Assembly: GCA_905178155.1 (NCBI GenBank)
Contig: CAJINV010000004.1
Coordinates: 5,268,258-5,332,257, forward strand
DNA: 64,000 bases
Direction: 5' to 3'
Source: Amoebophrya sp. A120
Taxonomy: Eukaryota > Protista > Dinoflagellata
The notes under the pieces were generated by a model. That model made no database searches. It was not told the origin of the DNA and saw only the letters and a program-made list of their open reading frames with translations. Each line of letters opens with the position of its first letter. Within the stretch, counting starts at the first letter, position 1. Positions 1 through 64,000 of the stretch are shown piece after piece. The position numbers were made by a program, and so were the translations under genes.

Positions 1-876
1 CATAAGGGCAAGGCTAAAGTAGGCTATACTTATTCGATCTATTTTGGTTTCTAGAGGGGGTAGCTAGTTTACCACAGCGCGCTCAGGAGGGGAGTGTGGT
101 AGGACGTTATCCAGATTAGCATCACCGCCGCAGCGATTGAGGAGGGGTGTTGGTCATGGAAATCGATCCCGCACACACGTAACACGATCGCCCCAAATGA
201 CGCCTGTTCCTCAATGAAATGACAGTTCTGAATGACCTGAACTAGCTAGATCCTTAGGGAAATGGTCAGAATCTATCTAGATCCTAAAGGAAACTCGTCA
301 CCATGTTCCGCGAATCCCCCAAATACTACGAAGGCAAAGCCATCAGGATCGTAGTGAAATGAATGGACTCAGCTCGGTCCAGACGTTCGGAATGGTCGCC
401 CTGGGGGACTTGACTCCCGCCAGGGTCGAGCACCAATCTGAGCAGGTTGAGGAGTGGACTCCCATGCTGTTTGGCCACTTGACTCTGACCAGGTTTGGTC
501 CATATGAATGCGATGAATTTGGATGAATTGAACCTACAGGATGTAACGCAGCAAGAGACTTGCGTCACTTGCTTGCTTACTTGCAATAGAGAGAATTCGT
601 TGAACTGCTGTTGATAACGAGCACAGTGGAGCAAACGTGTGTAAGTGTGTGCGAGTGTTCTCAAGTCCACTAACAATCCTCAATATGGGTGGCCACCTAT
701 AATTTTCCCAAAGTTTTCTGATAAATTGTCTAGTTGCTTCCAAGCTTGCAAAATCGTTTTTTTTTTCCCAAAAATATTTACCAATATTTGTCGTCTTTCA
801 TTCGATGCGAAACAGTGAGTGGCGCGCTGTCTTTTTCGTACAAAAATAAATGCCTTCTTCATCGATTTCCACGTCG

Positions 877-3800
877 CTAGGCAGTCGTGTGCGGGTGGTT
901 TCCTGCACCTACCGCGGTTTTCCCTCCGGCGTTCGGATCAATATCCTCCTCGCCGGAGTAATCTGTTTCGTATTCACTGGACGAATCCGAGGTATTCCCA
1001 GCAAGAACGCCGTTCACCGGCACCGCAAACCCCGCCCCCGCCTATCCTGAGTAACAACGTCCCCATGACCCCCCATAGTCAATGATGGCTGGGAAAATCT
1101 CTGGAAGAATACAGGTTGAGAAGTTTTGGGATGCAAAAATGGCAAGTTTATTTTCGCCGTATTGCAGTGCAGCTTAGCAAGGAACAAAGCCGTGGACGAT
1201 GACGATCACAAAGCTATTTCCTAAATAATCCTGTACGTTTAACATAGCATTAAAACTTCCAAAACACGATTGGGGGTAGGGATGCCTCCCTTGCCCTTGG
1301 GTATGCGCATTACAAGTACTGCTGTACCCTGTCATTCTCATTGCAAATCTGCATGACAACTGTGGTTCGGGAACGTTTTTACACGACAGGATAACGCCAG
1401 TCTTCGGTTTACATTCCTCACGGCCGGTGTCGAGGAGTAGGTCGTGCCCTCGCGATCCACTTTTTCCCGTTGCGCGGCCATATCAAATGCAAATATGTCT
1501 GGGTCTGGAAACTTGTAATGCTGCGCTGGGAATAGTGAATACTGATACTCTGTAATGCACAGGCAAGCATGACAAATATCTGCGCTTCTTTCTGTTGCGT
1601 TTTTCGCATGACAAACTGCGTTTTTGGATGACAGGCAAAAGGGTCTCTTCTTAGACACGCATCACAAGGAGCTTTTTGGTCATGCTAGACAAGCATGACA
1701 AATCTCGCAAGCTTCCATACGCAGACCCAGGCATATTTGCATTTCATAGGCCAGGAGTTTGCGCAAGTCCTCCTTCAGTGCGTTGTTCTGTTTTTGTTCC
1801 GGTGCAGAAGTCAACATCTTGGTCAACGAGCGCGACGGCGAGGTCCGTTGCTGCGAGCTAAATCGCGTCGGAGTCTGACCGGCAAGAAAGTAGTTCGCAT
1901 CTTGTTCGTCCCTACCGTCGTTTTTATTACCCAGCAAAGCATTCCGCCCGACCCAACCCTTGCCCGGGACCCGCTGCCAGCTGCCGTGATAGACAGATTT
2001 GGTTTCTTGGTTGAGTTTGCTACTTTTGCATTTGCTGTTTGAAGATAATGCATTGATGTTACTACTACCTCCAGCAGGTTCTTGGGGGTGCCGAGCGTCC
2101 GACGGAGTCGGAACGGTGGAGACCGGGGACGCGCAGCTGGACGAATGGTTGCAGTGGCTCTTGTTCCGCCCAAAAGGAGGTTCTGCGTTACAGTAGTTCC
2201 TCGGTGTAGTTGTAAGAGCTGCAGCACCGGTACTACGCCCCATGGACGTCGTCCTCGATGTGTTTAGAAGAGTTTTATTGCACGCCGTCCCACCAGCTGC
2301 TCCTGCAACCGGATGAACTTCATCTCTGCTGGTTGTAGTTGCTTCCTGGGTTGAAGTGGAGGTAGAACTAGAACCTGTTGTATGATCGTGTTTATTAAAC
2401 ACATCTTCAACACTACTCGTTCCTTTTCGCACCGCCTGGTCGAGCTCGCGTTCTTCCTGTAGTTCCCGCTCCTGGTGGCCCTGGTTCGCCGTGGCCGTCC
2501 CCGTGTCTGTGTCACTAGAATTATTAGAACCCAGGTCCGAAGAACAAATCTGCAGTTGGCTCACTCGCGATCGACGGGTGAGGGAAGTAGAGGAGCTGCT
2601 TGTGTAGTTTGTTCCAGGGAGATGAGTTGATGCGCTAGCGGTATTTTCACATTGTTGCCCTTGTTCCTCTCGTCGTGGTCCCGTTGTGCTTCTACTGCCC
2701 GCAGGAGTTGTCCTGGGAGGACTTGGACTTGCCACGGCCGCCGGGAGGTGTTCGTCACAACTGCTCAGGTCGTCAGTGGATAGTAGTACTTCGGTCCCAG
2801 GTACTACTGGCGTGTCGTTTTTTCCGTCCCCGTCCGGGGACGGAATATAATTACAGACCGTCCCGCCTCCCGCACCCGACGACACGCGCGTGGTGGTCTC
2901 TGACTCCGCGCCGGAGAAGATCATGGGCCGCTCGGGTCGGCTGTCAATGTGCATTTGGTCTCCTCCAGAGGGGTCGGATGCATCATCCTCCGCATCTCCC
3001 ACCCGCAGATGCAGTTGATCCAGCCCCTTCACCAGGAACCCAAAGTCCGCCTCGTTACGAGCGCGGTCTTCGACTTGTTGTTTGTGCGCTGAGGCTGCAC
3101 GCGGCTCGTTGTTGTTTTCATCTCCTGCCCGTACTTCTACTCGCGGTTGCTGATCCTCGTCGTGGTTCTCGACCGACACCGCTCCTACGCCCCCATCTTC
3201 ATGTGTTGTAGCAGGAAAAACCGCGGCCCTCGAGGACTCCTGCAGGCTCGTTGTGTGAGCCTCCTCCAGCATCACAGGAGCCTGTCTATTTTCCACTTGG
3301 TGCATCAGCTTCTCATAGTTCTTCATCTCTTCGGACGACGACTGATCCTCTGTCCGCTCTTGCTCGGTTCGGTCGAAATAACTGGAAGCGTCGTCAAGCT
3401 GTTGACCAACGTGGTCCTCGGGACTATCTGCTGTGCCGGCTGGTCGCGTCACATTAAAAATGTGGTCTTCAGATGAAAACAAGAAGAGATCACCTTCTTC
3501 TCCATCGACATTGTGGTTGTCCATGTCCTCCTCTTCCGGCTCACTGCTGGGACGCAGCTCCATCGGGTCTTCAAAGAGCTCGTCTGCTAAGTCCTCGATG
3601 TCGCCCGCGACCGCGGCGGCGGTCCCAATCACGCGAGGCTTGTTGTGCATGACAAGTGACTTCATTTTGTTCACGGCTTGTCCGCTTGGGTCATTACTAG
3701 CCGAGTCTCTCCCCCTGAAAGACGTCCTTGACGAACAGGATCGCGCGGAGAGGCAGCTCTAAAATGCAAAAGTGTCTGGGTCTGGAAAAATGCAACTTGT

Positions 3801-4868
3801 GCTGCTGCATTTGGATGTCTAAAAAATTCGTGTTGCATGAGCAGCAAAAGGAGTCTAATTCTTGCTACGCGGAGGGGGCATTTGTCATGCAGAATAGGCA
3901 TCAAGAATCCCTCAGAAAACCTGTGATGCTAGGGCATGCATCACAGACATCATGGCTCACGCAAACCGTGCATGACAAGTCTCAGAATCTTCCAGACCCA
4001 GACATTTTTGCAATGTATAGCAGCTGTGGTAGGTCGACTGGGAGACCGAGCGCTGCAAGGATTGCAAAAATTGGCTCTGCCGTGGTTCTGCGCTGCCGGG
4101 GGAATAGGTATCATCATGCTCGTCGGATTTTTTAGATGAAGTGCCGGAATTTCTTTTTATTTCCAGGTCGTCGTTCAACCTCGCTTCCATCTCGCTTCGC
4201 TTGGTGAGGAGCTGTGCCGTCAAGACAACGGGAGATGTGGCTGTGGTGCCTGTGCCACGACTTCGAACATTTTTAAACCATTCGGTACTAGTACATTCGG
4301 TAGTACTTCTACTGGTCCTCGCGGGCGTTCTCTGATCTCTTGCTGTGGTCTCCACCTCTTCTTCTTGAAGATGCTCCTGCAAGTGCGACGCCGGGGGCGC
4401 TGGGATCATTTCACCTTCTTCGTAACCCACGACGACTCCTTGTTGTGGTCGTCCTCCATGTCGAGATCTACAAGCTGTTTTGGTCGTTGTAATTGATGCT
4501 GCTGTCTTGTTTTCATTGTGGTCTGTCGCGACCGATGTTGGGACGGAACGACCGGAAGGTTCTTGTTCATCTCGACCTGGCCGCCCGGGCGAGGCAGCTC
4601 GCACAAGAGGGAAAGACAAGGAGGGTATTAATGTTGTAGTTTCACATTCATCTTCTTCATCGACCATAAAGATTTTTCCCATCAGCAAAGCAGTTACGAG
4701 GACCACGGCGGTAGTTGCAGTTCCACCTACAACGCAGCACGAAGTAGATTTCGACCGCACTTTTCCGCTGCAGGAGCTTCGAAGAGGACAACCTCGCAGC
4801 CGCGCCGGCCTTCCACACTCCTGCGTTGTTGTTCTCAATGAACAAGACGACCAAAAATTCCAGGACAT
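877..4868 (-). CDS. Spliced hypothetical low-complexity (S/T/E-rich) protein, ~1030 aa, 3 introner introns, hydrophobic segment near the N-terminus
   Basis: ORFs 3957..4889, 1680..3674 and 1338..1658 join in frame when elements 3758-4019, 1481-1748 and 1043-1393 plus one 5-bp repeat each are removed (3096 nt). First ATG at 4868, stop TAG at 877-879. Start is tentative. Confidence 0.7.
1043..1393. mobile_element. Introner family B (TIR TATCCTGAGTAAAAACGTCCCCAC)
   Basis: TAT..ATA, DR ccgcc/acgcc. Confidence 0.85.
1481..1748. mobile_element. Introner family A (TIR TATCAAATGCAAATATGTCTGGGTCTGGAA)
   Basis: DR ggcca. Confidence 0.9.
3758..4019. mobile_element. Introner family A
   Basis: DR gcagc; left end TCT. 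Confidence 0.9.
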
Positions 4869-6522
4869 GCCGGCTCGGGTCGGCGACACAATTTCGGTTC
4901 TTGATGGACGACAACAATGATGTTGGGCGGTGCTCGAGCTTGATGTTCTCGTGAGCTTGAGCAGTTCCAGTTCCGAGACTATATTACATTCCGGTTCTTC
5001 CGGTCAGCGCCAGTGCGGTCTATCAGAGCCCGAGGAACGAAGCGTGCTCCCGTACTTCTCGGAAGCTATTTCGGAAAAAAATCTGATGAAAATACTTAAC
5101 GTCATCATGTTTACATGATCTTCATGTTCATGCAAGTTAACCTGCGACTGCGAGCGTCTTCATATGCACTCGATCATTTTGTCGAAGAACAATAATTTCC
5201 TCCTGCTGATTTTTCATCTTCGCCCCACAGGCGCTCACCGACGAGGAAATGATCGCGCTTGTTTGTTCCCGTCCCTTATCGTAGGTTTGCTCCTCTTGCT
5301 CTTCTGAAATGAGAAAAAGATGGACATTTTTAGGGCCTTGAACATTTGATGCCGTGCCCGGGCACGGAAAGAAAGAAAGAAAGAAAGAAATCGACGGACG
5401 TAAATTGTACTGCAATAGTACTGCAATGCTTGCTCAATTTCAGGACTTCCACTGCCAATACAACGCCACAAAGATCAAAATAGCAGTACTGCAGAAGCAG
5501 CTGAAAATTGATTAAGTAATTCTTTCTTACTTTATTTCTGGTGACGCCGAAAAATTCAATTTTATTCTACATCTTCTCCAATGATTAATTACATTTGTGA
5601 TACAAAAATCCGTGGCTCTTTCTACCATCAAACTTGTACAAGAATAGGAAAAGCAACTAAAATGGAATAGGTACGAATAGCAAATGCATTTTGAAAAAAA
5701 ATCCGTCGCCGGCCATTGCAGCAATTCAAATCAAGATCAACAGAAACAGAAAGTGTTGTAAGTACGGAATTCGATACTTAGAATTTATTTGGCTAGGTCG
5801 TGTCTCACTTCTGGAGGTTTTTTCTTACGACAACGTGATTTTTTCTAAACAGATTTCTCGCGCGCCGGACGGCGAAAAGCTACTAGGTTCTTCAGGATTG
5901 AAGCTAGAGAAATGAAAATTGTCAACATTGATAAAGACAACGCGGAAGCGTTCGCGTTGCTGCAATAAAGAAACCATATGTATAGAAGTCCGTAAACCAG
6001 TCTTGTTTCAAATCTACATTGAGGAGTGCTAGTGTACTGGGTACTACGGGGCTTCTACTTACGCAAACAGTAAGACAGACACGGCCAAATTCGCGTCTTC
6101 GATTTGAGTTGCAAGCATTGATTTCAAGTATTCAGAGACAGAAATGAAGTTGTGAAGTATTAAAAGTGTAAGAAGATCATCGGGCTCGTCGATCATATTT
6201 GCTTTGTACACGAAAAGATGTGCAAAATTCATTTTTTTCGCTAGTAGATGATGAAAGAATGGATTGATACATTACGAGCAAAGACGAGGTCCGTTGCCTT
6301 TTGGTGTTAAGGACCTTGGAGGCACAATCGTGCGCCCGCCCATAGGCTAGATATACTTTTACTTGTTCTACTTGAAGTTGCTATAAACTGATTCCAATTT
6401 GTCCTCTATTGGCCGTAGCTGAAGCTGTGCCTTCGGGGAACATGAGTTTGAGGTAAAAATTGTGATTATCGCATGCCTTCCAGCTCGGAGTTGGATCGGT
6501 AAAACTAAAAATCTCGATCCTT

Positions 6523-9500
6523 TTAAAACCCCGTGGTCACATTATGAAAGTGCACAACTCCCACTCCCCCTCATTTGTATTGCGTGAACAGCAATACAAG
6601 CGTCAGCAAGAATACGGGTTTTGCGTGACAAATTTGGAAAGGAGTGTAGTGTTATTTGGGCTGCCACAACTTGTGATGCAAACAGTCCAAAGAGCCAAGG
6701 CGTCAATTAGGTATTTTGCATTACCAATGAGGGGGAGGGGGAGTTGTGCACTTTCATACACATCCGTGACGGTGTAGTTGATCTGGTACCCAGTCGACTC
6801 GTAGGCTTCGTTGCTGTAGAACTCGATGAAGAACGCGTTGGATTTTTCCGTGAACAAAAACTCGTTCGTTCGGTTCTCCCCGCACAGCAGTTGCCTCGGC
6901 GGCTGCCCCACGCTGCCCCGCCAAACGCCCTTCCAGATCAGAACCCGGTCGAACACGCACGACGGCGAGAATTCCAAGGTATCAAATGCAAACATGTCTG
7001 GGTCTGGAAAATTCGAACTTGTATGTAATGCTGGTCTTGCATTCCTGTGGAATTTGTATTGCATGACCAACAGAAGTAGTCATCATAGATACGTCATACA
7101 GAAACGCAGTTTCCCATGCGGGCTGCGCATAAGCCAGAGTCTTTGAAAGTTGTCATGCTTAGCTGCATTCGGAAGTGTTTCGAACATCCACACTTTAGCA
7201 TCACAAGTTCTTGCCTGACGCAGATATATTTGTATTCCATACACGTCCATGAAATCCAAATTAAAGTGAAACATGTAGTCCCGTGTCTCGAACGTGGTCA
7301 ATTCGATGTAGCACGCCGTGTTGGGGTTGTACCGCTGCTGCGGGTTCGCCGATTTTGTGTGGGACAAAAGCCCGCTCCACCGGTCCCACCCGATGGTCTG
7401 GTTGGTCAAGGGGTCTACCCGTAGCGGGCGGATCAACCGATGCCGGTCCACCTGAGGCGACGCCAAGCACGGCGTCGGGTCGTTCATCACCGTGCGGCGG
7501 ATCGGGTACCCCGGAAAGGTCTCGGCGGAGTGGAACAGGAATTGAGGCGGAACAATCTGTAAGCAGGTACAGGATAGAAGACCGTTGACGAGACAAAGAA
7601 CGTAGAATCATGATGAAAGTCTCGATCTATCTGCAGCTCGCTTCTTCCACAGAAATGCAAATGCCAATGCGCAGAGGACATTACCAGATCTTCGATGAGG
7701 TGGAAAATGTAAATGATCCAACATCAAACCTAACCGACAACTACAAACTCTCCTTTGATATATATGCATTATACCTGCTCCACGCCGTCGGGCGTCTTCC
7801 ACTTCAGCCTGAGAATGGCAGCCCGGGTCAAGTACGGCTCTCGGTAATCCAGGTTCCTCGCTACGTAGTACTGGTATTTCACTGAAAGCGCGTACAGCTG
7901 CTCCTTTGTCAGGTAGACCGAACGGGAGACAAACGTGTCAAACAGCTGCGTGGTGCCGTTAACGAGCTGTTTTTATAGTAATGTTAGCTTTTCTTTTGGT
8001 GTAGAGACACTTTTTCGGAACATGAAGATCATCACTTGAGCTAATATTCTAAAACAATTGAAATTTATAAAATTACCTGGTCCCGATTCGGATCGGACTC
8101 CACGCCGAACAGCAGCGCGCCCTCCAGGAAGACCTGCGCCTTCCCAAATACCTCCAACTTAAACTCATAGGTGCCCGAGACACCGGGAATCAAGTGGCCC
8201 GTGAATTCCTCTTCATCGTAGTCGCTGGTGTCCTGCGCAATCATGTAGCGCACACTGTCCACCACCTCGGCCCGGGCTCGGGGGTCGTTATCAATTGCAA
8301 AAGTATCCGTATCGTACTAGTGGTAATTGAAATTACAATTTTCAAACTAGCAAAACACGATGACAAGAATAAATGGACTTGTTCTATTCCATCGACTGCG
8401 TTAAAAACTAAAAAAAAAGATTTGCGCGTAGCACGAGTACGATACAACTTTTGCACAGGATACTCGTTGCGGTCTAGCAACTCGGAACGGTAGGTGGCGC
8501 GCAGCTTCAGACCAAACTGGCGCTCGAACCCACACGCCATCTACAGAATTTTTGTGTTTTTAGATAACGTGCAATTCTAGAAAAAGTTTATTTTCCGAGA
8601 TTTTCTTTTTTGCAAGTAAGTAAGTACCTCCTATGAAAGTAGTAATTTCGCCTCGCTCTACTTCTGGCCGCACGAGAATACAAAAAACGCCCAACGTACC
8701 GGCACGAAATTTGGCCTGATGGTCCTCAATCCGAGCCCGTCTTCCGTTTCCGTGAAGTTCACACTCGGATCCATCACCGCGGTCGTGTAGTCCGAGGCCA
8801 CCCACTATGCAAGCAGAAAAAACTGTTTCACTGTACACTTTTGATGCATGATAGAATGGAACACAGACGCATTTGTCTTGCAGCTACATATGCAACTGCA
8901 AGACATTCGCTTTCTCGCATGGCAAGTTTTCGTTTTCACGGACGCTGCGTGACGCAAGTAACTCACAAAATCCTTACGGGTAAAACTACGCTTTTTTCTC
9001 ACGATACCCACCGGCGCCACTTTCCCGGAAAGGTACTGTCGTCCTGTGCGGTGCAGACCAGCTCCGGGTCCCCGTACACCATTTCTTTGCGAATCGGACA
9101 GGACAAGCTGAGGCGCGCCCCGTAGGTGAAATACAGGTTTGGGTCGAAGTAGGTCAGAATGTTCTTGTTTTCCAAGTCCTCCATGTTTGGATCGATGGCC
9201 GGCGCCGGGCAGAAATTGCTGATCAGGCCGCAGCTGTCCACGTTGGGGATACTGGCCATGGTGGTGGGGCAGTTGGTCTGCGGACCGATGATGTTGGACC
9301 AGAAGCCCTGTTATAAGAGTGCGCATCAACGAACTCCCCCTCATTTGTCATGCAAAACGCCTTCTAAAAATCCACCCTTTGCATGCCCTGTGGCGCTGCT
9401 TGCGCGACAGATTGTGCCCGAACAAGCGGAAACAGCACTGGAAGCGGTCGCGAATTTGTCATGCAAAAGCTGCACTTGTGCCAGCACTTGTGTTGCTGTG

Positions 9501-12500
9501 GATGCCATCCAAATGAGCGGGAGGAGGAGCTATGTGCACTCTCATACCTGTTCCACGCCGTTCACAATATCCCACGAAAAAAGTGTTACAGTTACACATT
9601 TGTAGTCAATTCAGCAACACAAATTTCTCTGCATCAGAGAGAAGACTTGTAATGCAGAAATCCTACGGGAAAACACCTATGAAACGAGGCTCCTATGCAT
9701 ATCCGGCATGACAGAGCTTGTCTGTCTTGCTTGGCCTGCAACACAATGTGTAACTGTAACACTTCTTTCTTCTTGCGATACACAACCACGACGCAGCACT
9801 GGTACACCATGCGGTGCGCGATCAGAGGCTTGTGCGGCGTGTATCGTGAGTAAAAACGTCCCCACACAGGAGTTGCAATGCAAATCTGCATGCTGGAAAT
9901 GTTTCTCATGCGGAGACCCATGCGAAGCAGTCTCTAGTCGTGTTGTGGGATTTGTGATGCTAGAATCAGCATGATATGCTAGATCTGTGATGCTGCTGAA
10001 CAAGCTAAACAGGATTACACTGCGAGGCCAAACTTGTCATGCGCAGCAGCAAAAGCTGACAGATTTGTCTAGCAGATTTCCCAGCTTGACTCTGGTGTGG
10101 GGACGTTTTTACTCAGGATAGCGTGTACGCGCGGTTCAGCTCGTATCCCATCTTGCACTGCATGAACGCTTTGGAATTCAACGACCGGTCTAGGGGGAGA
10201 AGGAAGTACCTGCGGAAAGGAAATGTTAAACTCATACATAAGGTCGAATCGGTCGAATCTTATTCTGCAGGAGGAGCTGCAAAAAAAGCATAAAGTAGAG
10301 AAAACAGAAACACCCCTAATATTTTCTCGTCGTATAGTGATAGTTGTACTACTCGTTTTTATTCTATACCCTTGCGAGTTCGGCGTGATTGTGCTCAACA
10401 TGGGGCACACTTCCTTACTCCCGCTGCAGGCCAGGGGCACGCCGGGGATGCCGTCCGCCTGGATCCAAATCCCGACGTAGTTGCCGGGCGTGGGCTCCGC
10501 AACGCCGCAGAACAGCTGTGACGAGCCGAAACTGGGGAGGTACCCAGTGAGACACTGGAAACTGATCATGGCGCCCATCGGGTTCAGTGCGGCGCCCGTC
10601 ATCACCGAGTACACAAGCGTCTCCGCAGCGGGGGCCACACAAAAATCGGTGCGGGCCGTGCACGCAAAGTGCGGGCCGGCGGGGGGCAGCGTGGCGTTCG
10701 CTTGTATCGACCTTGCAAACTACATCGAGATGAGCCTGGGTCTGCGAAACCTTGTCACGCAAGTCAGCGAATCTTCGTGACGAGCACACTGTCACGCTCA
10801 CGCACCGCGAAGCATGACAGGTTTTTTCGTGGCTCTGTGTTACTTATGCAGCATGAGTTCTTGAGAACCACTGCGCGTTTGCACGACAGGCAGGCGAGCT
10901 CTTCGCAGCTACACAACTATACAGAGCTTAGAGTCAACATGATGCCAAACCTGCATGACAGGTCTCGCAATCTTCCAGACCCCGATCTTCGCTGTTTGCA
11001 CTGGATAGTTTGGTTCACGATCCAATACCCGTCGTGCGCAAACTCGCCGACCTTTTGGTTGTGTGTTTGCTCGATTTTGAATCCATATCAATTCTCGAAC
11101 GAGGTCCTCAAAACGACCAAGCATCAAACACTTCAGCAGCTTAAGACGACTGCACTGCAGCATGATCCATACGACGAACAAAATCGAAAGACGATGTTCT
11201 TGAGCCAGATGATTTATTCGAAATATCGAGCCTGCAAGATGTTGACGAAGATGCACGACAGCAAACTATGTATAGATACATAGTCCAACAACGCGGTCGA
11301 AATTGAAAGTAGAATATACCTGATAATCCGCCGGCCCGGTCCTGGTCGTGAAAGTGGCGTTGCCCTTGTAGTGCTCACACCGTAGGGTTTGAAACGGCTG
11401 CGGGCTGCGCTCAAACGCGGGCAGGCACTGGGTGTAGGCGGTGTCTGCCAGTTTCTGCACTCGGTTTTTCGTGGTATCGTAAGGAAAAATCCCCCCTTCC
11501 CATATCGATAAGGCACACCTCAGAAAATTTGCCATGCTGATTTGTGACCACAAATCGCATTTGTGACGCAAGAAAGCAACGCCACAGGCTCCGCTCCACT
11601 ATCTTCATGCAGGCGGTTTGTAATGCTGTTGGGCCTACGGCATAGACGTTCCTCATGCTAAGCGCCTAGGCCAAAACCTCTCGACTCCGGCACCATATGG
11701 GCCTGCAGTCCTCTGCTGCAAGACAAATCTGATCTGTGTGCGCAAATCCAGCATCAGAAACTTCGTTTCGATGTGGGGAGGGGGGATTTTTCCTTCTGAT
11801 ACGTGGTCCCGTGCACCAACTGCGGCAACGGGCAGTACTGTTCGATCGGCACACAGGAGAGCAGTTGCGCGTTGCGCAGGTTCGTCCCCGTCCCGGTGCG
11901 CGTCTTCCAGACGCCCTCAAACCCACAGACCACCTCGTCGTCCCCCGCGTACCGGACAAACCCCTCGGCGCACGCTCGCCGGTAGATCGCGCCCAACCCC
12001 CGGCCGCCATCGAAGAGCACGGTGTAGGAGGCGGAGGTGGGAATCGCAGGGCAGAAGAAGGGGTCGAGTTCGCAGTGCATGGTCGCCGCCACCTGCTGAA
12101 AAGCGACCGAGTACCACAGGCCCTGGGTGCCCACCAAATTCATGTTGCACATCAACTCCGCGTCCCCGTACTTGCGCACGTACCCCGCGTTGCAGCCCAT
12201 TTCGGCCCGCGTGTCCAGCCCGCGCGCGTTGTTGGGCGAGTCGTAGTATGGATTGCAAATATGTCTGGAGGGTCCGGAACGATACAAGGTTTCTCATGCA
12301 CATTTTGCATGACCCAGGATGTCTGTAATGCATGCCCCTCCATCACAGATTTTGTGAGGGCTTCCTGATGCCTATACTGCATTACAAATGCCCTCTGCGC
12401 GGGGCAAGAGCTGGTCACTGGACTGCGCTGGCTGCTCATGGTGCAATACAGATTTTAGTAGGATCGAAAGGCCGCATCACAAGTTTGCATCCTTCCAGAC

Positions 12501-15500
12501 CCAGTCTACATATTTGCATTTGATACGTAGTAGCGTTTGATGTACGCGTTGGTCCCCACGGGCTCCGGACACCAGTCCACCTGCAACTCGCACTGCGGAG
12601 CGACCAGTTTCGTCATCTTGTCCATGGTTGTGCCCCGAGAATACCACTCCCCCGTGACGTCGCAGAAGGATTCGAGATTTCCGGACTTGAACACATACCC
12701 CGGCTGGCAACGGAGCGACAGAGTGCCGTTTAGCCGCTGCGGCGGCGGGGCGTTGTCGTAGTTGCGGACCAGCTTGGTGGAAACCTGCAGGCACTGCAAC
12801 ACGTCGGCGTTCGAGGTCACCGTCGTGTTCAGTTGCTGCGATTCGAGGACCCAGTACCGGCTGGCGCCACACACCGTGGACGCGAAGCCCGAGACCGTTT
12901 CGTAGTTCTTGAAACACTCGACGTTCAGAACCGATCCAAACTTCTCCCCGTCGGTAATGGACACGATCCGGGACCCGATCAGAGTGGGCAGCGGACACCA
13001 CTGCTCGGAGTCGATGCACTTCAGCGGCGCCGGGAGACCGGTGGACATCAACACCCACTCGGGCAGGCCCTTGTTACTCGCGCGACACTCGTATCAAATG
13101 CAAATACTTATGTCTGGGTCTGGGAAGTTGTGATGCTGAGTTGCGCATGATTGAAGCACTTGCAATGGCAGCAAAGCATGACAAGTTTTTCAGACGCCTG
13201 ATGATGACTAATACGCATGGCATTACAAATCGCGTTTTTGCATGACAAAGGAAGCTCCTCTTTTGCTGCTCATGCAACAACGATTTTCCAGGAATGCAAG
13301 ACACGCATTACAAGTTGCACTTTTCAAGACCCAGACATATTTGCACTTCATAACGTGTACGTGTCCTGGCGCTCCGTCGCCCCCGGCGGGCAGGTGACGG
13401 AAACCACGCTGCCTATCCTGCGGTCGTATTGCCCGGTCTCCGCGACGGCGGTGCTCCCCGCGCAGGACCCCAATTTCGCAAACTTGAACTGCTCCAAGTT
13501 TCCGTCGGTCAAGTTCTGTAAATCGTAGTTGTCCGCCAGCAACGCCTCTCTGTCGCCCTGCAGACTCACCACGCGCTTCCCCGGATTGCGGGCGACCGTC
13601 CGGACCGCGGGCGTGTAGGTCAGCACTGGAAACGTGGCGTTGGTCAGCAAGATCCGGTTCGGCACCGGCTTGGCGTCCTCGATCTGCCCGATGGGCGGAC
13701 AGTAGTCGGGCACCGTGTCGCAGCAGGAGAGCAGCAGCCCGTCCGTGTTGGGGCTGAAGTCCGATAGGAAATTGTCCTGCAAGGCGCGGACCCGGTGGAA
13801 AACTTGCGTAATTGGGACTTGCACCACCTGCTCCTCCACCCCGTCGATCTCCTCTCCGGTGAAACTGTCGTTGACTCGCACCGTGACGTTTTGCAACTCG
13901 CTCCTGTACCCCACCACCTCGGTTGTGTTGTAGTCCAGATCTTGAAATCCCGGATCCTGGTTTACCAGACGGAACGGCTTTTCCTGGTGGTAGCGAGTGA
14001 CCCCATAATTCGTCGAAGCAGACGCGAAGAGACTCGTCAACGAATCAAACGTACCCGCTAGCGTCACCAGATCGGGGCCCAGCGTCTCTTTGGTACCGCC
14101 GACGAAATCCAGCTGCGGATTCTTCGCGCACTCAAAAACCGCCTTCGGAAAGAAGTCCGCGTTTTTTGGCAGCTTGCCCGTTTGGTTCACCGCATACGCG
14201 GCCTGCTGCTTCGCCGTCAGCGTGTTGGAGAACCAGTGGTGCGCTTGAAGAATTTCAGTTCGCAATTTCTCAAATACTTTCCCACCACAGGATACCGGGG
14301 GGAGGTATCCGGCGTTGCACTGCAGCGCCAGCTTTGCCGACGTGGCGGTCGGCGAGTGCTGTTCAGTATCAGCGGTGAAGATAGTCGGTGATAGCACTGG
14401 TGCAGAAGTACTACTGGAAAAATTTGCGTCCGGGCCTTGTAAATTTGGGTCCACAAACACGTTGTGCTCTTCTATCAGCCGCTTCACATCGAAGCCGGTG
14501 TCGAACGCCGTTCGACAGCTATCGGGTAGGTAACTGCATCCGCCGGCTGACTCGTCCCGGTACAGCGTGTCTGCGAAGACGTTCCGGTTGGTGCCCGGGT
14601 CGGTGGCGTTCAAAGCATCCTGCACAAAGCTCTGGTCGTAAAACCGCACCCGCGAGATTTCGGGCGCGGTCCGCGACATCGGGTAGTGAAACGGGCGGGA
14701 GTCAAACCAGGGCACGGGCGGGTCCTCGTGGTGCAGCATCACTGGCGGCTTCAGAGACGCGTCGCGCGCCGTGCTGCCGTGGTAGTCGCCGAGGAACAAG
14801 CCGTGGTCGGTGAACGTGGTCACGGTCGCAGGGAATTCCTCCACCCCAATTACCGGGTCGATCCCCGCGGTCGCGGGGTTGGGAAGGGAGAAGAGGCCGT
14901 GTTGTTCTTTGGGGGAAGGTTTTGGTGTCGTGTCTGTGTGATACGTCCGCACCCTGCTGTTTTCGAACAACGCGTCCTGTACGTCTGTGAGCTTGAACAC
15001 TTCTTCCCCATTGATAAACAGCGCCGCAGTCTTCAGGTCCGTGTCCCAACTGTACGCCATGTGCACAGCCCCGGCATTGGTCAGATTCCGCTCCTCAAGC
15101 CACGTTTGCAAATCGAAGTCCAAGTTGTGCTTCGGAGCATAATTTGAAGCATAACTTGAAGAGGACGTCGCACTACTGCTTATTTCTCCACCTCCCTGAA
15201 AGTTCGCGTCTTCCAATAGGGTCAGCGCTATGAAAGCCTCAGGTTGGAAATCCTCAAAGTGGAGATAATTTGTGATGCAAAAAAACGACTCCACTTGAAG
15301 CGAAATTCAAATTTGTTTATGTTTTTGTAGTCGGCGCATGACAAATTTCCCGGGCACGTAAAGCATGTCTGTCATGCAGGCTAAGGCAAAGGGGTGCCCT
15401 TTTGTCGTGCTAAGCAGCATTCCAATTCTTCAACCTCAGCAGGACAATAGTCGGCCTCCATTGCGTCCTCTGCAACACAGTCTTTTTTGCGTCGCATTTC

Positions 15501-18500
15501 ATGCATCACAAATCATTTCCACTTTGAGGATTTCTATTCTGAGGCTTTCATAAGCGCGTCGACGAATTTCGTAATGTTCAGCCGGTCCTCGCTCATCTGG
15601 TCTTTGGACACCACGTCCAGCCGCTGCTGTTCCGGAATCTCCATGTGGTCGAAGGCGCTACTGGCCGGCGTGTAGAAATAGTACCCGGATTGACCCGGAA
15701 AGGGCGGTGGTAACGAACTAGTCACCGTGTCGAAACTGATTTGTTCCGAAGACGATGGTGCCTGCGAAGAACCACCTGCCGAAGTGCCATTCGAAGAGCT
15801 GCTCGAACCAGCAGGCGTCGTCGCCTTGCTAGCTGTATCGTTGAAGGACAATAAGCTGAGGAAGTCTAGATGGTCGAACTGGGTGAACCCAACCACGTTC
15901 AGCCGCCCGAGCCGATCTACCATGCGCTGATGCATTCGGTCTTCGTCAAAGGCGTCCACAAACACCGTGTGCTGGTACTCCTCGTTGTCAATGTTGATGG
16001 TGGCGGAATAGTCTGTCGTGTCGTCCCTCAGGTACACTTGCTCGTAGTACATCGTCGGGTCGTTCTTCTCGTACTTCGGATCGTGCAGGTAGAACGGGTT
16101 CAAGACTTCCACCTCCGTTTCGTTGTTCTGAACAGAAGGAGAACTGGAAGAAGTTGACTGCGCGACCACACTATCCCGCAATTGCTGGTGATACAACGCC
16201 AATTTTTCCGCACTGGGCGCCACGACGTTCCTGCGCAGGATTGTGGACCCGGTGGTGTTATGCTGTGCAAAAGCATCGCACTCATACTAATTGCAATCTT
16301 GCATGACAAACCTACCTTTTTACCTGAATTAGCATTACAAATTCCATTTTTCTTTCTGATAAAATTTGTAAATGCAATTTGTACTAGTACGATACTTTTG
16401 CAATGCATAGGTGTTCACCTGCAGCTGGAATCGCGTCTGGTTCCGGTTATGAGATGCACATATGTCTGGGTCTGGAAGGGTGGAGCTTGTAATGCTGTCT
16501 ACAGATTCTAAAAGTATCTGTGTTGCATGAGCAGCAAGAGGAGTCCAGTTCTTGGCACGCGGAGAGGGCATTTCTCATGCGTGATAAGCATCAAGAAGCC
16601 CTCAAAGAATCTGTCATGCTAGGACCTGCATCATAGACCTCACGGGTCATGCAAAATGTGCATGACAAACTCCGTTTCTTCCAGACCCAGACATATTTGC
16701 ATTTGATACCGGTACGTGTCGTGCCAGTCGGGCACGCCAAAGAAGTTCCGCACGAGGAGCTTCCCCCGGTGGATGAAGACGGAGAAGGGGGAGATGCAGT
16801 AGCCGTCGTGATAGAAAAATTTGTCGTCGTAGTCGTAATAGTTCATCACGGTCTTGTTGTCCGGTACGAAGGTCGTAGTTGTCGATGTTGACGTCGTCGT
16901 GTTCGTCCCGTTGGTTTCATTCCCGAACAGATTATCGTCCGCTTCCTCCCCTACTAACAGCGTCTCACCCGTCTTATTGGTCGCGTTCTGCGGCACGGGT
17001 GCCGGCGGCGTGCAGTCGAGCTTTTGGAAAAACTGCGTGTTCCCCAGCCGCTCACACCTCCCCACGGTCGCGACCTGGTACACCGGAAAGTTGAAAAGCG
17101 ATGGGCAAGTGTCGTTGCTGTCGTAGAGCTGGGGGAACTGGTTTTGGATCAACACAGGAGCATTTGAACCCGGTGCTCCGACAGAAAATGGTTTGTCCCA
17201 GAAACTCTGCCACCGCACGCGCGTGCCGTTCGCCCCGCAGTACGGAAGCTGGATCGCGCACTTCCTGCTCAGCGTGGCCGTGTCGAAGAGACAGTGGGTC
17301 TTCGGTTTCTCTACTCCGCAAGAACTTCCAATCGTTCCGGTAGCGGCAAACGTGACAAAACTCCCCTGCTCGGTGTCGTTGGTTACATTCAGACCAGACG
17401 CATCGCTCGACGTGGAAGTGGACCCGTCAGCTCCGTCGGTGTCGTTCAGGCCAGTTATCAAATGCAAAAGTGTCTGGGTCTGGAATGTTAGTGGGCTTGT
17501 CATGCATATTTTGCATGACCCAGGACGTCTCGTCTGTAATGCAGGACCTAGCATCACAGATTTTTAGAGGGCTTCCTGATGCCTAATCCGCATGACAAAT
17601 GCCCTCCCCGCGTAGCACAAACTGGACTCTTCTTGCTGATCATGCAATACAGATTTTTTTAGCGTCCACCGTTAGCATCACAAGCTCCAACCTTCCAGAC
17701 CCAGACATTTTTGCAATTAATACCAATCACATTCGACCCATTCGTGCCGTTTCCGGTGGTATTTCGACTGTTCAGAACTTCCTCCTCGTCGGCGCCAGAA
17801 CTACCAGTGTCCGTCATATTGGAAGCGTTTGAAGTCTGTGTTTCAGCAGCATCTGCGGGTAAATACACGCGGACTTGCTGCGTACAGTCCGCATCGAGGA
17901 AAACGTCGTAGGCGAAAACCCCCTCGGCGAAATAGCGTTCTTCGTTGTTGAACTCTAGTGCGAACTGCGCATTCAACTCCGTCGCGTTGTCGGACAAAAG
18001 GGTCGAGGCCGAAGACACCGTGTCAGCAGAAGGTTCTCCTCCATTCATCGAGATGCTCGAAGTCAACGTGCACTGCATCCGCGCGCTGAAAACACCGTCC
18101 GCTTTTAAAGACGAGTTAAAGTGCGGAAAGGAGCTCTCGCACACACCGTACGACTGCGCTTCGTACAAGGTTGTGTGGATCGGCTCGGGAACTCCAAGTT
18201 GTGCAGTGTCGTTTGTTGTGTTCGTACTATTCACTTCGCCGAAACCGCACGTCTCGTCGGTATACAGCACGAAACTGCCCTTCTCGGTCGTCGCCAGGTG
18301 CTGACTCGGGTGCGTCATCAGGTCGACAGTTTCCAAATAGGGGCTTGTTTTTCCCGAAGTTGATGAAGCTGCGTTCTCCATGTTGACCACCCTCTGTTGG
18401 AACCACCCACTCTTGTCGCAGTGTTTTAACTCCATGGAATGAATCCCTGTCTCGAGCGCGATCGTGTCCGGAAGTTGAACACATTGGTTTTGCATGTTCC

Positions 18501-21500
18501 CCGCGACGCCCGGATTGATGGAAAACATTTCTTCGCAAGCCGCACTGTGCTTGTACAGCGTCAGTTGCCAGGGGTAAGTTCTTATGCATTGCAAATATGT
18601 CTGGGTCTGGAAGAGTGTAACTTGTCATGCTACATCTGGATCATGGAAAAATTTGTGTTGCATGATTACCAAAAAAGGTCCACTTTTGAGGCACAAGCTT
18701 AGAGGCAGTTTCTCATGCAGGAAAGGCATGATAGAGATCTCACAGAACCTGTTATGCCAGGCCGTGCATGCCAGACCGCGTGGGTCATGGAAAAGCTGCA
18801 TGACAAACCTAGCAATCTTCCAGACCCAGACATTTTTGCATTTGATAGTTCTTTCCCCGAAAGGCTCCATCGTCAACGCGTTCCAGTACTGCTGGAGACC
18901 GGCAGTGCTGCTATCAGCGCCGGTGCTAAAAAAAGGCCAGCACCCCTGCGCAGCGGTGCCGGTGGTTGGAGACTGTGCGAATTTCTGGTCGACGCTGAAT
19001 GAAGCACTAGAAGTAGATATTCCGCCGCTTTTGTACTCAGTAACCATTTTACTCTGCGACGGATCGGCTGCAGAATACAAAACCGTTTCCGTGTACCCAA
19101 ACCCCCCACACTCCGGCTGATCGAAGAACATGAAGTCGATCTCCGTATACGAGGTTTTGTTCTCTGCTTTCTCTTGATCCGATTTTTCCGGTGGGGTCAC
19201 ACTCCGGATCGGGTGCAGACTGCGGATACCGCTGGAGGAAAAATTTCCGTACTGGATCATCGGAGCGGGCGCGTCCGGCATGGTAACGCAGATACTGGGG
19301 TGCATGCCGGCGACGTTCAGAATCGCGTCATCATCGTCGCACAAGTTATTACTACCGCCCACTTGTTTCCTATCGTAGAAGTTCGCCACCCAGGGCTTCG
19401 CTTGCATTTCCGGCCCGGCTTTCACCGGCGGCGCGTACCTCGCTCGGTCGTACACGCTGCACTCCACTTGGATTTGCCAAGTCAAAAACCCCGACGCCAG
19501 ACACTGGTCTCGCTCCAGCGCGGGCGTCTCGTACTCGAATCCGGTGCAATTTGCGGTCTCGTAAAACCGAAACGCACCGAGAATTGGTCCTGGGTACATC
19601 ACGGGTGGCGGGAATTGGGGGCTAATATCGCTAGTACTGTTGCTACCGTTCGAAGATTGATTACTTGCGTTTTGCTGCTGTTGTTCCAAAACAAACGCCG
19701 CATTCTGCAGTTCCGTAGCAGTTTCGTTTACCAAGTAGCTTTGCACGCAGCCGGTCACCCGCACCGCCCGAAACCCGAGTTTGTACGCATCCTGGTCCGG
19801 GACCGCCACGCACTCCTCGTAATTGCTACCGGAGAGTAACACCGACCAGTCGGGTACGTAGGCTGGTGTGGTGGTGGTGGTGGACGTCGTGGTGGTGGTC
19901 GTCACCAACAAAGCCGTCTCGTTGTCGTCGGTGTCATTGGAGGAATTTGTGTCGTTGGAAGTAGTTACTGTTTCGCTTCCAGCAGTTTCATTGCTCGCGT
20001 TTCCCCCGCCAAGCAACCCCGCGATGTTTTCCTTTCCGCTTACCACACAGTCCCGGTCCCGAAAGAGCGTGACCGTCCAGGCGCCAATCGGTTGGTCCGC
20101 CGGTGTCGACGAAGCATCATCCTCTTCGTCTAGACCGAATAAATGGGCATACAGCGTTAAATTGCTGCCGTTGGTCAGGTTGAAGGCCGCAAAAACGTCG
20201 AAGGTCGTGGTCGTCGTCGTGGTTGAACTTGTGGTCGTGGTACTAGTTGTCGTAGTTGTGGTAGTCGTGGTGGTCGTCGTGGTCGTGGTGGTCGTCGTGG
20301 TGGTGCTGGTCGTGAAAAAGTTTTTCCGCCTGGCCGGCTGCCGCGCGCCGCACATGGTCGTTTCGTCCCGGGGGAGTAGGTCGGCGGACAAGAGCATTTG
20401 GAAGTCAAACGCGTTGTCTAGCTTGTATCAAGTGCAAAAATGTCTGGGTCTGGAAGAGTGCTAGGTTTGTCATGCAGGTTATCCATAACCCACGCGGTCT
20501 GGCATGCACGGCCTAGCGTGACAGATTCTGTGAGATCTCTATCATGCCTTTCCTGCATGAGAAACTGCCTCTAAACTTGTTCAAAAGTGGACCTCTTTTG
20601 GTAATCATGCAACACAAATTTTTCCACGATCCAGATGTAGCATGACAAGTTACACTCTTCCAGACCCAGACATATTTGCAATCCATAACTTGTACCAGAA
20701 GGCGATTGTCCCTCGCTTGTTCACGTCGTTTTTCACGCTGGTTCCGTCTAAATTGCTGTTCTGCACTAGCATACTGTCGTTCGTGTACGGGATCCCCGGA
20801 ACCTCGGGCCGCAGACCGTAGGGGTTCAACACGTAATTCGAATCGAGAAAGGTCGTTTCCGGGACCAGGTTCGCCCGGTCGCCGTAGAGGCAAACGTCGT
20901 CCACGGTGGACACCGGCGTCAACTGCGAGGGTGGCAGAACTCTCGCGTCCTTCCGCTGACACACTAACGGCTTGGCGTTTCGGTACGTGTCGGTGGTGTA
21001 GAATCGTCCACTGGCGCAGACGAAATCCCCGTCACCAGACACGCGTTCGTAGTGCGGGGGTTTGCAGCGAAGCGTGACGTTCGTACCGAGCACGCGGTTT
21101 GGGTCGCTGATGACCGCGGTAATAATGTCCTGGACGCGAATCGACTGTGGTACAGCTACTGTCGACGTGCTAACATCTGGGACATTTACATCCTCGTTCT
21201 GCGACAACACAACGTCGCTATATGGATTGTAAAAGTGTCTGGGTCTGGAAACTTGTGATGCTGGGTGGCGTATCATGAAGAGGTCACAAATGACAACTAG
21301 GTGTTGCCTATTCTGCATGACAAACTGCGTTTCTGCATGACAGCATAATGGGGCTCTTGGGAAACGTGCATGACAGATTTACGAGTCATGCCACCCTAGC
21401 ATGACAAATCTCGCAATCTCCCAGACTCAGACATTTTTGCATTTGATATGCTACTAGCAACGACCAAACTCCCCGTGGACTCATGAAACAAGCTATCAAC

Positions 21501-24500
21501 TGTAAAAGTGTCTGGGTCTGGAAGATTCTGACACTTGTCATGCACGTTTTGCATGAGCCATGACGTCTGTGATGCATCCCGTAGCAATACAGACTTTTTG
21601 AGGGCTTCTTGATGCGTATTCCGCATGACAAATGCCTTCTCAGCGTAGTAAGAATTGCCTTTCCTTAGGTACTTACTCATGCAATACAAATTTTTTTGGA
21701 ATCCAAATGCAGCATCACAAGTTGCATTCTTCCAGACCCAGACATTTTTACATTTGATACAAGCGCAGGCTGTGCAAGACCCCCCTCGCATCTAACAGGT
21801 AGGCCCCTAGTCGCGATGCCGAGTCCGGACTCACCACCAAATTCGATTGCGTAGCGAACCGGGTCGCGTTGCTCACGATCATGGCCGGGGTCAGCAGCGA
21901 GCCGTCGTCTTCATCCAGAACGCCGTCATTCGGCACGGTCGGGCAGTACTGCGCGACCTTTTTGCACCGGATGTCCGCGCGCTCCGCGTCGGTCAAACTT
22001 GTGTCGTTGATCATGAAAAAACGGGTTTCACTGCACGTCGCCAACCGCGTGCCCTCCTGCTCGAAGTTCAGCTCGTAGCCCTCCATGCAGGTGATCACCA
22101 CGGACTCTCCCAGCTGCTGCGCATTCGCGGGCTCGATGGAGAGCGCGTTGGGCACCAGCAACTTCTCGCACCAGGGCTGCTGCCGACACACGGGCGGCAT
22201 CAGCGCCGGCTGCCCGTCCACGCGTCGCCACAGCCCCTGCACCTCCCACCGCTTCAGCGCTTGGTTGAACACCGCGTCCGCTTCGCCGCACACCATCACG
22301 GCCGAAGACTCGATGGTCAGTGCATACCCCGCCTGACAGCTGACGGCGGCGCTGGACCCGATGTTCAGATGGTCCGTGTACATATCGACCTGCCCCAGCG
22401 CGAAGTTGATGACCGGGCACCCGAGAAAGGTCGTGCCCCCGGACACGTCTTCCTCGTAATAGAAACCGGTGTGCTGGATGTTGAAGTTGGACGGGCCCGT
22501 GGCGTTCAGATCCGCCGCGCAGAACGAGTAACTCCCGTTTACGCCCCGCGCGTTATGATAGTGCACACCTCCCCCTCCCCTTTATTTTATTGTCATGCAA
22601 AATGCCAAATCTACACTTTGCCTCTTCCTTTTGGTACTGTTCGCATGACAAGTTCTGGCAGCTGCCCAACTGGCACTACACTCCTGCGCAAATTTGTCAT
22701 GCAAAACCTGTACTCTTGCTAAAGCTTGTGTTGCTATTCATGCTACTTACAAATGAGGGTCAGGGGAAGTCGAAGTTGTGTACTCTCATATGCGTCGCGG
22801 TAATTCTCCACGGATTTCACGTAATAGGTGTTCTGCGCCACGGGGAGGTCCCGGCACAACTTTTCCAGCAAACAGCACTGCAGCGGCCAAAAGCCGTTGC
22901 TGTCCTATCGTATTTAAAAACATCCCCACCCCATAGTTGTAATGCAAATCTGCATGCTGAGAGCGTTTCTCATGCGGAGCCCCATGAGAAGCATTTTCTT
23001 TTCACGCTTTGAAATTTGTCATGCTCCAGTAGGCATGGTCAACTCGATCTGTGATGCTGCTGAACTACCTCAAACACCACTTTACAACTACGAGTCCAAA
23101 GTTGTCATGCAAAACATCCAAAACTTGTGGATTTGTCTAGCTTATTCCCCATCTTGACTATGGGGTCGTGGGGACGTTTTTAAATAGGATATGTCCAGAG
23201 AAAACTTCTGCACGTCGGTGACGGAGAAGAACGGGTTTGCGCTAATCTCGCTGACCATCCCGAACGGGGCCAGGGCATCATTGTCTTGCACGAGACTGCT
23301 GTGATCGTCAAACGGCACCCACTCGTCGACTTGGACCATTCATGCGCTGCAAATACGTCTGGGTCTGGAAGGTTGCAGCTTGTCATGCTGTCTCTGGATT
23401 CTAAAAAAATTTGTACTGCATGACCAGCAAGAGGAGTCCAGTTTGTGCTACGGGGAGAGGGCATTTCTCATGCGCAGTACGCACCAAGAAGACCTCTAAA
23501 AATCTGTTACGCTAGGTCATGCATTACAGGCGTCACGGGGGATGCGAAATATGCATGACAAACCTGGCAATCTTCCAGACCCAGACGTATTTGCATTTGA
23601 TACCATTTCCGGTGGGGGCTCGGTGATCGCCGTGTAGTTGCTGTCATTCACCGACAGCCCGGCGTTCGGGTCGACTGTTTGTGCACTAGTACTGGCGCTA
23701 GAACTACCTATCCAAGAAAAAAGTATTGTAGGTGTAAAGTAACTTTTTTGATTTTGGAGTAACAGCATTACAAATCTGTCTCGCATGAGAGCAAAAACCT
23801 GTCATGCGCTGATGGTAGATGAAAACGCGCTTGAGTGGACCTTACAATGCATGCCTAGCATGACAGCCGCAAGCAGTATGCATGTTGCGCATCACAAAGT
23901 TACACTAACAATGATTTTTTCTTTGATACTGCCAGTACCTGCGGCACTAGCAGTACCGTTCGAACCGTTGCTGCCGTTCGTCAAATTGCCGTCGAACTCG
24001 TCCTATGGATTGTAAAAGTGTCTGGAAGATTCTGACACTTGTCATGCACGTTTTGCATGAGCCCTGATGTCTGTAATGCATGCCCTAGCATCACAGATTT
24101 TTTGAGAGCTTCTTGATGCCTACTCCGCATGAGAAATGCCCTCTCCGCGTAGCAAAAATTGCATTCCTTTTGATGCTCACGCAATACAGATTTTTCTGGA
24201 ATCCAAATGCAGCATCACAAGTTGCATTCTTCCAGACCCAGACATTTTTACATTTGATACGTCCTCGGCAGCAGAGCTGTCTTGTCCCGCGACCGGCGGG
24301 TACAGTAAGTCTTTCAACACCTCCCGCACCGAGCACTGCATTTTGTAGTAGCCGTCGCTTCGCTCGAAGCCGCGCATGCAGCCGAAGGTAAGCCGGGAGT
24401 CCTGCGCGCGCGGGTTGAGCTGGTACCGTGGGTAGCGGTGGGACACCGCCACGGTGAGCGAGTTCGACGCAAGCGGGTCCGGGCAGGTGCGCAGCTCACC

Positions 24501-27500
24501 GCCGTCGGTGCAGCGCAACGGGTCGTACTTGTAGAGGTCGAAGATCTGGTCCTCGGTAAGTCGGTAATTGTACAGCCGCGGTGCCTGCCATGCGGTGACC
24601 AACTCGCCCAGCTGGATGCGGGTCCCGATGTGCTGGAACGCGAAGTTGGTCAGCAGTTCGGCGCCGTTCAGGGTCGTGGACTTCAGGGCGTTGATGTAAA
24701 ACTCCGCGTACCCGGAGGACCCCGGCATGTACCAGACGTAGCACAAGTGTTGCCAGCTGTTGGTGTTGTTGATGTAGCCCATCCAATCCACCGGGCGCCC
24801 GGCGTTCTCTAAGTAGTAGGGGATCTGCCCCACCCCGACGGTGACGTACACCTCGTAGAGCCCGTGGTCGAGTTTCTTCATCTCCCAGGAGAGCTTGTTC
24901 ACCGAGTCGTAGGTGCGCCAAATGTCCCCAGTGCGGATCGCCTGGTTGATCTTCACCCACACGCACCAGGTGCCGGTCTGCGGGTTGTTGGGCACGGTGA
25001 CGAACCAGTTGTGGGGCTGGTTGTACCCGTATCAAAAGGGAAAGCTCCCCCTTCCCATATCGAAAAGGGACGCCGCAGAAAATTTGCAATGCTGATTTGT
25101 GACCACAAATCGCGTCGGTCTTGCAAGAAAGCAACGCCACAGGCTCCGCCCCATTATGCAGGCGGTTTGTAATGCTTTTGGGCCTACAGCATAGACGCTC
25201 TTCATGCTAAGTGCCAAGGCCGCAACCTTTCTACTCTGGCATGATATGGGCCTGCAGTCCTGTACTGCAAGACAAATCTGATTTGTGTACGCAAATCCAG
25301 CATCAGAAGTTTCGTTTTGATGTGGCTGTGGGGAGGGGGGATTTTTTTTGTGATAAACCGTCGTGCGTGAACCAGCAGGTGTTCTCGAAGAAGTTCCAGT
25401 CCGGCACCATGGGGCGGTCCGACCGGCAGTGCAAGGGGTGCCAGGGCGTGTTGGTGTATCCTGATTAAAAACGTCCCCACACCAGAGTTAAGATGGGAAA
25501 TCTGCTACGACAAATCACACAGCTTTGGTGGTTTGGCATGACAAGTTTGTCCTCATAGTGTGATCCTGTTTAGCTAGCTCAGAAGCATCACAGATCTAGC
25601 ATAGCATCCTGATCCTAGCATCACAAATCGAAATCCCAAAACACGAAACGAAAATGCTTCTCATAGGACTCCGCATGAGAAACTTTTTTGGCATGCAGAA
25701 TTGCATGACAACTCTGGGGTGGGCATGTTTTTCCACGGGATACGGTGGACCTTTTGTTCGCCTTGTCGTACTGGACCCACATGGTGGTATTCCGCCGGTA
25801 GTACATGGAGAGGTTCGTGCTGGGGATGTGCCCCGGTTTTTCCGGGTAGGCAACCACGTCGAAGGGGCTCGCGGGCTCGTCGTACAAGCTGGACAGCACG
25901 CACTCGTAGTTCTCCGTGCCGTAGCTGTAGTAGTAATACTCGGCCTCATTGCAGGTCAAGGTGACGCGCATCCCCAGCTGGTTATGCATTGCAAAAGTAT
26001 CGCACTCGCATGAATGCATTACAAATTCCCTCAGCGTGAGCAACAAAAGTTGTCATGCGGATTTACCTTAGGAAAAAAGTTTGTAATTCATGACTGCAAT
26101 TACTACGAGTACGATACTTTTGCACAGGATACTGGTACTTGTTCGCCAGCTCGGTCAAATTGTGGTCCCGTCCCTGACTGTCGGTCGTGATCCCCTCGTC
26201 GACGGTGAGGAAGAAGCCGACGTCTTGCTGCAGCCGCTTCGTCTGTTTCTCAAAGGTGTACACCTCGTCCAGCAGCTCCGTTTCATTGCAGAAGTTCTCC
26301 ACGAGTTCGCACTTCGGCTGCGCGTCGAGGTAGTCGAAGTCCCGCAACAGCATGGAGGCCACCTGCTCCTCCTGTTTGATCGCCACTGGGTCGTATACGT
26401 CGACCCGGATATGAAAGTGCACAACTCCCCCTGCTCCCCCGCATTTGTATTGCATGAACAGCAATACAAGCGTCAGCAAGAAAAAGAATACAGGTTTTGC
26501 ATGACAAATTTGAACTGGACTGTAGTGCTATTTGGTCTACCAGAATTTGTCATGCAAACAGTGCCGAGCGCCAAGGCGTAAATTGGGCGTTTTGCATGAC
26601 AAAGGAGGGAGAGGGGCGGCAGTTGTGCACTGTCATACAGGAACTCCATGTCGGTGAAGTTGTCCACCAGGTTCAACTCATCAACTGCAAATATGTCTGG
26701 GTCTGGAAGATGAACCCAAGTTTGTCATGCGCATTTTGCATCATCCACGACATCTGTGGTGTACGCTCTAGCATCACAGATTTCATCCTGCGGCCTTCTT
26801 GATGCCTATCCCGCATGAGAAATACCCTCTCCGCATAGCAAAAACCGGACTCGTCTTCCTGATCATGCAAGACAAATTTTTTCAGAATCCAAAGGCAGCA
26901 TCACAAGTTGCATCCTTCCAGACCCAGACATGACATTTGCAATGCATACAAGTACGACCACTTCCACTTCCGGGACTGCTTGTCGCACACGATGAAGTTT
27001 CCCAGCGTGATCCGGTACCCCGGATTGCAGTTGAGAAACCCCACGGTGTCGTAGCGGTAACTCGGAATCGCGTAGTAGCCGTTCGGAATGTCCCCGATGG
27101 GCGGGCACCAGTCCGCCGCGGCGTAGCACTTCACCTCGGTGATCTGCGCCCGCGTGGCCACGTCGAAGTACACACCCACGTCGTTGAAGGACTCGCAGGA
27201 GAGCGTGATGTTCGTTTTCAGGGAGCCGAACAGGTAGTGGTCGGGCTCGCAGTGGTAGGAACTCTGGTCCAGCAGCATCCGCTTCCCCGTCGTGTTTTCC
27301 ACCGTGTTCAGCAGCTCCAGCAACGGGCAGAAGGGCTCGGGCTTGCATATGGCTTGCTCAGGTGTTACAATCTCAAACGTTATAATAGAATCTGAGTCTG
27401 TATCTGGAATTTGTCTTGCATGAACAGCATGAGTACCATACAGAGACTTGGGCTTTTCGCAATACAAATTTCGTCAGATTCTCATGATGGGGTTTGGGGC

Positions 27501-30500
27501 TCCCCGACTTGTCATGCGCGCTCCCTTGGGAGTAGGCCAGATTTTGCGGATTTTGCAACACAAATTCCAATTTCTATTGCGTAACGTTTGAGATTGTAAC
27601 ACCTGAGCAAATTATATTGCAGACCCGGGACTCAGCGGTCGAGATGTTCCCCGTGGCTAGCTCGTGCGCGTTGGGCAAATACGTCCACTCCCCGGTGTCC
27701 AGCGTTGTCGCGTTGTTGATGCACTGGTAGGCGGTGACGGTTTCCCCGTACCCCGGGAGGCATTTCACGTAGCAAATGGAGTCCAGGTACTTCTCCTCCG
27801 TGCAGTTGGTGTTCACCACGTTCTTCAGCTGCATGGCCGGCACGATATCAAATGCAAACATGTCTGCGTCTGGAAAGTTGTGATGCTACCATGTGGATGA
27901 TGGAAAAACTTCCAAATCATGCAGCCAAGCATGACAACATTCCAGCACGCTTTCTGATGCGCAAGAACCCGCATGAGAAAGTGCGTTTTCGTTTGACAAA
28001 AGAGGCTGCGACTCTTGATGTCGGCCCATGCAATACAGATTTCACAGGAATGTAAGACCAGCATTACAAGTTCGAACTTTCCAGACCCAAATGAGATAAT
28101 ATTTGCAACGCATATACCACGTCCGGGCACCAGTTCTGGATCTTCGCGCACTCCAGAAAATCTGCCGGCAGCATATAACCTGCTCAGGTGTTACAATCTC
28201 AACCGTTACAATAGAGTCTGGAGTTTGTGTTGCAAGAAGTGCATCATCTAGCCAACTCTCATAGGATTGCGCATGACAAGTTCTGGAGTCCCAACCCGCA
28301 CTACAATCTGGCGAAATTTGTATTGCAGAAAGTGGAATGCTGTCGGACTCTGTCATGCTCATCATGCAATACAAAACCCAGACTCTATTGTAACGTTTGA
28401 GATTGTAACGTTTCAGCGGGTCATACAGCTGGTTTTTGTACGCGTCTCCGTACAGCTTCCACTCGCCGCCCTATGCATTGCAAATATGTCTGGGTCTGGA
28501 AACTTGTGATGCAAGGAGGGGAATAGTGAAAGCACTGTAATGCGCTTCCCAGCATGACAAGTTTTGCCTTGGTTTTGAGTTGCGTACACCGCATGAGAAA
28601 CTGCGTTTATTTTCCATGATAGGCAAGAGGAGCTCTTCGCGGCCACGCAATACAGAATTGAGAGCGATGCCAGACTAGCATGACAAATCTCGCAATCTCC
28701 CAGACCCAGACATTTTTGCATTTGATACGCCCGCCCCGAGGTCGATCCGGGTCCCGCACCTGACCTTGTCTTCGCCACCGCTCGGCCGCCACCCGGGGAG
28801 ACACTCGAAAAAGACCTCGCTGTTGATGCCGTAGTTCTCGTCCGTCGTCTTGGTCATGTTCACGCCGTCGTACTTGCTGTAGTTGCTCAAAATCGTCTCG
28901 GGCGGCGGGCAAAAGTCGCTGGCCATGGAGCACAGCAGCGGCCGCGCGGGCTCCGCGATGCCGGTGGTTTGGTTTCGCTCATACCGCTTCCAAACCCCGG
29001 TCCGGCCCTCGGCCCCACAGAAAATGTCCAGATCGCCCAGCATATACGTGAAGCCGGGTTTGCACCGGATCTGCGCGATGGACCCGAAGTCGCGGCTGTG
29101 CGACACGTACACAATCTCGCCGTTGGTCATTGCGACCCCGGGACAGAAATCTTCCTGTTTGGTGCAGGACAGCGGCACGTAGGGGGTGCCGTGGATGGTC
29201 GACAGCCACAGCCGGCCCGGCCCGCAGATCAGGTCTTCGTCCCCGTAGCCGGGGGAAAACCCGACGTTGCACTCGAACTTCGCCCGGGACCCGATCTCGC
29301 GACGCCAGTCCAGGAACGTCTCCCGCGCGTTCTGCAGGCGGCGCGGCGGGTCGAGCAGATCCGGGTCGTCCACGATCTGCCCGGCCGCGATGCTGTCGTT
29401 GCTATCGCACAGAAAAACGCAGGCAGGTCATATTTGTATATGCAAAAACAAACACACAAAAAAATCTGTATTGCATATCCTTAACACCATGCTATGGGGC
29501 CACCCATGACAGATTATTTTTCTGTGTATTTATTTTGGCATTACAAATATGACCTGCCTGCTTTTTTCTCTAGGATAGTTGCGCTTGGTCTCCAAGTCCA
29601 CCAGTTCCAACCGCGGGTTGCTGCACCATATGACTTGCTCAAACGTTACAATCTCAAACGTTGCAATAGAGTCTGGAATTTGTGTCGCATGATGAGCATG
29701 ACAGACTCGCACAGCGTTCCACCTTTTGCAATACAAATTTCGCCACATTGTCGTGGGGTTTAGGGGTTCGGAACTTGTCGTGCGCAATCCTATGAGACTT
29801 GGCTGGATCATGCAATCTTGCATCACAGATTTCCATATTCTATTGCAACGCTTGAGATTGTAACACCTGAGCGGGTTATACACCACTTCTGGATCTTCCG
29901 GCACGCCAGCATCGCCTTGAACTTTTTCGACCCCGGGTCCTGCCACTGCCCGCCCAGACTGTCCTCGCGGTTCCCGCAGTAGAGGGAGAAATCTTTGTAT
30001 CGCACGAAAAAAGTGTTACAGTTACACATTTGTTGTCAATTCAGCAACACAAATTTCTCTGCATGAGAGAGAAAACTTGCAATGCAGAAATCCTACGGGA
30101 AAACACCTATGAAAGGAGGCTCCTATGCATATCCGACATGACAGAGCTTGTCTGTCTTGCTTGGCCTGCAACACAATGTGTAACAGTAACACTTTTTTCT
30201 CAGGATACTTTGCCCATGAAATCCTCCGTGGTGCCCGTGTCGTACACCCTCTCGTACCCGATTTGGCACTATCCTGTGCAAAAGTATCGCACTCGTCGTA
30301 ATTGCATTTATGCATTACAAATCTCCGTGCCAAGGTAGATCAGCATGACAAATTCCATTTCTCATGGTAAGCTAATTTGTAATGCATTTTATACTAGCAC
30401 GATGCTTTTGCATTGCATAGGCACCCAAGGACGGCGATGGACCCGAAGCTGCGGTAGGCGGTCAGCGATTCCACCAGCAGACCCTCGCCGACCAGCTCCG

Positions 30501-33500
30501 GGCACCAGTTGAGCGCGAACGGGTTGTACCGCGAGACCATCCCGATGGACAACAGCCGGTCCACCCGCTCCGACGGGCCCTTCGGGAAGGAAAACACCAC
30601 GCTCCCGTTCCCGTAGCGGACGGGGGGAATGGTCGGCACCCGGCTGGGGATGATGTGGAAGCCCTCGCCGGCGCCGGCAACCTCTTCATGCAGCTGGCGC
30701 AACGAGGAACTCGAGCCGTCGCCCAGGGAGTCCGCTCGCGAGTCGTAGGGCTGGAACACGCCCGGCCGGCCCAGGGCGCCCGTCTGAAACGAGGGCCGGA
30801 CCCGCTCGTCGAACCCCACCGCCTGTCCCTCCAGGGAGACCAGCCAGGACTCCGTGTCCTGCGGCACCGTATTCCCGTAGGCGTCCTTGGTGAAGAGCGA
30901 AATCTGAAACGGGTCTTCCGTGTACAGTGTCTCCGGAAGGTGGATGCACTCCGCCGCGTTCTCCGTCATGAAGTTCGGCGAGACCAGGCCGGGCGTGACG
31001 AGGAAATCCACCGGGTCAAAGTACACCGAGACGTTCTTCTATTCTGGGCGAAAACGTCCCCACCCCAGAGTTGTCATGCTAAATAGCATGCCTAAAATGT
31101 TTCTCATGCGGGGCCCCAACATGAGTACCATTTTCTCATGCTATCTGGAAGTTTGTGATGCTAGAATCAGGATAAGGCAGTGGATTTGTGATGCGTCTAC
31201 ACGACTACCTTAAACAGCGCTACAGTACGAATGCAGATTTGTCATGCGAAACAGCCAAAATTTGTGGAATTGTGTTGCGAGATCCCCATCTTGACTCTGG
31301 GGTGCGGACGTTTTTACATACCATATCTTCGCATAGACCGCAACCGCCTGAAACTTCCAGTTCCCCGCCACCTTGGGGATGAACCGGAAGTTTCGCGCGA
31401 CGAGGATGGAATTCTGGTCCACCACCACGTCGCCGACCAGAATCGGCTCCGTGCGCGAGCTGGGGTAGCCCTGCACGGTGGCGAAACCCTGCAGCTCGAT
31501 ATCCGTTAGATCGTTCCGCCCCACGTCCCGGGGCCGCACGTTGCACACAATGTCCACGCCCGCGGGCTGCGGCGGCGAGGGGGAGCACTCGGTGACGGAC
31601 TGCGTGGGGTCCGCCAGGTTGTTGAAGGTCTGCACTATCAAATGCGAACATGTCTGGGCCTGGAAGAATGCCCTTTTTTGTCATGCATCTTTTGGATTAT
31701 GCAAATGGGCTGTAATGCACGCAAAAGCATTACAGATCTTGAGCAGGCCTTCCGATACCTATCCTACATGAGAAATTCCCTATTTGCGTAGCAAGACAAA
31801 TTTTAGCCTGCTCCATCATACGCATCACAAGTTCCAACCTTCCAGACCCAGACATATTTGCAAGGCATATGCACCCGGGTCAGCAAATTTCCCGTCTCGA
31901 TCAACTGCAGTACCCCGGGCTTTGCCTTGTCATACGCCGTGTTGTTCACGCGCTCCCGGAGCATGAAAGAAATCTGGTACTCGCCCGACTGCTCCAAGGT
32001 GAGTTCCACCCGAAACCCGAGATCGATCTTCTCGATGTACACCTGGCTGGGGGCGATGAAGGGGTTGGACGTCTTATTACAATGAAAAATGCCCCCATCC
32101 CCGAAGAACTTGGGAGCGTTTGTATTGCAAACCTTTCCAAACAAAACAAGCGCTCTCTTGCATCTATCAGCATCACAGGTGTCGCCCAATCGTGAATAGC
32201 AAAAGTTTGTATTGCAAAAGACCCCAGCAAGAGCGGCGCTTGTCATGCAAGCGATGCGATACACGCCTAGACTCTGCATCAGAAAGGTTCATACTCCTTT
32301 CATGCATAACAAAAAGTTTTCATCTGGAAACTTCGCATCACAAATTCTTGCAATTTCAGGGGTCGTGGGGGCATTTTTCACTGTAATACGTCTCCACATC
32401 GATCCAGTCAAAGGGGTCCTGGTTCCGGATCGTGTTCCCGAACCGGTCCACGGGCACAATGAACAGGGAGTACGGCACCCCAACCGTGGCCCGGAAATCC
32501 GTGTTCGCGTGCCGCCAGGGGTTGAACCCCAGCCCCTTGGCCGCGCGCTCGCCCATCACGTTGTGCACGCCGATGCCGCCGTGGAGGATCTCCTCGTAGT
32601 ACAGCGAGGTGGACGGGATCAACTGGTAGCTCACCGACTGCCCGCTCCAGTACAGCTGGAGGAACGGGATAATGTTGCGCCGCTTGGAGCTGTGGAAGTA
32701 CTCGAGCCGGATCGGGGTGTACCCGGACTTGAGGTCCAGATTCTGCACCGTCTGCTTCCCCGTCCCCTCCGGGTCCTGGATGTACTGCACGCCATCCAGC
32801 CAGAAGTTGATACCCCCGTCTGTGTTGATGTCGATCAGGAACCGCTGCTGGTCTTTCACGTACAGGTACCCGGTCAGCCGCATCGCGAAGTGGTCCTTCG
32901 GGATGTTGTATCAAATGCAAATATGTCTGGGTCTGCAAACTTGTAATGCTGCGGTGGGAGTGGTAAATGCTCTGTAATGCACAGCCAAGCATGAGAAATA
33001 TCTGTGCCTCTTTGTGTTGCGTTTTTCGCATGACAAACTGCGTTTTTGCATGACAGGAAAAGGCGTGTCTTCTTGGACACGCATGCATCACAAACTTTTT
33101 GGTCATGCTAGACAAGCATGACAAATCTCGCAATCTTCCAGACCCAGACATATTTGCAGTTCATATGTTGGGAATCGGGTCCGCTAGGTACACGTAATCG
33201 ATGGGCGCGCGCGTGACCCGGGCGAACCCCTCGCTGTGGGTGAGTTATCCTATGCAAAAACGTCCCCACCCCATAGTCAGGATGGGGAATCGGCTAGACA
33301 AATCCACAACTTTTAGCAGTTTTGCATGGCAAATTTCTTGGACTGGTAGTGTAGTGCTGTTTGACCTAGCTCAGCAGCATCACAGATCTAGTGCATCATG
33401 CTATTTATAGCATCACAAATCCCAAAACACCACTAGAAAATGCGTCTCATGTGGCTTCGCATGAGAATCTTTTTTGGCATGCAGATTTGCATGACAACTC

Positions 33501-36500
33501 TGGTCTGGGGACGTTTTTGCTCAGGATATGAGTTCCGGGTGCATCTTGAAGTACATGGTGTGCAGCCCGCCGACGCGCAGCGCCGCGATATGCGTTGCAA
33601 ATGTGTCTGAATGTCTGGAACGATGCAAGGTATTTTCTCATGCTTGTCTGGCATGACGGAAAAGTTTGTGATGCGTGTCCGAGAAGCGATGACCCTTTTG
33701 CTTGTCATGCAAAAACGCAGTTTGTCATGCGAAACACGCAACGCGACTCTTTTTTTCTCATGCTTGGCTGTGCATTACAGACTGCATCTGCACGTACCTA
33801 TTTGCAACCCAGCAATACAAGTTTATCCAAGACACAGACATATTTGCTTTTGCACTTGATACGTGATCACGCGGTTGTAGTCGCCCTCCGTGGTGGTTTC
33901 CACTTCGTACGTAAACTGCTCGCGGAAGGGCGGCGGGTTCAGCGGAAGCGTGGGCAGACTGGACCGGACCTGGCGGTTGTTCGGGCACACGGGGAGACAG
34001 GTGACCACGTTCTCGGCCCACACGCACATCCCCGACAGGGAGTTGCAGGTGGCCTCGTCCTTACCCAGCGTGTAGCAGATCACCTCGGTGGGGCACTCGA
34101 ACATGTGCTGGAAGGTGGACTCCTTGCGGTAGATGTAGAACATGAAGCTGTTGTTCCCGAAGTAGACCGGGTCCCCGTAGTAGTCCCGGGCGGTGAGCTG
34201 GTAAAAGCTCTTGGTGCCCGCGATGGGCCGCTTCCCCAGCTCCACGTTGAGCGGGGAAATGGTGGTCCGCTCCGAAAACCCGATCCGGTCCACCAAAAAG
34301 TCCCGGTTAATGGGCACCGCCGACTGCCGTACGTAGAACACGTGGGGTGCGGCGATGATGCGCTCGTTGTTGATTTTGACCTCCAGGTAGTAGAAGCCCA
34401 GCCGTTGTGGCGTGAAGAACAGCGAATACCGCCCGTCCTGCTGTCGCACGCGGGTGACCGAAACCAAATTGTTGGCTGCCACGGCGTTGATGTCAAACTG
34501 CTCGATCAGGCTCGCCGGGTACACCAGGGGGGTTTCCTGGTCCACGTTGTTCTGCATGTCTTCGCCGCTCACGTGCTGGCCCTCGGTGCCCGGGATCCGC
34601 GCGAGCTTGATGCTGATGGAGTCCGCCTCGTCTATGGGATTCTCAAATGTTACGCTCTCAACTGTTACATGAATTTGTGACGCAAGAATGGCAACAGGGA
34701 AAGGCCGGATCTTGCAACTCTTGCATTACAAATTCGGCACAGTCACAGATCTCCATGCTGTTTAGCCCTTCCAAAATTTGCAATGCGAGGCAGCTTCACT
34801 GTGTGGACGTTGATGCTCGTTTTGCATGACAAATCACGTAACAGTTGAGAATGTAACATTTGAGAAGGCCATATCGTCCTGCAGAAACTTCGCGTCGCCC
34901 AGCGCCTTCGGCAGGTTGCCGCACTGGTCGCGAAGAAACAGGTTGACAAAGCTGGGGATCCCGGACCGCGCGTCGTACAGACCCAGCGGGCAGACCCGGG
35001 TGCATATGCGTTGCAAATATGTCTGGATCTGGAGGAGTGCAAGGTTTGTCATGCTTGTCTGGCATGACTGAGAACTTTGTGATGCGTGTCCAAGAAGAGA
35101 CCCGTTTGCTTGTCATGCAAAGTCACAGTTTGTCATGCGGAAAATGCAACACCTAGCCGCGCAATCCGAATACTTATGCATTTCTCATGCTTGGCTGTGC
35201 AACATTACAGGTCACTCACTATTCACAAACCAGCATTACAAGTTTATTTTTCCAGAGCCAGACATACTAAGTATTTGCATTTGGTAGTGCACCCGCCGCA
35301 GCAGTTGTTGAAGTTCAGAAAGTCCTTGTTCGAGGACTGGCACAGGCAGCCCTATGCTGAGTAAAAACGTCCCCACCCCAGAATTGTCCCGCAGCTCTGC
35401 ATGCCAAAAAAGTTTCTCACGTAGAGCCCCATGAGAAGCATTTTCTAGTCGTGTTTTGGAGTTTGTGATGCTAGAATCGGCATGATGTGCTAGATCTGTC
35501 ATGCTGCTGAACTAGCGAAACAGGATCACGCTATGAGGTCAAACTTGTCATGCGAAACAGCGCGAGCTGGTTTGATTTGTCTAGCAGATTTCCCATCTTG
35601 ACTCTGGTGTGGGGACGTTTTTACTCAGGATAAGCACTCGAGGGGGATCACCGAGTCCGTCACGTTCTCCCAGAGCGGAATCAACGGGTCACAGGACGTA
35701 TCAAATGCAAAAGTGTCTGGGTCTGGAAGGTTGGATCTTGTGATGCTAACTTTGAACTCTAAAAAAATCTGTATTGCATGACCAGCAGGAGGAGTCTAGT
35801 TTGTGCTACGCGGGGAGGGCGTTTGTCATGCGGAGTAGGCAACATCGGGAAGCCCTCTAAAAATCTGTGATGCTAGGTCGTGCATTACAGACATCCTGGG
35901 TCATGCAAAACATGCATCACAAGTCTCAGAATCTTCCGGATCCGGATCCGGACCCAGACATATTTGCAATGCATAGGACGTGTCGTGGCTGTCGCCCTCG
36001 TCCGAGAAGATGTAGCTCTGCCCGGCAAACTATCGAATGCAAATATGTCTGGGTCTGGAAGAATGGAACTTGTAATGCTGGTCTTGCATTCCTGTGAAAT
36101 CTGTATTGCATAACCAACAAAAGTCGTAGCCTCTCTTGTCATACAAAACGCAGTTTCTCATGCGGAGTGCGTATGAGAAAGCATTCTGCAAACTTGTCAT
36201 GCTTTCCTGCCTAAGGAAGTGCTTTCATCTTGCACAATTTAGCATCACAAGTGTCCAGACCCAGACAAATTTGCATGTGATACCACCGCAGGCCCGGACA
36301 GCACCTCCACCGTGGCCTCGTAGGCCAGGGACCAGTGGTCACTGGCGTTCATATCAAACAAAAAAAGTTCGCCACGATCACTCATGCGCATTTTTGCAAT
36401 ACAAAGCTTTCTGTAATGCGTAAAAATGCATCACAGCCAATTTCCCTAAGGGATTTCCCTAGTGTTTCTGCAATACAAGGAAAAGTTGTGACGCTAAAAA

Positions 36501-39500
36501 AAATTTGTAATGCAAAACCTTCAAGTTAGTGACTGTGAAGAACTTTTTTCTCTCCATAGTTCACGTTCTGGATGTAGTCGTTGATCAGAATGTTGGCCGG
36601 CAGATTGTTGTCCAGACCGAAGAACTCCTGCACGATGGTCCGGGAGAGAAACCCGGTGAAGTTCCCCGTGTGCTCCGCCTGGAGCTGCGTGTCCTCTAAC
36701 AGCCAGGACTGCACCTCCCACAGCCGGGCCTTGCAAATCGTGTACTTCACGTGGTAGCTGCCGTCCAGGTTGTCGAACACCTCCCACTTCACGTCCGGCG
36801 GGAACGGGTCCCCCTTCGGCCACAGCGTGTTGGAGCGGTAGTCGAAGGTGGTGGTCTGCGCGGCGAGCTCCATGGCGCGGCTCTATCCTGAGGAAAAGCG
36901 TCCCCAGCACACCAGATCTGCTAGACAAATCACCAGGCTTTGGCTGTTGCGCATGACAAATTTGGGCTCGCAATATAGTGGCTTTTAGCTAGTGAAGCAG
37001 AAGCAGCATCACAGATCTAGCACACCATGCGGATTTGAGCATCACAAATCTCAAAACACCAACAGCAACTGCTTCGCATCAGTCTCCGCATGAGAAACAT
37101 TTTCAGCATGCAGATTTGCATTACAACTCTGGGGTGTGAACGTTTTTGCTCACAATAGGTTCGCCCACGTGTTCAGCGCGAACCGCACCTCAAAGTTGTT
37201 GCCGCCCATAAAGCATCAGATGCAAAAATATCGCGCTCGTCGTGTAAATTATGCCTGACTAGCATGACAAATCTGGTTTCTTAGGTACTATGTAGCATGA
37301 CAGATTTAATTTTTCAATTTCACGCTGAGCTAATTTCGTGTATATGCAATCTATACAAGGTACGATGCTTTTGCAATGCATATAAAGTACTCGCTGTTGT
37401 AGCTGTCTTTGGCCGTGATTCTGTACTCCGCGTTTTCCCCGGCGATGACCACGCCGGGGAGGTGCCGGAAGAAGGTGTGCTGCACCCCGGTGCCCGACCC
37501 GGTGGTGAAGCCTGCGTCGATCGGGTCCACCACGATCACCGGCTTGAACGTGGTCGGCGGGTTTCCGATCTTCGTGAAGCGGCCCTGCGCGTCGGAAAGT
37601 TCGATGATCATGTCGTAAATCCCCGACGCCTATCAACTGCAAAAATGTCTGGGTCTGGAAGAGTCGGGGCTTGTCATACGCATTTTGCATGACCCGTGAG
37701 GTCTGTGATGCTGGTGCTAGCAACACAGATTTTTTGAGAGCCTCTTGATGCTAATTACGCATGAGAAACGCCCTCTCCGCGTGTCAAGAGCTGAGTCCTC
37801 TTGCTGCTCATGCAACACAAATATTTTTAGAATCCGCAGACAGCATTACAAGTTCCACTCTTCCAGACCCCGACATATTTGCAATCCCTAAGGCCACGAT
37901 GAGGAACGACACACCGTACCGGCCGCGCCCGATGTTGGTCCCGGTATGCATTGCAAAACTGTCTGGGTCTGGAAACTTGTCATGCTCAACCGTAGATGAT
38001 TGAAATACTTCCTGATGTTGCCAAGCATGACAAGTTTGCGGGACACTTTCTCATGCGCAGCCCGCATGAAAAACTGCACTTTTCTCTATTACAAAAGAGG
38101 TCAACGTCTTTTTGTTGGTCACGCAATACAGATTCTACAGGAATGTAGGACTAGCATATACAAGTCCAATCTTTCCAGACCTCGACATCATATTTGCAAT
38201 GCATACACGGTCCCCTGAAACCAGCCGTCGGTGGGCCGCATGGCGTGCTGCGGGCCCTTAAACCGCACGCGGTAGACGTCGCTCCCGTCGATGCGGGCCG
38301 CGTTGTTCTCGTCCTTGGACTGCAGCACAAAGTACATCTCGTCGTTCAGCTTCACCGGCTCCGAGTAGTCCCAGTGCTTCACCGTCTGCGTCTTCCCCGG
38401 CGGGACACTTTGCCCCGGCACGAACTCGGTGAACCGCGGGTCCGAGGCCACGGTGCGGACGTAGAGGGTGACGGGCATCGTGGTGGGCGCGCCCGTGGGC
38501 GACTTCGGGTAGAGCCCACCCCCGCCCGAGCCCCCAAGCAGCACGTGCAGCTTGCGCTCGTAGGTCCCCGCGTTCGGCCCCGTGAGGACCCGGCCCTCGT
38601 CGAAACTCAGGTTGGGGACGAAATCTCCCAAAAACCACCCCAACTCCGGAACGAACCGCACGCAGTTGCACGTGGCCCCCGCCCCCGGGTTAGTCCCCGA
38701 GGGCTCGTCCGTGTTGGTGATCGGGGTCTTGATCTGGATCTCCAGCGACGTGGCAAACGTCGGGTCGAAGATGGGGAAGTTGTCGGAGTCCCGCAAGTTG
38801 ATCCGGATGTTGCTCAGCGCCTTGTCCGCGACCACCATGGAGGTGGTGGTCTTGAGGTTCATAGGACCCAGGGTGACCACGTGCGAGTTCCCGACGCTTA
38901 CGTCGCCGGGGACCGAGACCAGGCCCTGCATATCAAATGCAAATATGTCTGGGTCTGGGAGATTGCGAAATTTGTCATGCTAGTCTGGCACGACTGTGAA
39001 CTCTGTATTGCGTGGTCGCAAAGAGCCCCCCTTGCCTGTCATTCAAAAACGCAACTTCTCATGCGCAGTACGCAACTCAGAACCACGGAAAAGCTTGTCA
39101 TGCGTTGCAGCGCATTACAGTATGCTCACTATTCCCTTCCTCGCATCACAAGTTTCAAGACCCAGACATATTTGCATTTGATACTGCATGGGCGAGTCGC
39201 GGATGTCGACGATGGACTTGAAACAGTCGTAGGGGATGTCGTACCACCGGCCCCGGTATCAAGTGCAAATATGTCTGGGCCTGGAAGATTGTGAGACTTG
39301 TCATGCACGTTTTGCATGAGCCGTGATGTCTGTGATGCATGCCCTAGCATCACAGATCTTTTGAGGGCTTCTTGAAGCCTAGTCCGCATGACAAATGCCC
39401 TCTCCGCGTAGCAAAAATTCAATAGGCGTGGGCCTGTAGGCGTTAATTCGGGGTGGGTAGGTTGGTCGGTTGGTTGGTTATGCAAATTTCCCGTGGAACC

Positions 39501-42500
39501 AAACCCGCTGCGCTGTATCTTGTGTTTTTCTGAGATTCATCTAACTACTATCACCGTTGAAGCTGCCTACCTACCCACCTACCGACTCTCTATACGATCG
39601 TACTACCGTGATCGCGCCGACCCAACTACCTACCTACCCCTTTCCACCCAGAGGAGATCGGTGACCACGCCTACCGACCCACCCACCCACCTGCCGGGTG
39701 GGTGGGTGGGCCGAGCTTGCGTTGCCTATTGGCCACGCCTACCGACCTACCCACCCACCTGCCTGGTGCGGGGGGCAAGGGTGCGCGGCCTATGCATTCA
39801 TTGGCCACACCTACCGGCCTACCCAACCACTTGCCTGGTGGGCGGGTGGGGTGAGCGTGCGTTGTCTATTGGCCACGCCCAACGACCTACCCACCCCTCT
39901 GCCTGGTGGGGAGGGTGGGGCGCGCGTGCGTTGCCTATTGGCCACGCCTACCGACCTACCCACCCACCTGCCGGGTGGGGGGGGGCAGGCGTGTGCTGCC
40001 TATTGGCCACGCCTACCGACCTACCCACCCACCTGCCTGGTGGGGGGGTGGGGCGAGCGTGCGAGCGTTGCTCAGTGGCCAGGCCTACCGACCTACCCAC
40101 CCGCCCACCTGCCTGGTGGGGGGGTGGGGCGAGCGTGCCTTGCCTATTGGCCACGCCTACCGACCTACCCACACACCTGTCTGGTGGGGGGGGGCAAGCC
40201 TGCGCGGCCTATTGACCACGCCTACCGACCTACCCACCCACCTGCCTGGTGGGGGGGTGGGGCGAGCGTTCAGTCGGAGGGCCCGGGGCGGTGGAGGCTT
40301 CTAATTTTTTTCTATTTTCTTTCTGATTTTTCAAAAAACAGAAGCCGGGCGCAAGCGCTTCTGCGATAGAAAGAGCGGAGACGGGCGGGTCGGCAGAAGA
40401 ACAAAGGCAGGGCACAACGCCAGCAGGTCCCCGGGGCAAGAGGAAACGAAGAGGAAAAGCAGAGGTCGGTCGCCAAAGCCCAAAAACACAAGGGCGGCAA
40501 AGTTGAACAACGGCATCGGAGCAAGCCTCTTTGAGACGACCACGCCTCTCAGCATGCTCTGATGCTCATGCGCCCCGACCAAGACCACCCAAAAACACGA
40601 AGCAGATCCCTACAAGAGTTCCCCGAAGCCAAACCTTGCCAAAAAGCCAGGCGCTACGATCGAGACACAAAAACTGAAGGATCTTTAGTTTTTGTTTCTA
40701 AGTTTCCTTCTATTTTTGTGTCTAAATCTGCTCCTTCTATTTTTGTTTCTAAATTCCTTGTTATTTTTCTTTCTAAATTCGCCCCCTTCTATTTTCGTTT
40801 CTAAATCGACCTTCTAAATCGCTTGCTATTTTTCTTCTGGTTCGACCCAAGTGTTCGGCTGATGACCAGCTTCTTCACCTTCTTCTAAATCTGTTGCACA
40901 GTGATTTCCCTAAGGAAATCCGTGCAAACAGGATTTAGAAGAGGATTTAGAAGATGTTCATCAGCCGAAAAATGGTCGAGTCCAGCAGTTTTGGAAACAC
41001 TGAAAATAACCTGTCCGCTTCCAAAACTGAAAATAACAAGCGACTTGTGCGCGAAGGTCGATCAGGTTTCGAAATACACACAAAACTCGACGTAGAACGA
41101 AGTGCGGAAGGTCGAGGCAGAACATGCTTCACATTTGAGCCCGCAGAAGACGGAACAAAAGACGCGAAAACTGTTGCTCATGGCGACTGCCACCACAACA
41201 ATTTTCGCGGCTTGCCCACTGTCGAACACCCTTGCACCCCAAAACATGCGGAACAACCAGGCGGCCGACACCCTGAACCACCTAACTGCGCCGGGCGACA
41301 GAAATGCCCAGCGGTACCCAGCCACACAGACCAACAAAAAAGGGCGCGGGCCCATCAATGCAACGGACGGCCGAAATTGGCGCCATGGAACCCAGCGCAC
41401 AGGACAAAGGCCAGCAACTCCGGCGCGGGGAGAGGCAGGGCGCCCACCAAACGAGGGGCCCCGGCCGCTGCTTCGCCGCGCTGGGTTTTCGGAAATCAGA
41501 AAAAAAATAGCCATTTTCCAACCACCCCCGTGGCCCCGCAACCCTCTAACTGAGAGCGTGCGTTGTCTATTGGCCACGCCTACCGACCTACCCACCCACC
41601 TGCCTGGTGGGGGGGTGGGGCGAGCGTGCGTTGTCTATTGGCCACGCCTACCGACCTACCCACCCCCCTGCCTGCCTGGTGGGAGGGGTGGGGCGCGCGT
41701 GCGTTGCCTATTGGCCACGCCCACCGACCTACCCAACCACCTGCCGGGTTGGGGGGGGGCAGGCGTGTGCTGCCTATTGGCCACGCCTACCGACCTACCC
41801 ACCCACCTGCCTGGTGGGGGGGTGGGGCGAGCGTGCGTTGCCTAGTGGCCAGGCCTACCGACCTACCCACCCACCTGCCTGGTGGGGGGGTGGGGCGAGT
41901 GTGCCTTGCCTATTGGCCACGCCTACCGACCTCCCGGCCCACCTACCTTGGCACGGGTGAGCATGCGCTGCCTGCTGGCCACGCCTACCGACCTACCGAC
42001 CCACCTGCCTTGGCACGGGTGAGCAAGCATGCGCTGCCTGCTGACCACACATGCCGACCCACCCACCCACCTTCCCTGGCAGGGGTGAGGGCGCGCCCTA
42101 AAGGTTCAACGCTTCGACCAGACACAGACATACTTGCACCCAATGCGATCCCAGGCACTTAAGTTTGTTCTTGGTTCTCAAATTGATTCTGATCCTCAGT
42201 GACTTTGTTGTGAGTGGCACAATCACAACGAGAAAAGAAAAACAAATCCTCTGCCTCAGGGTCAGGCCTTCATTGGTGCGCTGGCTTGGTTCGTTTCATT
42301 CTCACAAGATGAAGCCGAGCTCCTTCGGCGGGAGGAAGAAAAATGTCGCAGCTCGTTCTCTCTGGCCCTGGCCTGCGCACGCAGTGCGCTTTGTGGCGAG
42401 GGTGGAGAAGCGCCGCGCATAGACGTATCGCCTACCTCAGTGTATGTAGTTCACTCTATCGCAACTAAAACCCCGATCACTTGCGAGGGGAAATCTAAAA

Positions 42501-45500
42501 GCTGCCATAGCAGTGGGGTTCTAGACTTCAAGTGGCGCCCCGCGGATGCGGTCGGCGTTGTGGCCGTGCCGCGCCGATGGGCCCCGGGCAACTAAAAGCG
42601 CCACAGGCTGCTAGATCAAAGACCGCCCTTTACGGGCGGGGCGCTTTTCATCAGGATGGGCATCATTTCACCCATTTCGGTGCCCGCGATAGCAAACCGT
42701 TTACGCGGGAGCCTTTGCGGGCCACCACACACGGGCCAGGCGTCGCCGGCCTGCAGCCAAGACTGTCTCTGAGCAGTTGTAGTTCTTCATCACTTCACTC
42801 TAACTGGGCGCTGCCCCAGCTCCCGCATTTTCGTTGTCACACGCATCAAGAAGTAGGTGGGTGGGAAGGTAGGTGTAGACGCGCCTCCGTTGCGCCCCGC
42901 AAGTGAAAATCGCCCACACCTGGAGGACACGCGGACGCATCATTGTCCAATGACGACCAACCAACCCACCTACCCACTGCTCAGCCACGAAGGAGGGCGT
43001 GATCTTTTTTGTTTCGGTTGATTATGAATGGACGAGAGGAGCGTCAGTATCACGAGGTAGGTAGGTAGGGAGGTAGGTGGGTAGCGTGCATCTCATTCCC
43101 GATATCAAAGCACAACTTTCTCCAGCTTCGATTGTGGGAAGCAGAACGTCGTCGACAGACTCACGTACATCAGGATAAGCGAAATAGCGACACCGCGACG
43201 CCGAATATGTCTCCGCCACAATACGTCCACCACCAAACGCAAACCAGACGCACGTCGACCTCACCACGCACTGCGACTCCGGAAGAATGTTTTTCTATAA
43301 CCCGCGACGGCCCGCCGTCTTCAGCATTTGCATAACCAACCAACCGACCAACCAACCCACCCCGAATTAACGCCTACAGGCACACGCCTACTCCAAAAAT
43401 TAGATTCCTTTTTTAGCTGCTCACGCAGTACAGATTTTTTTGGTTGTTATACAGGAATCTCAACGAGTGAATCTCAACGGTTGCGCCCCAACGCTTTGAG
43501 ACGCCTCAACGGATTCGCGATGAGCTCAACGAGTGGTCTCAACGGTCTGCGCGTAGAAGAACTGCGTGGCGTGAAGGTGCGCATCAAGCCCCCGCAGCGA
43601 ACCTCTCAGAGGTCCTGCCAACACGAGTGCCGGCGAGCGGGCTCATAGGTAGTTTTAGAAACACGCGCGAGGGCTGCGCGCATAGTGGGACACAGGGCAC
43701 GCAGGCCAACGGGCCGCGCACAACGGGCCGGGCAACAATAGCGCAGGAGAGCGAAGAGAGAGTCGTCGGGCAGGGCAGCCGCCGCCGGCCGGCCGGCCGG
43801 CGGCGGCTGCCCTGCCCGACGACCCTAAACCCCAAATCCTAAACCCGAAACCCTAAACCGCTGGTGGTGGTCGTTGAGATATATTTCTCAACGTTGAGCT
43901 GTGAGGTCTCAACGTTGAGATCCACAAGCACCGTTGAGATACCTGTAGTACAACCGATTTTTTTGCCATCACAATGCAGCATCACAGGTTGCATTCTTCC
44001 AGACCCAGACATTTTTGCATTTGATGCCCGGGGGATCGGGTTCCCCTGCAGGTCCTTGCTGCTGCTGTAGGCCACCTATCCTTTGCAAAAACGTCCCCAC
44101 CCCAGAGTTGTCATGCAGCTTTGCGACTACAGGAACATTCGTTATGCGCATCTCCAAGAGAACAAATATTTCCAATCGTGTTTTGGAATCTGTGATGCTG
44201 TAAACAGGATTAGAAAGTGGCTTTCTAATGCGGCTTAGCTTGCTGACCAGCACTACGCTGCAGATGGAAACTTGTCATGCACAACTCCCAAACCTTGGAG
44301 ATTTGTGTTGCAGATTTACCAACTTGACTATGGGGCTGTGGGGACGTTTTTCCTCAGGATACCACCCACTTCAGCTTCACCTTCCGCGCGGCCAGGCCCT
44401 CGGTGGGGCGGGGCGTGGTGAGCTCGATCTGGAAGGGGAGCAGAACGCCGTCGACGGTGGGATATACCCCGCTCAGGTGCTACAATCTCAAGCGTTGCAA
44501 TAGAATATGGAAATCTGTGATGCAAGAGTGCATGATCTAGCCAACTCTTATAGGATTGCGCATGACAATTTCCGGAGCCCCACACCTCCCTACAATCGGG
44601 CGAAATTTGTATTGCAAAAGGTGGAACGCTGTGCGAGTCTGTCATGCTCATCATGCAACACAAATTAGAGATTCTCGTGTAATGCTTGAGGTTGTAACGT
44701 TTGAGCAAGTGATATGGGAATGCCGAAGTTTTTCACCAGGTCGATGCAGAACCAGCCCCCCATCTCCGCGTCGTTCTTTTCGTGGCACTTCGGGTGCAGA
44801 ATCGACGCGTCCAGCTCTTCCAGCGGGCTGTGCGGCTGCCCCGGCTCGTAGAACTCTACCACCTGGGGGACCCGCTCCTTTCCCCTGGAAAACTGGTCCT
44901 CGGAGTTCCAGAACAGGATGCGGTATCCTGTGCGAAAACGTCCCCACCCAAGAGCTGTCATGCAAACGCGCAATGACAGGAACATTTGTAATGCGCATCT
45001 CCATGAGAGGCATTTCCAGTCGTGTTTTGGCATTTGTAATGCTGTAAACAGGATGAGACACTGGCCTTCTCATGCGCCTTCCCTTGCTAACCACCACCAC
45101 ATTGCAGATGAAACTTGTCATGCACAACTCCCAAAACTTGGAGATTTGTGTTGCAGATTTACCAACTTGCGTATGGGGTGGGGACGTTTTTGCTCAGGAT
45201 ATGCGGACCGTCGTGTTCTGCGTGGCCCACACCGCGATCTGGGTGGGCGGGAGGTAGGCGCCCTATTACAGTGAAAAATGCCGCCAACACAGGACCACTT
45301 GGCAGCACAATTGTATTGCAAACCTTTCCAATAGAAACATTCGCATTCCCCGTCTTGCATATATCAGCATCATGACAAATTTTCCATACTGAATAGCTCA
45401 AATTTGTAAGTATTGCAAAGAGCCCAGCAACAGCCGGATCTGTTATGCAAAAAATACCTTGCGCACACAGATTCTGCATCAGAAAGTAGACTCGCAGTCC

Positions 45501-48500
45501 TTTCATGCAAGACAAACAGTTTTCATTTGGAAACTTTGCATCAGAAACTTTTGCAAATTCTGGGGCCGCGGGGGCACTTTGCATTGTAATACGCCCTGGG
45601 GGTTGTTCAGCATCGGCGTCATCCCGCACTTCTCAAAGTGGAGCAGCCCGCTGAACCGCGCGAAGGCCGGGGCGTCGTCGATGTCCCACGAGTAGGTGGC
45701 GAACTCGCCGGAGAAGGACTCGATGTAGGACCGGTCGGGCAGCGTGGGCACCCCGCGGCGTACGGCGGCCGACATCCAGTAGTCGGACTGGATCCCGTTC
45801 AAAGCCTTCCCGATGCGCAGCTGGAACAAGCCCGTGTACGCTGGTGTGATCTTCAGCCGGTGCTGCCCCAGCAGCTTCGTGTTTCCGGACGTGTCCAGCG
45901 GGTCTTCCCGCAGCGTATCCTGAGTAAAAACGTCCCTACTTATTACCCCAGAGTCAGTCAAGATGGGAAATCTGCTAGACGAATCCACAAGCTTTGGGAG
46001 TTGTGCATGACAAGCTCTTTATTGGCCTCGTACACGTACTGTATCAATCCTGATCAGCATCACAGAACTAGCACATCATGCTGATTGGAGCATGACAAAT
46101 TACGAAACACGACCAGAAAATGATTCTCATGCGGCTCCGCATGAGAAATACAAATATTTTCAGCATGCAGACTTGCATGACAAGTATGGGCAGTGGGGAC
46201 GTTTTTACATAGGATACAGCGCGCCGCGTGCCCAGTCGCCCAGAAACTCCTTCTTGTCCGCCTCCTGCGATTGGTAGCTGATGATGAAGGTTTATCCTAT
46301 GTAAAAACGTTCCCACCCCATAGTTGCAATGCAAATGCGCAATGACAGGAACATTTGTAGTGCGCATCTCCATGAGAGGCATTTCCAGTCGTGTTTTGAA
46401 TTTTGTAATGCTCTAAACAGGATGAGAAGCTGGCTTTCTCATGCGGCTACCCTTTCTAACCAGCACTACACTGCAGGTGGAAACTTGTCATGCACAACTC
46501 CCAAAACTTGGACATTTGTGTTGCAGTTTTACCAACTTGACTATGGGGTAGGGACCTTTTTGCTCAGGATAAGGTTTCGTTCGCGTCTTTGGACAACACC
46601 ACCGCGTTGTCGTTCGGGTCCGCGTTGCTATCAAATGCACATATGTCTGGGTCTGGACGAATGCGGGAGTTTGCCATGCAGATTTTGCGTTACCCATGAG
46701 GTCTGGCATGTAGGACATAGCATGACAGATTCTGTGCGATCTCTCTCATGCCTATCCTGCATGAGAAACTCCCTCCCGACTTGGTCAAAACTGGACGACT
46801 TTTGGTACTCATGCAACACAGATTCTTGCATGCTTCAGATTTAGCATGACAAGTTGCATTCTTCCAGACTCAGACATATTTGCATTTGATAGTTGCCCAT
46901 CACAGACAAAATGTCCATGGTCAGCTCCTTCTTCACGGTGTAATTCACGCGGGGGAGCTGCAGACACGCCTGCTGCACCTCGACGGTGGGCGCCTTCACC
47001 TCGCAGTAGGACCGCTTCGCGTCCGAGGTGTCCCGGTCCCAGATGTACACCTCGGTGCTGGACAGCAGGTAGCCCTCGCGGTACAGCACCGGGTTCACGT
47101 CGCTGTTCACCAGCCCGGCCTGGTGAATGGGGTGCAGCGGCCCGGGGTGCCCCGCCTGCAGGTGCGGGTCCGGGTACAGGAACTATCCTGTCTGAAAACG
47201 TCCCCACCTCAGAGTTGTCACGCAAATGCACAATGACAAGAACATTTGGAATGCGCATCTCCATGAGAGGCATTCCCAGTCGTAATTTGGCACTTTTAAT
47301 GCTGTAAACAGGATGAGAAATAAATGGCTTTCTCATGCGGCTTTCCTTGCTAGCCAGCACTACACAACTGCAGATCAAACTTGTCATGCAGAACTCCCAG
47401 AACTTGCGGATTTGTATTGCAGACTTCCCATCTTGACTATGGTGTGGGGACGTTTTTACATAGGATAGGAACAGGCGGAACTTCAACACCTCGTTGTTGT
47501 AGATCCCGTCGTCGTAGATCTATCAAATGCAAAAATGTCTGGGTCTGGAAAGTTGGAACTTGTGATGCTAACTTTGGACTCTAAAAAAATCTGTATTGCA
47601 TGACCAGCAAGAGGAGCCACATTTGGTCTACGCGACGAGGGCACTTGTCATGCGGAAATGGCATCAGGAAGCTTTCCAAAAATCTGTGATGCTGGGTCGT
47701 GCATTACAAGCATCATGGGTCATGCCAGACAAGCATGACAAGCCTTGCATTCTTCCAGACCCAGACATTTTTACAGTTGATAAGATCGGGATCCGGACAA
47801 CACGCACCGTGTCGATCTGGTCCGCCTGCGTGGCGATCTCGGTCCCCGGCTTCTCGCGCGTGTACCGCTGGTTCTCGGGCTTCACCGTGCCCCGCGGCCG
47901 GCGGGTGGTGCCCACCGGGTTTTGTAGGGGAGACTCCAGCCGGATCCGGTTGGCCGGGTTGGCGTCCCCGACGACGGCCGGGGTCACGGGCTGGCCCGTG
48001 GCATAGTCGATGATCACATTTGCAGCGTGGGTGATCGTGCCAGAAATCCGGTCCGGGTCCGGGTGCCCCAGGTCGTCCGGGTCCAGGTGCGTCAGTTGCC
48101 GAAGATCTTGTTCACCACTGGCAGTACTATCTCCGCCGTGATGAAAATCCTCATAGTACAGTTGCCCGGCCTGCTCCGCGCGGCACTGCTCGAACAGATT
48201 CAGTTCCGGCACGTAGGGAGAACTACTCGTGGACGACAGCTGCACCTGTCCACCTGCATGCTCGGACGGCGCGTGGACGCTGTAGTAGGTGCGGTCGTCC
48301 GCTTGGCATTGAAAGGACCCAAACCGCTCCACCCGCTCGGAGAGTTGCACAAGCTGGCGCCGCATGGTCTGCTGCGCCAGCGGCGATCCGTCCGCGGTGA
48401 AGTTCATGTAGTCCACTATCAACTGCAAAAATGTCTGGGTCTGGAAGGATGCAAGGTTTGTCATGCAGATTTTGTATGATCCATGACACCTGTGACGCAT

Positions 48501-51500
48501 GACCTAGCATCGCAGATTTTTAGGAGGCTTCCTGATGCCTAATCCGCATGACAAATGCCCTCTCCGTGTAGCACAGACTGGGCTCCTCTGGCCAGTCATG
48601 CAATACAGATCTTTTTAGGATCCAAGGACAGCATCTATCACAAGTTGCAACCTTTCAGACCCAGACATTTTTGCATTTGGTATCCACGTTCACGTCGCGA
48701 AACCCGGAAACAATCGGCGCGAAGAGCTCGGGCGGCTGGGGCGGCACCGAGAACTCGGTAAACACGTTGGTGGAGCGGTAGTGCATCAGCTCGCCGTCGT
48801 TCATCAGCGACTGCGACTTGGCGGTCACGTCCTCGGATTGAATCAGCACGGAGATGTTTTTCACGAAGGTGGTGTTCCGCACCAAGTTGCGCACCACGAG
48901 CACGTCGATGTAGGTGGAGTCCTGGAAGACGTGGTAGCGGGGCGACTCAAACTCGAAGACGCCGTCCGACACGCACTCGCCGTCGTGCAGCACGAAGAGC
49001 GGGTCGCAGCCGGTGCAGCGCACGTTCTGCGACTCCCCACCCCCGGTGGTGAACACCCGCTCGCAGGTCTGGCAGTGCGGGAAGTTGAGGTGGCAGGCCT
49101 CGCAGCGCCCGGCCTCGGTGCGGTTGGTCAAGAAGTACCCCTTGTCGCACACCTTGCAGCCGGGGACGCAGCCCTCGATCATCCCGTCGTTGTCCAGACA
49201 GGCGGTGCAGTTCTTGCAGTGCGGGTCGTACAGCAACCGGCAGTTCGGGTAGAGGCACTTGGGCGTCTGCGTGTCGTATCAAATGCAAATATGTCTGGGT
49301 CTGCATATTTTGCAAGGTTTGTCATGCATATTTTGCATGACGTATGATGCCTGTAGTGCATAACTTAGCATCGCAGATTTTTGGAAGCCTTCCTGATGCC
49401 TATTCCGCATGGCAAATGCCCTCTCTGCGTAAGTAGCACAATCTGGGCTCCTCTTGCTGGTCATAGCAACACAGATCTTTTGAGAATCCAAAGACAGCAT
49501 GACAGGTTTGGATCCTTCCAGACCCGGACATTTTTGCAATGCATATGTCGTTGTAGATCAGGATCCGCGCGCCGAGCAGGTCGGTCTCGATCATCCGCTC
49601 GTCCCCGTCCACGTGCAGCGGGCCGTAGGGATTGACCACGGACGTAACCTCCACGCCGTAGTGGAACACGCCGAACTGCTCGTACCCCGTGGAGTTCAGG
49701 TCCTTCAAACTGTACCAGCCCGGGTCGCACTCGCACTTGTAGGGCTCCACGCAGCTGCCCCGCCCGCAGTCCTGCGAAGGCTGCGGCCAGGACTGGCACA
49801 GCGGGTAGTCGCAGACGCGGCCGCCCCAGCCCGTGGAGCACTCGCACATGTCCGGCATCAGCGCCGCACCGTTGACGCACTCCGGCATGGACACCGGGAT
49901 CTCGCACGACACGCCGCCCCAGCCGTAGAAGCACTGGCAGGTGTTGGTGTACACGCACACGCCCTGGCTCGCCACGCACTCGGGGTCGCAGACCGGGTCC
50001 ATGCAGTGCGGCCCCTTCCACCCGGCGTCGCAGTGGCACAGGTCGGGGGCGATGCAGGTGCCGTGGATGCAGTTGGGGTGGCACATGGGCACGTCGCACC
50101 GCCAGCCGCTCCACCCCGGGTCGCACTCGCAGCAACCGCCCGCGGTGGCGCGGTTCTGCTGCACGCACTGCACCATGTGCTGGATATTACAGTGAAAAAT
50201 GTCCCCACCCTGGAATTTGCAAGAAAAGTTTCTCATGCTAAGTAGGTCTCCAAATGAAAGCTTTTTGTCTTGCATGAAAGGACTACGAGCCTTTCTGATG
50301 CACAAGGTATCTTTTGCATAACTGATCCGGCTACTGTTGGGCTCCTTTGCAACACAGATTTGAGCTATTCAGCATGCAAAATTCGTGATGCTGATATATG
50401 CGAAGACGGGAAATGCTTCTATTGGAAAGGTTTGCAATACAAATGCTGCCAAGTTCTGGGGTGGGAGTCTTTTTCATTGTAATACTGGAAGCAGGGAATT
50501 TCCTCGTCCGTGACCCCGTTCTCGCAGGTCTGCATCAGCTCGGAGAGGGAGGGCAACACCCGCGGCTTCCACGTGATGAACCCGTAACGCAGCGCGTCGT
50601 CGCAGCACGCGTTCGCAGTGCACCAGGGCCGCGGCACGCCGCAGCCCCCGAAGTTGTCGAAGTAGTCACCGGTAGTGCAGGTTTATGCATTGCAAAAGTA
50701 TCGCATTAGTAATTTATTTTGCAGTCATGCTTTACAAGCCTCTTTCTTATTCTTAAGGTAAATCTGCATGACAAATTTCATTTTTAATGCTCCTGAGCAA
50801 ATTTGTCATGCGATTTCTACTAGTACGATACTTTTGCAGTGCATAACGTTTCCGACCGGTTTCCGCACAGAGGGCTGCTCGTCATCTCGTTGCCGTGCGA
50901 GATGTCGTCGATGATGCACTGCTGGAGCACGGAGGCGATGTCCAGCTTGGACCAGTAGCACTCCCGCATGGTGGACACCGTGCCGTGCTGGCACCACCGG
51001 AAAAAGTTGTCCCCCACCACCGCCACGTAGCTGTCGTCCACGCAGTAGTAGTCGTTCTCGCCGCACATGAACTTCTGGTTGTTGGTATCATTTGTAAAAC
51101 CGTCCCCACCCCAGAGTTGTCATGCGGATTTGCAAGCACAAGAGCATTTGTAATGCGCCTCCCCATGAGAGGCATTTCCCATTGTGTTTTGGAACATTTA
51201 ATGCTGTAAACAGGATATGGGGATGGATTTGTTATGCGGCTTCCCTTGCTAAGCTGCACTACAGTAGACCCTGCAAGTTGTCATGCGTGACTCCCAAAAC
51301 TTCAAGGTTTGTGTTGCAGAATTTCCATCTTGACTCCGGGGTGGGACGTTTTTACACCGGCTAGTTGGGCCCCACCGGGCCCTTGCACGTCAGCGGGTTG
51401 GCCGGGTCCTCGCCGGGGGGGTACCGCACAAACTCCGGCTGCGTCTCGTCCACGCACTGCGACTCGCAGGTGGGGATGCAGCAGTCGCCGCCGTCGAAGA

Positions 51501-54500
51501 AGCATCGGTCCTCGTCCAGCAGGTTGGGGTTGTCGTGGTTGTTGGACCGGTCGCAGAATCCATCCGCCATCGCCTGACGCAGGCAGTCGCGCGTCTGTTT
51601 CTCGCGGTTCAGCGGGTCATAAAGCCAGAACTTCGCGTCCGCGGGCTCCGTTCCCGTCGCCTGCACCACGCTGGCGCAGTTATCCAATGCAAATATCCCT
51701 GGATGTCTGGAAGAGTTCGAACTTGCGATGCGTGTTTCGGATCCTACAAAGATCTGCGATGCATATCGTGCAAAAGGTGCTCACTTCTGGCCATGCTGCG
51801 AGGCCATTTCTCATGCAGAACAGGCTTCACAAAGGGGCTGCACATCCTGTGATGCTAGGCCCCGCATTCCAGACTTGGCGGAGCTTGGAAAAACTGCATG
51901 ACAAATCTCGGAATCTTCCAGAGGACCCAGACATATTTGCACTCCATAGCAGTACTCAGTGTACAAGTCCGTGTGATCGTACACCTTCACGAGGTTCTAT
52001 GAGAGTGCACAACTCCCCCTCCCCCTCATTGGTATTGCATGAACAGCAACACAAACGCGAGCGACCCTGGAGCCTGTGCATGACAAATTTTTTATGTACC
52101 TACTGTAGTATTGTTTCGGCTTTTGAATTTTGTCATGCAGACACTGCCACAGGGCAGCGACCGGATTTGGGATTTTGCATGACAAATGAGGGAGAGGCGG
52201 AGTTCTGCACTGTCATAGGTTCGACCCGGTCACCTCGCGGCACGGGCTATTCGCCGCCTGGTAGTCGCTGCACCGATACGGCTGCGTGCAGTCGTGGTTC
52301 GCGGGAATCGCCGCCAAAGCAAAGTCGCAGCATACAGACACCAAGTGCAAGAACAGGCCGAGAAAATAGAGCGCCGCGCAGAAGTTGTTCTTGAAGCCCG
52401 ATCGTGGAGGCGGGATGAAGCAGAAGCTGCTGCGTTTTTTATTATTTCTTCCCGTAAAAGTAAAACTACAATTACGACCCATCAAAGGAACAGTACAACT
52501 TCGACTATCCACTTTCATCGTGTGATTCTTGATCTCCGTAAGCTTCTTCTTCCTGTCGTTCCTCATCCTTTCCGTCCTAGCCAACACAAAGTTGCTTCCG
52601 TTGTGCACCTGCTGCCCTGGTGGTCGTGAAGTGATGAATTTGTGCAGCTCCGATCGGGTAGTTCGAACAGCTCGTCCTCCACAGAAAAGAGCACCTCGCG
52701 ACGACCTCCATTGGTCCTCGTGCACGAACTGGTCGTGCAGCCCACCTGTAGAAGTACTACTTCTTAGTACAACGCTGGTCCTCGTGAAGGGGACCATTCT
52801 CGCCACGCGTGCCCGATGCGCCTTGTCCGAGGCCGAAGACAGGGAAGATAGGCTCGCCTTGGTTGTTTTATTTCCGCCGTTGAAAGTAGTAGGACAAGGG
52901 ACATCTTCACGATTTCGATCCTCACTTGCTACGCCGCTCTTGCTGCGACAGGAGAGTTGTTGTCGGTTAGAAGTAGTACAACTTCTTCGCGCGGCTCGGT
53001 TCTCAAAGAAGAAGATGCCTCTGTTTGACGCGGTTTCGAAGTGGTGCTGGCTCTCGTCCTGAATAGCGCTTCTAGCTTCGTGGAGAAGGAGATGTTGTTG
53101 ATCTCTTGCACCAGCAGCTCTTGCACAACTTCTAATAGAGAAGATCGTTCCTCTTGCAGTAGTAGATGCAGCAGCTTTACTAGACCAAGGGCAGCAGCTG
53201 TTGTCATCTTCATCTGTTCTTGTTCTACCGTAGTTGTCGGGAAATGATACAACCTGGGGCGGGTAGTGGATGAAATTGTCGGCGACCCTTCGACCCTGCA
53301 CATCGTCGCCCAGCCGGGCCGGGATCACGTCGAGAGTGGATGAAACTGAAAGAAACCTACTACTAATACTCCGGTCGTCTTCATGAAGATCATTGCGCCG
53401 ACTTGTACTAGGAGACGGACCTCGGGGAACTGGCGGCAGCACGTAGGCCGCCGAGGGGATCTTATTTTCTGGTGTTCGGAAGAATTCCGCCTTTGGTCGA
53501 CGTGAAGATGATATAATTTTTATCTTCCTAGCTGTGTTGTTACTACAACATCGAAAAGAACCTCGTCCCGATCCGATTTCATTCGTCCCCACTGGAGCAG
53601 CGGGACGAGCTTCTTGTTGCGCAAGAAGAACTCCACAAATGATCCTTTGACTTTCGCCTGCTGTGCCTCTGCTGCACGACCCGGCTTCTCGTAAGCACGA
53701 GGTAGACCAGCAGCTCTCGATCACTACCATATGCTCTTCGCTCCTTGTTCCCCTTCTTTGACGGAAGATGCTGGTCGTGTGGCGGTCGTTGAAGACTTTA
53801 TTCTTTTCCATTTCTCCCGCCAGTTCTTTTTGTGCCGTGGAAGAACTACTAGAGCAAGGCGAAGTTGTTCGTGTTCGTATAATTCTTCGTGCAGGTCTTT
53901 GCAGTTCTGTGGCTGCTGTAGAACTGTTCTCCAAGATGAACTCGTTCTCCGCATCGCTTGCTCCCGCCCGTGCCGGCAGATCTTGACCTGCACCAGAGCT
54001 GCTGGGGATGTTGAGATCTGGCCTAGATAAACTAAAAGTCCTCGTGTTCAACGTGCCACCTTTGTGGTTGCTCAACACTTCTTGTCGTGATAGAGGATCT
54101 AGTCCAGCTTGTAATTGTCCACCTGTGGGAGGTCCTAGTCCTTGTACAACTTGGTCCGCTCCGACGTGCGGCCGCTCGTGCTGGCCACAAGAAGTAGTAG
54201 AACGCTGCCTTCTACTAGAACACGACGAGCTTATTGTTCTACTTTGTGTGCCTAATTTCATGTTCGGCAAGAACATCAACATCAGAAGACCACACGCAGC
54301 ATCCGCATTATGTTCTCTGTAGCAAGCGCCTCGTTCGACGTATCCACTAGCACGACCATGCGCGACGACCATAATATGATCTTCTCCAGCTCCTGCGACA
54401 CCGCTTGCGTTTTTCTTTTTCTTTTCACACTGCTCGCAGCTAGTTCTTGATTTACTATCGCGGACACAAATTATCTTGCCATTTCTTCTCCCCGTGCAGT

Positions 54501-56963
54501 TTCTGCTAGCTTGCAACTTCGTCCTGTTCTTTGTGCGTTTGCTGTCAGAAGTGGTACAACTGTCAGCGTAGTGGCGGTCGTAGTTTCGTGTACCAGCACC
54601 CAAAGCCCCGGCAAGTTTTTGTCGGAGGTCTTGTTGATCTTGTTTTTGCTCCCTTCTACTTCCGCTTGTTCGCTTCGAACTGCTACAACGACCCGTGGAC
54701 CACGACCATAATCTACTCGACCATAATCTACCTCTGGGACGTCGACTTCTTCTGCACGAGCAGCAGGACCTTCGGCTCCTCTTCTGATTCGCAGGACGTA
54801 AAAATTCCGCACCTCCTTGTTCGGGATCTGCTGGAGGCAGAAAGCGTCGCGAAGGCCGCGAATAGACCTCCGGTGCTCGTCGTCCTGAGCAGGGTGAAAT
54901 TATATTAACCGTGCTTCGCTGCTGCAGCTCTGTTGACGCGACGAGGTCCACCGCCTGCTCCACGAAGTGGAGTTCTTCTTGTTGCACATCTTCACGTCTA
55001 CCACGGGTTGTTGTACTCGTGTTAAGCAAAAACTCGGAAGCAGCAAAACGCTTATGACGGCGATAAAATATTCATTTCAAAAATATTCACGGAGCCAAAA
55101 AAAAAATTTTTCGGCCAGTGGCCGCCCAGCCGGGCCGAAGCGCGCCGCGCCATGCGTGAGGCATTGCAGAGCGCTAACGCGCCTGCGATGCCCCGACGCA
55201 GGTACTACCCGGAAGTCGCTTGCTGGGCCCAGTCGGTCGATGGCGCTCGAGAGTCAGATCCTTCAAACACACAGGGGACGGCCTGCGCGCCGGCGACATG
55301 CAAAGCCAACTTCCACAAGTTGCAGCATTCGTAGCATTCAGGCGGCAGATCACGGTCTCAAAGCTTTGAAGAAGCTGCCACGCTGCGCTGCCTTGCCCCT
55401 ACAGGCGTTGCTCGATCCCGACTGGACTCGAGCACATCCCGGTAAGTGGCGGGCATTAGAGCAGTTGCTCTAGACGGCCACACTTTGCCGAGGCGCAAAC
55501 CCCTGCAAAAGACGGGGTCGCCTGGCCTTTACCAGGATGCTTCTGCTGGCCAAGTCTATAGAAAAGCTCAGCGACTTTGTGTGCTGCCAAAGGCCGCAAA
55601 GGTTGCAAGCAGAAAAGAAGCACTTTTTTGACGTCCTCAGAGAAGGTATGAATATTTTTACTTTTTGGGCTGGTCTGGAAGGAGCATAGCAGTGGGATAC
55701 GCAAAAATATTCACCTCCCCAAAAAACGCCTGTTTTTCCCAGAAAGTGCGCACTTTTTTGGCGTTTTTCGCTGTCGCAAATTGCGCAGATGAATATTGGA
55801 TAAATCAAGTGGGAGTAGCTTCTGCTAATAAAAACGGAAACGCAGTGTCGTCGTGATTCGAAAATGAATATTGAGAAGCGAAGCGGGCGAGAGGTGTCCG
55901 CCTTGGTGCAAAACAGCCACTGCCGGCGCTGTGGCGCATTTCAGTTCAGCCTTGGCCTTTACAGGAGTAGCGCTTGCGTCTGGGCGAAGTGGGCCTTTCC
56001 AGATTCTGCAGAAAAACTCCGCGGGGTCCCCGCAAAGCGAGGGCGCCCAGCCACCTAGCAAGCAATCCGCCAAAGCGCGCGCGACATCGTTTTCTTTAGA
56101 GAGGAAGGAGCACAGTTGAGGCGTAGGCCTTGATATCTCTCGGCCCTGGAAGTCGCCGAACGCGTTTCGTGCGCTTTCTGGGCCAGGATTTCTACATGAA
56201 GCGCCGCAGCGAAGCTCTCGCGCGCGCATGTCGCTGAGTCTTTTTTCTAGGCGTTCACTAATTGCGCAAAAAAAATTTTTTTTCGGCCCTGTTGCACATC
56301 TTCACGTCTACCACGGGTTGTTGTACTCGTGTTAAGCAAAAACTCGGAAGCAGCAAAACGCTTCTCAGCTGGAACTAGTATAGAGCTCGCCGACGCGACA
56401 TTTTCACTGCTCTTGCCGGTCCTCAAATTGGTCGACGGAATAAAGTCGAGCGTTTTATTAGTAGAATCAGTGGTCGTGGCAGCAGCTCTTGTCGTCGTGC
56501 TATCTTTCTCTACTTGTAGCTCCTGTTCCACCTCGGGCAGATGAAGTACTAGCAGTTCTTTTTGTAACATCTCATCACCTCGCCTCCGCGCGTTGATGAC
56601 GGAGGCCCATTTTTGCACCGAGGAAGAAGGTATCGAGTGCACAAATGTCTGGGTCTGGAAGGTTGTCACTTGTGATGCTGTCTTTGGAAGGTAAAAAAAA
56701 TCTGTATTGCATGACCAGCAAGAGGAGTTCAGTTTAAGCTACGCGGAGTGGGCGTTTCTCATGCGGAATACGCATCAAAAGGCCCTTGAAAAATCTGTGA
56801 TGCTAGGTCATGCATTACAGGGGCCTCATGGGCGATGAAAAATATGCATGACAAACGTAGCAATCTTCCAGACCCAGACATTTTTGCAGTTGGTAGAAGG
56901 CGACGAGGGCGGACAGGACGGACGACGTGCCGGTGCTGCCAGGGGTTGTACTAGTGCCGACAT
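6523..56963 (-). CDS. Giant multidomain extracellular/adhesion-type protein (~8,300 aa by hand count): LNR, EGF, furin-like/Calx-beta, filamin-like Ig, PA14, sushi/CCP, LamG-like, Thr-rich mucin, CUB
   Basis: GC-rich exons between 73 TIR elements and 4 GT-AG introns translate to recognisable domain motifs. Checked junctions are in frame and the summed exon length (25002 nt) is divisible by 3. Ends ...YQINYTVTDVTTGF* (TAA 6523-6525). ATG 56963 is tentative. Not every junction was translated. Confidence 0.7.
6543..6758. mobile_element. Introner family C (TIR TATGAAAGTGCACAACTCCC)
   Basis: DR cacat. Confidence 0.9.
6759..7556 (-). CDS. Giant gene exons: C-terminal CUB domain
   Basis: YNPNTACYIEL...LDFMD(L/V)EFSPSCVFDRV...FFIEFYSNEAYESTGYQINY, split by element 6980-7241. 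Confidence 0.75.
6980..7241. mobile_element. Introner family A
   Basis: DR caagg/cacgt. Confidence 0.85.
7557..7774 (-). other. Canonical GT-AG intron
   Basis: cag|gtataa ... cttacag|att; keeps the PA14 frame. Confidence 0.75.
7775..8288 (-). CDS. Giant gene exons: PA14-like domain
   Basis: FTGHLIPGVSGTYEFKLEVFGKAQVFLEG / YALSVKYQY...LRLKWKTPDGVEQ / IVPPQFLF joined through GT-AG introns. Confidence 0.65.
7967..8076 (-). other. Canonical GT-AG intron
   Basis: cag|gtaatt ... aaacag|ctc; in frame. Confidence 0.75.
8289..8462. mobile_element. Introner family D (TIR TAT.....TGCAAAAGTATCG)
   Basis: DR gtcgt/ctcgt. Confidence 0.85.
8541..8699 (-). other. Canonical GT-AG intron
   Basis: ccg|gtacgt ... 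ctgtag|atg; in frame. Confidence 0.7.
8806..9006. mobile_element. Introner family E (TAT....GAAAAAA..GT, heterogeneous)
   Basis: DR cccac. Confidence 0.85.
9312..9546. mobile_element. Introner family C
   Basis: DR cctgt. Confidence 0.85.
9568..9780. mobile_element. Introner family E
   Basis: DR cacaa; near-identical to 29998-30207. Confidence 0.9.
9842..10120. mobile_element. Introner family B
   Basis: DR gcgtg. Confidence 0.9.
10210..10369 (-). other. Canonical GT-AG intron
   Basis: agg|gtatag ... ttccgcag|gta; gives QGYFLLPLD...QCKMGY. Confidence 0.75.
10705..11007. mobile_element. Introner family A (divergent)
   Basis: DR gcttg/gtttg. Confidence 0.8.
11026..11282. mobile_element. Atypical/degenerate non-canonical intron
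   Basis: TAC..ATA ends, short IR gtcgtgc/gcacgac; removal plus 5 nt restores the frame. Confidence 0.6.
11475..11801. mobile_element. Introner family F (TIR TATC..AAGGAAAAATCCCCC)
   Basis: DR cgtgg. Confidence 0.9.
11802..13091 (-). CDS. Giant gene exons: sushi/CCP-like repeats
   Basis: ORFs 11754..12287 and 12506..13054 contain C-P...C..GY....G.....C...G.W patterns. Confidence 0.75.
12247..12525. mobile_element. Introner family A
   Basis: DR cgtag. Confidence 0.9.
13092..13352. mobile_element. Introner family A
   Basis: DR actcg/acgtg. Confidence 0.85.
13353..15228 (-). CDS. Giant gene exon: LamG/concanavalin-like segment plus sushi-like segment
   Basis: ORF 13348..15294: HMAYSWD...ALFINGEEV...ISRVRFYD; LQCNAGY. 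Confidence 0.6.
15229..15552. mobile_element. Introner family G (TIR TATGAAAGCCTCAG...AATCCTCAAAGTGGA)
   Basis: long TIR, DR agcgc. Confidence 0.9.
16259..16409. mobile_element. Introner family D
   Basis: DR ggtgt. Confidence 0.9.
16448..16708. mobile_element. Introner family A
   Basis: DR ccggt. Confidence 0.9.
17456..17722. mobile_element. Introner family A
   Basis: DR ccagt/ccaat; opposite orientation to 16448-16708. Confidence 0.9.
18583..18847. mobile_element. Introner family A
   Basis: DR gttct. Confidence 0.9.
18848..20425 (-). CDS. Giant gene exon: Thr-rich mucin-like and Cys-containing region
   Basis: ORF 18625..20397 with a long poly-Thr run and many N-x-S/T sequons. Confidence 0.75.
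20207..20312. repeat. (GTN)n trinucleotide repeat encoding poly-Thr on the minus strand
   Basis: gtggtcgtcgtcgtggttgaacttgtggtcgtgg... run. Confidence 0.85.
20426..20687. mobile_element. Introner family A
   Basis: DR gcttg/acttg; inverted near-copy of 18583-18847. Confidence 0.9.
21221..21448. mobile_element. Introner family A
   Basis: DR cgcta/tgcta. Confidence 0.85.
21494..21759. mobile_element. Introner family A
   Basis: DR caagc. Confidence 0.9.
21760..22553 (-). CDS. Giant gene exon: sushi/CCP repeats
   Basis: ORF 21748..22566: GSSAAVSCQAGY, GESVVITCMEGY. Confidence 0.75.
22554..22790. mobile_element. Introner family C
   Basis: DR cgcgt/tgcgt. Confidence 0.85.
22906..23191. mobile_element. 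Introner family B
   Basis: DR tgtcc. Confidence 0.9.
23341..23602. mobile_element. Introner family A
   Basis: DR ccatt; left end CAT. Confidence 0.9.
23709..23928. mobile_element. Introner family E
   Basis: DR ctacc/ctgcc. Confidence 0.85.
24004..24259. mobile_element. Introner family A
   Basis: DR cgtcc. Confidence 0.9.
24260..25029 (-). CDS. Giant gene exon: LamG/pentraxin-like domain plus sushi
   Basis: ORF 24177..24995: TWCVWVK...WQHLCYVW...EFYIN...PRLYNYRLTEDQI. Confidence 0.7.
25030..25355. mobile_element. Introner family F
   Basis: DR acccg/aaccg. Confidence 0.9.
25457..25742. mobile_element. Introner family B
   Basis: DR tggtg/cggtg. Confidence 0.9.
25983..26131. mobile_element. 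Introner family D
   Basis: DR ctggt. Confidence 0.9.
26410..26637. mobile_element. Introner family C
   Basis: DR ccgga/cagga. Confidence 0.9.
26679..26948. mobile_element. Introner family A
   Basis: DR caact/caagt; left end CAT. Confidence 0.85.
27348..27616. mobile_element. Introner family H (TIR TAT.....GCTCAGGTGTTACAATCTCAAACGTT)
   Basis: DR ttgca. Confidence 0.9.
27846..28114. mobile_element. Introner family A
   Basis: DR cacga/tacca; frame check supports this boundary. Confidence 0.85.
28174..28425. mobile_element. Introner family H
   Basis: DR cagca/cagct. Confidence 0.9.
28472..28727. mobile_element. Introner family A
   Basis: DR cgccc. Confidence 0.9.
28728..29402 (-). CDS. Giant gene exon: three sushi/CCP repeats
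   Basis: ORF 28675..29373: GSRAKFECNVGF, GSIAQIRCKPGF, NSEVFFECLPGW. Confidence 0.8.
29403..29577. mobile_element. Introner family I (TIR ...GCAGGCAGGTCATATTTGTA)
   Basis: DR gttgc. Confidence 0.9.
29629..29880. mobile_element. Introner family H
   Basis: DR cacca. Confidence 0.9.
29998..30207. mobile_element. Introner family E
   Basis: DR ctttg. Confidence 0.9.
30270..30419. mobile_element. Introner family D
   Basis: DR ggcac. Confidence 0.9.
31040..31325. mobile_element. Introner family B
   Basis: DR tcttc. Confidence 0.9.
31636..31869. mobile_element. Introner family A
   Basis: DR tgcac. Confidence 0.9.
32075..32388. mobile_element. Introner family J (TIR TATTACA(A/G)TGAAAAATGCCCC)
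   Basis: DR cgtct. Confidence 0.9.
32389..32908 (-). CDS. Giant gene exon: PA14 domain
   Basis: ORF 32356..32883: RLTGYLYV...TDGGINFWLDG...GYTPIRLEYF...LQLYWSG...IPSTSLY. Confidence 0.8.
32909..33165. mobile_element. Introner family A
   Basis: DR tgttg. Confidence 0.9.
33246..33528. mobile_element. Introner family B
   Basis: DR tgagt. Confidence 0.9.
33589..33861. mobile_element. Introner family A
   Basis: DR cgcga/cgtga. Confidence 0.85.
33862..38930 (-). CDS. Giant gene exons: filamin-like Ig repeats
   Basis: QQDGRYSLFFTPQRLGFYYLEVKIN, DNLDGSYHVKYT, ITAKDSYN, LQSKDENN motifs across several exons. Confidence 0.65.
34633..34873. mobile_element. Introner family K (TIR TATGG..TTCTCAAATGTTAC..TCTCAACTGTTAC)
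   Basis: DR tcgtc. Confidence 0.9.
35005..35286. mobile_element. Introner family A
   Basis: DR gtgca; right end GTA. Confidence 0.9.
35353..35632. mobile_element. Introner family B
   Basis: DR agccc/agcac. Confidence 0.9.
35699..35975. mobile_element. Introner family A
   Basis: DR ggacg. Confidence 0.9.
36031..36282. mobile_element. Introner family A
   Basis: DR caaac/ccacc. Confidence 0.85.
36352..36558. mobile_element. Introner family L (TIR TAT......AAAAAAGTTC)
   Basis: DR gttca. Confidence 0.85.
36884..37157. mobile_element. Introner family B
   Basis: DR ggctc/ggttc. Confidence 0.85.
37214..37382. mobile_element. Introner family D
   Basis: DR taaag; left end CAT. Confidence 0.85.
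37631..37890. mobile_element. Introner family A
   Basis: DR acgcc/aggcc; right end CTA. Confidence 0.85.
37945..38205. mobile_element. Introner family A
   Basis: DR cccgg/cacgg. Confidence 0.85.
38931..39183. mobile_element. Introner family A
   Basis: DR ctgca. Confidence 0.9.
39663..40270 (+). repeat. Tandem array of ~68-bp unit (GGCCACGCCTACCGACCTACCCACCCACCTGCCTGGTGGGGGGGTGGGG...)
   Basis: about 9 imperfect units, directly visible. Confidence 0.9.
41555..42090 (+). repeat. Second tandem array of the same ~68-bp unit
   Basis: unit starts at 41572 and 41640; same order of variants as the first array. Confidence 0.9.
43442..43955. mobile_element. 514-bp MITE-like element, 24-bp imperfect TIR, 9-bp TSD GATTTTTTT (Mutator-like TSD length)
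   Basis: ggttgttatacaggaatctcaacg ... cgttgagatacctgtagtacaacc; TSD 43433-43441 and 43956-43964; subterminal TCTCAACG repeats. Confidence 0.85.
43762..43859. repeat. Perfect 62-bp GC palindrome followed by degenerate CCCTAAA telomere-like repeats
   Basis: 43762-43823 equals its own reverse complement; then ccctaaaccccaaatcctaaacccgaaaccctaaacc. Confidence 0.9.
44077..44361. mobile_element. Introner family B
   Basis: DR ccacc. Confidence 0.9.
44463..44714. mobile_element. Introner family H
   Basis: DR tggga. Confidence 0.9.
44924..45201. mobile_element. Introner family B
   Basis: DR tgcgg. Confidence 0.9.
45264..45591. mobile_element. Introner family J
   Basis: DR cgccc. Confidence 0.9.
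45916..46216. mobile_element. Introner family B
   Basis: DR cagcg. Confidence 0.9.
46293..46571. mobile_element. Introner family B
   Basis: DR aggtt. Confidence 0.9.
46629..46891. mobile_element. Introner family A
   Basis: DR gttgc. Confidence 0.9.
47184..47467. mobile_element. Introner family B
   Basis: DR ggaac. Confidence 0.9.
47521..47782. mobile_element. Introner family A
   Basis: DR agatc. Confidence 0.9.
48417..48682. mobile_element. Introner family A
   Basis: DR tccac; right end GTA. Confidence 0.9.
48683..49276 (-). CDS. Giant gene exon: furin-like Cys-rich repeats and Calx-beta start
   Basis: ORF 48655..49236: CxxC repeats followed by GVFEFESPRYHVFQDSTYIDVLVVR. Confidence 0.65.
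49277..49545. mobile_element. Introner family A
   Basis: DR tgtcg. Confidence 0.9.
49546..50184 (-). CDS. Giant gene exon: tandem EGF-like repeats
   Basis: ORF 49400..50305: CHPNCIHGTCIAPDLCHCDAGWKGPHC and further repeats. Confidence 0.85.
50185..50484. mobile_element. Introner family J
   Basis: DR ctgga. Confidence 0.9.
50684..50845. mobile_element. Introner family D
   Basis: DR aggtt/acgtt. Confidence 0.85.
51086..51363. mobile_element. Introner family B
   Basis: DR gttgg; right end CTA. Confidence 0.9.
51364..51680 (-). CDS. Giant gene exon: LNR/Notch-like module
   Basis: ORF 51361..51687: MADGFCDRSNN...CFFDGGDCC. Confidence 0.75.
51681..51948. mobile_element. Introner family A
   Basis: DR gcagt. 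Confidence 0.9.
51998..52217. mobile_element. Introner family C
   Basis: DR ggttc. Confidence 0.9.
52218..55053 (-). CDS. Giant gene exon: long S/R-rich low-complexity N-terminal region ending in a hydrophobic signal/anchor segment
   Basis: ORF 52213..55029 (938 aa) ends ...FCAALYFLGLFLHLVSVCCDFALAA then enters Cys-rich sequence. Confidence 0.6.
55054..56289. mobile_element. 1.24-kb insertion of unknown class flanked by a 74-bp direct duplication of coding sequence
   Basis: 54980-55053 is identical to 56290-56363; peptide LNTSTTTRGRREDVQQ appears in both ORF 56247..56669 and ORF 52213..55029. Confidence 0.75.
56631..56895. mobile_element. Introner family A
   Basis: DR gaagg; right end GTA. 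Confidence 0.9.
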
Positions 56964-57899
56964 TATTTCTACAAGGATCTTATCACTTTGATGCTTGTCC
57001 TTGTTTGTTGCAAGATGAAGAACCCCGCTCCTTTTTGAAAAGCAAGTGGTTTCTTACTTACTTACCCCAACAAGCAGGACCTAGCTACGACAGAACCTCC
57101 ACAACCCGTGAAGCTCCTGCTGTTGCTTTGCATCTGTGCAGCTGCCCATGTTGATCCCACGTCGCCCGTCCAGATTATAACTGCCGATCGCGTGGTGGTC
57201 TTCTCCAAAAGCGGCGGCCTGAAGCAGGACCACCTGCACGTCCTCGCTCCGCCCCCCACAACGGCCTCCACGCCGGGTGTAGTGCAACAAGAGATTGACA
57301 CACGGATGAAAACAACCCGGTGACTGATAGCTGGTGCTCTGGCCCAACAACAACGAGCAGAACGACAACGACCGCCTCCACCGATCTCCTGATATAATAA
57401 TTTCACGATCTAGCACAAAAGAACTACCCAGGCTGCATTTATTTTTGTTGGGACAAGATCTTCAAGTACCTGTACCACGACGGGCACATCAATAAAATGA
57501 AAATGCGAGAAGAACGAAGTAGAAGAAAAAGATGCAATAAAAACCGATTCACACGATCTTCCAAGAATGTTGAACTCGGAAAACAAATCAATCTTTGCCA
57601 AAAATTATTTCTTCAGTAAAACTCGGCGCAGAAGTGTCTTTGTAAAAAAGCTTCTGTCGTCTGGCCACCACCAGATTCCTCGAATGGAGTCCGCTTACGT
57701 ACTTGGTCTAGTTCAACAGCCCACAGACGAACTGCATCGATCTCGTCCACAAGAATCGATATAGTACTTTATTCATTCTAAGTTGTTGTACAACTTGTGT
57801 TTGTAGTATTTATTACTTAGCACGGAGCTGCAGCACGCCCCTGCGTTCTAAAAATAATACTTAAACTGCCAGTAAACTTTCGGAGTACAGGACTACAAC

Positions 57900-60800
57900 T
57901 TACAGATCATTCCTGTCTCTTGCCGCCGTCAGAGCCCGGCGACTGTTGTCTACGATGGCGTCGATGCGAAGCGCGAGAATGTGCAGCACGTGTCCATTCC
58001 CAGTGCCGATGCGGTGCTTGATGTTCATCGTGGCCCCACTGGAATATCGTAGGAACCGGTAGTGGCTGGTGCAACCATTGACCACGTAGATGTGGCTTTC
58101 GCGCTTCTTCGGTGCTGGCGCCATGTCGAACGTCTCTCCGCTGGCTGCCATCTCCAGTTGCAGCCCGCCCTTCCGGTGGCCCCAGCCCTGGTCCTTCCAG
58201 TCCACAAAAACGCGCAGCCCCAGGACCCGGCCCGCCGGCAGCACCACCTCCGCCGCCGTCCCGTTCACCAGCAGTGGGCGAAAATCGTCGAAGAAGTATA
58301 GCTTGCAAATATGTCTGGGTGAGTTGTGACGCATGTCAGTGACTAAAAAGTGCACTGTAGAAGTGCGCCGCCAAGCATGACAAGTTTTCTCGTGCTTCTG
58401 TGCTGCGTATTCCTAATGAGAAACTGCGTTTTTGCACGACAGGCGAGAGAGGCTGCTTCTAGCTGCCACGCAATATTACAGAGTGCGGAGAAGTCATGCC
58501 AGACAAGCATGACAGGTCTCGCAATCTTCCAGACCCAGACAGACACATTATATTTGCAGTCGATAAGAAGGGGGGGCCGTCAATGTAAAGCTCGTGGGCA
58601 TTGCTCACCGACGCAAACTCGAATATCAAATGTAAAAATGTCTGGGTCTGGAAGGGTGCCAGCCTTGTCATGCAGGTTTTCCATGACCCATGAGGTCTGG
58701 TATGCGGGACATAGCATGACAGATTATGTGAGAGTTCTATCATGCCTATCCTGCACGGGAAACTGCCTCTCGATTACGTCAAAAGTGGACAGCTTTTGGT
58801 AACAATGCAACACAGATTTTTACATGCTTCAGATTTAGCATGACAAGTTGCTTTGTTCCAGCAGACCCAGACATTTTCGCATTTGATATCGAACAGCTTC
58901 ACACCATAGTGGGCGAGGTCGTAGTAGGTGTCCAGATTGTCCGCCGACGGCACGCGCCGCGCAACGGCGTCGAAGCCGGCCAGCGCGGGCGGGTGGAGGT
59001 CGGCCTGATCCTCCAGTATCTGGATCTCTCAAAAGGAAAAATCCCCCCTCCGCCCCATATCGGAAACGAAACTTGTGCCGCTGCATTTTTTGAGAAGTAC
59101 ACAACTCGACTTGTATTGCTAGAAGGCCAACAAGAGCCGCAGCTGTGGCCTCGTTTATTGCAGGCCATTGGTCATGCTGTTTCCCACTTCCAGCTGCCTC
59201 CTGTCGTAACATACTGAAGACGCAAGGCTTTCCCACGCCACCCGGCACTACAGCGCGCATCTTTTCCCTTCTAGCAATGACATTGTGACCACAAATCTGC
59301 ATCACAGATTTCCGTTTTGATATCATGGGAAGGAGGGATTTTTCTTCTTGATAGGATCCCGCACACGTTTAAAATCTCCGTAGCGCCGGGCGCTCCGACG
59401 CGCGCCGTGTCCCACGCAACGTAGAATTCCCGCACAACCCGCCCCAGCAGGGGGATTATCAAATGCAAATATGTCTGGGTCTGGAAAATTGTAATGCTAA
59501 AAGTGAATGATAGACGCACTGCAATGCGCAACTATGCATGACAAATTTCTTGGCTGCCATGTCTTACGTATTCCGGATGGCAAAGTGCGTTTTTGCATGA
59601 CAGGTAAGTGGGCCTTTTCGTGCCTATGCAACACAGATTCTCGAGTCATACCAGACAAGCATGACAAACTTGCATTCTTCCAGACCCAGACATTTTTACA
59701 TTTGATAGGGATGTCCACGTAGCGAAAGGCGGGGTCGTACAGGGTGGCCACATTCACGGGGGCCGTCACGGAAGCATCCGCGGGGTGGGCCACGCTTTGA
59801 ATGCGATCGGGGTGGGCCGGGTCCAGGTTGCCCAGCGCCGTCTCCTCAGAGGCATCGTTTCTCACATAGACTCGTGCTTTCTTGAGACGGTTCTCGCGCC
59901 CGCTTATTGCGAGGAAAAATTAAATCCCCCCCTCCCCATACAGACGAGGCACGCCTGCGGCGATTCGTATGGATTGCAAAAGTGTCTGGGTCTGGAAGAT
60001 TGCCAGGTTTGTCATGCAGGTTTTCCATAACGCATGAGGTCTGGTATGTAGGACATAGCATGACAGATTCTGCGAAGCCTTTCCAATGCCTATCCTGCAT
60101 GAGAAACTGCCTCTCGATTAGGTCAAAAGTGCACAACCTTTGGCAATCATGCAAGACTGTCTTTTGCCTGCTTCAGATGTAGCATGACAAGTTGCATTCT
60201 TCCAGACCCAGACATTTTTACATTTGATAGTTCGTTTGCAGTGCTGATTTGTGACCACAAATCCGCCCCGTCCTATGCAAGAAGGCAAGCCCACCGGCTC
60301 CGCCGCATTATACCGGCGGTTTGTGATGCTGTTGGTCCTTCAGTGTAGTCATACTGGGCGGGTATGTCAAACCCTCTCTGCTCAGGCTTAGCATATGCCT
60401 GCAGTTTTTCTACTGCAAGACAAACCGGAAATGTAGTGCTGTAAGCAAATCCAGCATCAGAAATTTCGTTTCGGTGTGGGGAGGGGGGTTTTATTTCCTT
60501 TTGGTAACGCTCTTGCCCGCCTCACTCGTGTACGCAGCCCCGTAGTTGTACAGCCGCCAAATCGCGACTGCGCGCTGCCCGCCCTCGGAATCCTTAAACT
60601 TGGCGAACCAGTAAGGTGCGCCGTCGCCCTCCGCCGAGTGCCAACAGCTGCCGTGCCGTGTCGGGTTGGGCGACATGTAGAAGGGGAGCCCCGTGCCCGT
60701 CTTATCGCGAGGAAAAATCCGCGCCGCGCCCCATATCGACGAAACGGCACGCCTCAGAAACTTTGCAATGCGGATTTGTGGCCACAAATCGCGTCTGTCT

Positions 60801-63800
60801 TGCAAGAAGGCAACTCCACAGGCTCCGCCGCATTATGCCGGCGGTCTGTGATGCTGGTGGGCCTACAGAAAAGACGTTTCTCATGCTAAACGCCTAGGCC
60901 AGCCCCTCTCTACTCAGGCGTGATATGGGCCTGCAGTCCTTCACTGCAAGACGCAACTGATTTGTGTACGCAAATCCAGCATCAGAAACTTCGTAGCGAT
61001 ATGGGGAGGGGAGATTTTTCCTTCTGATACGTCTGCGTGGTGTGTTGCGAAGCGGTCGCGTACCACCGCGGGGTCGTTTCCCCCAAGTCGTTCACGCCCT
61101 CCGAACTTATGCAAGAAAAAAACTGTGTAAGTGTAACTCTGTAATGCAAAACAAGCAAGAGAGTTACTACACCTGGCATGCCAGACAGCCATGAAGTCCT
61201 CTTTCCATGTGTGTTTTCCCATTCCCTTACAACCCACGCATGACAGTTTTTCTCTGTCATGTAGAGCAAATCTGTGATGCTGTCAGCCAAAGAAAGTTAA
61301 TACACTAACGCAGTTACTTTTTATTTTCTTGGATAGAACTTCGCCACGAGCTAAGGTCCCCCTGCCCTACCATCGGTGCGGCGCCGTTGCAGGCGGGGTT
61401 CTCCATGGAAACCTTGGTGGGGGTCGCCCCCGGCGCGCGTCGGGGCCACGAGTTTGTCCGCCGCACAAACGTCGAGGTGGTGCTTGTGCTCGTGGTGACA
61501 GGGGGTGGTGCCGCCGTGGCTGTCGGTACCGGCGTGGTGCTGGTTCTTATATGCATTGCAAAAGTATCGAAATTGTAGCAATTGCAGCCATGGCGCATGA
61601 CGAATCCCGATGCTTCAGGTTCAGCATTAAACCACCATTATAAATGCTATTTCTCTCCTTCAGAAAAGAACTTGTGACGCAAGTTATATACCAGTACGAT
61701 ACTTTTGCAAGTATGCATATGTTGACGTGACAGACAAATCTTCGTAGATCCAGATGCCACACCAGCAAAGGCTTCCGTCCAGCCCCGGACCGGAGGTCGG
61801 TCCGGCGATTTGCAGTTTGTGCAGCCACTTGTTCACCGGAACCCAGACGCCATCGGCAGCCATGACAATCCCAGACGTCATCACGGCGGTGGGGGCTTCC
61901 AGCAGGACGCCGTTCTGATCGTAGTACTCCAAGGACGCGTAGGATTGGAAATTATTCTTACAGGCATCGTTGTCCCCCCGTTTGAAAATCATGAAACCGC
62001 TAACGTAGTGGAGCGCCCCGTCGCGAAACTCTGCGGCCCAAAACTGCCTGGAGAGGCCTCCGCGTTGCAGCTTCTATCCACTGCAAATATGTCATGTCTG
62101 GGTCCTCTGGAAGATTGCAAGGTTTGTCATGCAGGTCTCGCATGGCCCATGAGGTCTTGAATGCAGGGCCTTGCATAACAAATTCTGCAGTGAGGTCTCT
62201 ATCCTCCGTATCTTCCTGCATGAGAAACTCCCTCTCCACTTGCACTTGGTCGAAGCAAGGTCGGAAGCTTTTGCTAATCACGCTGACGAAACACAGATTT
62301 TTGAATGATTCAGATTCAGCATGACAAGTTGCAGTGTTCCAGATCCAGACATATATACATTTGATAGGTTCAAACACACACTGATGTCCGAGGCGATTAT
62401 ATTGGTCCCGGACCCCCATCGTATGCAAGAAAAAAGCTGTGATGTAGGTGTAACTCTGTAATGCAGAAAATGCAAGAGAGTTACGCCTGTCATGCCAGAC
62501 AGCCACGCAGTCCTCTTCCCATGTGTGTTAGTTTTCCCTTACAAGCCACGCATGACAGGATTTTTGTTTCATGTAGAGCAACTCTGTGATGCTGTCAGCC
62601 AAAGAAAGTTACACTAACACAGTTTTTTTTCTTGGGTACCTCGAGAGGAAAAATCGTACTCCGGTCTCAGCAACACCTGCGCCGCTGTGACCCAAGCGGC
62701 GCCCGAGAATGTGGCAGACAGAGCTCGCACCGAGACAAGCGTGCCGACCATAGGCTCGGCTAGCAGGTTGCAGTCGCTCATGCGGTAGTAAACGAAGTCC
62801 GGGTTGACGGAAGGCGTGCAGCCATCCTGAAAAAGCCAACACTCGCCGTTGCTTCCTATTGAATGTAAAAACGTCGTGGCTCCCACCCTGGACTCAAGTT
62901 CTTGGAAACTTAGCAACACAAATGGTCCAAAAGCTTTGGAAGTAACGCATGGCGCATCACAAATTCTGTCAATCTTATACTTTTTATACTTATTAATACA
63001 GCATTACAAATTCCAAAACACGACGTAGAAATGTCGCTCATGCTCATGGGGATGCGCATTACAAACGTTCGCGTACCTGTACATGCAAATCTGCCTGACA
63101 AGAACTATGGGCGGGCGGGAACGTCTTTACTGAGGATAGTTCTCGTGAAAAACCCACCGCAATTTGGGGTGTTCGCGCACTGGTAGCGGCACTCGGCGAC
63201 GCTGTAAACCCGATCGTTGTAATAAATGCCCGACCCGAGCTGCTTGTCGTTCATATTCGCGCAGGCGCCCTGGAAGGTGGAGGGGCAGGAGGTCCCATCG
63301 ACGCGGGGCACGTACGCCTTACACTTTGCCTGGTTTTGCGCCATACTCCAGTGCTGCCATCCTGCCGCCGAGGATTGCGTACAGCCGTCCACAAAGTACA
63401 TAGCCTGCGCCTGCCCGTTGTTCTGGTTGCGAAACATCGCCACGCAGTTGTTGTCGTAGCCGCGGCCCCGACAAAACAGGTCGTAGTCGGTAATCTTGGT
63501 GTTGGCAACATTGGTCTGGTCCACCGTGGCAATGTCACTACCCGCGATCGCGAGGGAGTTAAATTCGTTGCACGCCCCGCCCCACACCGCGGGGCAAACG
63601 CGGCCCTTCAGCTGACACTGATTTAAGGAGTATTTTCTCCACCACGGCCCAATCCACCACGTGCAGCCCGAAGAGAGAAGATCGCACGTACTGCCTGCGC
63701 CTGTGCCGACAATGAAGTCCGCGCAACCATCCGTCATCGCGCACAGATACCGGCACTCCTCCTTCGAGTAAGGTCGGTCTGAGAAGAGACCGACCCTTTT

Positions 63801-63932
63801 GTCCTGCCATTGGCCGCAGCCACTTGTCATTCGGATTACGGGGTGTGGAGCGAAAGTGCGAAGACGAACCACACAGAAAAGACTCACTACCAGTCGGGAA
63901 CAATATCCAAAGGGATGCAGTTGGTCTCTCAA
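57900..63932 (-). CDS. Spliced Cys-rich protein with PAN/apple-like repeats, 11 introner introns, 5' end uncertain or outside the window
   Basis: ORF 63105..63932: EECRYLCAMTDGCADFIV...CDL and AECRYQCANTPNCGGF. Last exon ends ...ARDRNDL* at 57900. Junctions were not all verified. Confidence 0.55.
58297..58565. mobile_element. Introner family A
   Basis: DR agaag. Confidence 0.9.
58624..58888. mobile_element. Introner family A
   Basis: DR tcgaa. Confidence 0.9.
59027..59353. mobile_element. Introner family F
   Basis: DR ggatc; left end TCT. Confidence 0.9.
59457..59707. mobile_element. Introner family A
   Basis: DR gggat. Confidence 0.9.
59905..60506. mobile_element. Introner family F carrying a nested family A copy
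   Basis: DR ccgct/acgct; 335 bp after removing the nested element and one repeat copy. Confidence 0.85.
59968..60229. mobile_element. Introner family A nested in a family F element
   Basis: DR attcg/gttcg. Confidence 0.9.
60703..61029. mobile_element. Introner family F
   Basis: DR cgtct. Confidence 0.9.
61108..61335. mobile_element. Introner family E
   Basis: DR gaact. Confidence 0.9.
61550..61719. mobile_element. Introner family D
   Basis: DR degenerate tctta/tgttg. Confidence 0.75.
62075..62366. mobile_element. Introner family A
   Basis: DR gcttc/ggttc. Confidence 0.85.
62422..62638. mobile_element. Introner family E
   Basis: DR catcg/cctcg; similar to 61108-61335. Confidence 0.85.
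62857..63138. mobile_element. Introner family B (divergent)
   Basis: DR cttcc/gttct. Confidence 0.8.
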
Positions 63933-64000
63933 ATAGGGATAGCCGGAAGGTTGAGGCTAGTCCCCAATTACTGCGCAGATTCTTAGCATTCACGGTATGC

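What the first reader, a model, noticed from the sequence alone, without database searches (positions are those of the whole stretch)
1043..63138. Mass invasion of coding sequence by TAT...ATA inverted-repeat elements that must be removed precisely without GT-AG signals
Seen: 88 elements in about 13 TIR families, nearly all flanked by a 5-bp direct repeat and located inside reading frames. At every junction translated by hand (gene 877-4868, 6523-11300, 27800-28730, 56631), deleting the element plus exactly 5 nt restores frame and domain motifs, and the boundaries carry no conserved GT/AG. Known: non-canonical inverted-repeat introners are reported in Amoebophrya, and to my knowledge their excision mechanism is unresolved. 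Inference: a DNA-transposon-derived class paired with a dedicated removal system, either non-standard RNA splicing or programmed DNA excision similar to ciliate IESs.
Basis: partly seen in the sequence, partly recalled or inferred. Interest (0 to 1): 0.92.

Follow-up and report, generated by a model that had tools for sequence, protein, structure and literature searches.

The report
Amoebophrya introners cut at fixed register
These 87 hairpin-ended transposon copies inside genes are the already published introner elements of the marine parasite Amoebophrya A120; the addition here is that the junctions we could test all fit one fixed cut, one base before and four bases after the element, which likely points to an altered spliceosome rather than DNA excision.

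Summary
There are 87 TAT...ATA elements in about 14 families; 58 have a perfect 5-nt direct repeat. Exons are 100% identical to proteins labelled Amoebophrya sp. A120. The elements are the A120 introner elements of Farhat 2021; a 5-bp TSD with TA/TA termini is in Gozashti 2025. The class is known.

Removing element+5 nt is the only size that fits 29 of 29 annotated junctions, and it opens 22,725 nt without a stop across 63 elements.

Farhat left the cut position unknown. Imperfect repeats resolve it: 16 of 29 were testable (one tentative) and all fit one register, N|TAT...ATA-NNNN|, in transcript direction. Two relatives inserted in opposite orientations both fit, which argues against DNA excision. 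This register keeps T+2 (86/87) and A+3 (87/87), as in the local GTA donors, but has no G+1 or AG rule. An altered spliceosome is likely; no lariat data exist here. The scan noted similar hairpin introns earlier in other protist genomes.

The parts
1481..62366 (-). Largest family, 36 elements of about 230-290 nt (TIR core GTCTGGGTC). Starts: 1481, 3758, 6980, 12247, 13092, 16448, 17456, 18583, 20426, 21221, 21494, 23341, 24004, 26679, 27846, 28472, 31636, 32909, 33589, 35005, 35699, 36031, 37631, 37945, 38931, 46629, 47521, 48417, 49277, 51681, 56631, 58297, 58624, 59457, 59968 (nested), 62075
   Evidence: the first 20 starts printed; the other 16 by exclusion from the list
9842..63138 (-). 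Family of 14 elements, 274-301 nt (core AAAAACGTCCCCAC). Starts: 9842, 22906, 25457, 31040, 33246, 35353, 36884, 44077, 44924, 45916, 46293, 47184, 51086, 62857
8289..61719 (-). Family of 7 short elements, 149-174 nt. Starts: 8289, 16259, 25983, 30270, 37214, 50684, 61550
6543..52217 (-). Family of 5 elements, 216-237 nt. Starts: 6543, 9312, 22554, 26410, 51998
27348..44714 (-). Family of 5 elements, 241-269 nt. Starts: 27348, 28174, 29629, 34633, 44463
9568..62638 (-). Family of 5 elements, 210-228 nt. Starts: 9568, 23709, 29998, 61108, 62422
11475..61029 (-). Family of 4 elements, 326-327 nt. Starts: 11475, 25030, 59027, 60703
32075..50484 (-). Family of 3 elements, 300-328 nt. Starts: 32075, 45264, 50185
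1043..36558 (-). Six singletons: 1043-1393, 8806-9006, 10705-11007, 15229-15552, 29403-29577, 36352-36558
59905..60506 (-). Element of 602 nt with a second element (59968-60229) nested inside; the annotated protein is joined across the whole outer element +5 nt
39257..44026 (-). Element of 4,770 nt: a host of about 292 nt carrying two unrelated TIR insertions (39420-43393 and 43452-43945). The frame continues across it; splicing not seen here
10701..11008 (-). Example of the inferred intron under the resolved register (element start-4 to element end+1): begins CTATCC, ends GATACAAG on the transcribed strand
6523..55071 (-). Giant host reading frame of a predicted surface protein (Sushi, PA14, weak LamG and Filamin hits); 22,725 nt stop-free from 11320 to 55071 after removal of 63 elements. 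Annotated in pieces (GSA120T00000862001, GSA120T00000866001)
57903..63956 (-). Host gene GSA120T00000868001 with 11 outer elements
880..5003 (-). Host reading frame with 3 elements, stop-free after element+5 removal
7557..11319 (-). Five ordinary GT-AG introns in the same transcript (about 7557-7773, 7972-8076, 8544-8698, 10210-10368, 11054-11319); all begin GTA, three GTAT

Best explanation
These are the published Amoebophrya A120 introner elements: short non-autonomous TIR transposon copies with a 5-nt target duplication that are absent from the annotated proteins and likely removed from the pre-mRNA at one fixed register by an altered U2-type spliceosome. Step 1 (anatomy shown; enzyme inferred): an integrase-like DDE transposase of the Ginger/IS3EU kind, acting in trans, inserts the element in either orientation and duplicates 5 nt. 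Step 2 (predicted): in the transcript the TIRs pair into a long stem that brings both ends together. Step 3 (size shown; register inferred from 16 junctions, assuming one common rule): the cut falls 1 nt before the first TAT and 4 nt after the last ATA. The intron reads N-TAT...ATA-NNNN; the mRNA keeps positions 1-4 of the upstream repeat copy and position 5 of the downstream copy, so the original codons return exactly. Step 4 (inferred): the 5' site is the local GTA(T) donor with G+1 relaxed; the 3' site is set by distance from the stem, not by AG; the invariant A at -7 is the candidate branch point. Because both ends read TAT, either orientation splices, which would explain why the elements can saturate exons. 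My odds: known class 0.97; RNA-level removal 0.92; common register 4 0.8; spliceosome as catalyst about 0.6.
For: Identity: 100% matches to three proteins labelled A120; the A120 motif TAT-N7-AAA is at one end or both in 74/87. Size: only +5 fits 29/29 annotated junctions, -1 to +11 tried; four contig ends in RNA-guessed runs fit +5 and not +2 (21216, 22549, 25977 twice). Register r (bases of the upstream copy kept): lower bound 4 at 10705, 61550, 62075, 62422 and tentatively 25030. Upper bound 4 at 8289, 59905, 62857, 25457 and 20426, 21221, 22554, 25457. r>=2 or 3 at 6980, 13092, 17456, 26679; r<=1 creates a stop. Chance under a random register is about 3e-4. Paralog P0003 independently has the r=4 residue at 61550, 62422 and 62857. 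Relatives 6980 and 13092 lie in opposite orientation and both give r>=3. At r=4: T+2 86/87, A+3 87/87, T+4 80/87, A-7 87/87; 5/5 ordinary introns start GTA. In the yeast P complex U(+2) pairs with U6 A51, while G(+1) pairs with G(-1) and A(-2) with the branch A (10.1101/212811, passages), so losing G+1 and AG together while keeping U+2 is coherent. A120 has most spliceosome proteins and U2, U4, U5, U6, with U1 not found. All 9 top A120 and all 9 top A25 non-canonical sites have T at +2 (Table S4). Stem: 84/85 elements have 10 or more predicted end-to-end pairs; z -4.2 and -8.1 for two examples. Weak hints: AG at the r=4 end in 5/29 imperfect against 2/58 perfect repeats (one-sided p 0.039, one of five registers, uncorrected); the third base varies in 7 5' ends and 0 3' ends (p 0.016, post hoc).
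Against: No lariat, branch or knock-down data. TAT conservation is equally expected from transposase end recognition (3' end 84, 85, 87 of 87), so it need not be a splice signal. No junction has mismatches at both positions 4 and 5, so r=4 rests on one shared rule; 13 of 29 imperfect repeats were not testable. The lower bound of 4 comes mainly from annotated proteins, which derive from transcript alignments, not from reads seen here. Paralog P0003 has K at 62075, matching the downstream copy, where the annotated protein has N. Table S4 may reflect aligner sliding: annotated A120 families mix gt/at starts with ag/ac ends. No visible +1/-1 covariation. The stem would hide both ends (terminal pair probabilities 0.66-0.75). 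A branch at -7 is unusually close; the nearest case seen is the putative Stentor branch A at position 10 of 15 (PMC9505925, passages). X4 and X5 are RNA only by the tool's guess, depth 3-6, and may not be independent of the annotation.
Confidence: 0.55

Rival explanations
1. RNA-level removal at the same register but without the spliceosome: a structure-specific endonuclease and ligase recognise the TIR stem and cut at fixed offsets, as proposed for euglenid non-conventional introns or as in tRNA/IRE1-type splicing (these enzymes recalled, not from a call).
For: A long end-to-end stem in 84/85 elements; no G+1 or AG rule and no +1/-1 covariation; U1 not found in A120; TAT is explained by transposase needs alone; euglenid introns also have TIRs and TSD-like repeats.
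Against: The cut lands where NTA(T) mimics the local GTA(T) donor; T+2 in all listed top sites of both strains although their TIRs differ (with the aligner caveat); weak AG drift at the 3' end. U1 is missing although GT-AG introns are spliced in the same transcript, so the spliceosome itself must already differ.
Confidence: 0.28
2. Programmed DNA excision in the style of ciliate IESs: elements are cut out of the genome in some life stage and transcripts come from the edited DNA.
For: TIRs, a TA-starting boundary and precise removal of one repeat copy. The joints table showed only 15 of about 3,200 rows, so rare element-free DNA joints are not excluded. The life stage of the published DNA was not stated in the passages read.
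Against: The register follows transcript polarity in two relatives of opposite orientation; a symmetric cut cannot give a fixed 4/1 split. The DNA-like run X1 has 8 of 8 listed long pieces overlapping elements at depth 40-49, seven running exon-into-element with 0 differences; none of its 15 listed joints skips element+5. The published junctions were validated as introns by RNA-seq.
Confidence: 0.05
3. Removal is RNA splicing, but the cut slides within the 5-nt repeat and r=4 is only the commonest or an annotation-driven outcome.
For: Farhat describes splice sites as variable relative to the hairpin (Fig. 3 legend; Fig. S23 legend); the paralog residue at 62075 matches the downstream copy; only 4 firm lower bounds at position 4.
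Against: At an imperfect repeat an aligner must follow the transcript; 16 of 16 testable junctions agree, p about 3e-4; contig ends and protein agree at 25457; the paralog agrees at 3 of 4 informative junctions.
Confidence: 0.12

Closest known systems
Introner elements (IEs) of Amoebophrya sp. A120 (Farhat et al. 2021, PMC7789003)
   Same: Same organism label and gene models; TAT-N7-AAA inverted repeats, 5-bp direct repeats (Fig. S19 legend), many families, non-canonical ends, RNA-seq-validated absence from mRNA.
   Different: No difference in kind. The paper leaves the border unknown or variable; here one fixed register fits all 16 testable junctions. Its intron analysis stopped at 1,000 bp, whereas one element here spans 4.8 kb.
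A120 introner family 38, classed Ginger-like (Gozashti et al. 2025, PMC12130899, dataset sd07)
   Same: '5-bp TSD, TA/TA termini', TIR DNA element in the same species.
   Different: Family 38 is about 810 bp with ORFs similar to LTR-element sequences; the elements here are 149-351 nt with no ORF, and no sequence comparison with family 38 was made.
Ginger2/Tdd, IS3EU/GingerRoot and IS481EU DNA transposons (PMC10045372, passages)
   Same: Integrase-like DDE group with TA..TA or TNT..AYA termini; Ginger2 makes 4- or 5-bp TSDs.
   Different: IS3EU/GingerRoot make 6-bp TSDs; no transposase was found in the window, so the superfamily is not assigned.
Non-canonical MITE-derived introns of Fritillaria borealis
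   Same: TIR/TSD transposon-derived introns, mostly not GT-AG, attributed to the spliceosome.
   Different: There the sites are fixed dinucleotides (AG-AC, AG-AT); here both the first base and the last two bases come from the variable target site.
Euglenid non-conventional introns
   Same: End-to-end stem, TSD-like repeats, no GT-AG.
   Different: No pyrimidine|purine junction rule and no CAG/CTG at +4..6/-8..-6 here; T+2 and A+3 are near-invariant.
Ciliate internal eliminated sequences (recalled)
   Same: Transposon-like inserts in coding sequence removed with one repeat copy.
   Different: IESs leave the DNA; these are present in the DNA-like run and the cut follows transcript direction.

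Membership tests
Amoebophrya A120 introner elements | Occur in the A120 genome | tested here: met
   Exons 100% identical to GSA120T00000862001, 866001, 868001
Amoebophrya A120 introner elements | Terminal inverted repeat starting TAT, 7 nt, then at least three A | tested here: met
   74/87 at one end or both; 61 at the 5' end, 60 at the 3' end (definition)
Amoebophrya A120 introner elements | 3-5 nt direct repeat overlapping the exon/intron borders | tested here: met
   5 nt; 58/87 perfect, 81/87 at least 4/5
Amoebophrya A120 introner elements | Repeated in families | tested here: met
   14 groups at 60% identity; best pair 94% identical
Amoebophrya A120 introner elements | Absent from mature transcripts | tested here: met
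   29/29 annotated junctions; exon-only contig pieces ending at repeat edges in two RNA-guessed runs. Indirect: no stranded raw reads of this strain were laid
Ginger-like / IS3EU integrase-type DNA transposon | TA..TA termini with a fixed 4-6 bp TSD | tested here: met
   5' TA 86/87, 3' TA 82/87; TSD 5; family values
Ginger-like / IS3EU integrase-type DNA transposon | Autonomous copy with DDE integrase-like transposase sharing the TIRs | not testable with these tools
   No genome held; ORFs in the one long element were read by eye only and none looked like a transposase
Canonical U2 intron | GT...AG ends | tested here: not met
   Possible in any register for 3/87; at r=4 for 1/87
Canonical U2 intron | U at +2, purine at +3 of the donor | tested here: met
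   At r=4: T+2 86/87, A+3 87/87; confounded with TIR conservation
Canonical U2 intron | Lariat through a branch adenosine | not testable with these tools
   Candidate A at -7 in 87/87; no paper on a lariat in this organism found (one search listed one review)
Euglenid non-conventional intron | End-to-end stem | tested here: met
   (predicted)
Euglenid non-conventional intron | Pyrimidine|purine junctions; CAG/CTG at +4..6/-8..-6 | tested here: not met
   At r=4 intron base +1 is a purine in 51/87 and base -1 a pyrimidine in 47/87; +4 is T
Ciliate IES | Absent from a somatic genome | tested here: inconclusive
   Present in the DNA-like run at depth 40-49; most joints not shown; other life stages not tested
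Ciliate IES | Cut independent of transcript direction | tested here: not met
   4/1 split follows the transcript in elements of both orientations, one informative pair

The most novel reading that the evidence does not exclude
A120 runs a spliceosome that has given up U1, the G at +1 and the 3' AG altogether. It reads the transposon's own hairpin, cuts at N|UAU, branches at the invariant A of the terminal AUA and measures a fixed 6 nt to the 3' site, so any insertion of these elements, in either orientation and up to 4.8 kb with nested transposons, is silent.
Probability: 0.33. Interest if true: 0.88.

Novelty: already known. Interest (0 to 1): 0.45.

Why it matters
The class is published, but how tens of thousands of these introns are removed is an open question (stated in PMC7789003 and the 2024 review PMC11282704). 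The published work could not place the border inside the direct repeat. A fixed register names the two scissile bonds and a candidate branch A, so lariat RT-PCR primers and a genome-wide test can be designed directly. It also gives a simple annotation rule: this gene is split into several models, and an exon at 33862-34632 found no longer protein in the database (weak evidence). If the spliceosome reading is right, it would be a natural spliceosome working without both terminal dinucleotide rules.

Tried and rejected
Element+2 (NT..AN, suggested by Table S4 and frame-equivalent to +5): rejected; it fits 0/29 annotated junctions and not the four contig ends. Register 1 (ends A+N, which would give AG in 28/87): rejected at 8 junctions and by a stop at 26679. 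Nearby GT-AG alternatives: 33/87 have some frame-keeping GT..AG within 12 nt of both ends, 7 of exact size, but the annotated junctions match exact +5 removal. Selection toward G at intron -1: the downstream copy is G in 7/10 position-4 mismatches, but it is also G-rich at other positions (19 against 8 overall), so this is not claimed. 25030 is synonymous at protein level. Run X7 (RNA, raw reads) laid only 17 partial reads on element ends and was uninformative; no holder was on record as RNA. Only one read-laying was obtained, so position 4 is not confirmed on reads beyond the tentative 25030. No longer protein found for exon 33862-34632, so six imperfect repeats at 33589-37945 stay untested. 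No whole genome was held, so no search for the transposase, U1 or U6. No earlier scan notes on this genome. Literature searches; none of the passages read states a fixed register, but figures (Farhat Fig. 3, S19-S23) are not held, Roy 2023 and Henriet 2019 were seen only as citations, and files 13-14 of the Gozashti supplement were not searched.


Full report
OBSERVATION. A scan for TAT...ATA pairs with inverted ends and inspection of leftovers gave 87 elements: 79 kept from 124 picked rows and 8 added by eye. 85 are 149-351 nt, one is 602 nt with a nested copy, one is 4,770 nt. They fill 43% of the window. The flanking repeat is 5 nt: 58 perfect, 23 with one mismatch, 6 with two; exact repeats of 3, 4, 6 or 7 nt occur in none. 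My filter used the repeat, so I ran an independent null: 47 strict hits against 0 in each of 50 shuffles. There are 14 groups at 60% identity (9-30 by threshold). In all five family sets tested, members lie in both orientations relative to the transcript. All host frames are on the minus strand.

FRAME AND SIZE. Removing element+2, +5 or +8 opens long frames; other sizes do not. With +5, 11320-55071 gives 22,725 nt without a stop across 63 elements, provided at least two bases of the upstream repeat copy are kept. Exon queries returned three 100%-identical proteins labelled Amoebophrya sp. A120. Testing removals of -1 to +11 nt, only +5 reproduces their sequence, at 15/15, 11/11 and 3/3 junctions. 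Contigs of two runs guessed to be RNA are exon-only pieces that stop at repeat edges; four ends fit +5 and not +2. GT-AG is possible for 3/87. Five ordinary GT-AG introns lie in the same transcript.

WHAT IS KNOWN. Farhat et al. 2021 (PMC7789003; I read the abstract, sections 10-12, 16, 20, 25, 32, passages, and supplement legends and Table S4 rows) describe these elements: A120 inverted repeats start TAT, seven bases, then three or more A; direct repeats are 3-5 nt; 29,850 copies; introns validated by RNA-seq; U1 not found. 74/87 elements here carry that motif. Gozashti et al. 2025 (PMC12130899; passages and 23 of 58 A120 rows of dataset sd07) list A120 family 38 as Ginger with '5-bp TSD, TA/TA termini'. 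So the class, the repeat length and the transposon origin are in print. The G3 2025 paper (PMC12005148, passages) says strains Kv and AT5 use GT-AG and that Kv has U1.

WHAT THE WINDOW ADDS. With a perfect repeat the cut position is invisible, and Farhat's Fig. 3 legend calls the border unknown. The 29 imperfect repeats reveal which copy is kept. Let r be the number of upstream-copy bases left in the mRNA. From proteins: 6980 r>=3, 8289 r<=4, 10705 r>=4, 13092 r>=3, 17456 r>=2; 59905 r<=4, 61550, 62075 and 62422 r>=4, 62857 r 1-4; 25457 r<=4. From contig ends, read with the tool's leftmost-joint convention: 20426, 21221, 22554, 25457 r<=4; 26679 r>=2; 25030 probably r>=4, since its piece has one other letter while the other 12 exon pieces listed have none. 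All 16 fit r=4 and no other value fits all; chance under a random register is about 3e-4 without the tentative case. 13 imperfect repeats were untested. A paralog at 83% identity agrees at three junctions and disagrees at 62075. No junction is bounded on both sides of 4, so a shared rule is assumed.

MECHANISM. At r=4 the intron is N-TAT...ATA-NNNN. Base +1 is G 34, C 24, A 17, T 12; +2 is T in 86, +3 A in 87, +4 T in 80; -7 is A in 87; the last two bases are free. Local ordinary donors are GTA in 5/5. In the yeast post-catalytic spliceosome U+2 pairs with U6 A51, whereas G+1 pairs with G-1 and A-2 with the branch A (10.1101/212811, abstract and passages). A spliceosome that keeps U+2 and drops G+1 and AG together is therefore structurally coherent; this is inference. 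The predicted stem joins the ends in 84/85 elements and could stand in for U1 and for AG scanning. All 18 top non-canonical sites in Table S4 have T at +2, but BLAT and HISAT2 placed those borders and annotated families mix registers, so this is compatible evidence, not proof. The main weakness is that TAT is also what the transposase needs. A nuclease-ligase route remains plausible (0.28).

DNA EXCISION. A 4/1 split is polar. Elements 6980 and 13092 are relatives in opposite orientation and both have r>=3; an element-oriented DNA cut would turn 4 into 1. The DNA-like run shows exon-element junctions at depth 40-49. Only 15 of about 3,200 joints were displayed and other life stages were not tested, so rare excision is not excluded (0.05).

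MOBILITY. TA..TA termini with a 5-bp duplication sit among integrase-like DDE transposons: Ginger2 makes 4-5 bp, IS3EU/GingerRoot has TA..TA with 6 bp (PMC10045372, passages). No transposase is evident in the window.

EARLIER NOTES. Six scan notes on other genomes describe hairpin introns without splice signals, and one reports a 3' site fixed by position after a hairpin. They are unchecked here and came after my reading was formed.

VERDICT. Real, correctly described, and already known as a class. The fixed register is a modest new result that I did not find in the passages read, and it makes the open mechanistic question directly testable. Interest 0.45.

Noticed in passing
window 39420-43393: 3,974-nt insertion inside an introner, with TIRs matching at 64/75, an 8-bp target duplication (hAT-like by recalled rule) and two arrays of a 62-73 nt tandem unit; no clear ORF.
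   Followed up: partly
window 43452-43945: 494-nt TIR insertion (CAGG..CCTG) flanked by TA (Tc1/mariner-like by recalled rule) in the same introner, containing telomere-like CCCTAAA copies at 43823 and 43851.
   Followed up: partly
window 54980-55053 and 56290-56363: Perfect 74-nt direct repeat around a 1,236-nt insert. Removing the insert plus one copy joins the frame from 57053 to the 52225-55071 ORF (1,083 aa); no GT-AG placement within the repeat. Possibly another non-canonical intron type, a recent insertion or an assembly artefact.
   Followed up: partly
window 6523-55071: One frame of more than 7,500 codons (Sushi, PA14, LamG-like, EGF-like Cys-rich part) that the public annotation splits into several models; a signal-peptide-like hydrophobic stretch lies near 52,400, after a long low-complexity open frame.
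   Followed up: partly
window 9547-9567 and 16410-16447: Micro-exons of about 21 and 38 nt between adjacent elements; both are present in the annotated protein.
   Followed up: yes
window 59905-60506: An introner inserted inside another introner, with its own 5-nt duplication; the order of removal is unknown.
   Followed up: no
window 1043-63138: All families share short internal motifs of the form GCATSACA/TGTSATGC in many copies, which may be transposase or splicing-factor binding sites.
   Followed up: no

Follow-up and report, generated by a model that had tools for sequence, protein, structure and literature searches.

The closest described systems are the introners of Amoebophrya sp. A120. 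According to Farhat et al. (2021; PMC7789003), these have inverted repeats that start with TAT, followed by seven variable bases and a run of A; they are ~240 nt long and form many families. The legend of Fig. S19 in that paper gives 5-bp direct repeats, and its Table S4 gives NT-NN splice sites. In its account of the introners, the paper describes no clear splice signature and no transposase in A120, rules out general transposase mobilisation, and does not report a shared internal motif or spacing. A later dataset (Gozashti et al. 2025; PMC12130899, Dataset row fam38) includes a “Ginger-like” A120 introner family, family 38, with a length of 808 bp and integrase-like ORFs; it also has rows that file short A120 families with terminal inverted repeats (TIRs) as superfamily unknown.

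The window analyzed here, a stretch of 64,000 nucleotides of A120 DNA, carries elements that match A120-type introners: a TAT start, ~7 variable nt, an A-run, and a direct repeat at the borders. Compared with the introners as published (PMC7789003), they have a phased motif in common, a target-site duplication (TSD) fixed at 5 bp, and held U-A and A(−7) positions. Compared by description only, they are like family 38 in their 5-bp TSD and TA/TA termini (the family 38 TIRs being 49–53 bp), but they are short and non-coding, whereas family 38 has homology to integrase-like ORFs over its 808 bp (PMC12130899). Like the hAT element Hermes, they have short repeats beyond the TIR that are asymmetric between ends, and in Hermes such repeats are bound by a multimeric transposase (PMC10368747). 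The Hermes sites, however, are 4 bp long and unaligned between ends (PMC10368747), while here a 9-bp word recurs at a fixed 31–33 bp spacing across unrelated MITE bodies. The TSD length is that of hAT5 (cited in PMC12730594). Emigrant MITEs also have subterminal motifs related to the TIR, which are bound cooperatively by the Lemi1 transposase and whose arrangement matters (PMC1636448); unlike the window elements, Emigrant is a single family of the pogo/Tc1-mariner type and is not an intron. Ginger2/Tdd differ in their termini, TGTNR for Ginger as against TAT here, and their description in PMC2836005 does not mention subterminal repeats.

Introner elements and host reading frames

Elements in the window were bounded by TIR and TSD scoring without use of the motif, apart from 6 of the 84, which were bounded by hand after motif matches pointed to them. 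They are non-coding and multicopy, with TIRs and TSDs, as in MITEs. TAT is found at 157 of 168 element ends, and positions 11–15 are A-rich. The 5-bp TSD is perfect in 56 of the 84 elements, other lengths fit none, and comparison of a filled with an empty site (locus L011 vs. locus L030) shows the 5-bp duplication. With motif and termini masked, 15 groups without detected mutual homology remain among 18 families. The initial annotation had described the families as differing in both TIRs and bodies. The bodies do differ, to the point that spacers cannot be aligned, but all families share TAT[CG]..AAAA termini and the 5-bp TSD. The elements are listed below without a strand, and the family letters are our own.

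32909..33165, family A introner, example of 37 copies, ~260 bp, TAT..ATA ends, 5-bp TSD; motif pairs at 32942/32973 on − and 33085/33116 on +, each 31 bp apart
Family A, other starts: 1481, 3758, 6980, 10705, 12247, 13092, 16448, 17456, 18583, 20426, 21221, 21494, 23341, 24004, 26679, 27846, 28472, 31636, 33589, 35005, 35699, 36031, 37631, 37945, 38931, 46629, 47521, 48417, 49277, 51681, 56631, 58297, 58624, 59457, 59968, 62075
9842..10120, family B introner, example of 15 copies, ~280 bp; others start at 1043, 22906, 25457, 31040, 33246, 35353, 36884, 44077, 44924, 45916, 46293, 47184, 51086, 62857
30270..30419, family E, example of 7 copies, ~150 bp; others start at 8289, 16259, 25983, 37214, 50684, 61550
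26410..26637, family C, example of 5 copies, ~220 bp; others start at 6543, 9312, 22554, 51998
11475..11801, family D, example of 4 copies, ~327 bp; others start at 25030, 59027, 60703
29629..29880, family F, example of 4 copies, ~255 bp; others start at 27348, 28174, 44463
32075..32388, family J, example of 3 copies, ~315 bp; others start at 45264, 50185
61108..61335, family M, example; starts 23709, 61108, 62422; ~215 bp, related to family I
Family I, starts 9568, 29998; ~215 bp, related to family M
8806-9006, further I-like copy
15229..15552, family G, one copy in the window
29403..29577, family H, one copy in the window
34633..34873, family K, one copy in the window
36352..36558, family L, one copy in the window
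39257..44026, interrupted family A element with a 4-kb insert (39420-43395) and a 0.5-kb insert; TSD CCCGG intact
59905..60506, family D element with a nested family A element (59968-60229)
8289..8462, old element resembling family E; TIR and TAT/ATA retained, no intact motif
11086..11282, old non-canonical intron (predicted); retains TAT..ATA and 4/5 of the TSD, without TIR or intact motif

Removing each element together with one TSD copy restores long host reading frames, and 76 of 85 elements sit in restored frames of at least 800 aa.

11269..55071, minus strand, restored host frame, 4202 aa across 42 elements plus 3389 aa across 20 elements
57903..63956, minus strand, second restored host frame, 923 aa across 11 elements
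880..5003, minus strand, third restored host frame, 1076 aa across 3 elements

At locus L015, neither of the two elements examined leaves an indel at the junction relative to two orthologues. That A120 introners are excised from RNA is taken from the introner account in PMC7789003; in four sequencing runs, reads fell on element paralogues and no usable splice junctions were obtained. Codon likelihoods gave only a weak indication of which of the two TSD copies belongs to the exon. A G bias at the last intron base, present in 7 of 10 cases in the window, was dropped when it appeared in only 2 of 18 in loci of a second assembly. A homology search with one window exon returned no match, and for a protein of the second assembly, one of two matches was an Amoebophrya sp. 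A25 protein with 55% identity.

Enrichment, spacing, and end phasing of the motif

The motif GCATBACA (GCAT[CGT]ACA; fuller consensus GCA[TA][CGT]ACA[AG]) matches the window 244 times, far above the shuffled background of 8.23 ± 2.80 (100 dinucleotide shuffles of the window, maximum 16). The exact cores fall almost entirely within TAT...ATA elements (242 of 244): the 84 elements account for 236, two interrupted elements for a further 6, and the remaining 2, at 3269 and 3647, lie beyond any element, within coding sequence. This bears out the earlier proposal that otherwise dissimilar introner families have one motif in common, which is rare elsewhere. The four 8-mers on which that proposal was based lie inside the 84 elements in 270 of 278 cases and in all five intervals given as examples (2–5 copies each), with none in the 4-kb (3976 bp), 0.5-kb, and 1.2-kb inserts or in the five predicted GT-AG introns of the window (1121 bp); the 4-kb and 0.5-kb inserts in the family A element at 39257..44026 are both free of the motif. 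Several copies per element, as claimed, are the rule, with at least two exact copies in 76 of 84 elements and at least one in 81. Their presence on both strands is not, being seen in only 53 of 84: in 34633-34873 the motif is only on the plus strand, and many family B copies carry it on one strand. In family B as a whole, nearly all motif copies are on one strand, and the insertions occur in both orientations. The motif replicates in 421 elements of the second assembly.

In 11 of the 13 window families, copies on the same strand lie 31–33 bp from one another, about three turns of the helix. This spacing across families is new in this analysis. A same-strand pair 30–33 bp apart occurs in 63 of 84 window elements, vs. 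15.2 ± 3.5 under random placement; at the level of families, with any 4-bp spacing window allowed, the test gives 8.5 vs. 4.5 ± 0.75. In the second assembly, 306 of 421 elements have the paired spacing (null, 68.6), as do 143 of 221 non-A elements (null, 24); for families absent from the window, the count is 9 of 15 (null, 1.1). A tail-to-tail dyad at 15–16 bp (nominal p=0.005) was rejected, with p=0.10 once all spacings were scanned.

Sites are also polarized and positioned relative to the element ends, as in MITEs with subterminal repeats: the polarity is 248 vs. 13 in the first fifth of elements and 6 vs. 256 in the last fifth, and sites occupy the middle of elements as well as the ends. 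The outermost copy lies ~33, 43, or 53 bp from the end. Across 23 family ends, the outermost outward-reading site has offsets of 32–34, 40–46, or 52–55, with R=0.78 at 10.5 bp; with one end per group (12 groups), mean R is 0.80 (p=1.5e-4), for a phasing that spans only ~2.5 periods and a null range picked after the data were seen. Phasing of inward-reading outermost sites is not significant (R=0.43, p=0.09).

Motif change and competing readings

Along lineages (485 of 505 elements), the motif core changed at 3.0% of positions, the degenerate motif position at 9.5%, and the spacer at 8.8%; position C1 changed at only 1.0%. The core thus changes at one-third of the spacer rate while the motif's own degenerate position keeps pace with the spacer, a pattern that largely refutes the view that the motif has no function and is merely a relic left by shared ancestry or by internal duplication. 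The common termini and TSD length of all families speak for such a relic, as do the joining of families I/L/M and C/F/K by unmasked single-linkage clustering and the resemblance of TIR tips to the motif. However, the motif is kept, as are its spacing of 31–33 bp and its distance to the end, and spacer lengths are fixed, among spacers whose sequences cannot be aligned, so common ancestry alone is insufficient, and we give this reading hardly any weight.

The same conservation upholds the common recognition code suggested initially. Of the two functions proposed for it, service to a transposition machinery fits and a mark for excision fits poorly. We consider it probable that the motif represents subterminal binding sites for one mobilizing machinery, selected at transposition. 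The putative site is likely to be bound as double-stranded DNA, and a transposase of integrase-like or hAT-like type is the likely machinery. A transposase multimer, or a host protein assisting it, would occupy sites facing the same side of the helix and pair the TAT ends, which would then be cut and inserted with a 5-bp stagger. New copies would arise only from elements whose sites are intact and in phase, so that spacer sequences could drift whereas the motif and the spacer lengths would be preserved. Once an element has inserted, its sites would lose their use and erode. Points that speak against this reading are the scarce change at C1, the sites in the element middle, the intact pairs and sites in some introns described below, and the transposase searches, which found none.

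Erosion is what the older copies show. Site density falls from 17.9 to 16.0 to 12.0 per kb with 0, 1, and 2 TSD mismatches. In TSD-mismatched copies, the core gains 0.8 points of change and the spacer 1.0, a ratio of 0.78 with an uninformative interval, making this a weak test of neutral decay; same-site element pairs in duplicated loci are identical in 3 of 3 cases, so no post-insertion divergence can be read from them. Among predicted non-canonical introns (from 550 of 1,372 predicted introns, strand-filtered), sites are lacking in 9 of 16 older TIR-bearing ones and in 28 of 35 TIR-less ones, the latter a noisy class. Retention of the motif in old copies had been proposed as a sign of host function; instead, by this weak test, it decays after insertion at a rate indistinguishable from neutral, and some old predicted introns have lost it. 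Neutral decay counts only against host function, because selection at transposition predicts it too.

A signal for host splicing or excision would be held after insertion and depend on orientation; the motif, with 1.7–3.0% changed, is blind to orientation, and the cell probably relies on something else to splice the elements out. One form of such a signal would be an RNA element, bound by protein or paired in a hairpin, that directs excision from the pre-mRNA. Element transcripts do fold strongly (z about −6), and inverted motif copies in family A can pair. Yet in RNA from family B the motif is tolerated only in sense (12 copies) or only in antisense (11), with both in 4; the core decays equally in the two orientations (3.3% sense vs. 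2.9% antisense, p=0.33); and a spacing of 31–33 bp is a signature of B-DNA. Orientation-dependent constraint falls on the terminal bases instead, with 0.2% changed at the terminal U-A and A(−3). We regard an RNA signal as very unlikely.

Alternatively, a host protein, chromatin-bound or coupled to transcription, could read the motif as a mark in the DNA that aids intron recognition; with several redundant copies per element, single copies would erode while one phased pair tends to stay. Consistent with this, intact same-strand pairs 32–35 bp apart persist in TIR-less introns without a recognizable family (L024 3383/3415, L025 5947/5979, L039 493/528, L053 4652/4685), and there are 44 sites in predicted plain GT-AG introns, a 6.7-fold excess over the 6.6 after shuffling, with pairs in 5 of 251. 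Helical spacing would suit any DNA-binding host protein, and U1 snRNA was not detected in A120 in the account given by PMC7789003. The least variable motif bases changed at 1.7% after insertion, compared with 2.5% of free terminal bases (24/964; p=0.12), and the host may retain the motif weakly. Nevertheless, it is not obvious why such a mark would need to be in phase with the cut end, the steady loss of sites with age and the many siteless introns count against it, and the 8289 and 11086 elements interrupt coding frames without an intact motif (removal of 8289..8462 restores the exon frame, and retention breaks it). The motif's least variable bases also change more than the host-held bases, which are the U-A at the 5′ end of the RNA and a single A close to its 3′ end (2/965; p=4e-5). 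We regard a host mark as unlikely, though it keeps a real chance of being right.

Under the preferred reading of a transposition code, the host would splice by these other, terminal signals: a relaxed 5′ site, N|UA, formed by the last TSD base and TA, and, as candidate branch point, the A located seven bases upstream of the 3′ cut. The predicted cuts would lie one base upstream of TAT and four bases inside the downstream TSD, with branching at the first A of the terminal ATA. The positions kept by the host, 5′ U-A and an A near the 3′ end, are distinct from the motif. A speculative combination, to which we assign a small chance, is that a transposase-derived DNA-binding protein reads phased GCATGACA pairs to mobilize the elements and, once domesticated, also tags the elements on chromatin. 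A spliceosome lacking U1 would then recognize the tagged introns, cutting at N|UA and using as branch point an A held at seven bases from a 3′ site that is itself sequence-free. If true, this would explain both the splicing of tens of thousands of non-GT-AG introns and the lingering of motif pairs in some old introns.

The search for the enzyme covered several sources. ORF inspection of the 4-kb insert found no transposase, nor did a Pfam scan of 90 of the 148 long ORFs in ~0.6 Mb of loci (hAT and integrase-like DDE included); a regex search of the loci gave no convincing match. Longer TAT...ATA spans are nested inserts or adjoining elements, with no convincing transposase ORF. In viral contigs, the family A end pattern had 0 matches, and a pattern built on the motif grammar had 3; these lie in phage-like DNA that appears to be coding and is otherwise devoid of element features, and we attribute them to chance.

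Implications for A120 introners

The introner account in PMC7789003 counts up to 1954 families in A120, with the modes of mobilization and splicing unassigned in published work. A single phased motif would merge these families into one superfamily served by one enzyme. The motif would provide a DNA probe for finding that enzyme, as well as a signature for finding autonomous copies and decayed, introner-derived introns. Two codes would be separable within one element, an eroding transposition code and terminal bases kept by the host (5′ U-A and the A at −7), and the latter would allow the splicing mechanism of these non-GT-AG introns to be tested directly.

Introner elements and the distribution of the motif

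The motif GCAT[CGT]ACA has 244 matches in the window, compared with 8.23 ± 2.80 expected from shuffles, and the enrichment reported in the initial annotation is thereby upheld. Element borders were set by a score for terminal inverted repeats (TIRs) and direct repeats, with the motif not used, and the list was curated: one false call was removed, one partial call replaced, and six elements delimited manually. There are 84 intact elements in 13 families (lettered by us), together with two interrupted elements; 8806-9006 and 11086-11282 are further elements, from a later gene model. Nearly all cores lie within the 84 elements (236) or the interrupted pair (6), with 2 elsewhere. The motif had also been described as rare outside introners, and the four 8-mers named then indeed have zero matches in the 4-kb, 0.5-kb, and 1.2-kb inserts and none in five predicted GT-AG introns. 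A family-weighted matrix has the consensus GCA[TA][CGT]ACA[AG], with 18.5 sites per kb inside elements and 0.17 outside, a ratio that is circular within the window because the matrix was trained on the same elements.

The elements begin with TAT or finish with ATA at 157 of 168 ends, carry an A-run at positions 11-15 of their ends, and are flanked by a 5-bp target site duplication (TSD) that is perfect in 56 of 84 cases. This anatomy matches that of the Amoebophrya A120 introners in the parts of PMC7789003 covered; the introners themselves are already known. Excising each element plus one duplication restores minus-strand reading frames, and 76 of 85 elements lie inside such frames:

Reading frames restored by excision
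4202 aa, minus strand, spanning 42 elements
3389 aa, minus strand, spanning 20 elements
923 aa, minus strand, spanning 11 elements
1076 aa, minus strand, spanning 3 elements

On the minus strand at ~5200-52300, the gene of a predicted giant protein (several thousand residues) contains >60 introners; judged by eye, the protein has stretches resembling complement-control, EGF-like, and Thr-rich repeats. At 59905-60506, a family A introner is nested in a family D introner, and both are flanked by a near-perfect 5-bp TSD of their own. One interrupted family A element holds two inserts. The 4-kb insert (39420-43395) has flanks CAAAAATT, imperfect TIRs of ~37 bp, tandem GC-rich repeats inside both sides, and a central palindrome (40852-40971), and is possibly Mutator-like; the 0.5-kb insert (~43456-43958) has CTCAACG repeats and telomere-like CCCTAAA repeats. 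The separate 1.2-kb insert has a direct repeat of ~74 bp at each flank (~54980-55053 and 56281-56353), far above the usual TSD length.

When metagenomes were scanned for the family A end, 150 loci were recovered, every one from a single other assembly. After removal of overlaps, 143 loci (609 kb) yielded 478 candidate elements; the strict set of 421 is limited to those with a TSD match of 4/5 or better and an exact end on one side. Exact cores occur at 11.7 per kb in the 478 candidates and 0.66 outside them, and 350 of 443 cores beyond the strict set match known families. One protein of this assembly has an Amoebophrya sp. A25 protein (55%) among its two matches. An empty site with a single 5-mer at locus L030 corresponds to a filled site at L011. 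The same two loci (L030 1782-2108, L011 ~940-1050) carry an expandable palindromic repeat that contains the motif word and lacks TAT…ATA ends; the L030 tract is the longer. Loci L022 and L030 share a duplicated 7.4-kb region that is ~90% identical, but identity reaches 100% across their common introner and the sequence flanking it, possibly through gene conversion or assembly collapse.

The families had been called otherwise dissimilar. Their bodies are unalignable, but termini and TSD length, besides the motif, are common to all. Copies of one family are ~62-96% alike, and some window families merge in unmasked clustering; masking of the motif and of 16 terminal bases sorts 18 families with at least three members into 15 groups. 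No profile matches were found between these groups, and none in spacer-shuffled controls either.

Spacing and polarity of motif copies

Same-strand copies are separated by 31-33 bp in 11 of the 13 window families; 31.5 bp corresponds to three turns of B-DNA. Pairs at 30-33 bp are present in 63 of 84 window elements, compared with 15.2 ± 3.5 (maximum 26) when sites are placed at random. A test at the level of families that allowed any 4-bp window gave 8.5 vs 4.5. The spacing recurs in the second assembly, in 306 of 421 elements (68.6 expected) and in 9 of 15 families not in the window (1.1 expected). Sites are also polar, with orientation counts of 248 vs 13 across the first fifth of elements and of 6 vs 256 across the final fifth. 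At 23 family ends, the outermost outward-reading site lies at offsets of 32-34, 40-46, or 52-55; with one end per group, R is 0.80 (p=1.5e-4). This end phasing spans only ~2.5 periods, and its period is loosely defined. Inward-reading sites show no significant phasing. This spacing grammar is an addition to the initial annotation's observation.

Conservation, decay, and splicing signals

A comparison with the two nearest relatives, covering 485 of 505 elements, gave a change of 3.0% at the six core bases, 9.5% at the degenerate motif base, and 8.8% in spacers; because the core changes less than the other two, the motif is under selection along lineages. TIR positions 4-8, between the conserved TAT and GC-AAAA, are more variable (13.9%, all families) than spacers. 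After insertion, sites are lost. Site density falls with TSD mismatch (17.9, 16.0, and 12.0 per kb) and, across age classes of 550 strand-confident predicted introns, the oldest class being noisy, from 17.6 to 12.2, 2.9, and 0.9 per kb. When TSD mismatch serves to date the copies (519 of 562 elements), core change rises by 0.8 points and spacer change by 1.0 point, with wide intervals. At 8289-8462 and 11086-11282, coding frames are interrupted and the motif has no intact copy.

The element termini served to tell selection during transposition from selection that acts once an element has inserted. In transcript orientation, U1 and A2 at the 5' end and the A that opens the terminal ATA changed in 2 of 965 cases, compared with 24 of 964 for the remaining three terminal bases; the asymmetry, first seen in the window, recurred in the loci (269 of 438 orientable elements, p=0.004). 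Because transposition presumably requires all six bases, the 2.5% change is close to what neutral decay after insertion would give, and the 0.2% marks a host requirement. Change at the three motif bases that vary least (1.7%) differs from that at the host-held bases (p=4e-5) and not significantly from that at the free terminal bases (p=0.12). Core decay does not depend on whether GCAUGACA or its complement stands in the RNA (3.3 vs 2.9%), and in family B a motif on one strand only is tolerated either way (12 vs 11).

Splicing likely uses the termini. The held bases fall at +2 (U), +3 (A), and -7 (A) of the predicted intron register, the last being a candidate branch point; in trichomonads, the branch A is fixed at -7. 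The held bases suggest a 5' site N|UA, a branch A at -7, and no 3' AG. Orthologue comparison at one element (L015, 10809) requires the exon to keep three or more bases of the upstream TSD; for the window element at 26679 the minimum is two, as fewer would introduce a stop. All nine predominant A120 non-canonical sites in Table S4 of PMC7789003 have T second, which fits an intron that runs from the final base of the upstream TSD through the element and takes in four bases of the downstream TSD.

A probable site for the mobilising machinery

The motif is probably a double-stranded DNA site for a putative mobilising complex, whose binding, protein, and protein family we infer. Such a complex would sit on one face of the helix, with the distance to the cut end fixed. 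The bound subterminal repeats of Hermes (PMC10368747) and Emigrant (PMC1636448) are comparable, and binding repeats in subterminal positions are already known as a kind of site. Judged by description rather than sequence, the best candidate partner is an 808-bp A120 family that PMC12130899, in the part covered, gives a 5-bp TSD, TA/TA termini, and integrase-like homology. Counting against this reading, the 4-kb insert has no clear transposase ORF, no transposase was found among the 90 of 148 long loci ORFs scanned, and PMC7789003 reports none in A120. Also against it, predicted plain GT-AG introns contain 44 sites vs 6.6 after shuffling, and four introns with no recognisable TIR or family keep intact pairs 32-35 bp apart; these sites may be remnants or reflect weak host retention.

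Intact motif pairs in introns lacking TIRs (second-assembly loci)
L024, 3383/3415
L025, 5947/5979
L039, 493/528
L053, 4652/4685

The L025 and L053 introns read as GT-AG, and 52 of 251 predicted GT-AG introns start with GTAT. These introns suggest that old introners become canonical introns.

No prior description of the motif, its spacing, or the held terminal bases was found in the literature searched, which included parts of PMC7789003 (partial legends for Figures S19-S25) and of PMC12130899 (some A120 rows). The motif unifies many families for which a common mobiliser had been denied, and it opens the questions of both their mobilisation and their splicing to testing.

Follow-up and report, generated by a model that had tools for sequence, protein, structure and literature searches.

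The window analysed here is a stretch of 64,000 nucleotides from Amoebophrya sp. A120 (contig CAJINV010000004.1), and two of its exons are 100% identical to annotated proteins of this organism. It carries an array of introner elements, and the main features of the locus are listed below:

1481..63138, minus strand, introner array of 85 elements with TAT...ATA ends, each flanked by a 5-bp duplication
1341..5003, minus strand, frame of 1041 codons, restored by deleting the elements at 1481-1748 and 3758-4019
6759..18528, minus strand, span of the annotated A120 protein P0001 (2420 aa), in which 13/13 element junctions are element+5 removals
11269..55071, minus strand, host reading frame of 7,592 codons, stop-free after deleting 63 elements (+5 nt each)
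39257..44026, minus strand, family A element of 4.77 kb, swollen by nested inserts
57903..63842, minus strand, window part of the annotated A120 protein P0006 (1112 aa), in which 11/11 junctions are element+5 removals

Elements were detected by their TAT ends, with at most one mismatch across both ends together. Automatic detection yielded 74 of them and nine more came from visual matching of the ends left over, giving the set of 83 used in the statistics, while two found later (61550-61719 and 59905-60506) complete the 85 of the array. Their lengths are mostly 149-328 nt in the window, and the target duplication is 5 bp, with an exact copy in 58/83 elements and duplications of 3, 4, 6, 7 or 8 bp in none of the 83. 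The elements present here are devoid of coding capacity, the ORFs of the one at 39257..44026, read by eye, resemble repeat translations, and an Rfam search gave no match. Element sequence (21,037 bases) contains 316 copies of the motif TGTNWTGC, versus 17 in the 42,963 bases outside. These elements are repeated across the genome: the same families are also present in another assembly, and the summed contig depth in run X1, which is not equivalent to copy number, was ~25 for element-free bins versus thousands to ~99,000 for element bins. The product of the 11269..55071 frame presented EGF, PA14, filamin-like, sushi and LamG-like matches, characterizing a large surface-type protein; an annotated protein covering the upstream part of this frame was searched for and not found, only four weak homologues being recovered; this part includes 37945 and 26410, sites that would distinguish k=3 from k=4 (k being the number of nucleotides kept from the upstream duplication copy, see below).

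Deletion of each element together with five further nucleotides (+5, mod 3) allows a reading frame to span 76 of the 83 elements, versus 45-50 for the other frames, and all the annotated junctions (24/24) correspond to this element+5 removal. The removed unit is the element plus one copy of the duplication, therefore the protein remains unchanged, and removal from the mRNA takes place at non-canonical sites. The position of the cut was described by k, the number of nucleotides of the upstream duplication copy that are kept, with k=4 generating the intron N-TAT...ATA-NNNN. Diverged duplications pin nine annotated junctions and one contig that is likely RNA to this one register, and the elements that inform on k are the following:

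6980..7241, minus strand, family A element with a diverged duplication, cut keeping at least 3 nt of the upstream copy
8289..8462, minus strand, family F element, cut keeping at most 4 nt of the upstream copy
13092..13352, minus strand, family A element, cut keeping at least 3 nt
17456..17722, minus strand, family A element, cut keeping at least 2 nt
21221..21448, minus strand, family A element, skipped in the X8 contig (likely RNA), 233 nt = 228+5
26679..26948, minus strand, family A element, frame interrupted if fewer than 2 nt of the upstream copy remain
59905..60506, minus strand, element into which a family A element is nested (59968-60229), cut keeping at most 4 nt
61550..61719, minus strand, family F-type element, cut keeping 4-5 nt
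62075..62366, minus strand, family A element, cut keeping at least 4 nt
62422..62638, minus strand, element, cut keeping at least 4 nt
62857..63138, minus strand, family B element, last of the array, cut keeping 1-4 nt

The lower bounds on k were 4 at three sites, 3 at two and 2 at one, and the upper bounds were 4 at three sites and in the X8 contig, in which the final duplication base at the 21221..21448 junction comes from the downstream copy; the combination of both bounds leaves k=4 alone. The range of k=3-4 had been fixed from the P0001 junctions before the P0006 test, and the register was obtained mainly from gene models (transcript-guided, BLAT/Gmove) and not from reads. The contigs of X3, X4, X8 and X9 provided one usable junction and one half-junction among the matches listed, and the raw RNA runs X5-X7 provided partial element matches only, leaving the exons uncovered. 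Counting against k=4, the paralog P0007 carries at the 62075 junction the residue predicted by k<=3. An intron end placed 1 nt past ATA (+3 nt in the mRNA) likewise left the frame stop-free but was excluded at 24/24 annotated junctions and by the X8 contig.

With k=4, the donors of the 83 elements are GT (33), CT (23), AT (16), TT (10) and GC (1), and the acceptor AG is found in 5/83 in the window, without enrichment, and is enriched in the loci (22/157); these introns fall outside the canonical U2 definition of a GT/GC donor plus an AG acceptor. The T at position 1 deviates at 1/240 of the 5′ ends versus 9/240 of the 3′ ends (p=0.02, as one among several positions examined), and U at +2 is thus kept strand-specifically. 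The exception, found at 39257..44026, is the sole 5′ end whose first base is not T, and the inferred donor there reads G-C. A G precedes the 5′ TAT in 91/240 cases, which is not significant relative to the mirror position (p=0.11). In the text available from Farhat 2021 (PMC7789003), splice sites were called variable relative to the hairpin, and Table S4 gives an N-T donor for nine of nine predominant A120 motifs and an acceptor starting with A for eight of nine, the latter being more compatible with cleavage one nucleotide past ATA, or with placement by the aligner, than with a random-NN acceptor. Additional candidates were rejected: folding did not differ between sense and antisense (MFE p=0.64), a 5′-side G-type end acting as a GUAUG-like donor presented no orientation bias, and a branch-point role for the A that pairs with position 3, based on its invariance at the 3′ ends in the window (0 vs 6 deviations/83, p=0.03), was not replicated in the loci (4 vs 5/157).

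A previous reading of the sequence alone had claimed that the two ends of an element differ near positions 4-8 and match before and after, and this observation was verified in the 83 window elements and in 342 elements of another assembly. Left and right ends match in 79, 81 and 77 of 83 elements at positions 1-3 (values inflated by a detection that demands TAT), in 43, 43, 56, 33 and 64 at positions 4-8, in 76, 70, 75, 76 and 81 at positions 9-13, and in 56-66 at positions 14-24, which corresponds to an agreement within the element of 40-67% at 4-7 versus 84-98% at 9-13. The per-position comparison revealed that mismatches are not evenly spread, their rate per element being 0.42 at 4-8 versus 0.17 at 9-20 (Wilcoxon p=3e-10), and the profile replicates in the other assembly, with matches of 0.51, 0.56, 0.73, 0.37 and 0.78 at 4-8. 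The first pair of unlike ends quoted in that reading is present at 18583, 28472, 35699 and 49277, and the second at 30270. Its details needed correction, since the dip lies at 4, 5 and 7; the A-run, placed ~9-11 nt in, begins mainly at position 11 (118/144 A-run-bearing ends); and the U-tract said to lie always before AUA holds for the families listed but a U3 run is absent from the 3′ end of 12/83 elements, 10 of which lie inside the long reading frame.

The differences at 4/5/7 fall into a small number of linked end types (CAAAT, GCATT, GGATT, CAACT and CAAGT) and do not grow with element age. No family of the window had constant left and right end types when these were looked for, and six end positions (4, 5, 7, 10, 14 and 15) are nearly randomised among close relatives. 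In family A, end mismatches at 4/5/7 exceed random pairing (320 vs 285, P=0.004), and more strongly after stratifying, G/G end pairs are scarce (11/180), and perfectly matched elements are not significantly rarer than by chance (32 vs 34.8). Mismatches are below random in families B, H and C and equal to random in family D, the family 'F' row of this test having been excluded due to contamination by family A ends. The excess of unlike ends in family A would also be expected under selection for imperfect pairing, and counts against the explanation favoured below.

Three elements illustrate the range of end pairing:

15229..15552, minus strand, element lacking an A-tract, with complete pairing of its ends over 1-13, spliced out in the annotated protein
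30270..30419, minus strand, F-family element, CCTGT vs GCAAT at 4-8, the second pair quoted in the sequence-only reading
38931..39183, minus strand, family A element with 25/25 terminal bases complementary, within the long frame

It had been proposed that positions 4-8 form an internal RNA loop, closed by UAU/AUA and followed by the U-tract, which would act as a structure-defined splice signal selected in either orientation. Part of this interpretation stands, namely the identity of the elements as introns and the predicted pairing of their ends, with a mean pair probability of 0.81-0.85 at 9-13; the loop as a splice signal is not supported, and we consider it improbable. In its favour, the marked dip at 4, 5 and 7 was replicated, the ends of family A are anti-correlated at these positions, and a signal working both ways round need not show strand asymmetry. 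However, no 5′/3′ asymmetry is seen at position 4 (C/G vs G/C in transcript orientation, 15 vs 15 in the window and 39 vs 33 in the loci), G-U is not preferred over A-C at 4-8 (25 vs 32 in the window, 49 vs 49 in the loci), and the number of mismatches neither differs between coding-placed and other elements (p=0.34, 0.47) nor tracks element age. Perfect pairing at 4-8 occurs in 7/83 window elements, including the introns at 15229, 37945, 38931 and 46629, and in 45/342 of the other assembly, and is not significantly rare in family A, while families B, H and C have ends more similar than chance. Moreover, the size and sequence of the loop are unconstrained (0-5 mismatches), 10 in-frame introns have no U-tract, and the predicted folds present the terminal helix, loop and stem in just 24/82 elements. 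The element at 15229 is perfectly paired, has no A-tract and yet is removed, being therefore an exception to any obligatory loop or U-tract. Mismatches at 4-8 are thus not a required loop, which eliminates one candidate signal.

A weaker version, somewhat less improbable but still unlikely, supposes that mismatches at 4-8 are mildly favoured by fraying the stem base and freeing intron positions +1 to +8 to pair with U6/U5, the spliceosome apparently having no U1. U6 pairs with intron positions +4 to +6, and TIR positions 4, 5 and 7 are intron +5, +6 and +8 in the k=4 register. Predicted terminal pairing declines from 0.95 to 0.35-0.44 as mismatches increase, and in the elements with at least three mismatches at 4-8 (33/82) the three outermost pairs are largely unformed (P 0.44, 0.35 and 0.01); the scarcity of G/G pairs in family A and the U1 snRNA reported as undetected in A120 (PMC7789003) would also be in agreement with fraying. 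Nevertheless, coding-placed elements are the same as the others, the effect is confined to one family, and left/right asymmetry of the founders accounts for the same counts. As doubtful as the loop signal is the excision of the elements by a non-spliceosomal structure-cutting endonuclease plus a ligase, with the 1- and 4-nt stagger as enzyme geometry. The fixed offset from the stem and the lack of an acceptor consensus point to it, together with the euglenid hairpin introns, which exit as circles and not lariats (PMC11282704), but the strand-specific U at +2 with its GC exception follows spliceosomal donor rules, and A120 has an almost complete set of spliceosomal proteins together with U2, U4, U5 and U6 (PMC7789003).

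The explanation that we favour, as probable, is that TAT, the variable positions 4-8 and the conserved positions 9-13 of these A120 introners constitute a two-part DNA transposon end, and not an RNA loop signal, in elements cut at a fixed offset. This is preferred because the end pattern is identical on both strands, wobble pairs are not in excess, and there is no effect of age or context. The terminal TAT would be the transposon cleavage tip, positions 9-13 and the internal TGTNWTGC repeats would be putative protein-binding sites, and positions 4-8 a tolerant spacer, whose left/right difference may derive from founder ends that were combined anew with element interiors. The mismatches resemble variant ends passed down within a non-autonomous TIR transposon. 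No transposase was found in the window, therefore the binding and cleavage roles are assigned by analogy, and the elements could be mobilised by a DDE transposase of the integrase-like kind, with A120 family 38 as an example. In the transcript, the long predicted end stem likely joins the ends for splicing, and the cuts would leave one nucleotide upstream of TAT and four downstream of ATA inside the intron (N-UAU...AUA-NNNN), with the first T taking the place of the U at +2 in a GU donor, the acceptor fixed by position without the use of AG, and a modified spliceosome presumably performing the cutting. We lean, by a smaller degree, towards the broader proposal of a ruler splicing of tens of thousands of hairpin introns, in which only the +2 U is read and the 3′ side is sequence-free, together with a six-position (4, 5, 7, 10, 14, 15) variant pool exchanged against interiors.

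A120 removes its non-canonical introns apparently with no U1 snRNA, and in the available text of Farhat 2021 (PMC7789003) their borders are placed only to within the direct repeat. If true, the single N-UAU...AUA-NNNN register would reduce the apparent splice-motif diversity to one rule and explain the harmlessness of insertions in either orientation; under the ruler proposal, any 5-bp-duplicating insertion, in either orientation, would become a perfect intron.

The end grammar of the window is already published. Farhat 2021 (PMC7789003) described A120 introner elements of ~240 nt, with inverted repeats composed of TAT, seven less-conserved nucleotides and then at least three As, direct repeats of 3-5 nt (5 bp in the Fig. 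S19 legend), an intron border variable or unknown, and a hairpin that brings exon ends together (Fig. 4 legend). The window elements match these introners in organism, TAT/7 nt/A-run ends, direct repeats and non-canonical removal, with no difference in kind; the available text of that study is without a mismatch profile, a single cut register, the TGTNWTGC repeat or hypervariable end positions, and no earlier report of the single register and the near-randomised six positions was found in the literature searched. Euglenid nonconventional introns share non-canonical borders, a TIR stem joining the ends and TSD-like repeats, but carry CAG/CTG at +4 to +6 / -8 to -6, a motif absent from the window elements (PMC11282704). 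IS3EU/GingerRoot elements also have TA..TA termini, although their TSD is usually 6 bp (PMC10045372), in contrast to the 5 bp of the window (0/83 at 6 bp). The ends of the bacterial IS2, of the IS3 family, consist of two parts and differ between left and right close to the tip (PMC3299598); the outer cleavage and inner binding domains of IS2 are extended to the window elements by analogy, and the IS2 differences are fixed and functional, whereas those of the window are polymorphic among copies. Finally, A120 family 38 was described as TIR DNA with '5-bp TSD, TA/TA Termini' and ORFs similar to LTR-retroelement sequences (Gozashti 2025, PMC12130899). It is a plausible source of the mobilising enzyme and resembles the window elements in its described TIR, TSD and termini; unlike the non-coding window elements, it is ~810 nt long with ORF remnants.

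Scanning the window for TAT...ATA pairs flanked by a 5-bp duplication retrieved 74 elements, and pairing of leftover ends by eye added 9 more, giving the 83 used in the statistics. Their minus orientation was taken from reading frames or proteins for every element save 6543-6758 and 56631-56895, for which it was assumed.

Introner elements of the window
Elements 1-10, minus strand (6543-6758 assumed): 1481-1748, 3758-4019, 6543-6758, 6980-7241, 8289-8462, 8806-9006, 9312-9546, 9568-9780, 9842-10120, 11475-11801
Elements 11-20, minus strand: 12247-12525, 13092-13352, 15229-15552, 16259-16409, 16448-16708, 17456-17722, 18583-18847, 20426-20687, 21221-21448, 21494-21759
Elements 21-30, minus strand: 22554-22790, 22906-23191, 23341-23602, 23709-23928, 24004-24259, 25030-25355, 25457-25742, 25983-26131, 26410-26637, 26679-26948
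Elements 31-40, minus strand: 27348-27616, 27846-28114, 28174-28425, 28472-28727, 29403-29577, 29629-29880, 29998-30207, 30270-30419, 31040-31325, 31636-31869
Elements 41-50, minus strand: 32075-32388, 32909-33165, 33246-33528, 33589-33861, 34633-34873, 35005-35286, 35353-35632, 35699-35975, 36031-36282, 36352-36558
Elements 51-60, minus strand: 36884-37157, 37214-37382, 37631-37890, 37945-38205, 38931-39183, 39257-44026, 44077-44361, 44463-44714, 44924-45201, 45264-45591
Elements 61-70, minus strand: 45916-46216, 46293-46571, 46629-46891, 47184-47467, 47521-47782, 48417-48682, 49277-49545, 50185-50484, 50684-50845, 51086-51363
Elements 71-83, minus strand (56631-56895 assumed): 51681-51948, 51998-52217, 56631-56895, 58297-58565, 58624-58888, 59027-59353, 59457-59707, 59968-60229, 60703-61029, 61108-61335, 62075-62366, 62422-62638, 62857-63138

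Two further elements, 61550-61719 and 59905-60506, were met during the mapping of an annotated protein and stand outside the statistics; 59968-60229, one of the 83, is nested in the latter and forms no splice unit of its own. The family letters A, B, C, D, F and H denote end-word classes defined in this analysis and differ from those of the sequence-only reading. A family B-like left end at position 1043 had no recognisable partner. The family A element 39257-44026 harbors a ~4-kb insert (~39421-43393) that ends in long terminal inverted repeats of its own, is flanked by an 8-bp duplication, and contains two same-direction arrays of ~68-nt repeats and, at 40854-40969, a short palindrome. A second insert in the same element (~43449-43940) has TA-CAGG...CCTG-TA ends, presumably Tc1/mariner-like, and CCCTAAA telomere-like repeats at 43823-43857.

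These elements are introns. Removal of each element plus 5 nt (modulo 3) placed 76 of the 83 inside frames of at least 250 codons, against 45-50 for the other two classes, and opened a minus-strand frame (55071-11269) of 7,592 codons with zero stops, spanning 63 elements; of 20 exons scanned, 8 gave matches to EGF, PA14, filamin-like, sushi and LamG-like domains. Annotated junctions corresponded to exact removals of element plus 5 nt in 13/13 cases in P0001 (6759-18528, minus) and 11/11 in P0006 (57903-63842, minus), and at 21221-21448, an element of 228 nt, a contig from run X8, which the tool guessed to be RNA, leaves out 233 nt. Two window exons matched proteins recorded as Amoebophrya sp. 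A120 at 100% identity. Since the public annotation retrieved, P0001, begins only at 18528, the large gene may be split or truncated in it. On the plus strand, element removal left antisense open frames of 652, 877 and 967 codons (26955-52626) facing this gene, probably a codon-usage effect. P0006 is listed with a PAN_4 domain (PF14295), and its paralog P0007, on another A120 contig, is 83% identical over the query exon. RNA reads of runs X6 and X7 (88-95% identity) matched element interiors a few hundred times (23087-23163, 30331-30366, 33412-33449, 35432-35632) and exons not once, which points to related elements in abundant transcripts of those samples.

At junctions whose duplication copies are no longer identical, k, the number of upstream-copy bases kept, can be read from the mRNA.

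Bounds on k at annotated junctions, by element start
P0001, minus strand: 6980 and 13092, at least 3; 17456, at least 2; 8289, at most 4
P0006, minus strand: 62075, 62422 and 61550, at least 4; 62857, 1-4; 59905, at most 4

The range 3-4 had been noted from P0001 prior to the mapping of P0006. The X8 contig requires k of at most 4 and stop avoidance at 26679 at least 2, so that only k=4 fits all bounds combined, with an intron of the form N-TAT...ATA-NNNN. T at position 1 (intron +2) deviated in 1/240 5′ ends versus 9/240 3′ ends (p=0.02; window 1 vs 3, loci 0 vs 6), the sole 5′ exception reading GC, and an N-T donor is found in each of the nine leading A120 motifs in Table S4 of Farhat et al. 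(PMC7789003). However, acceptors in the same table begin with A in 8/9, P0007 has a residue implying k of at most 3 at the 62075 junction, enrichment of G at +1 and of AG at the acceptor is weak or inconsistent, and the junctions derive from transcript-guided gene models rather than reads. On balance, we lean slightly towards a single staggered cut register. It would be a useful addition that opens A120 splicing to direct tests. Farhat et al. [quoted passage not shown] Gozashti et al. 2025 (PMC12130899) classed most A120 families seen there as TIR DNA elements and listed fam38 with '5-bp TSD, TA/TA Termini'. No published cut register or loop was found in the accessible parts of the literature searched (including PMC11282704, PMC12787238, PMC12005148 and PMC11453091), and Fig. 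3 and S19-S25 of Farhat et al. may already show part of what is presented here as new.

The end pattern is real, and it is in print already as the end motif of A120 introners. As the sequence-only reading had claimed, the two ends often differ at positions ~4-8 and match before and after: left/right matches numbered 79, 81 and 77 of 83 at positions 1-3 (raised by the way elements were detected), 43, 43, 56, 33 and 64 at 4-8, and 70-81 at 9-13, and the proposed per-position complementarity check gave a mismatch of 0.42 per site at 4-8 versus 0.17 at 9-20 (p=3e-10). Replication drew on metagenome contigs, in which a scan with a family A pattern yielded 159 stretches, of which 156 loci of a single assembly prefix were used; they had no match to window exons, and their best element identity had a median of 84%. 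The same detector found 375 unique elements, of which 33 (without the internal motif described below, or with <10/17 matches at 9-25) were dropped because reversed sequence gave 28 elements versus 191 real ones in the first 40 loci. The remaining 342 presented the same profile (0.51, 0.56, 0.73, 0.37 and 0.78 at 4-8), although the search pattern had constrained positions 9-30 at one end, a bias for those positions that does not reach 4-8. The A-run began at position 11 in 118/144 ends having one; the U-tract said to be always present at the 3′ end was absent from 12/83.

The proposal that mismatches at 4-8 form an internal RNA loop acting as a splice signal was not supported, and we consider it very improbable. 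In transcript orientation, 5′ and 3′ ends had the same composition at 4-8, both in the window and in the 157 of 342 locus elements to which a codon model assigned an orientation (when the model was cross-validated on the 63 of the window, 60/60 of its calls were correct). G-U and A-C mismatches were similarly frequent (25 vs 32, window; 49 vs 49, loci), and pairing at 4-8 was perfect in 7/83 elements, 4 of them in the long frame, and in 45/342. Folding of 82 elements with flanks predicted pair probabilities of 0.57-0.66 (1-3), 0.46-0.50 (4-7) and 0.81-0.85 (9-13), equal on both strands, and the helix-loop-stem shape in only 24. As for covariation, the ends of 180 family A elements in register mismatched at 4/5/7 more often than random end pairing would give (320 vs 285, P=0.004), while position 14 covaried positively (mismatches 45 vs 90 expected). 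At 4-8, mismatches were fewer than random in family B (29 elements), H (13) and C (12), and equal to random in D (25). Mild selection may favour a frayed stem base. Mismatch count showed no relation to divergence, whether measured at conserved sites or within the duplication (p=0.27, 0.24), or to coding placement (p=0.34, 0.47), the latter a weak test given a mixed unoriented class.

End variants behaved as linked haplotypes (r=0.74, positions 4 vs 5). In 29 family A pairs with close interiors (both halves at least 0.8), 17 conserved end positions differed by 1%, and positions 4, 5, 7, 10, 14 and 15 by 38%, near the 45% of random pairs; such near-randomised positions were seen across the window and loci L001-L156. 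Gene conversion of interiors between copies that retain their own ends may account for them, and would also cover the between-end covariation; end exchange may likewise explain both. The motif TGTNWTGC/GCAWNACA occurred 316 times in 21,037 element bases versus 17 in 42,963 outside, and was found in 82/82 short elements of every family, mostly facing inward and most frequent at 30-50 and 70-80 nt from either end, a candidate binding site for a transposase (or splicing factor). In our analysis, founders with unlike left and right ends would fit the mismatch data better than a selected loop, and the left end of IS2 likewise differs from its right end.
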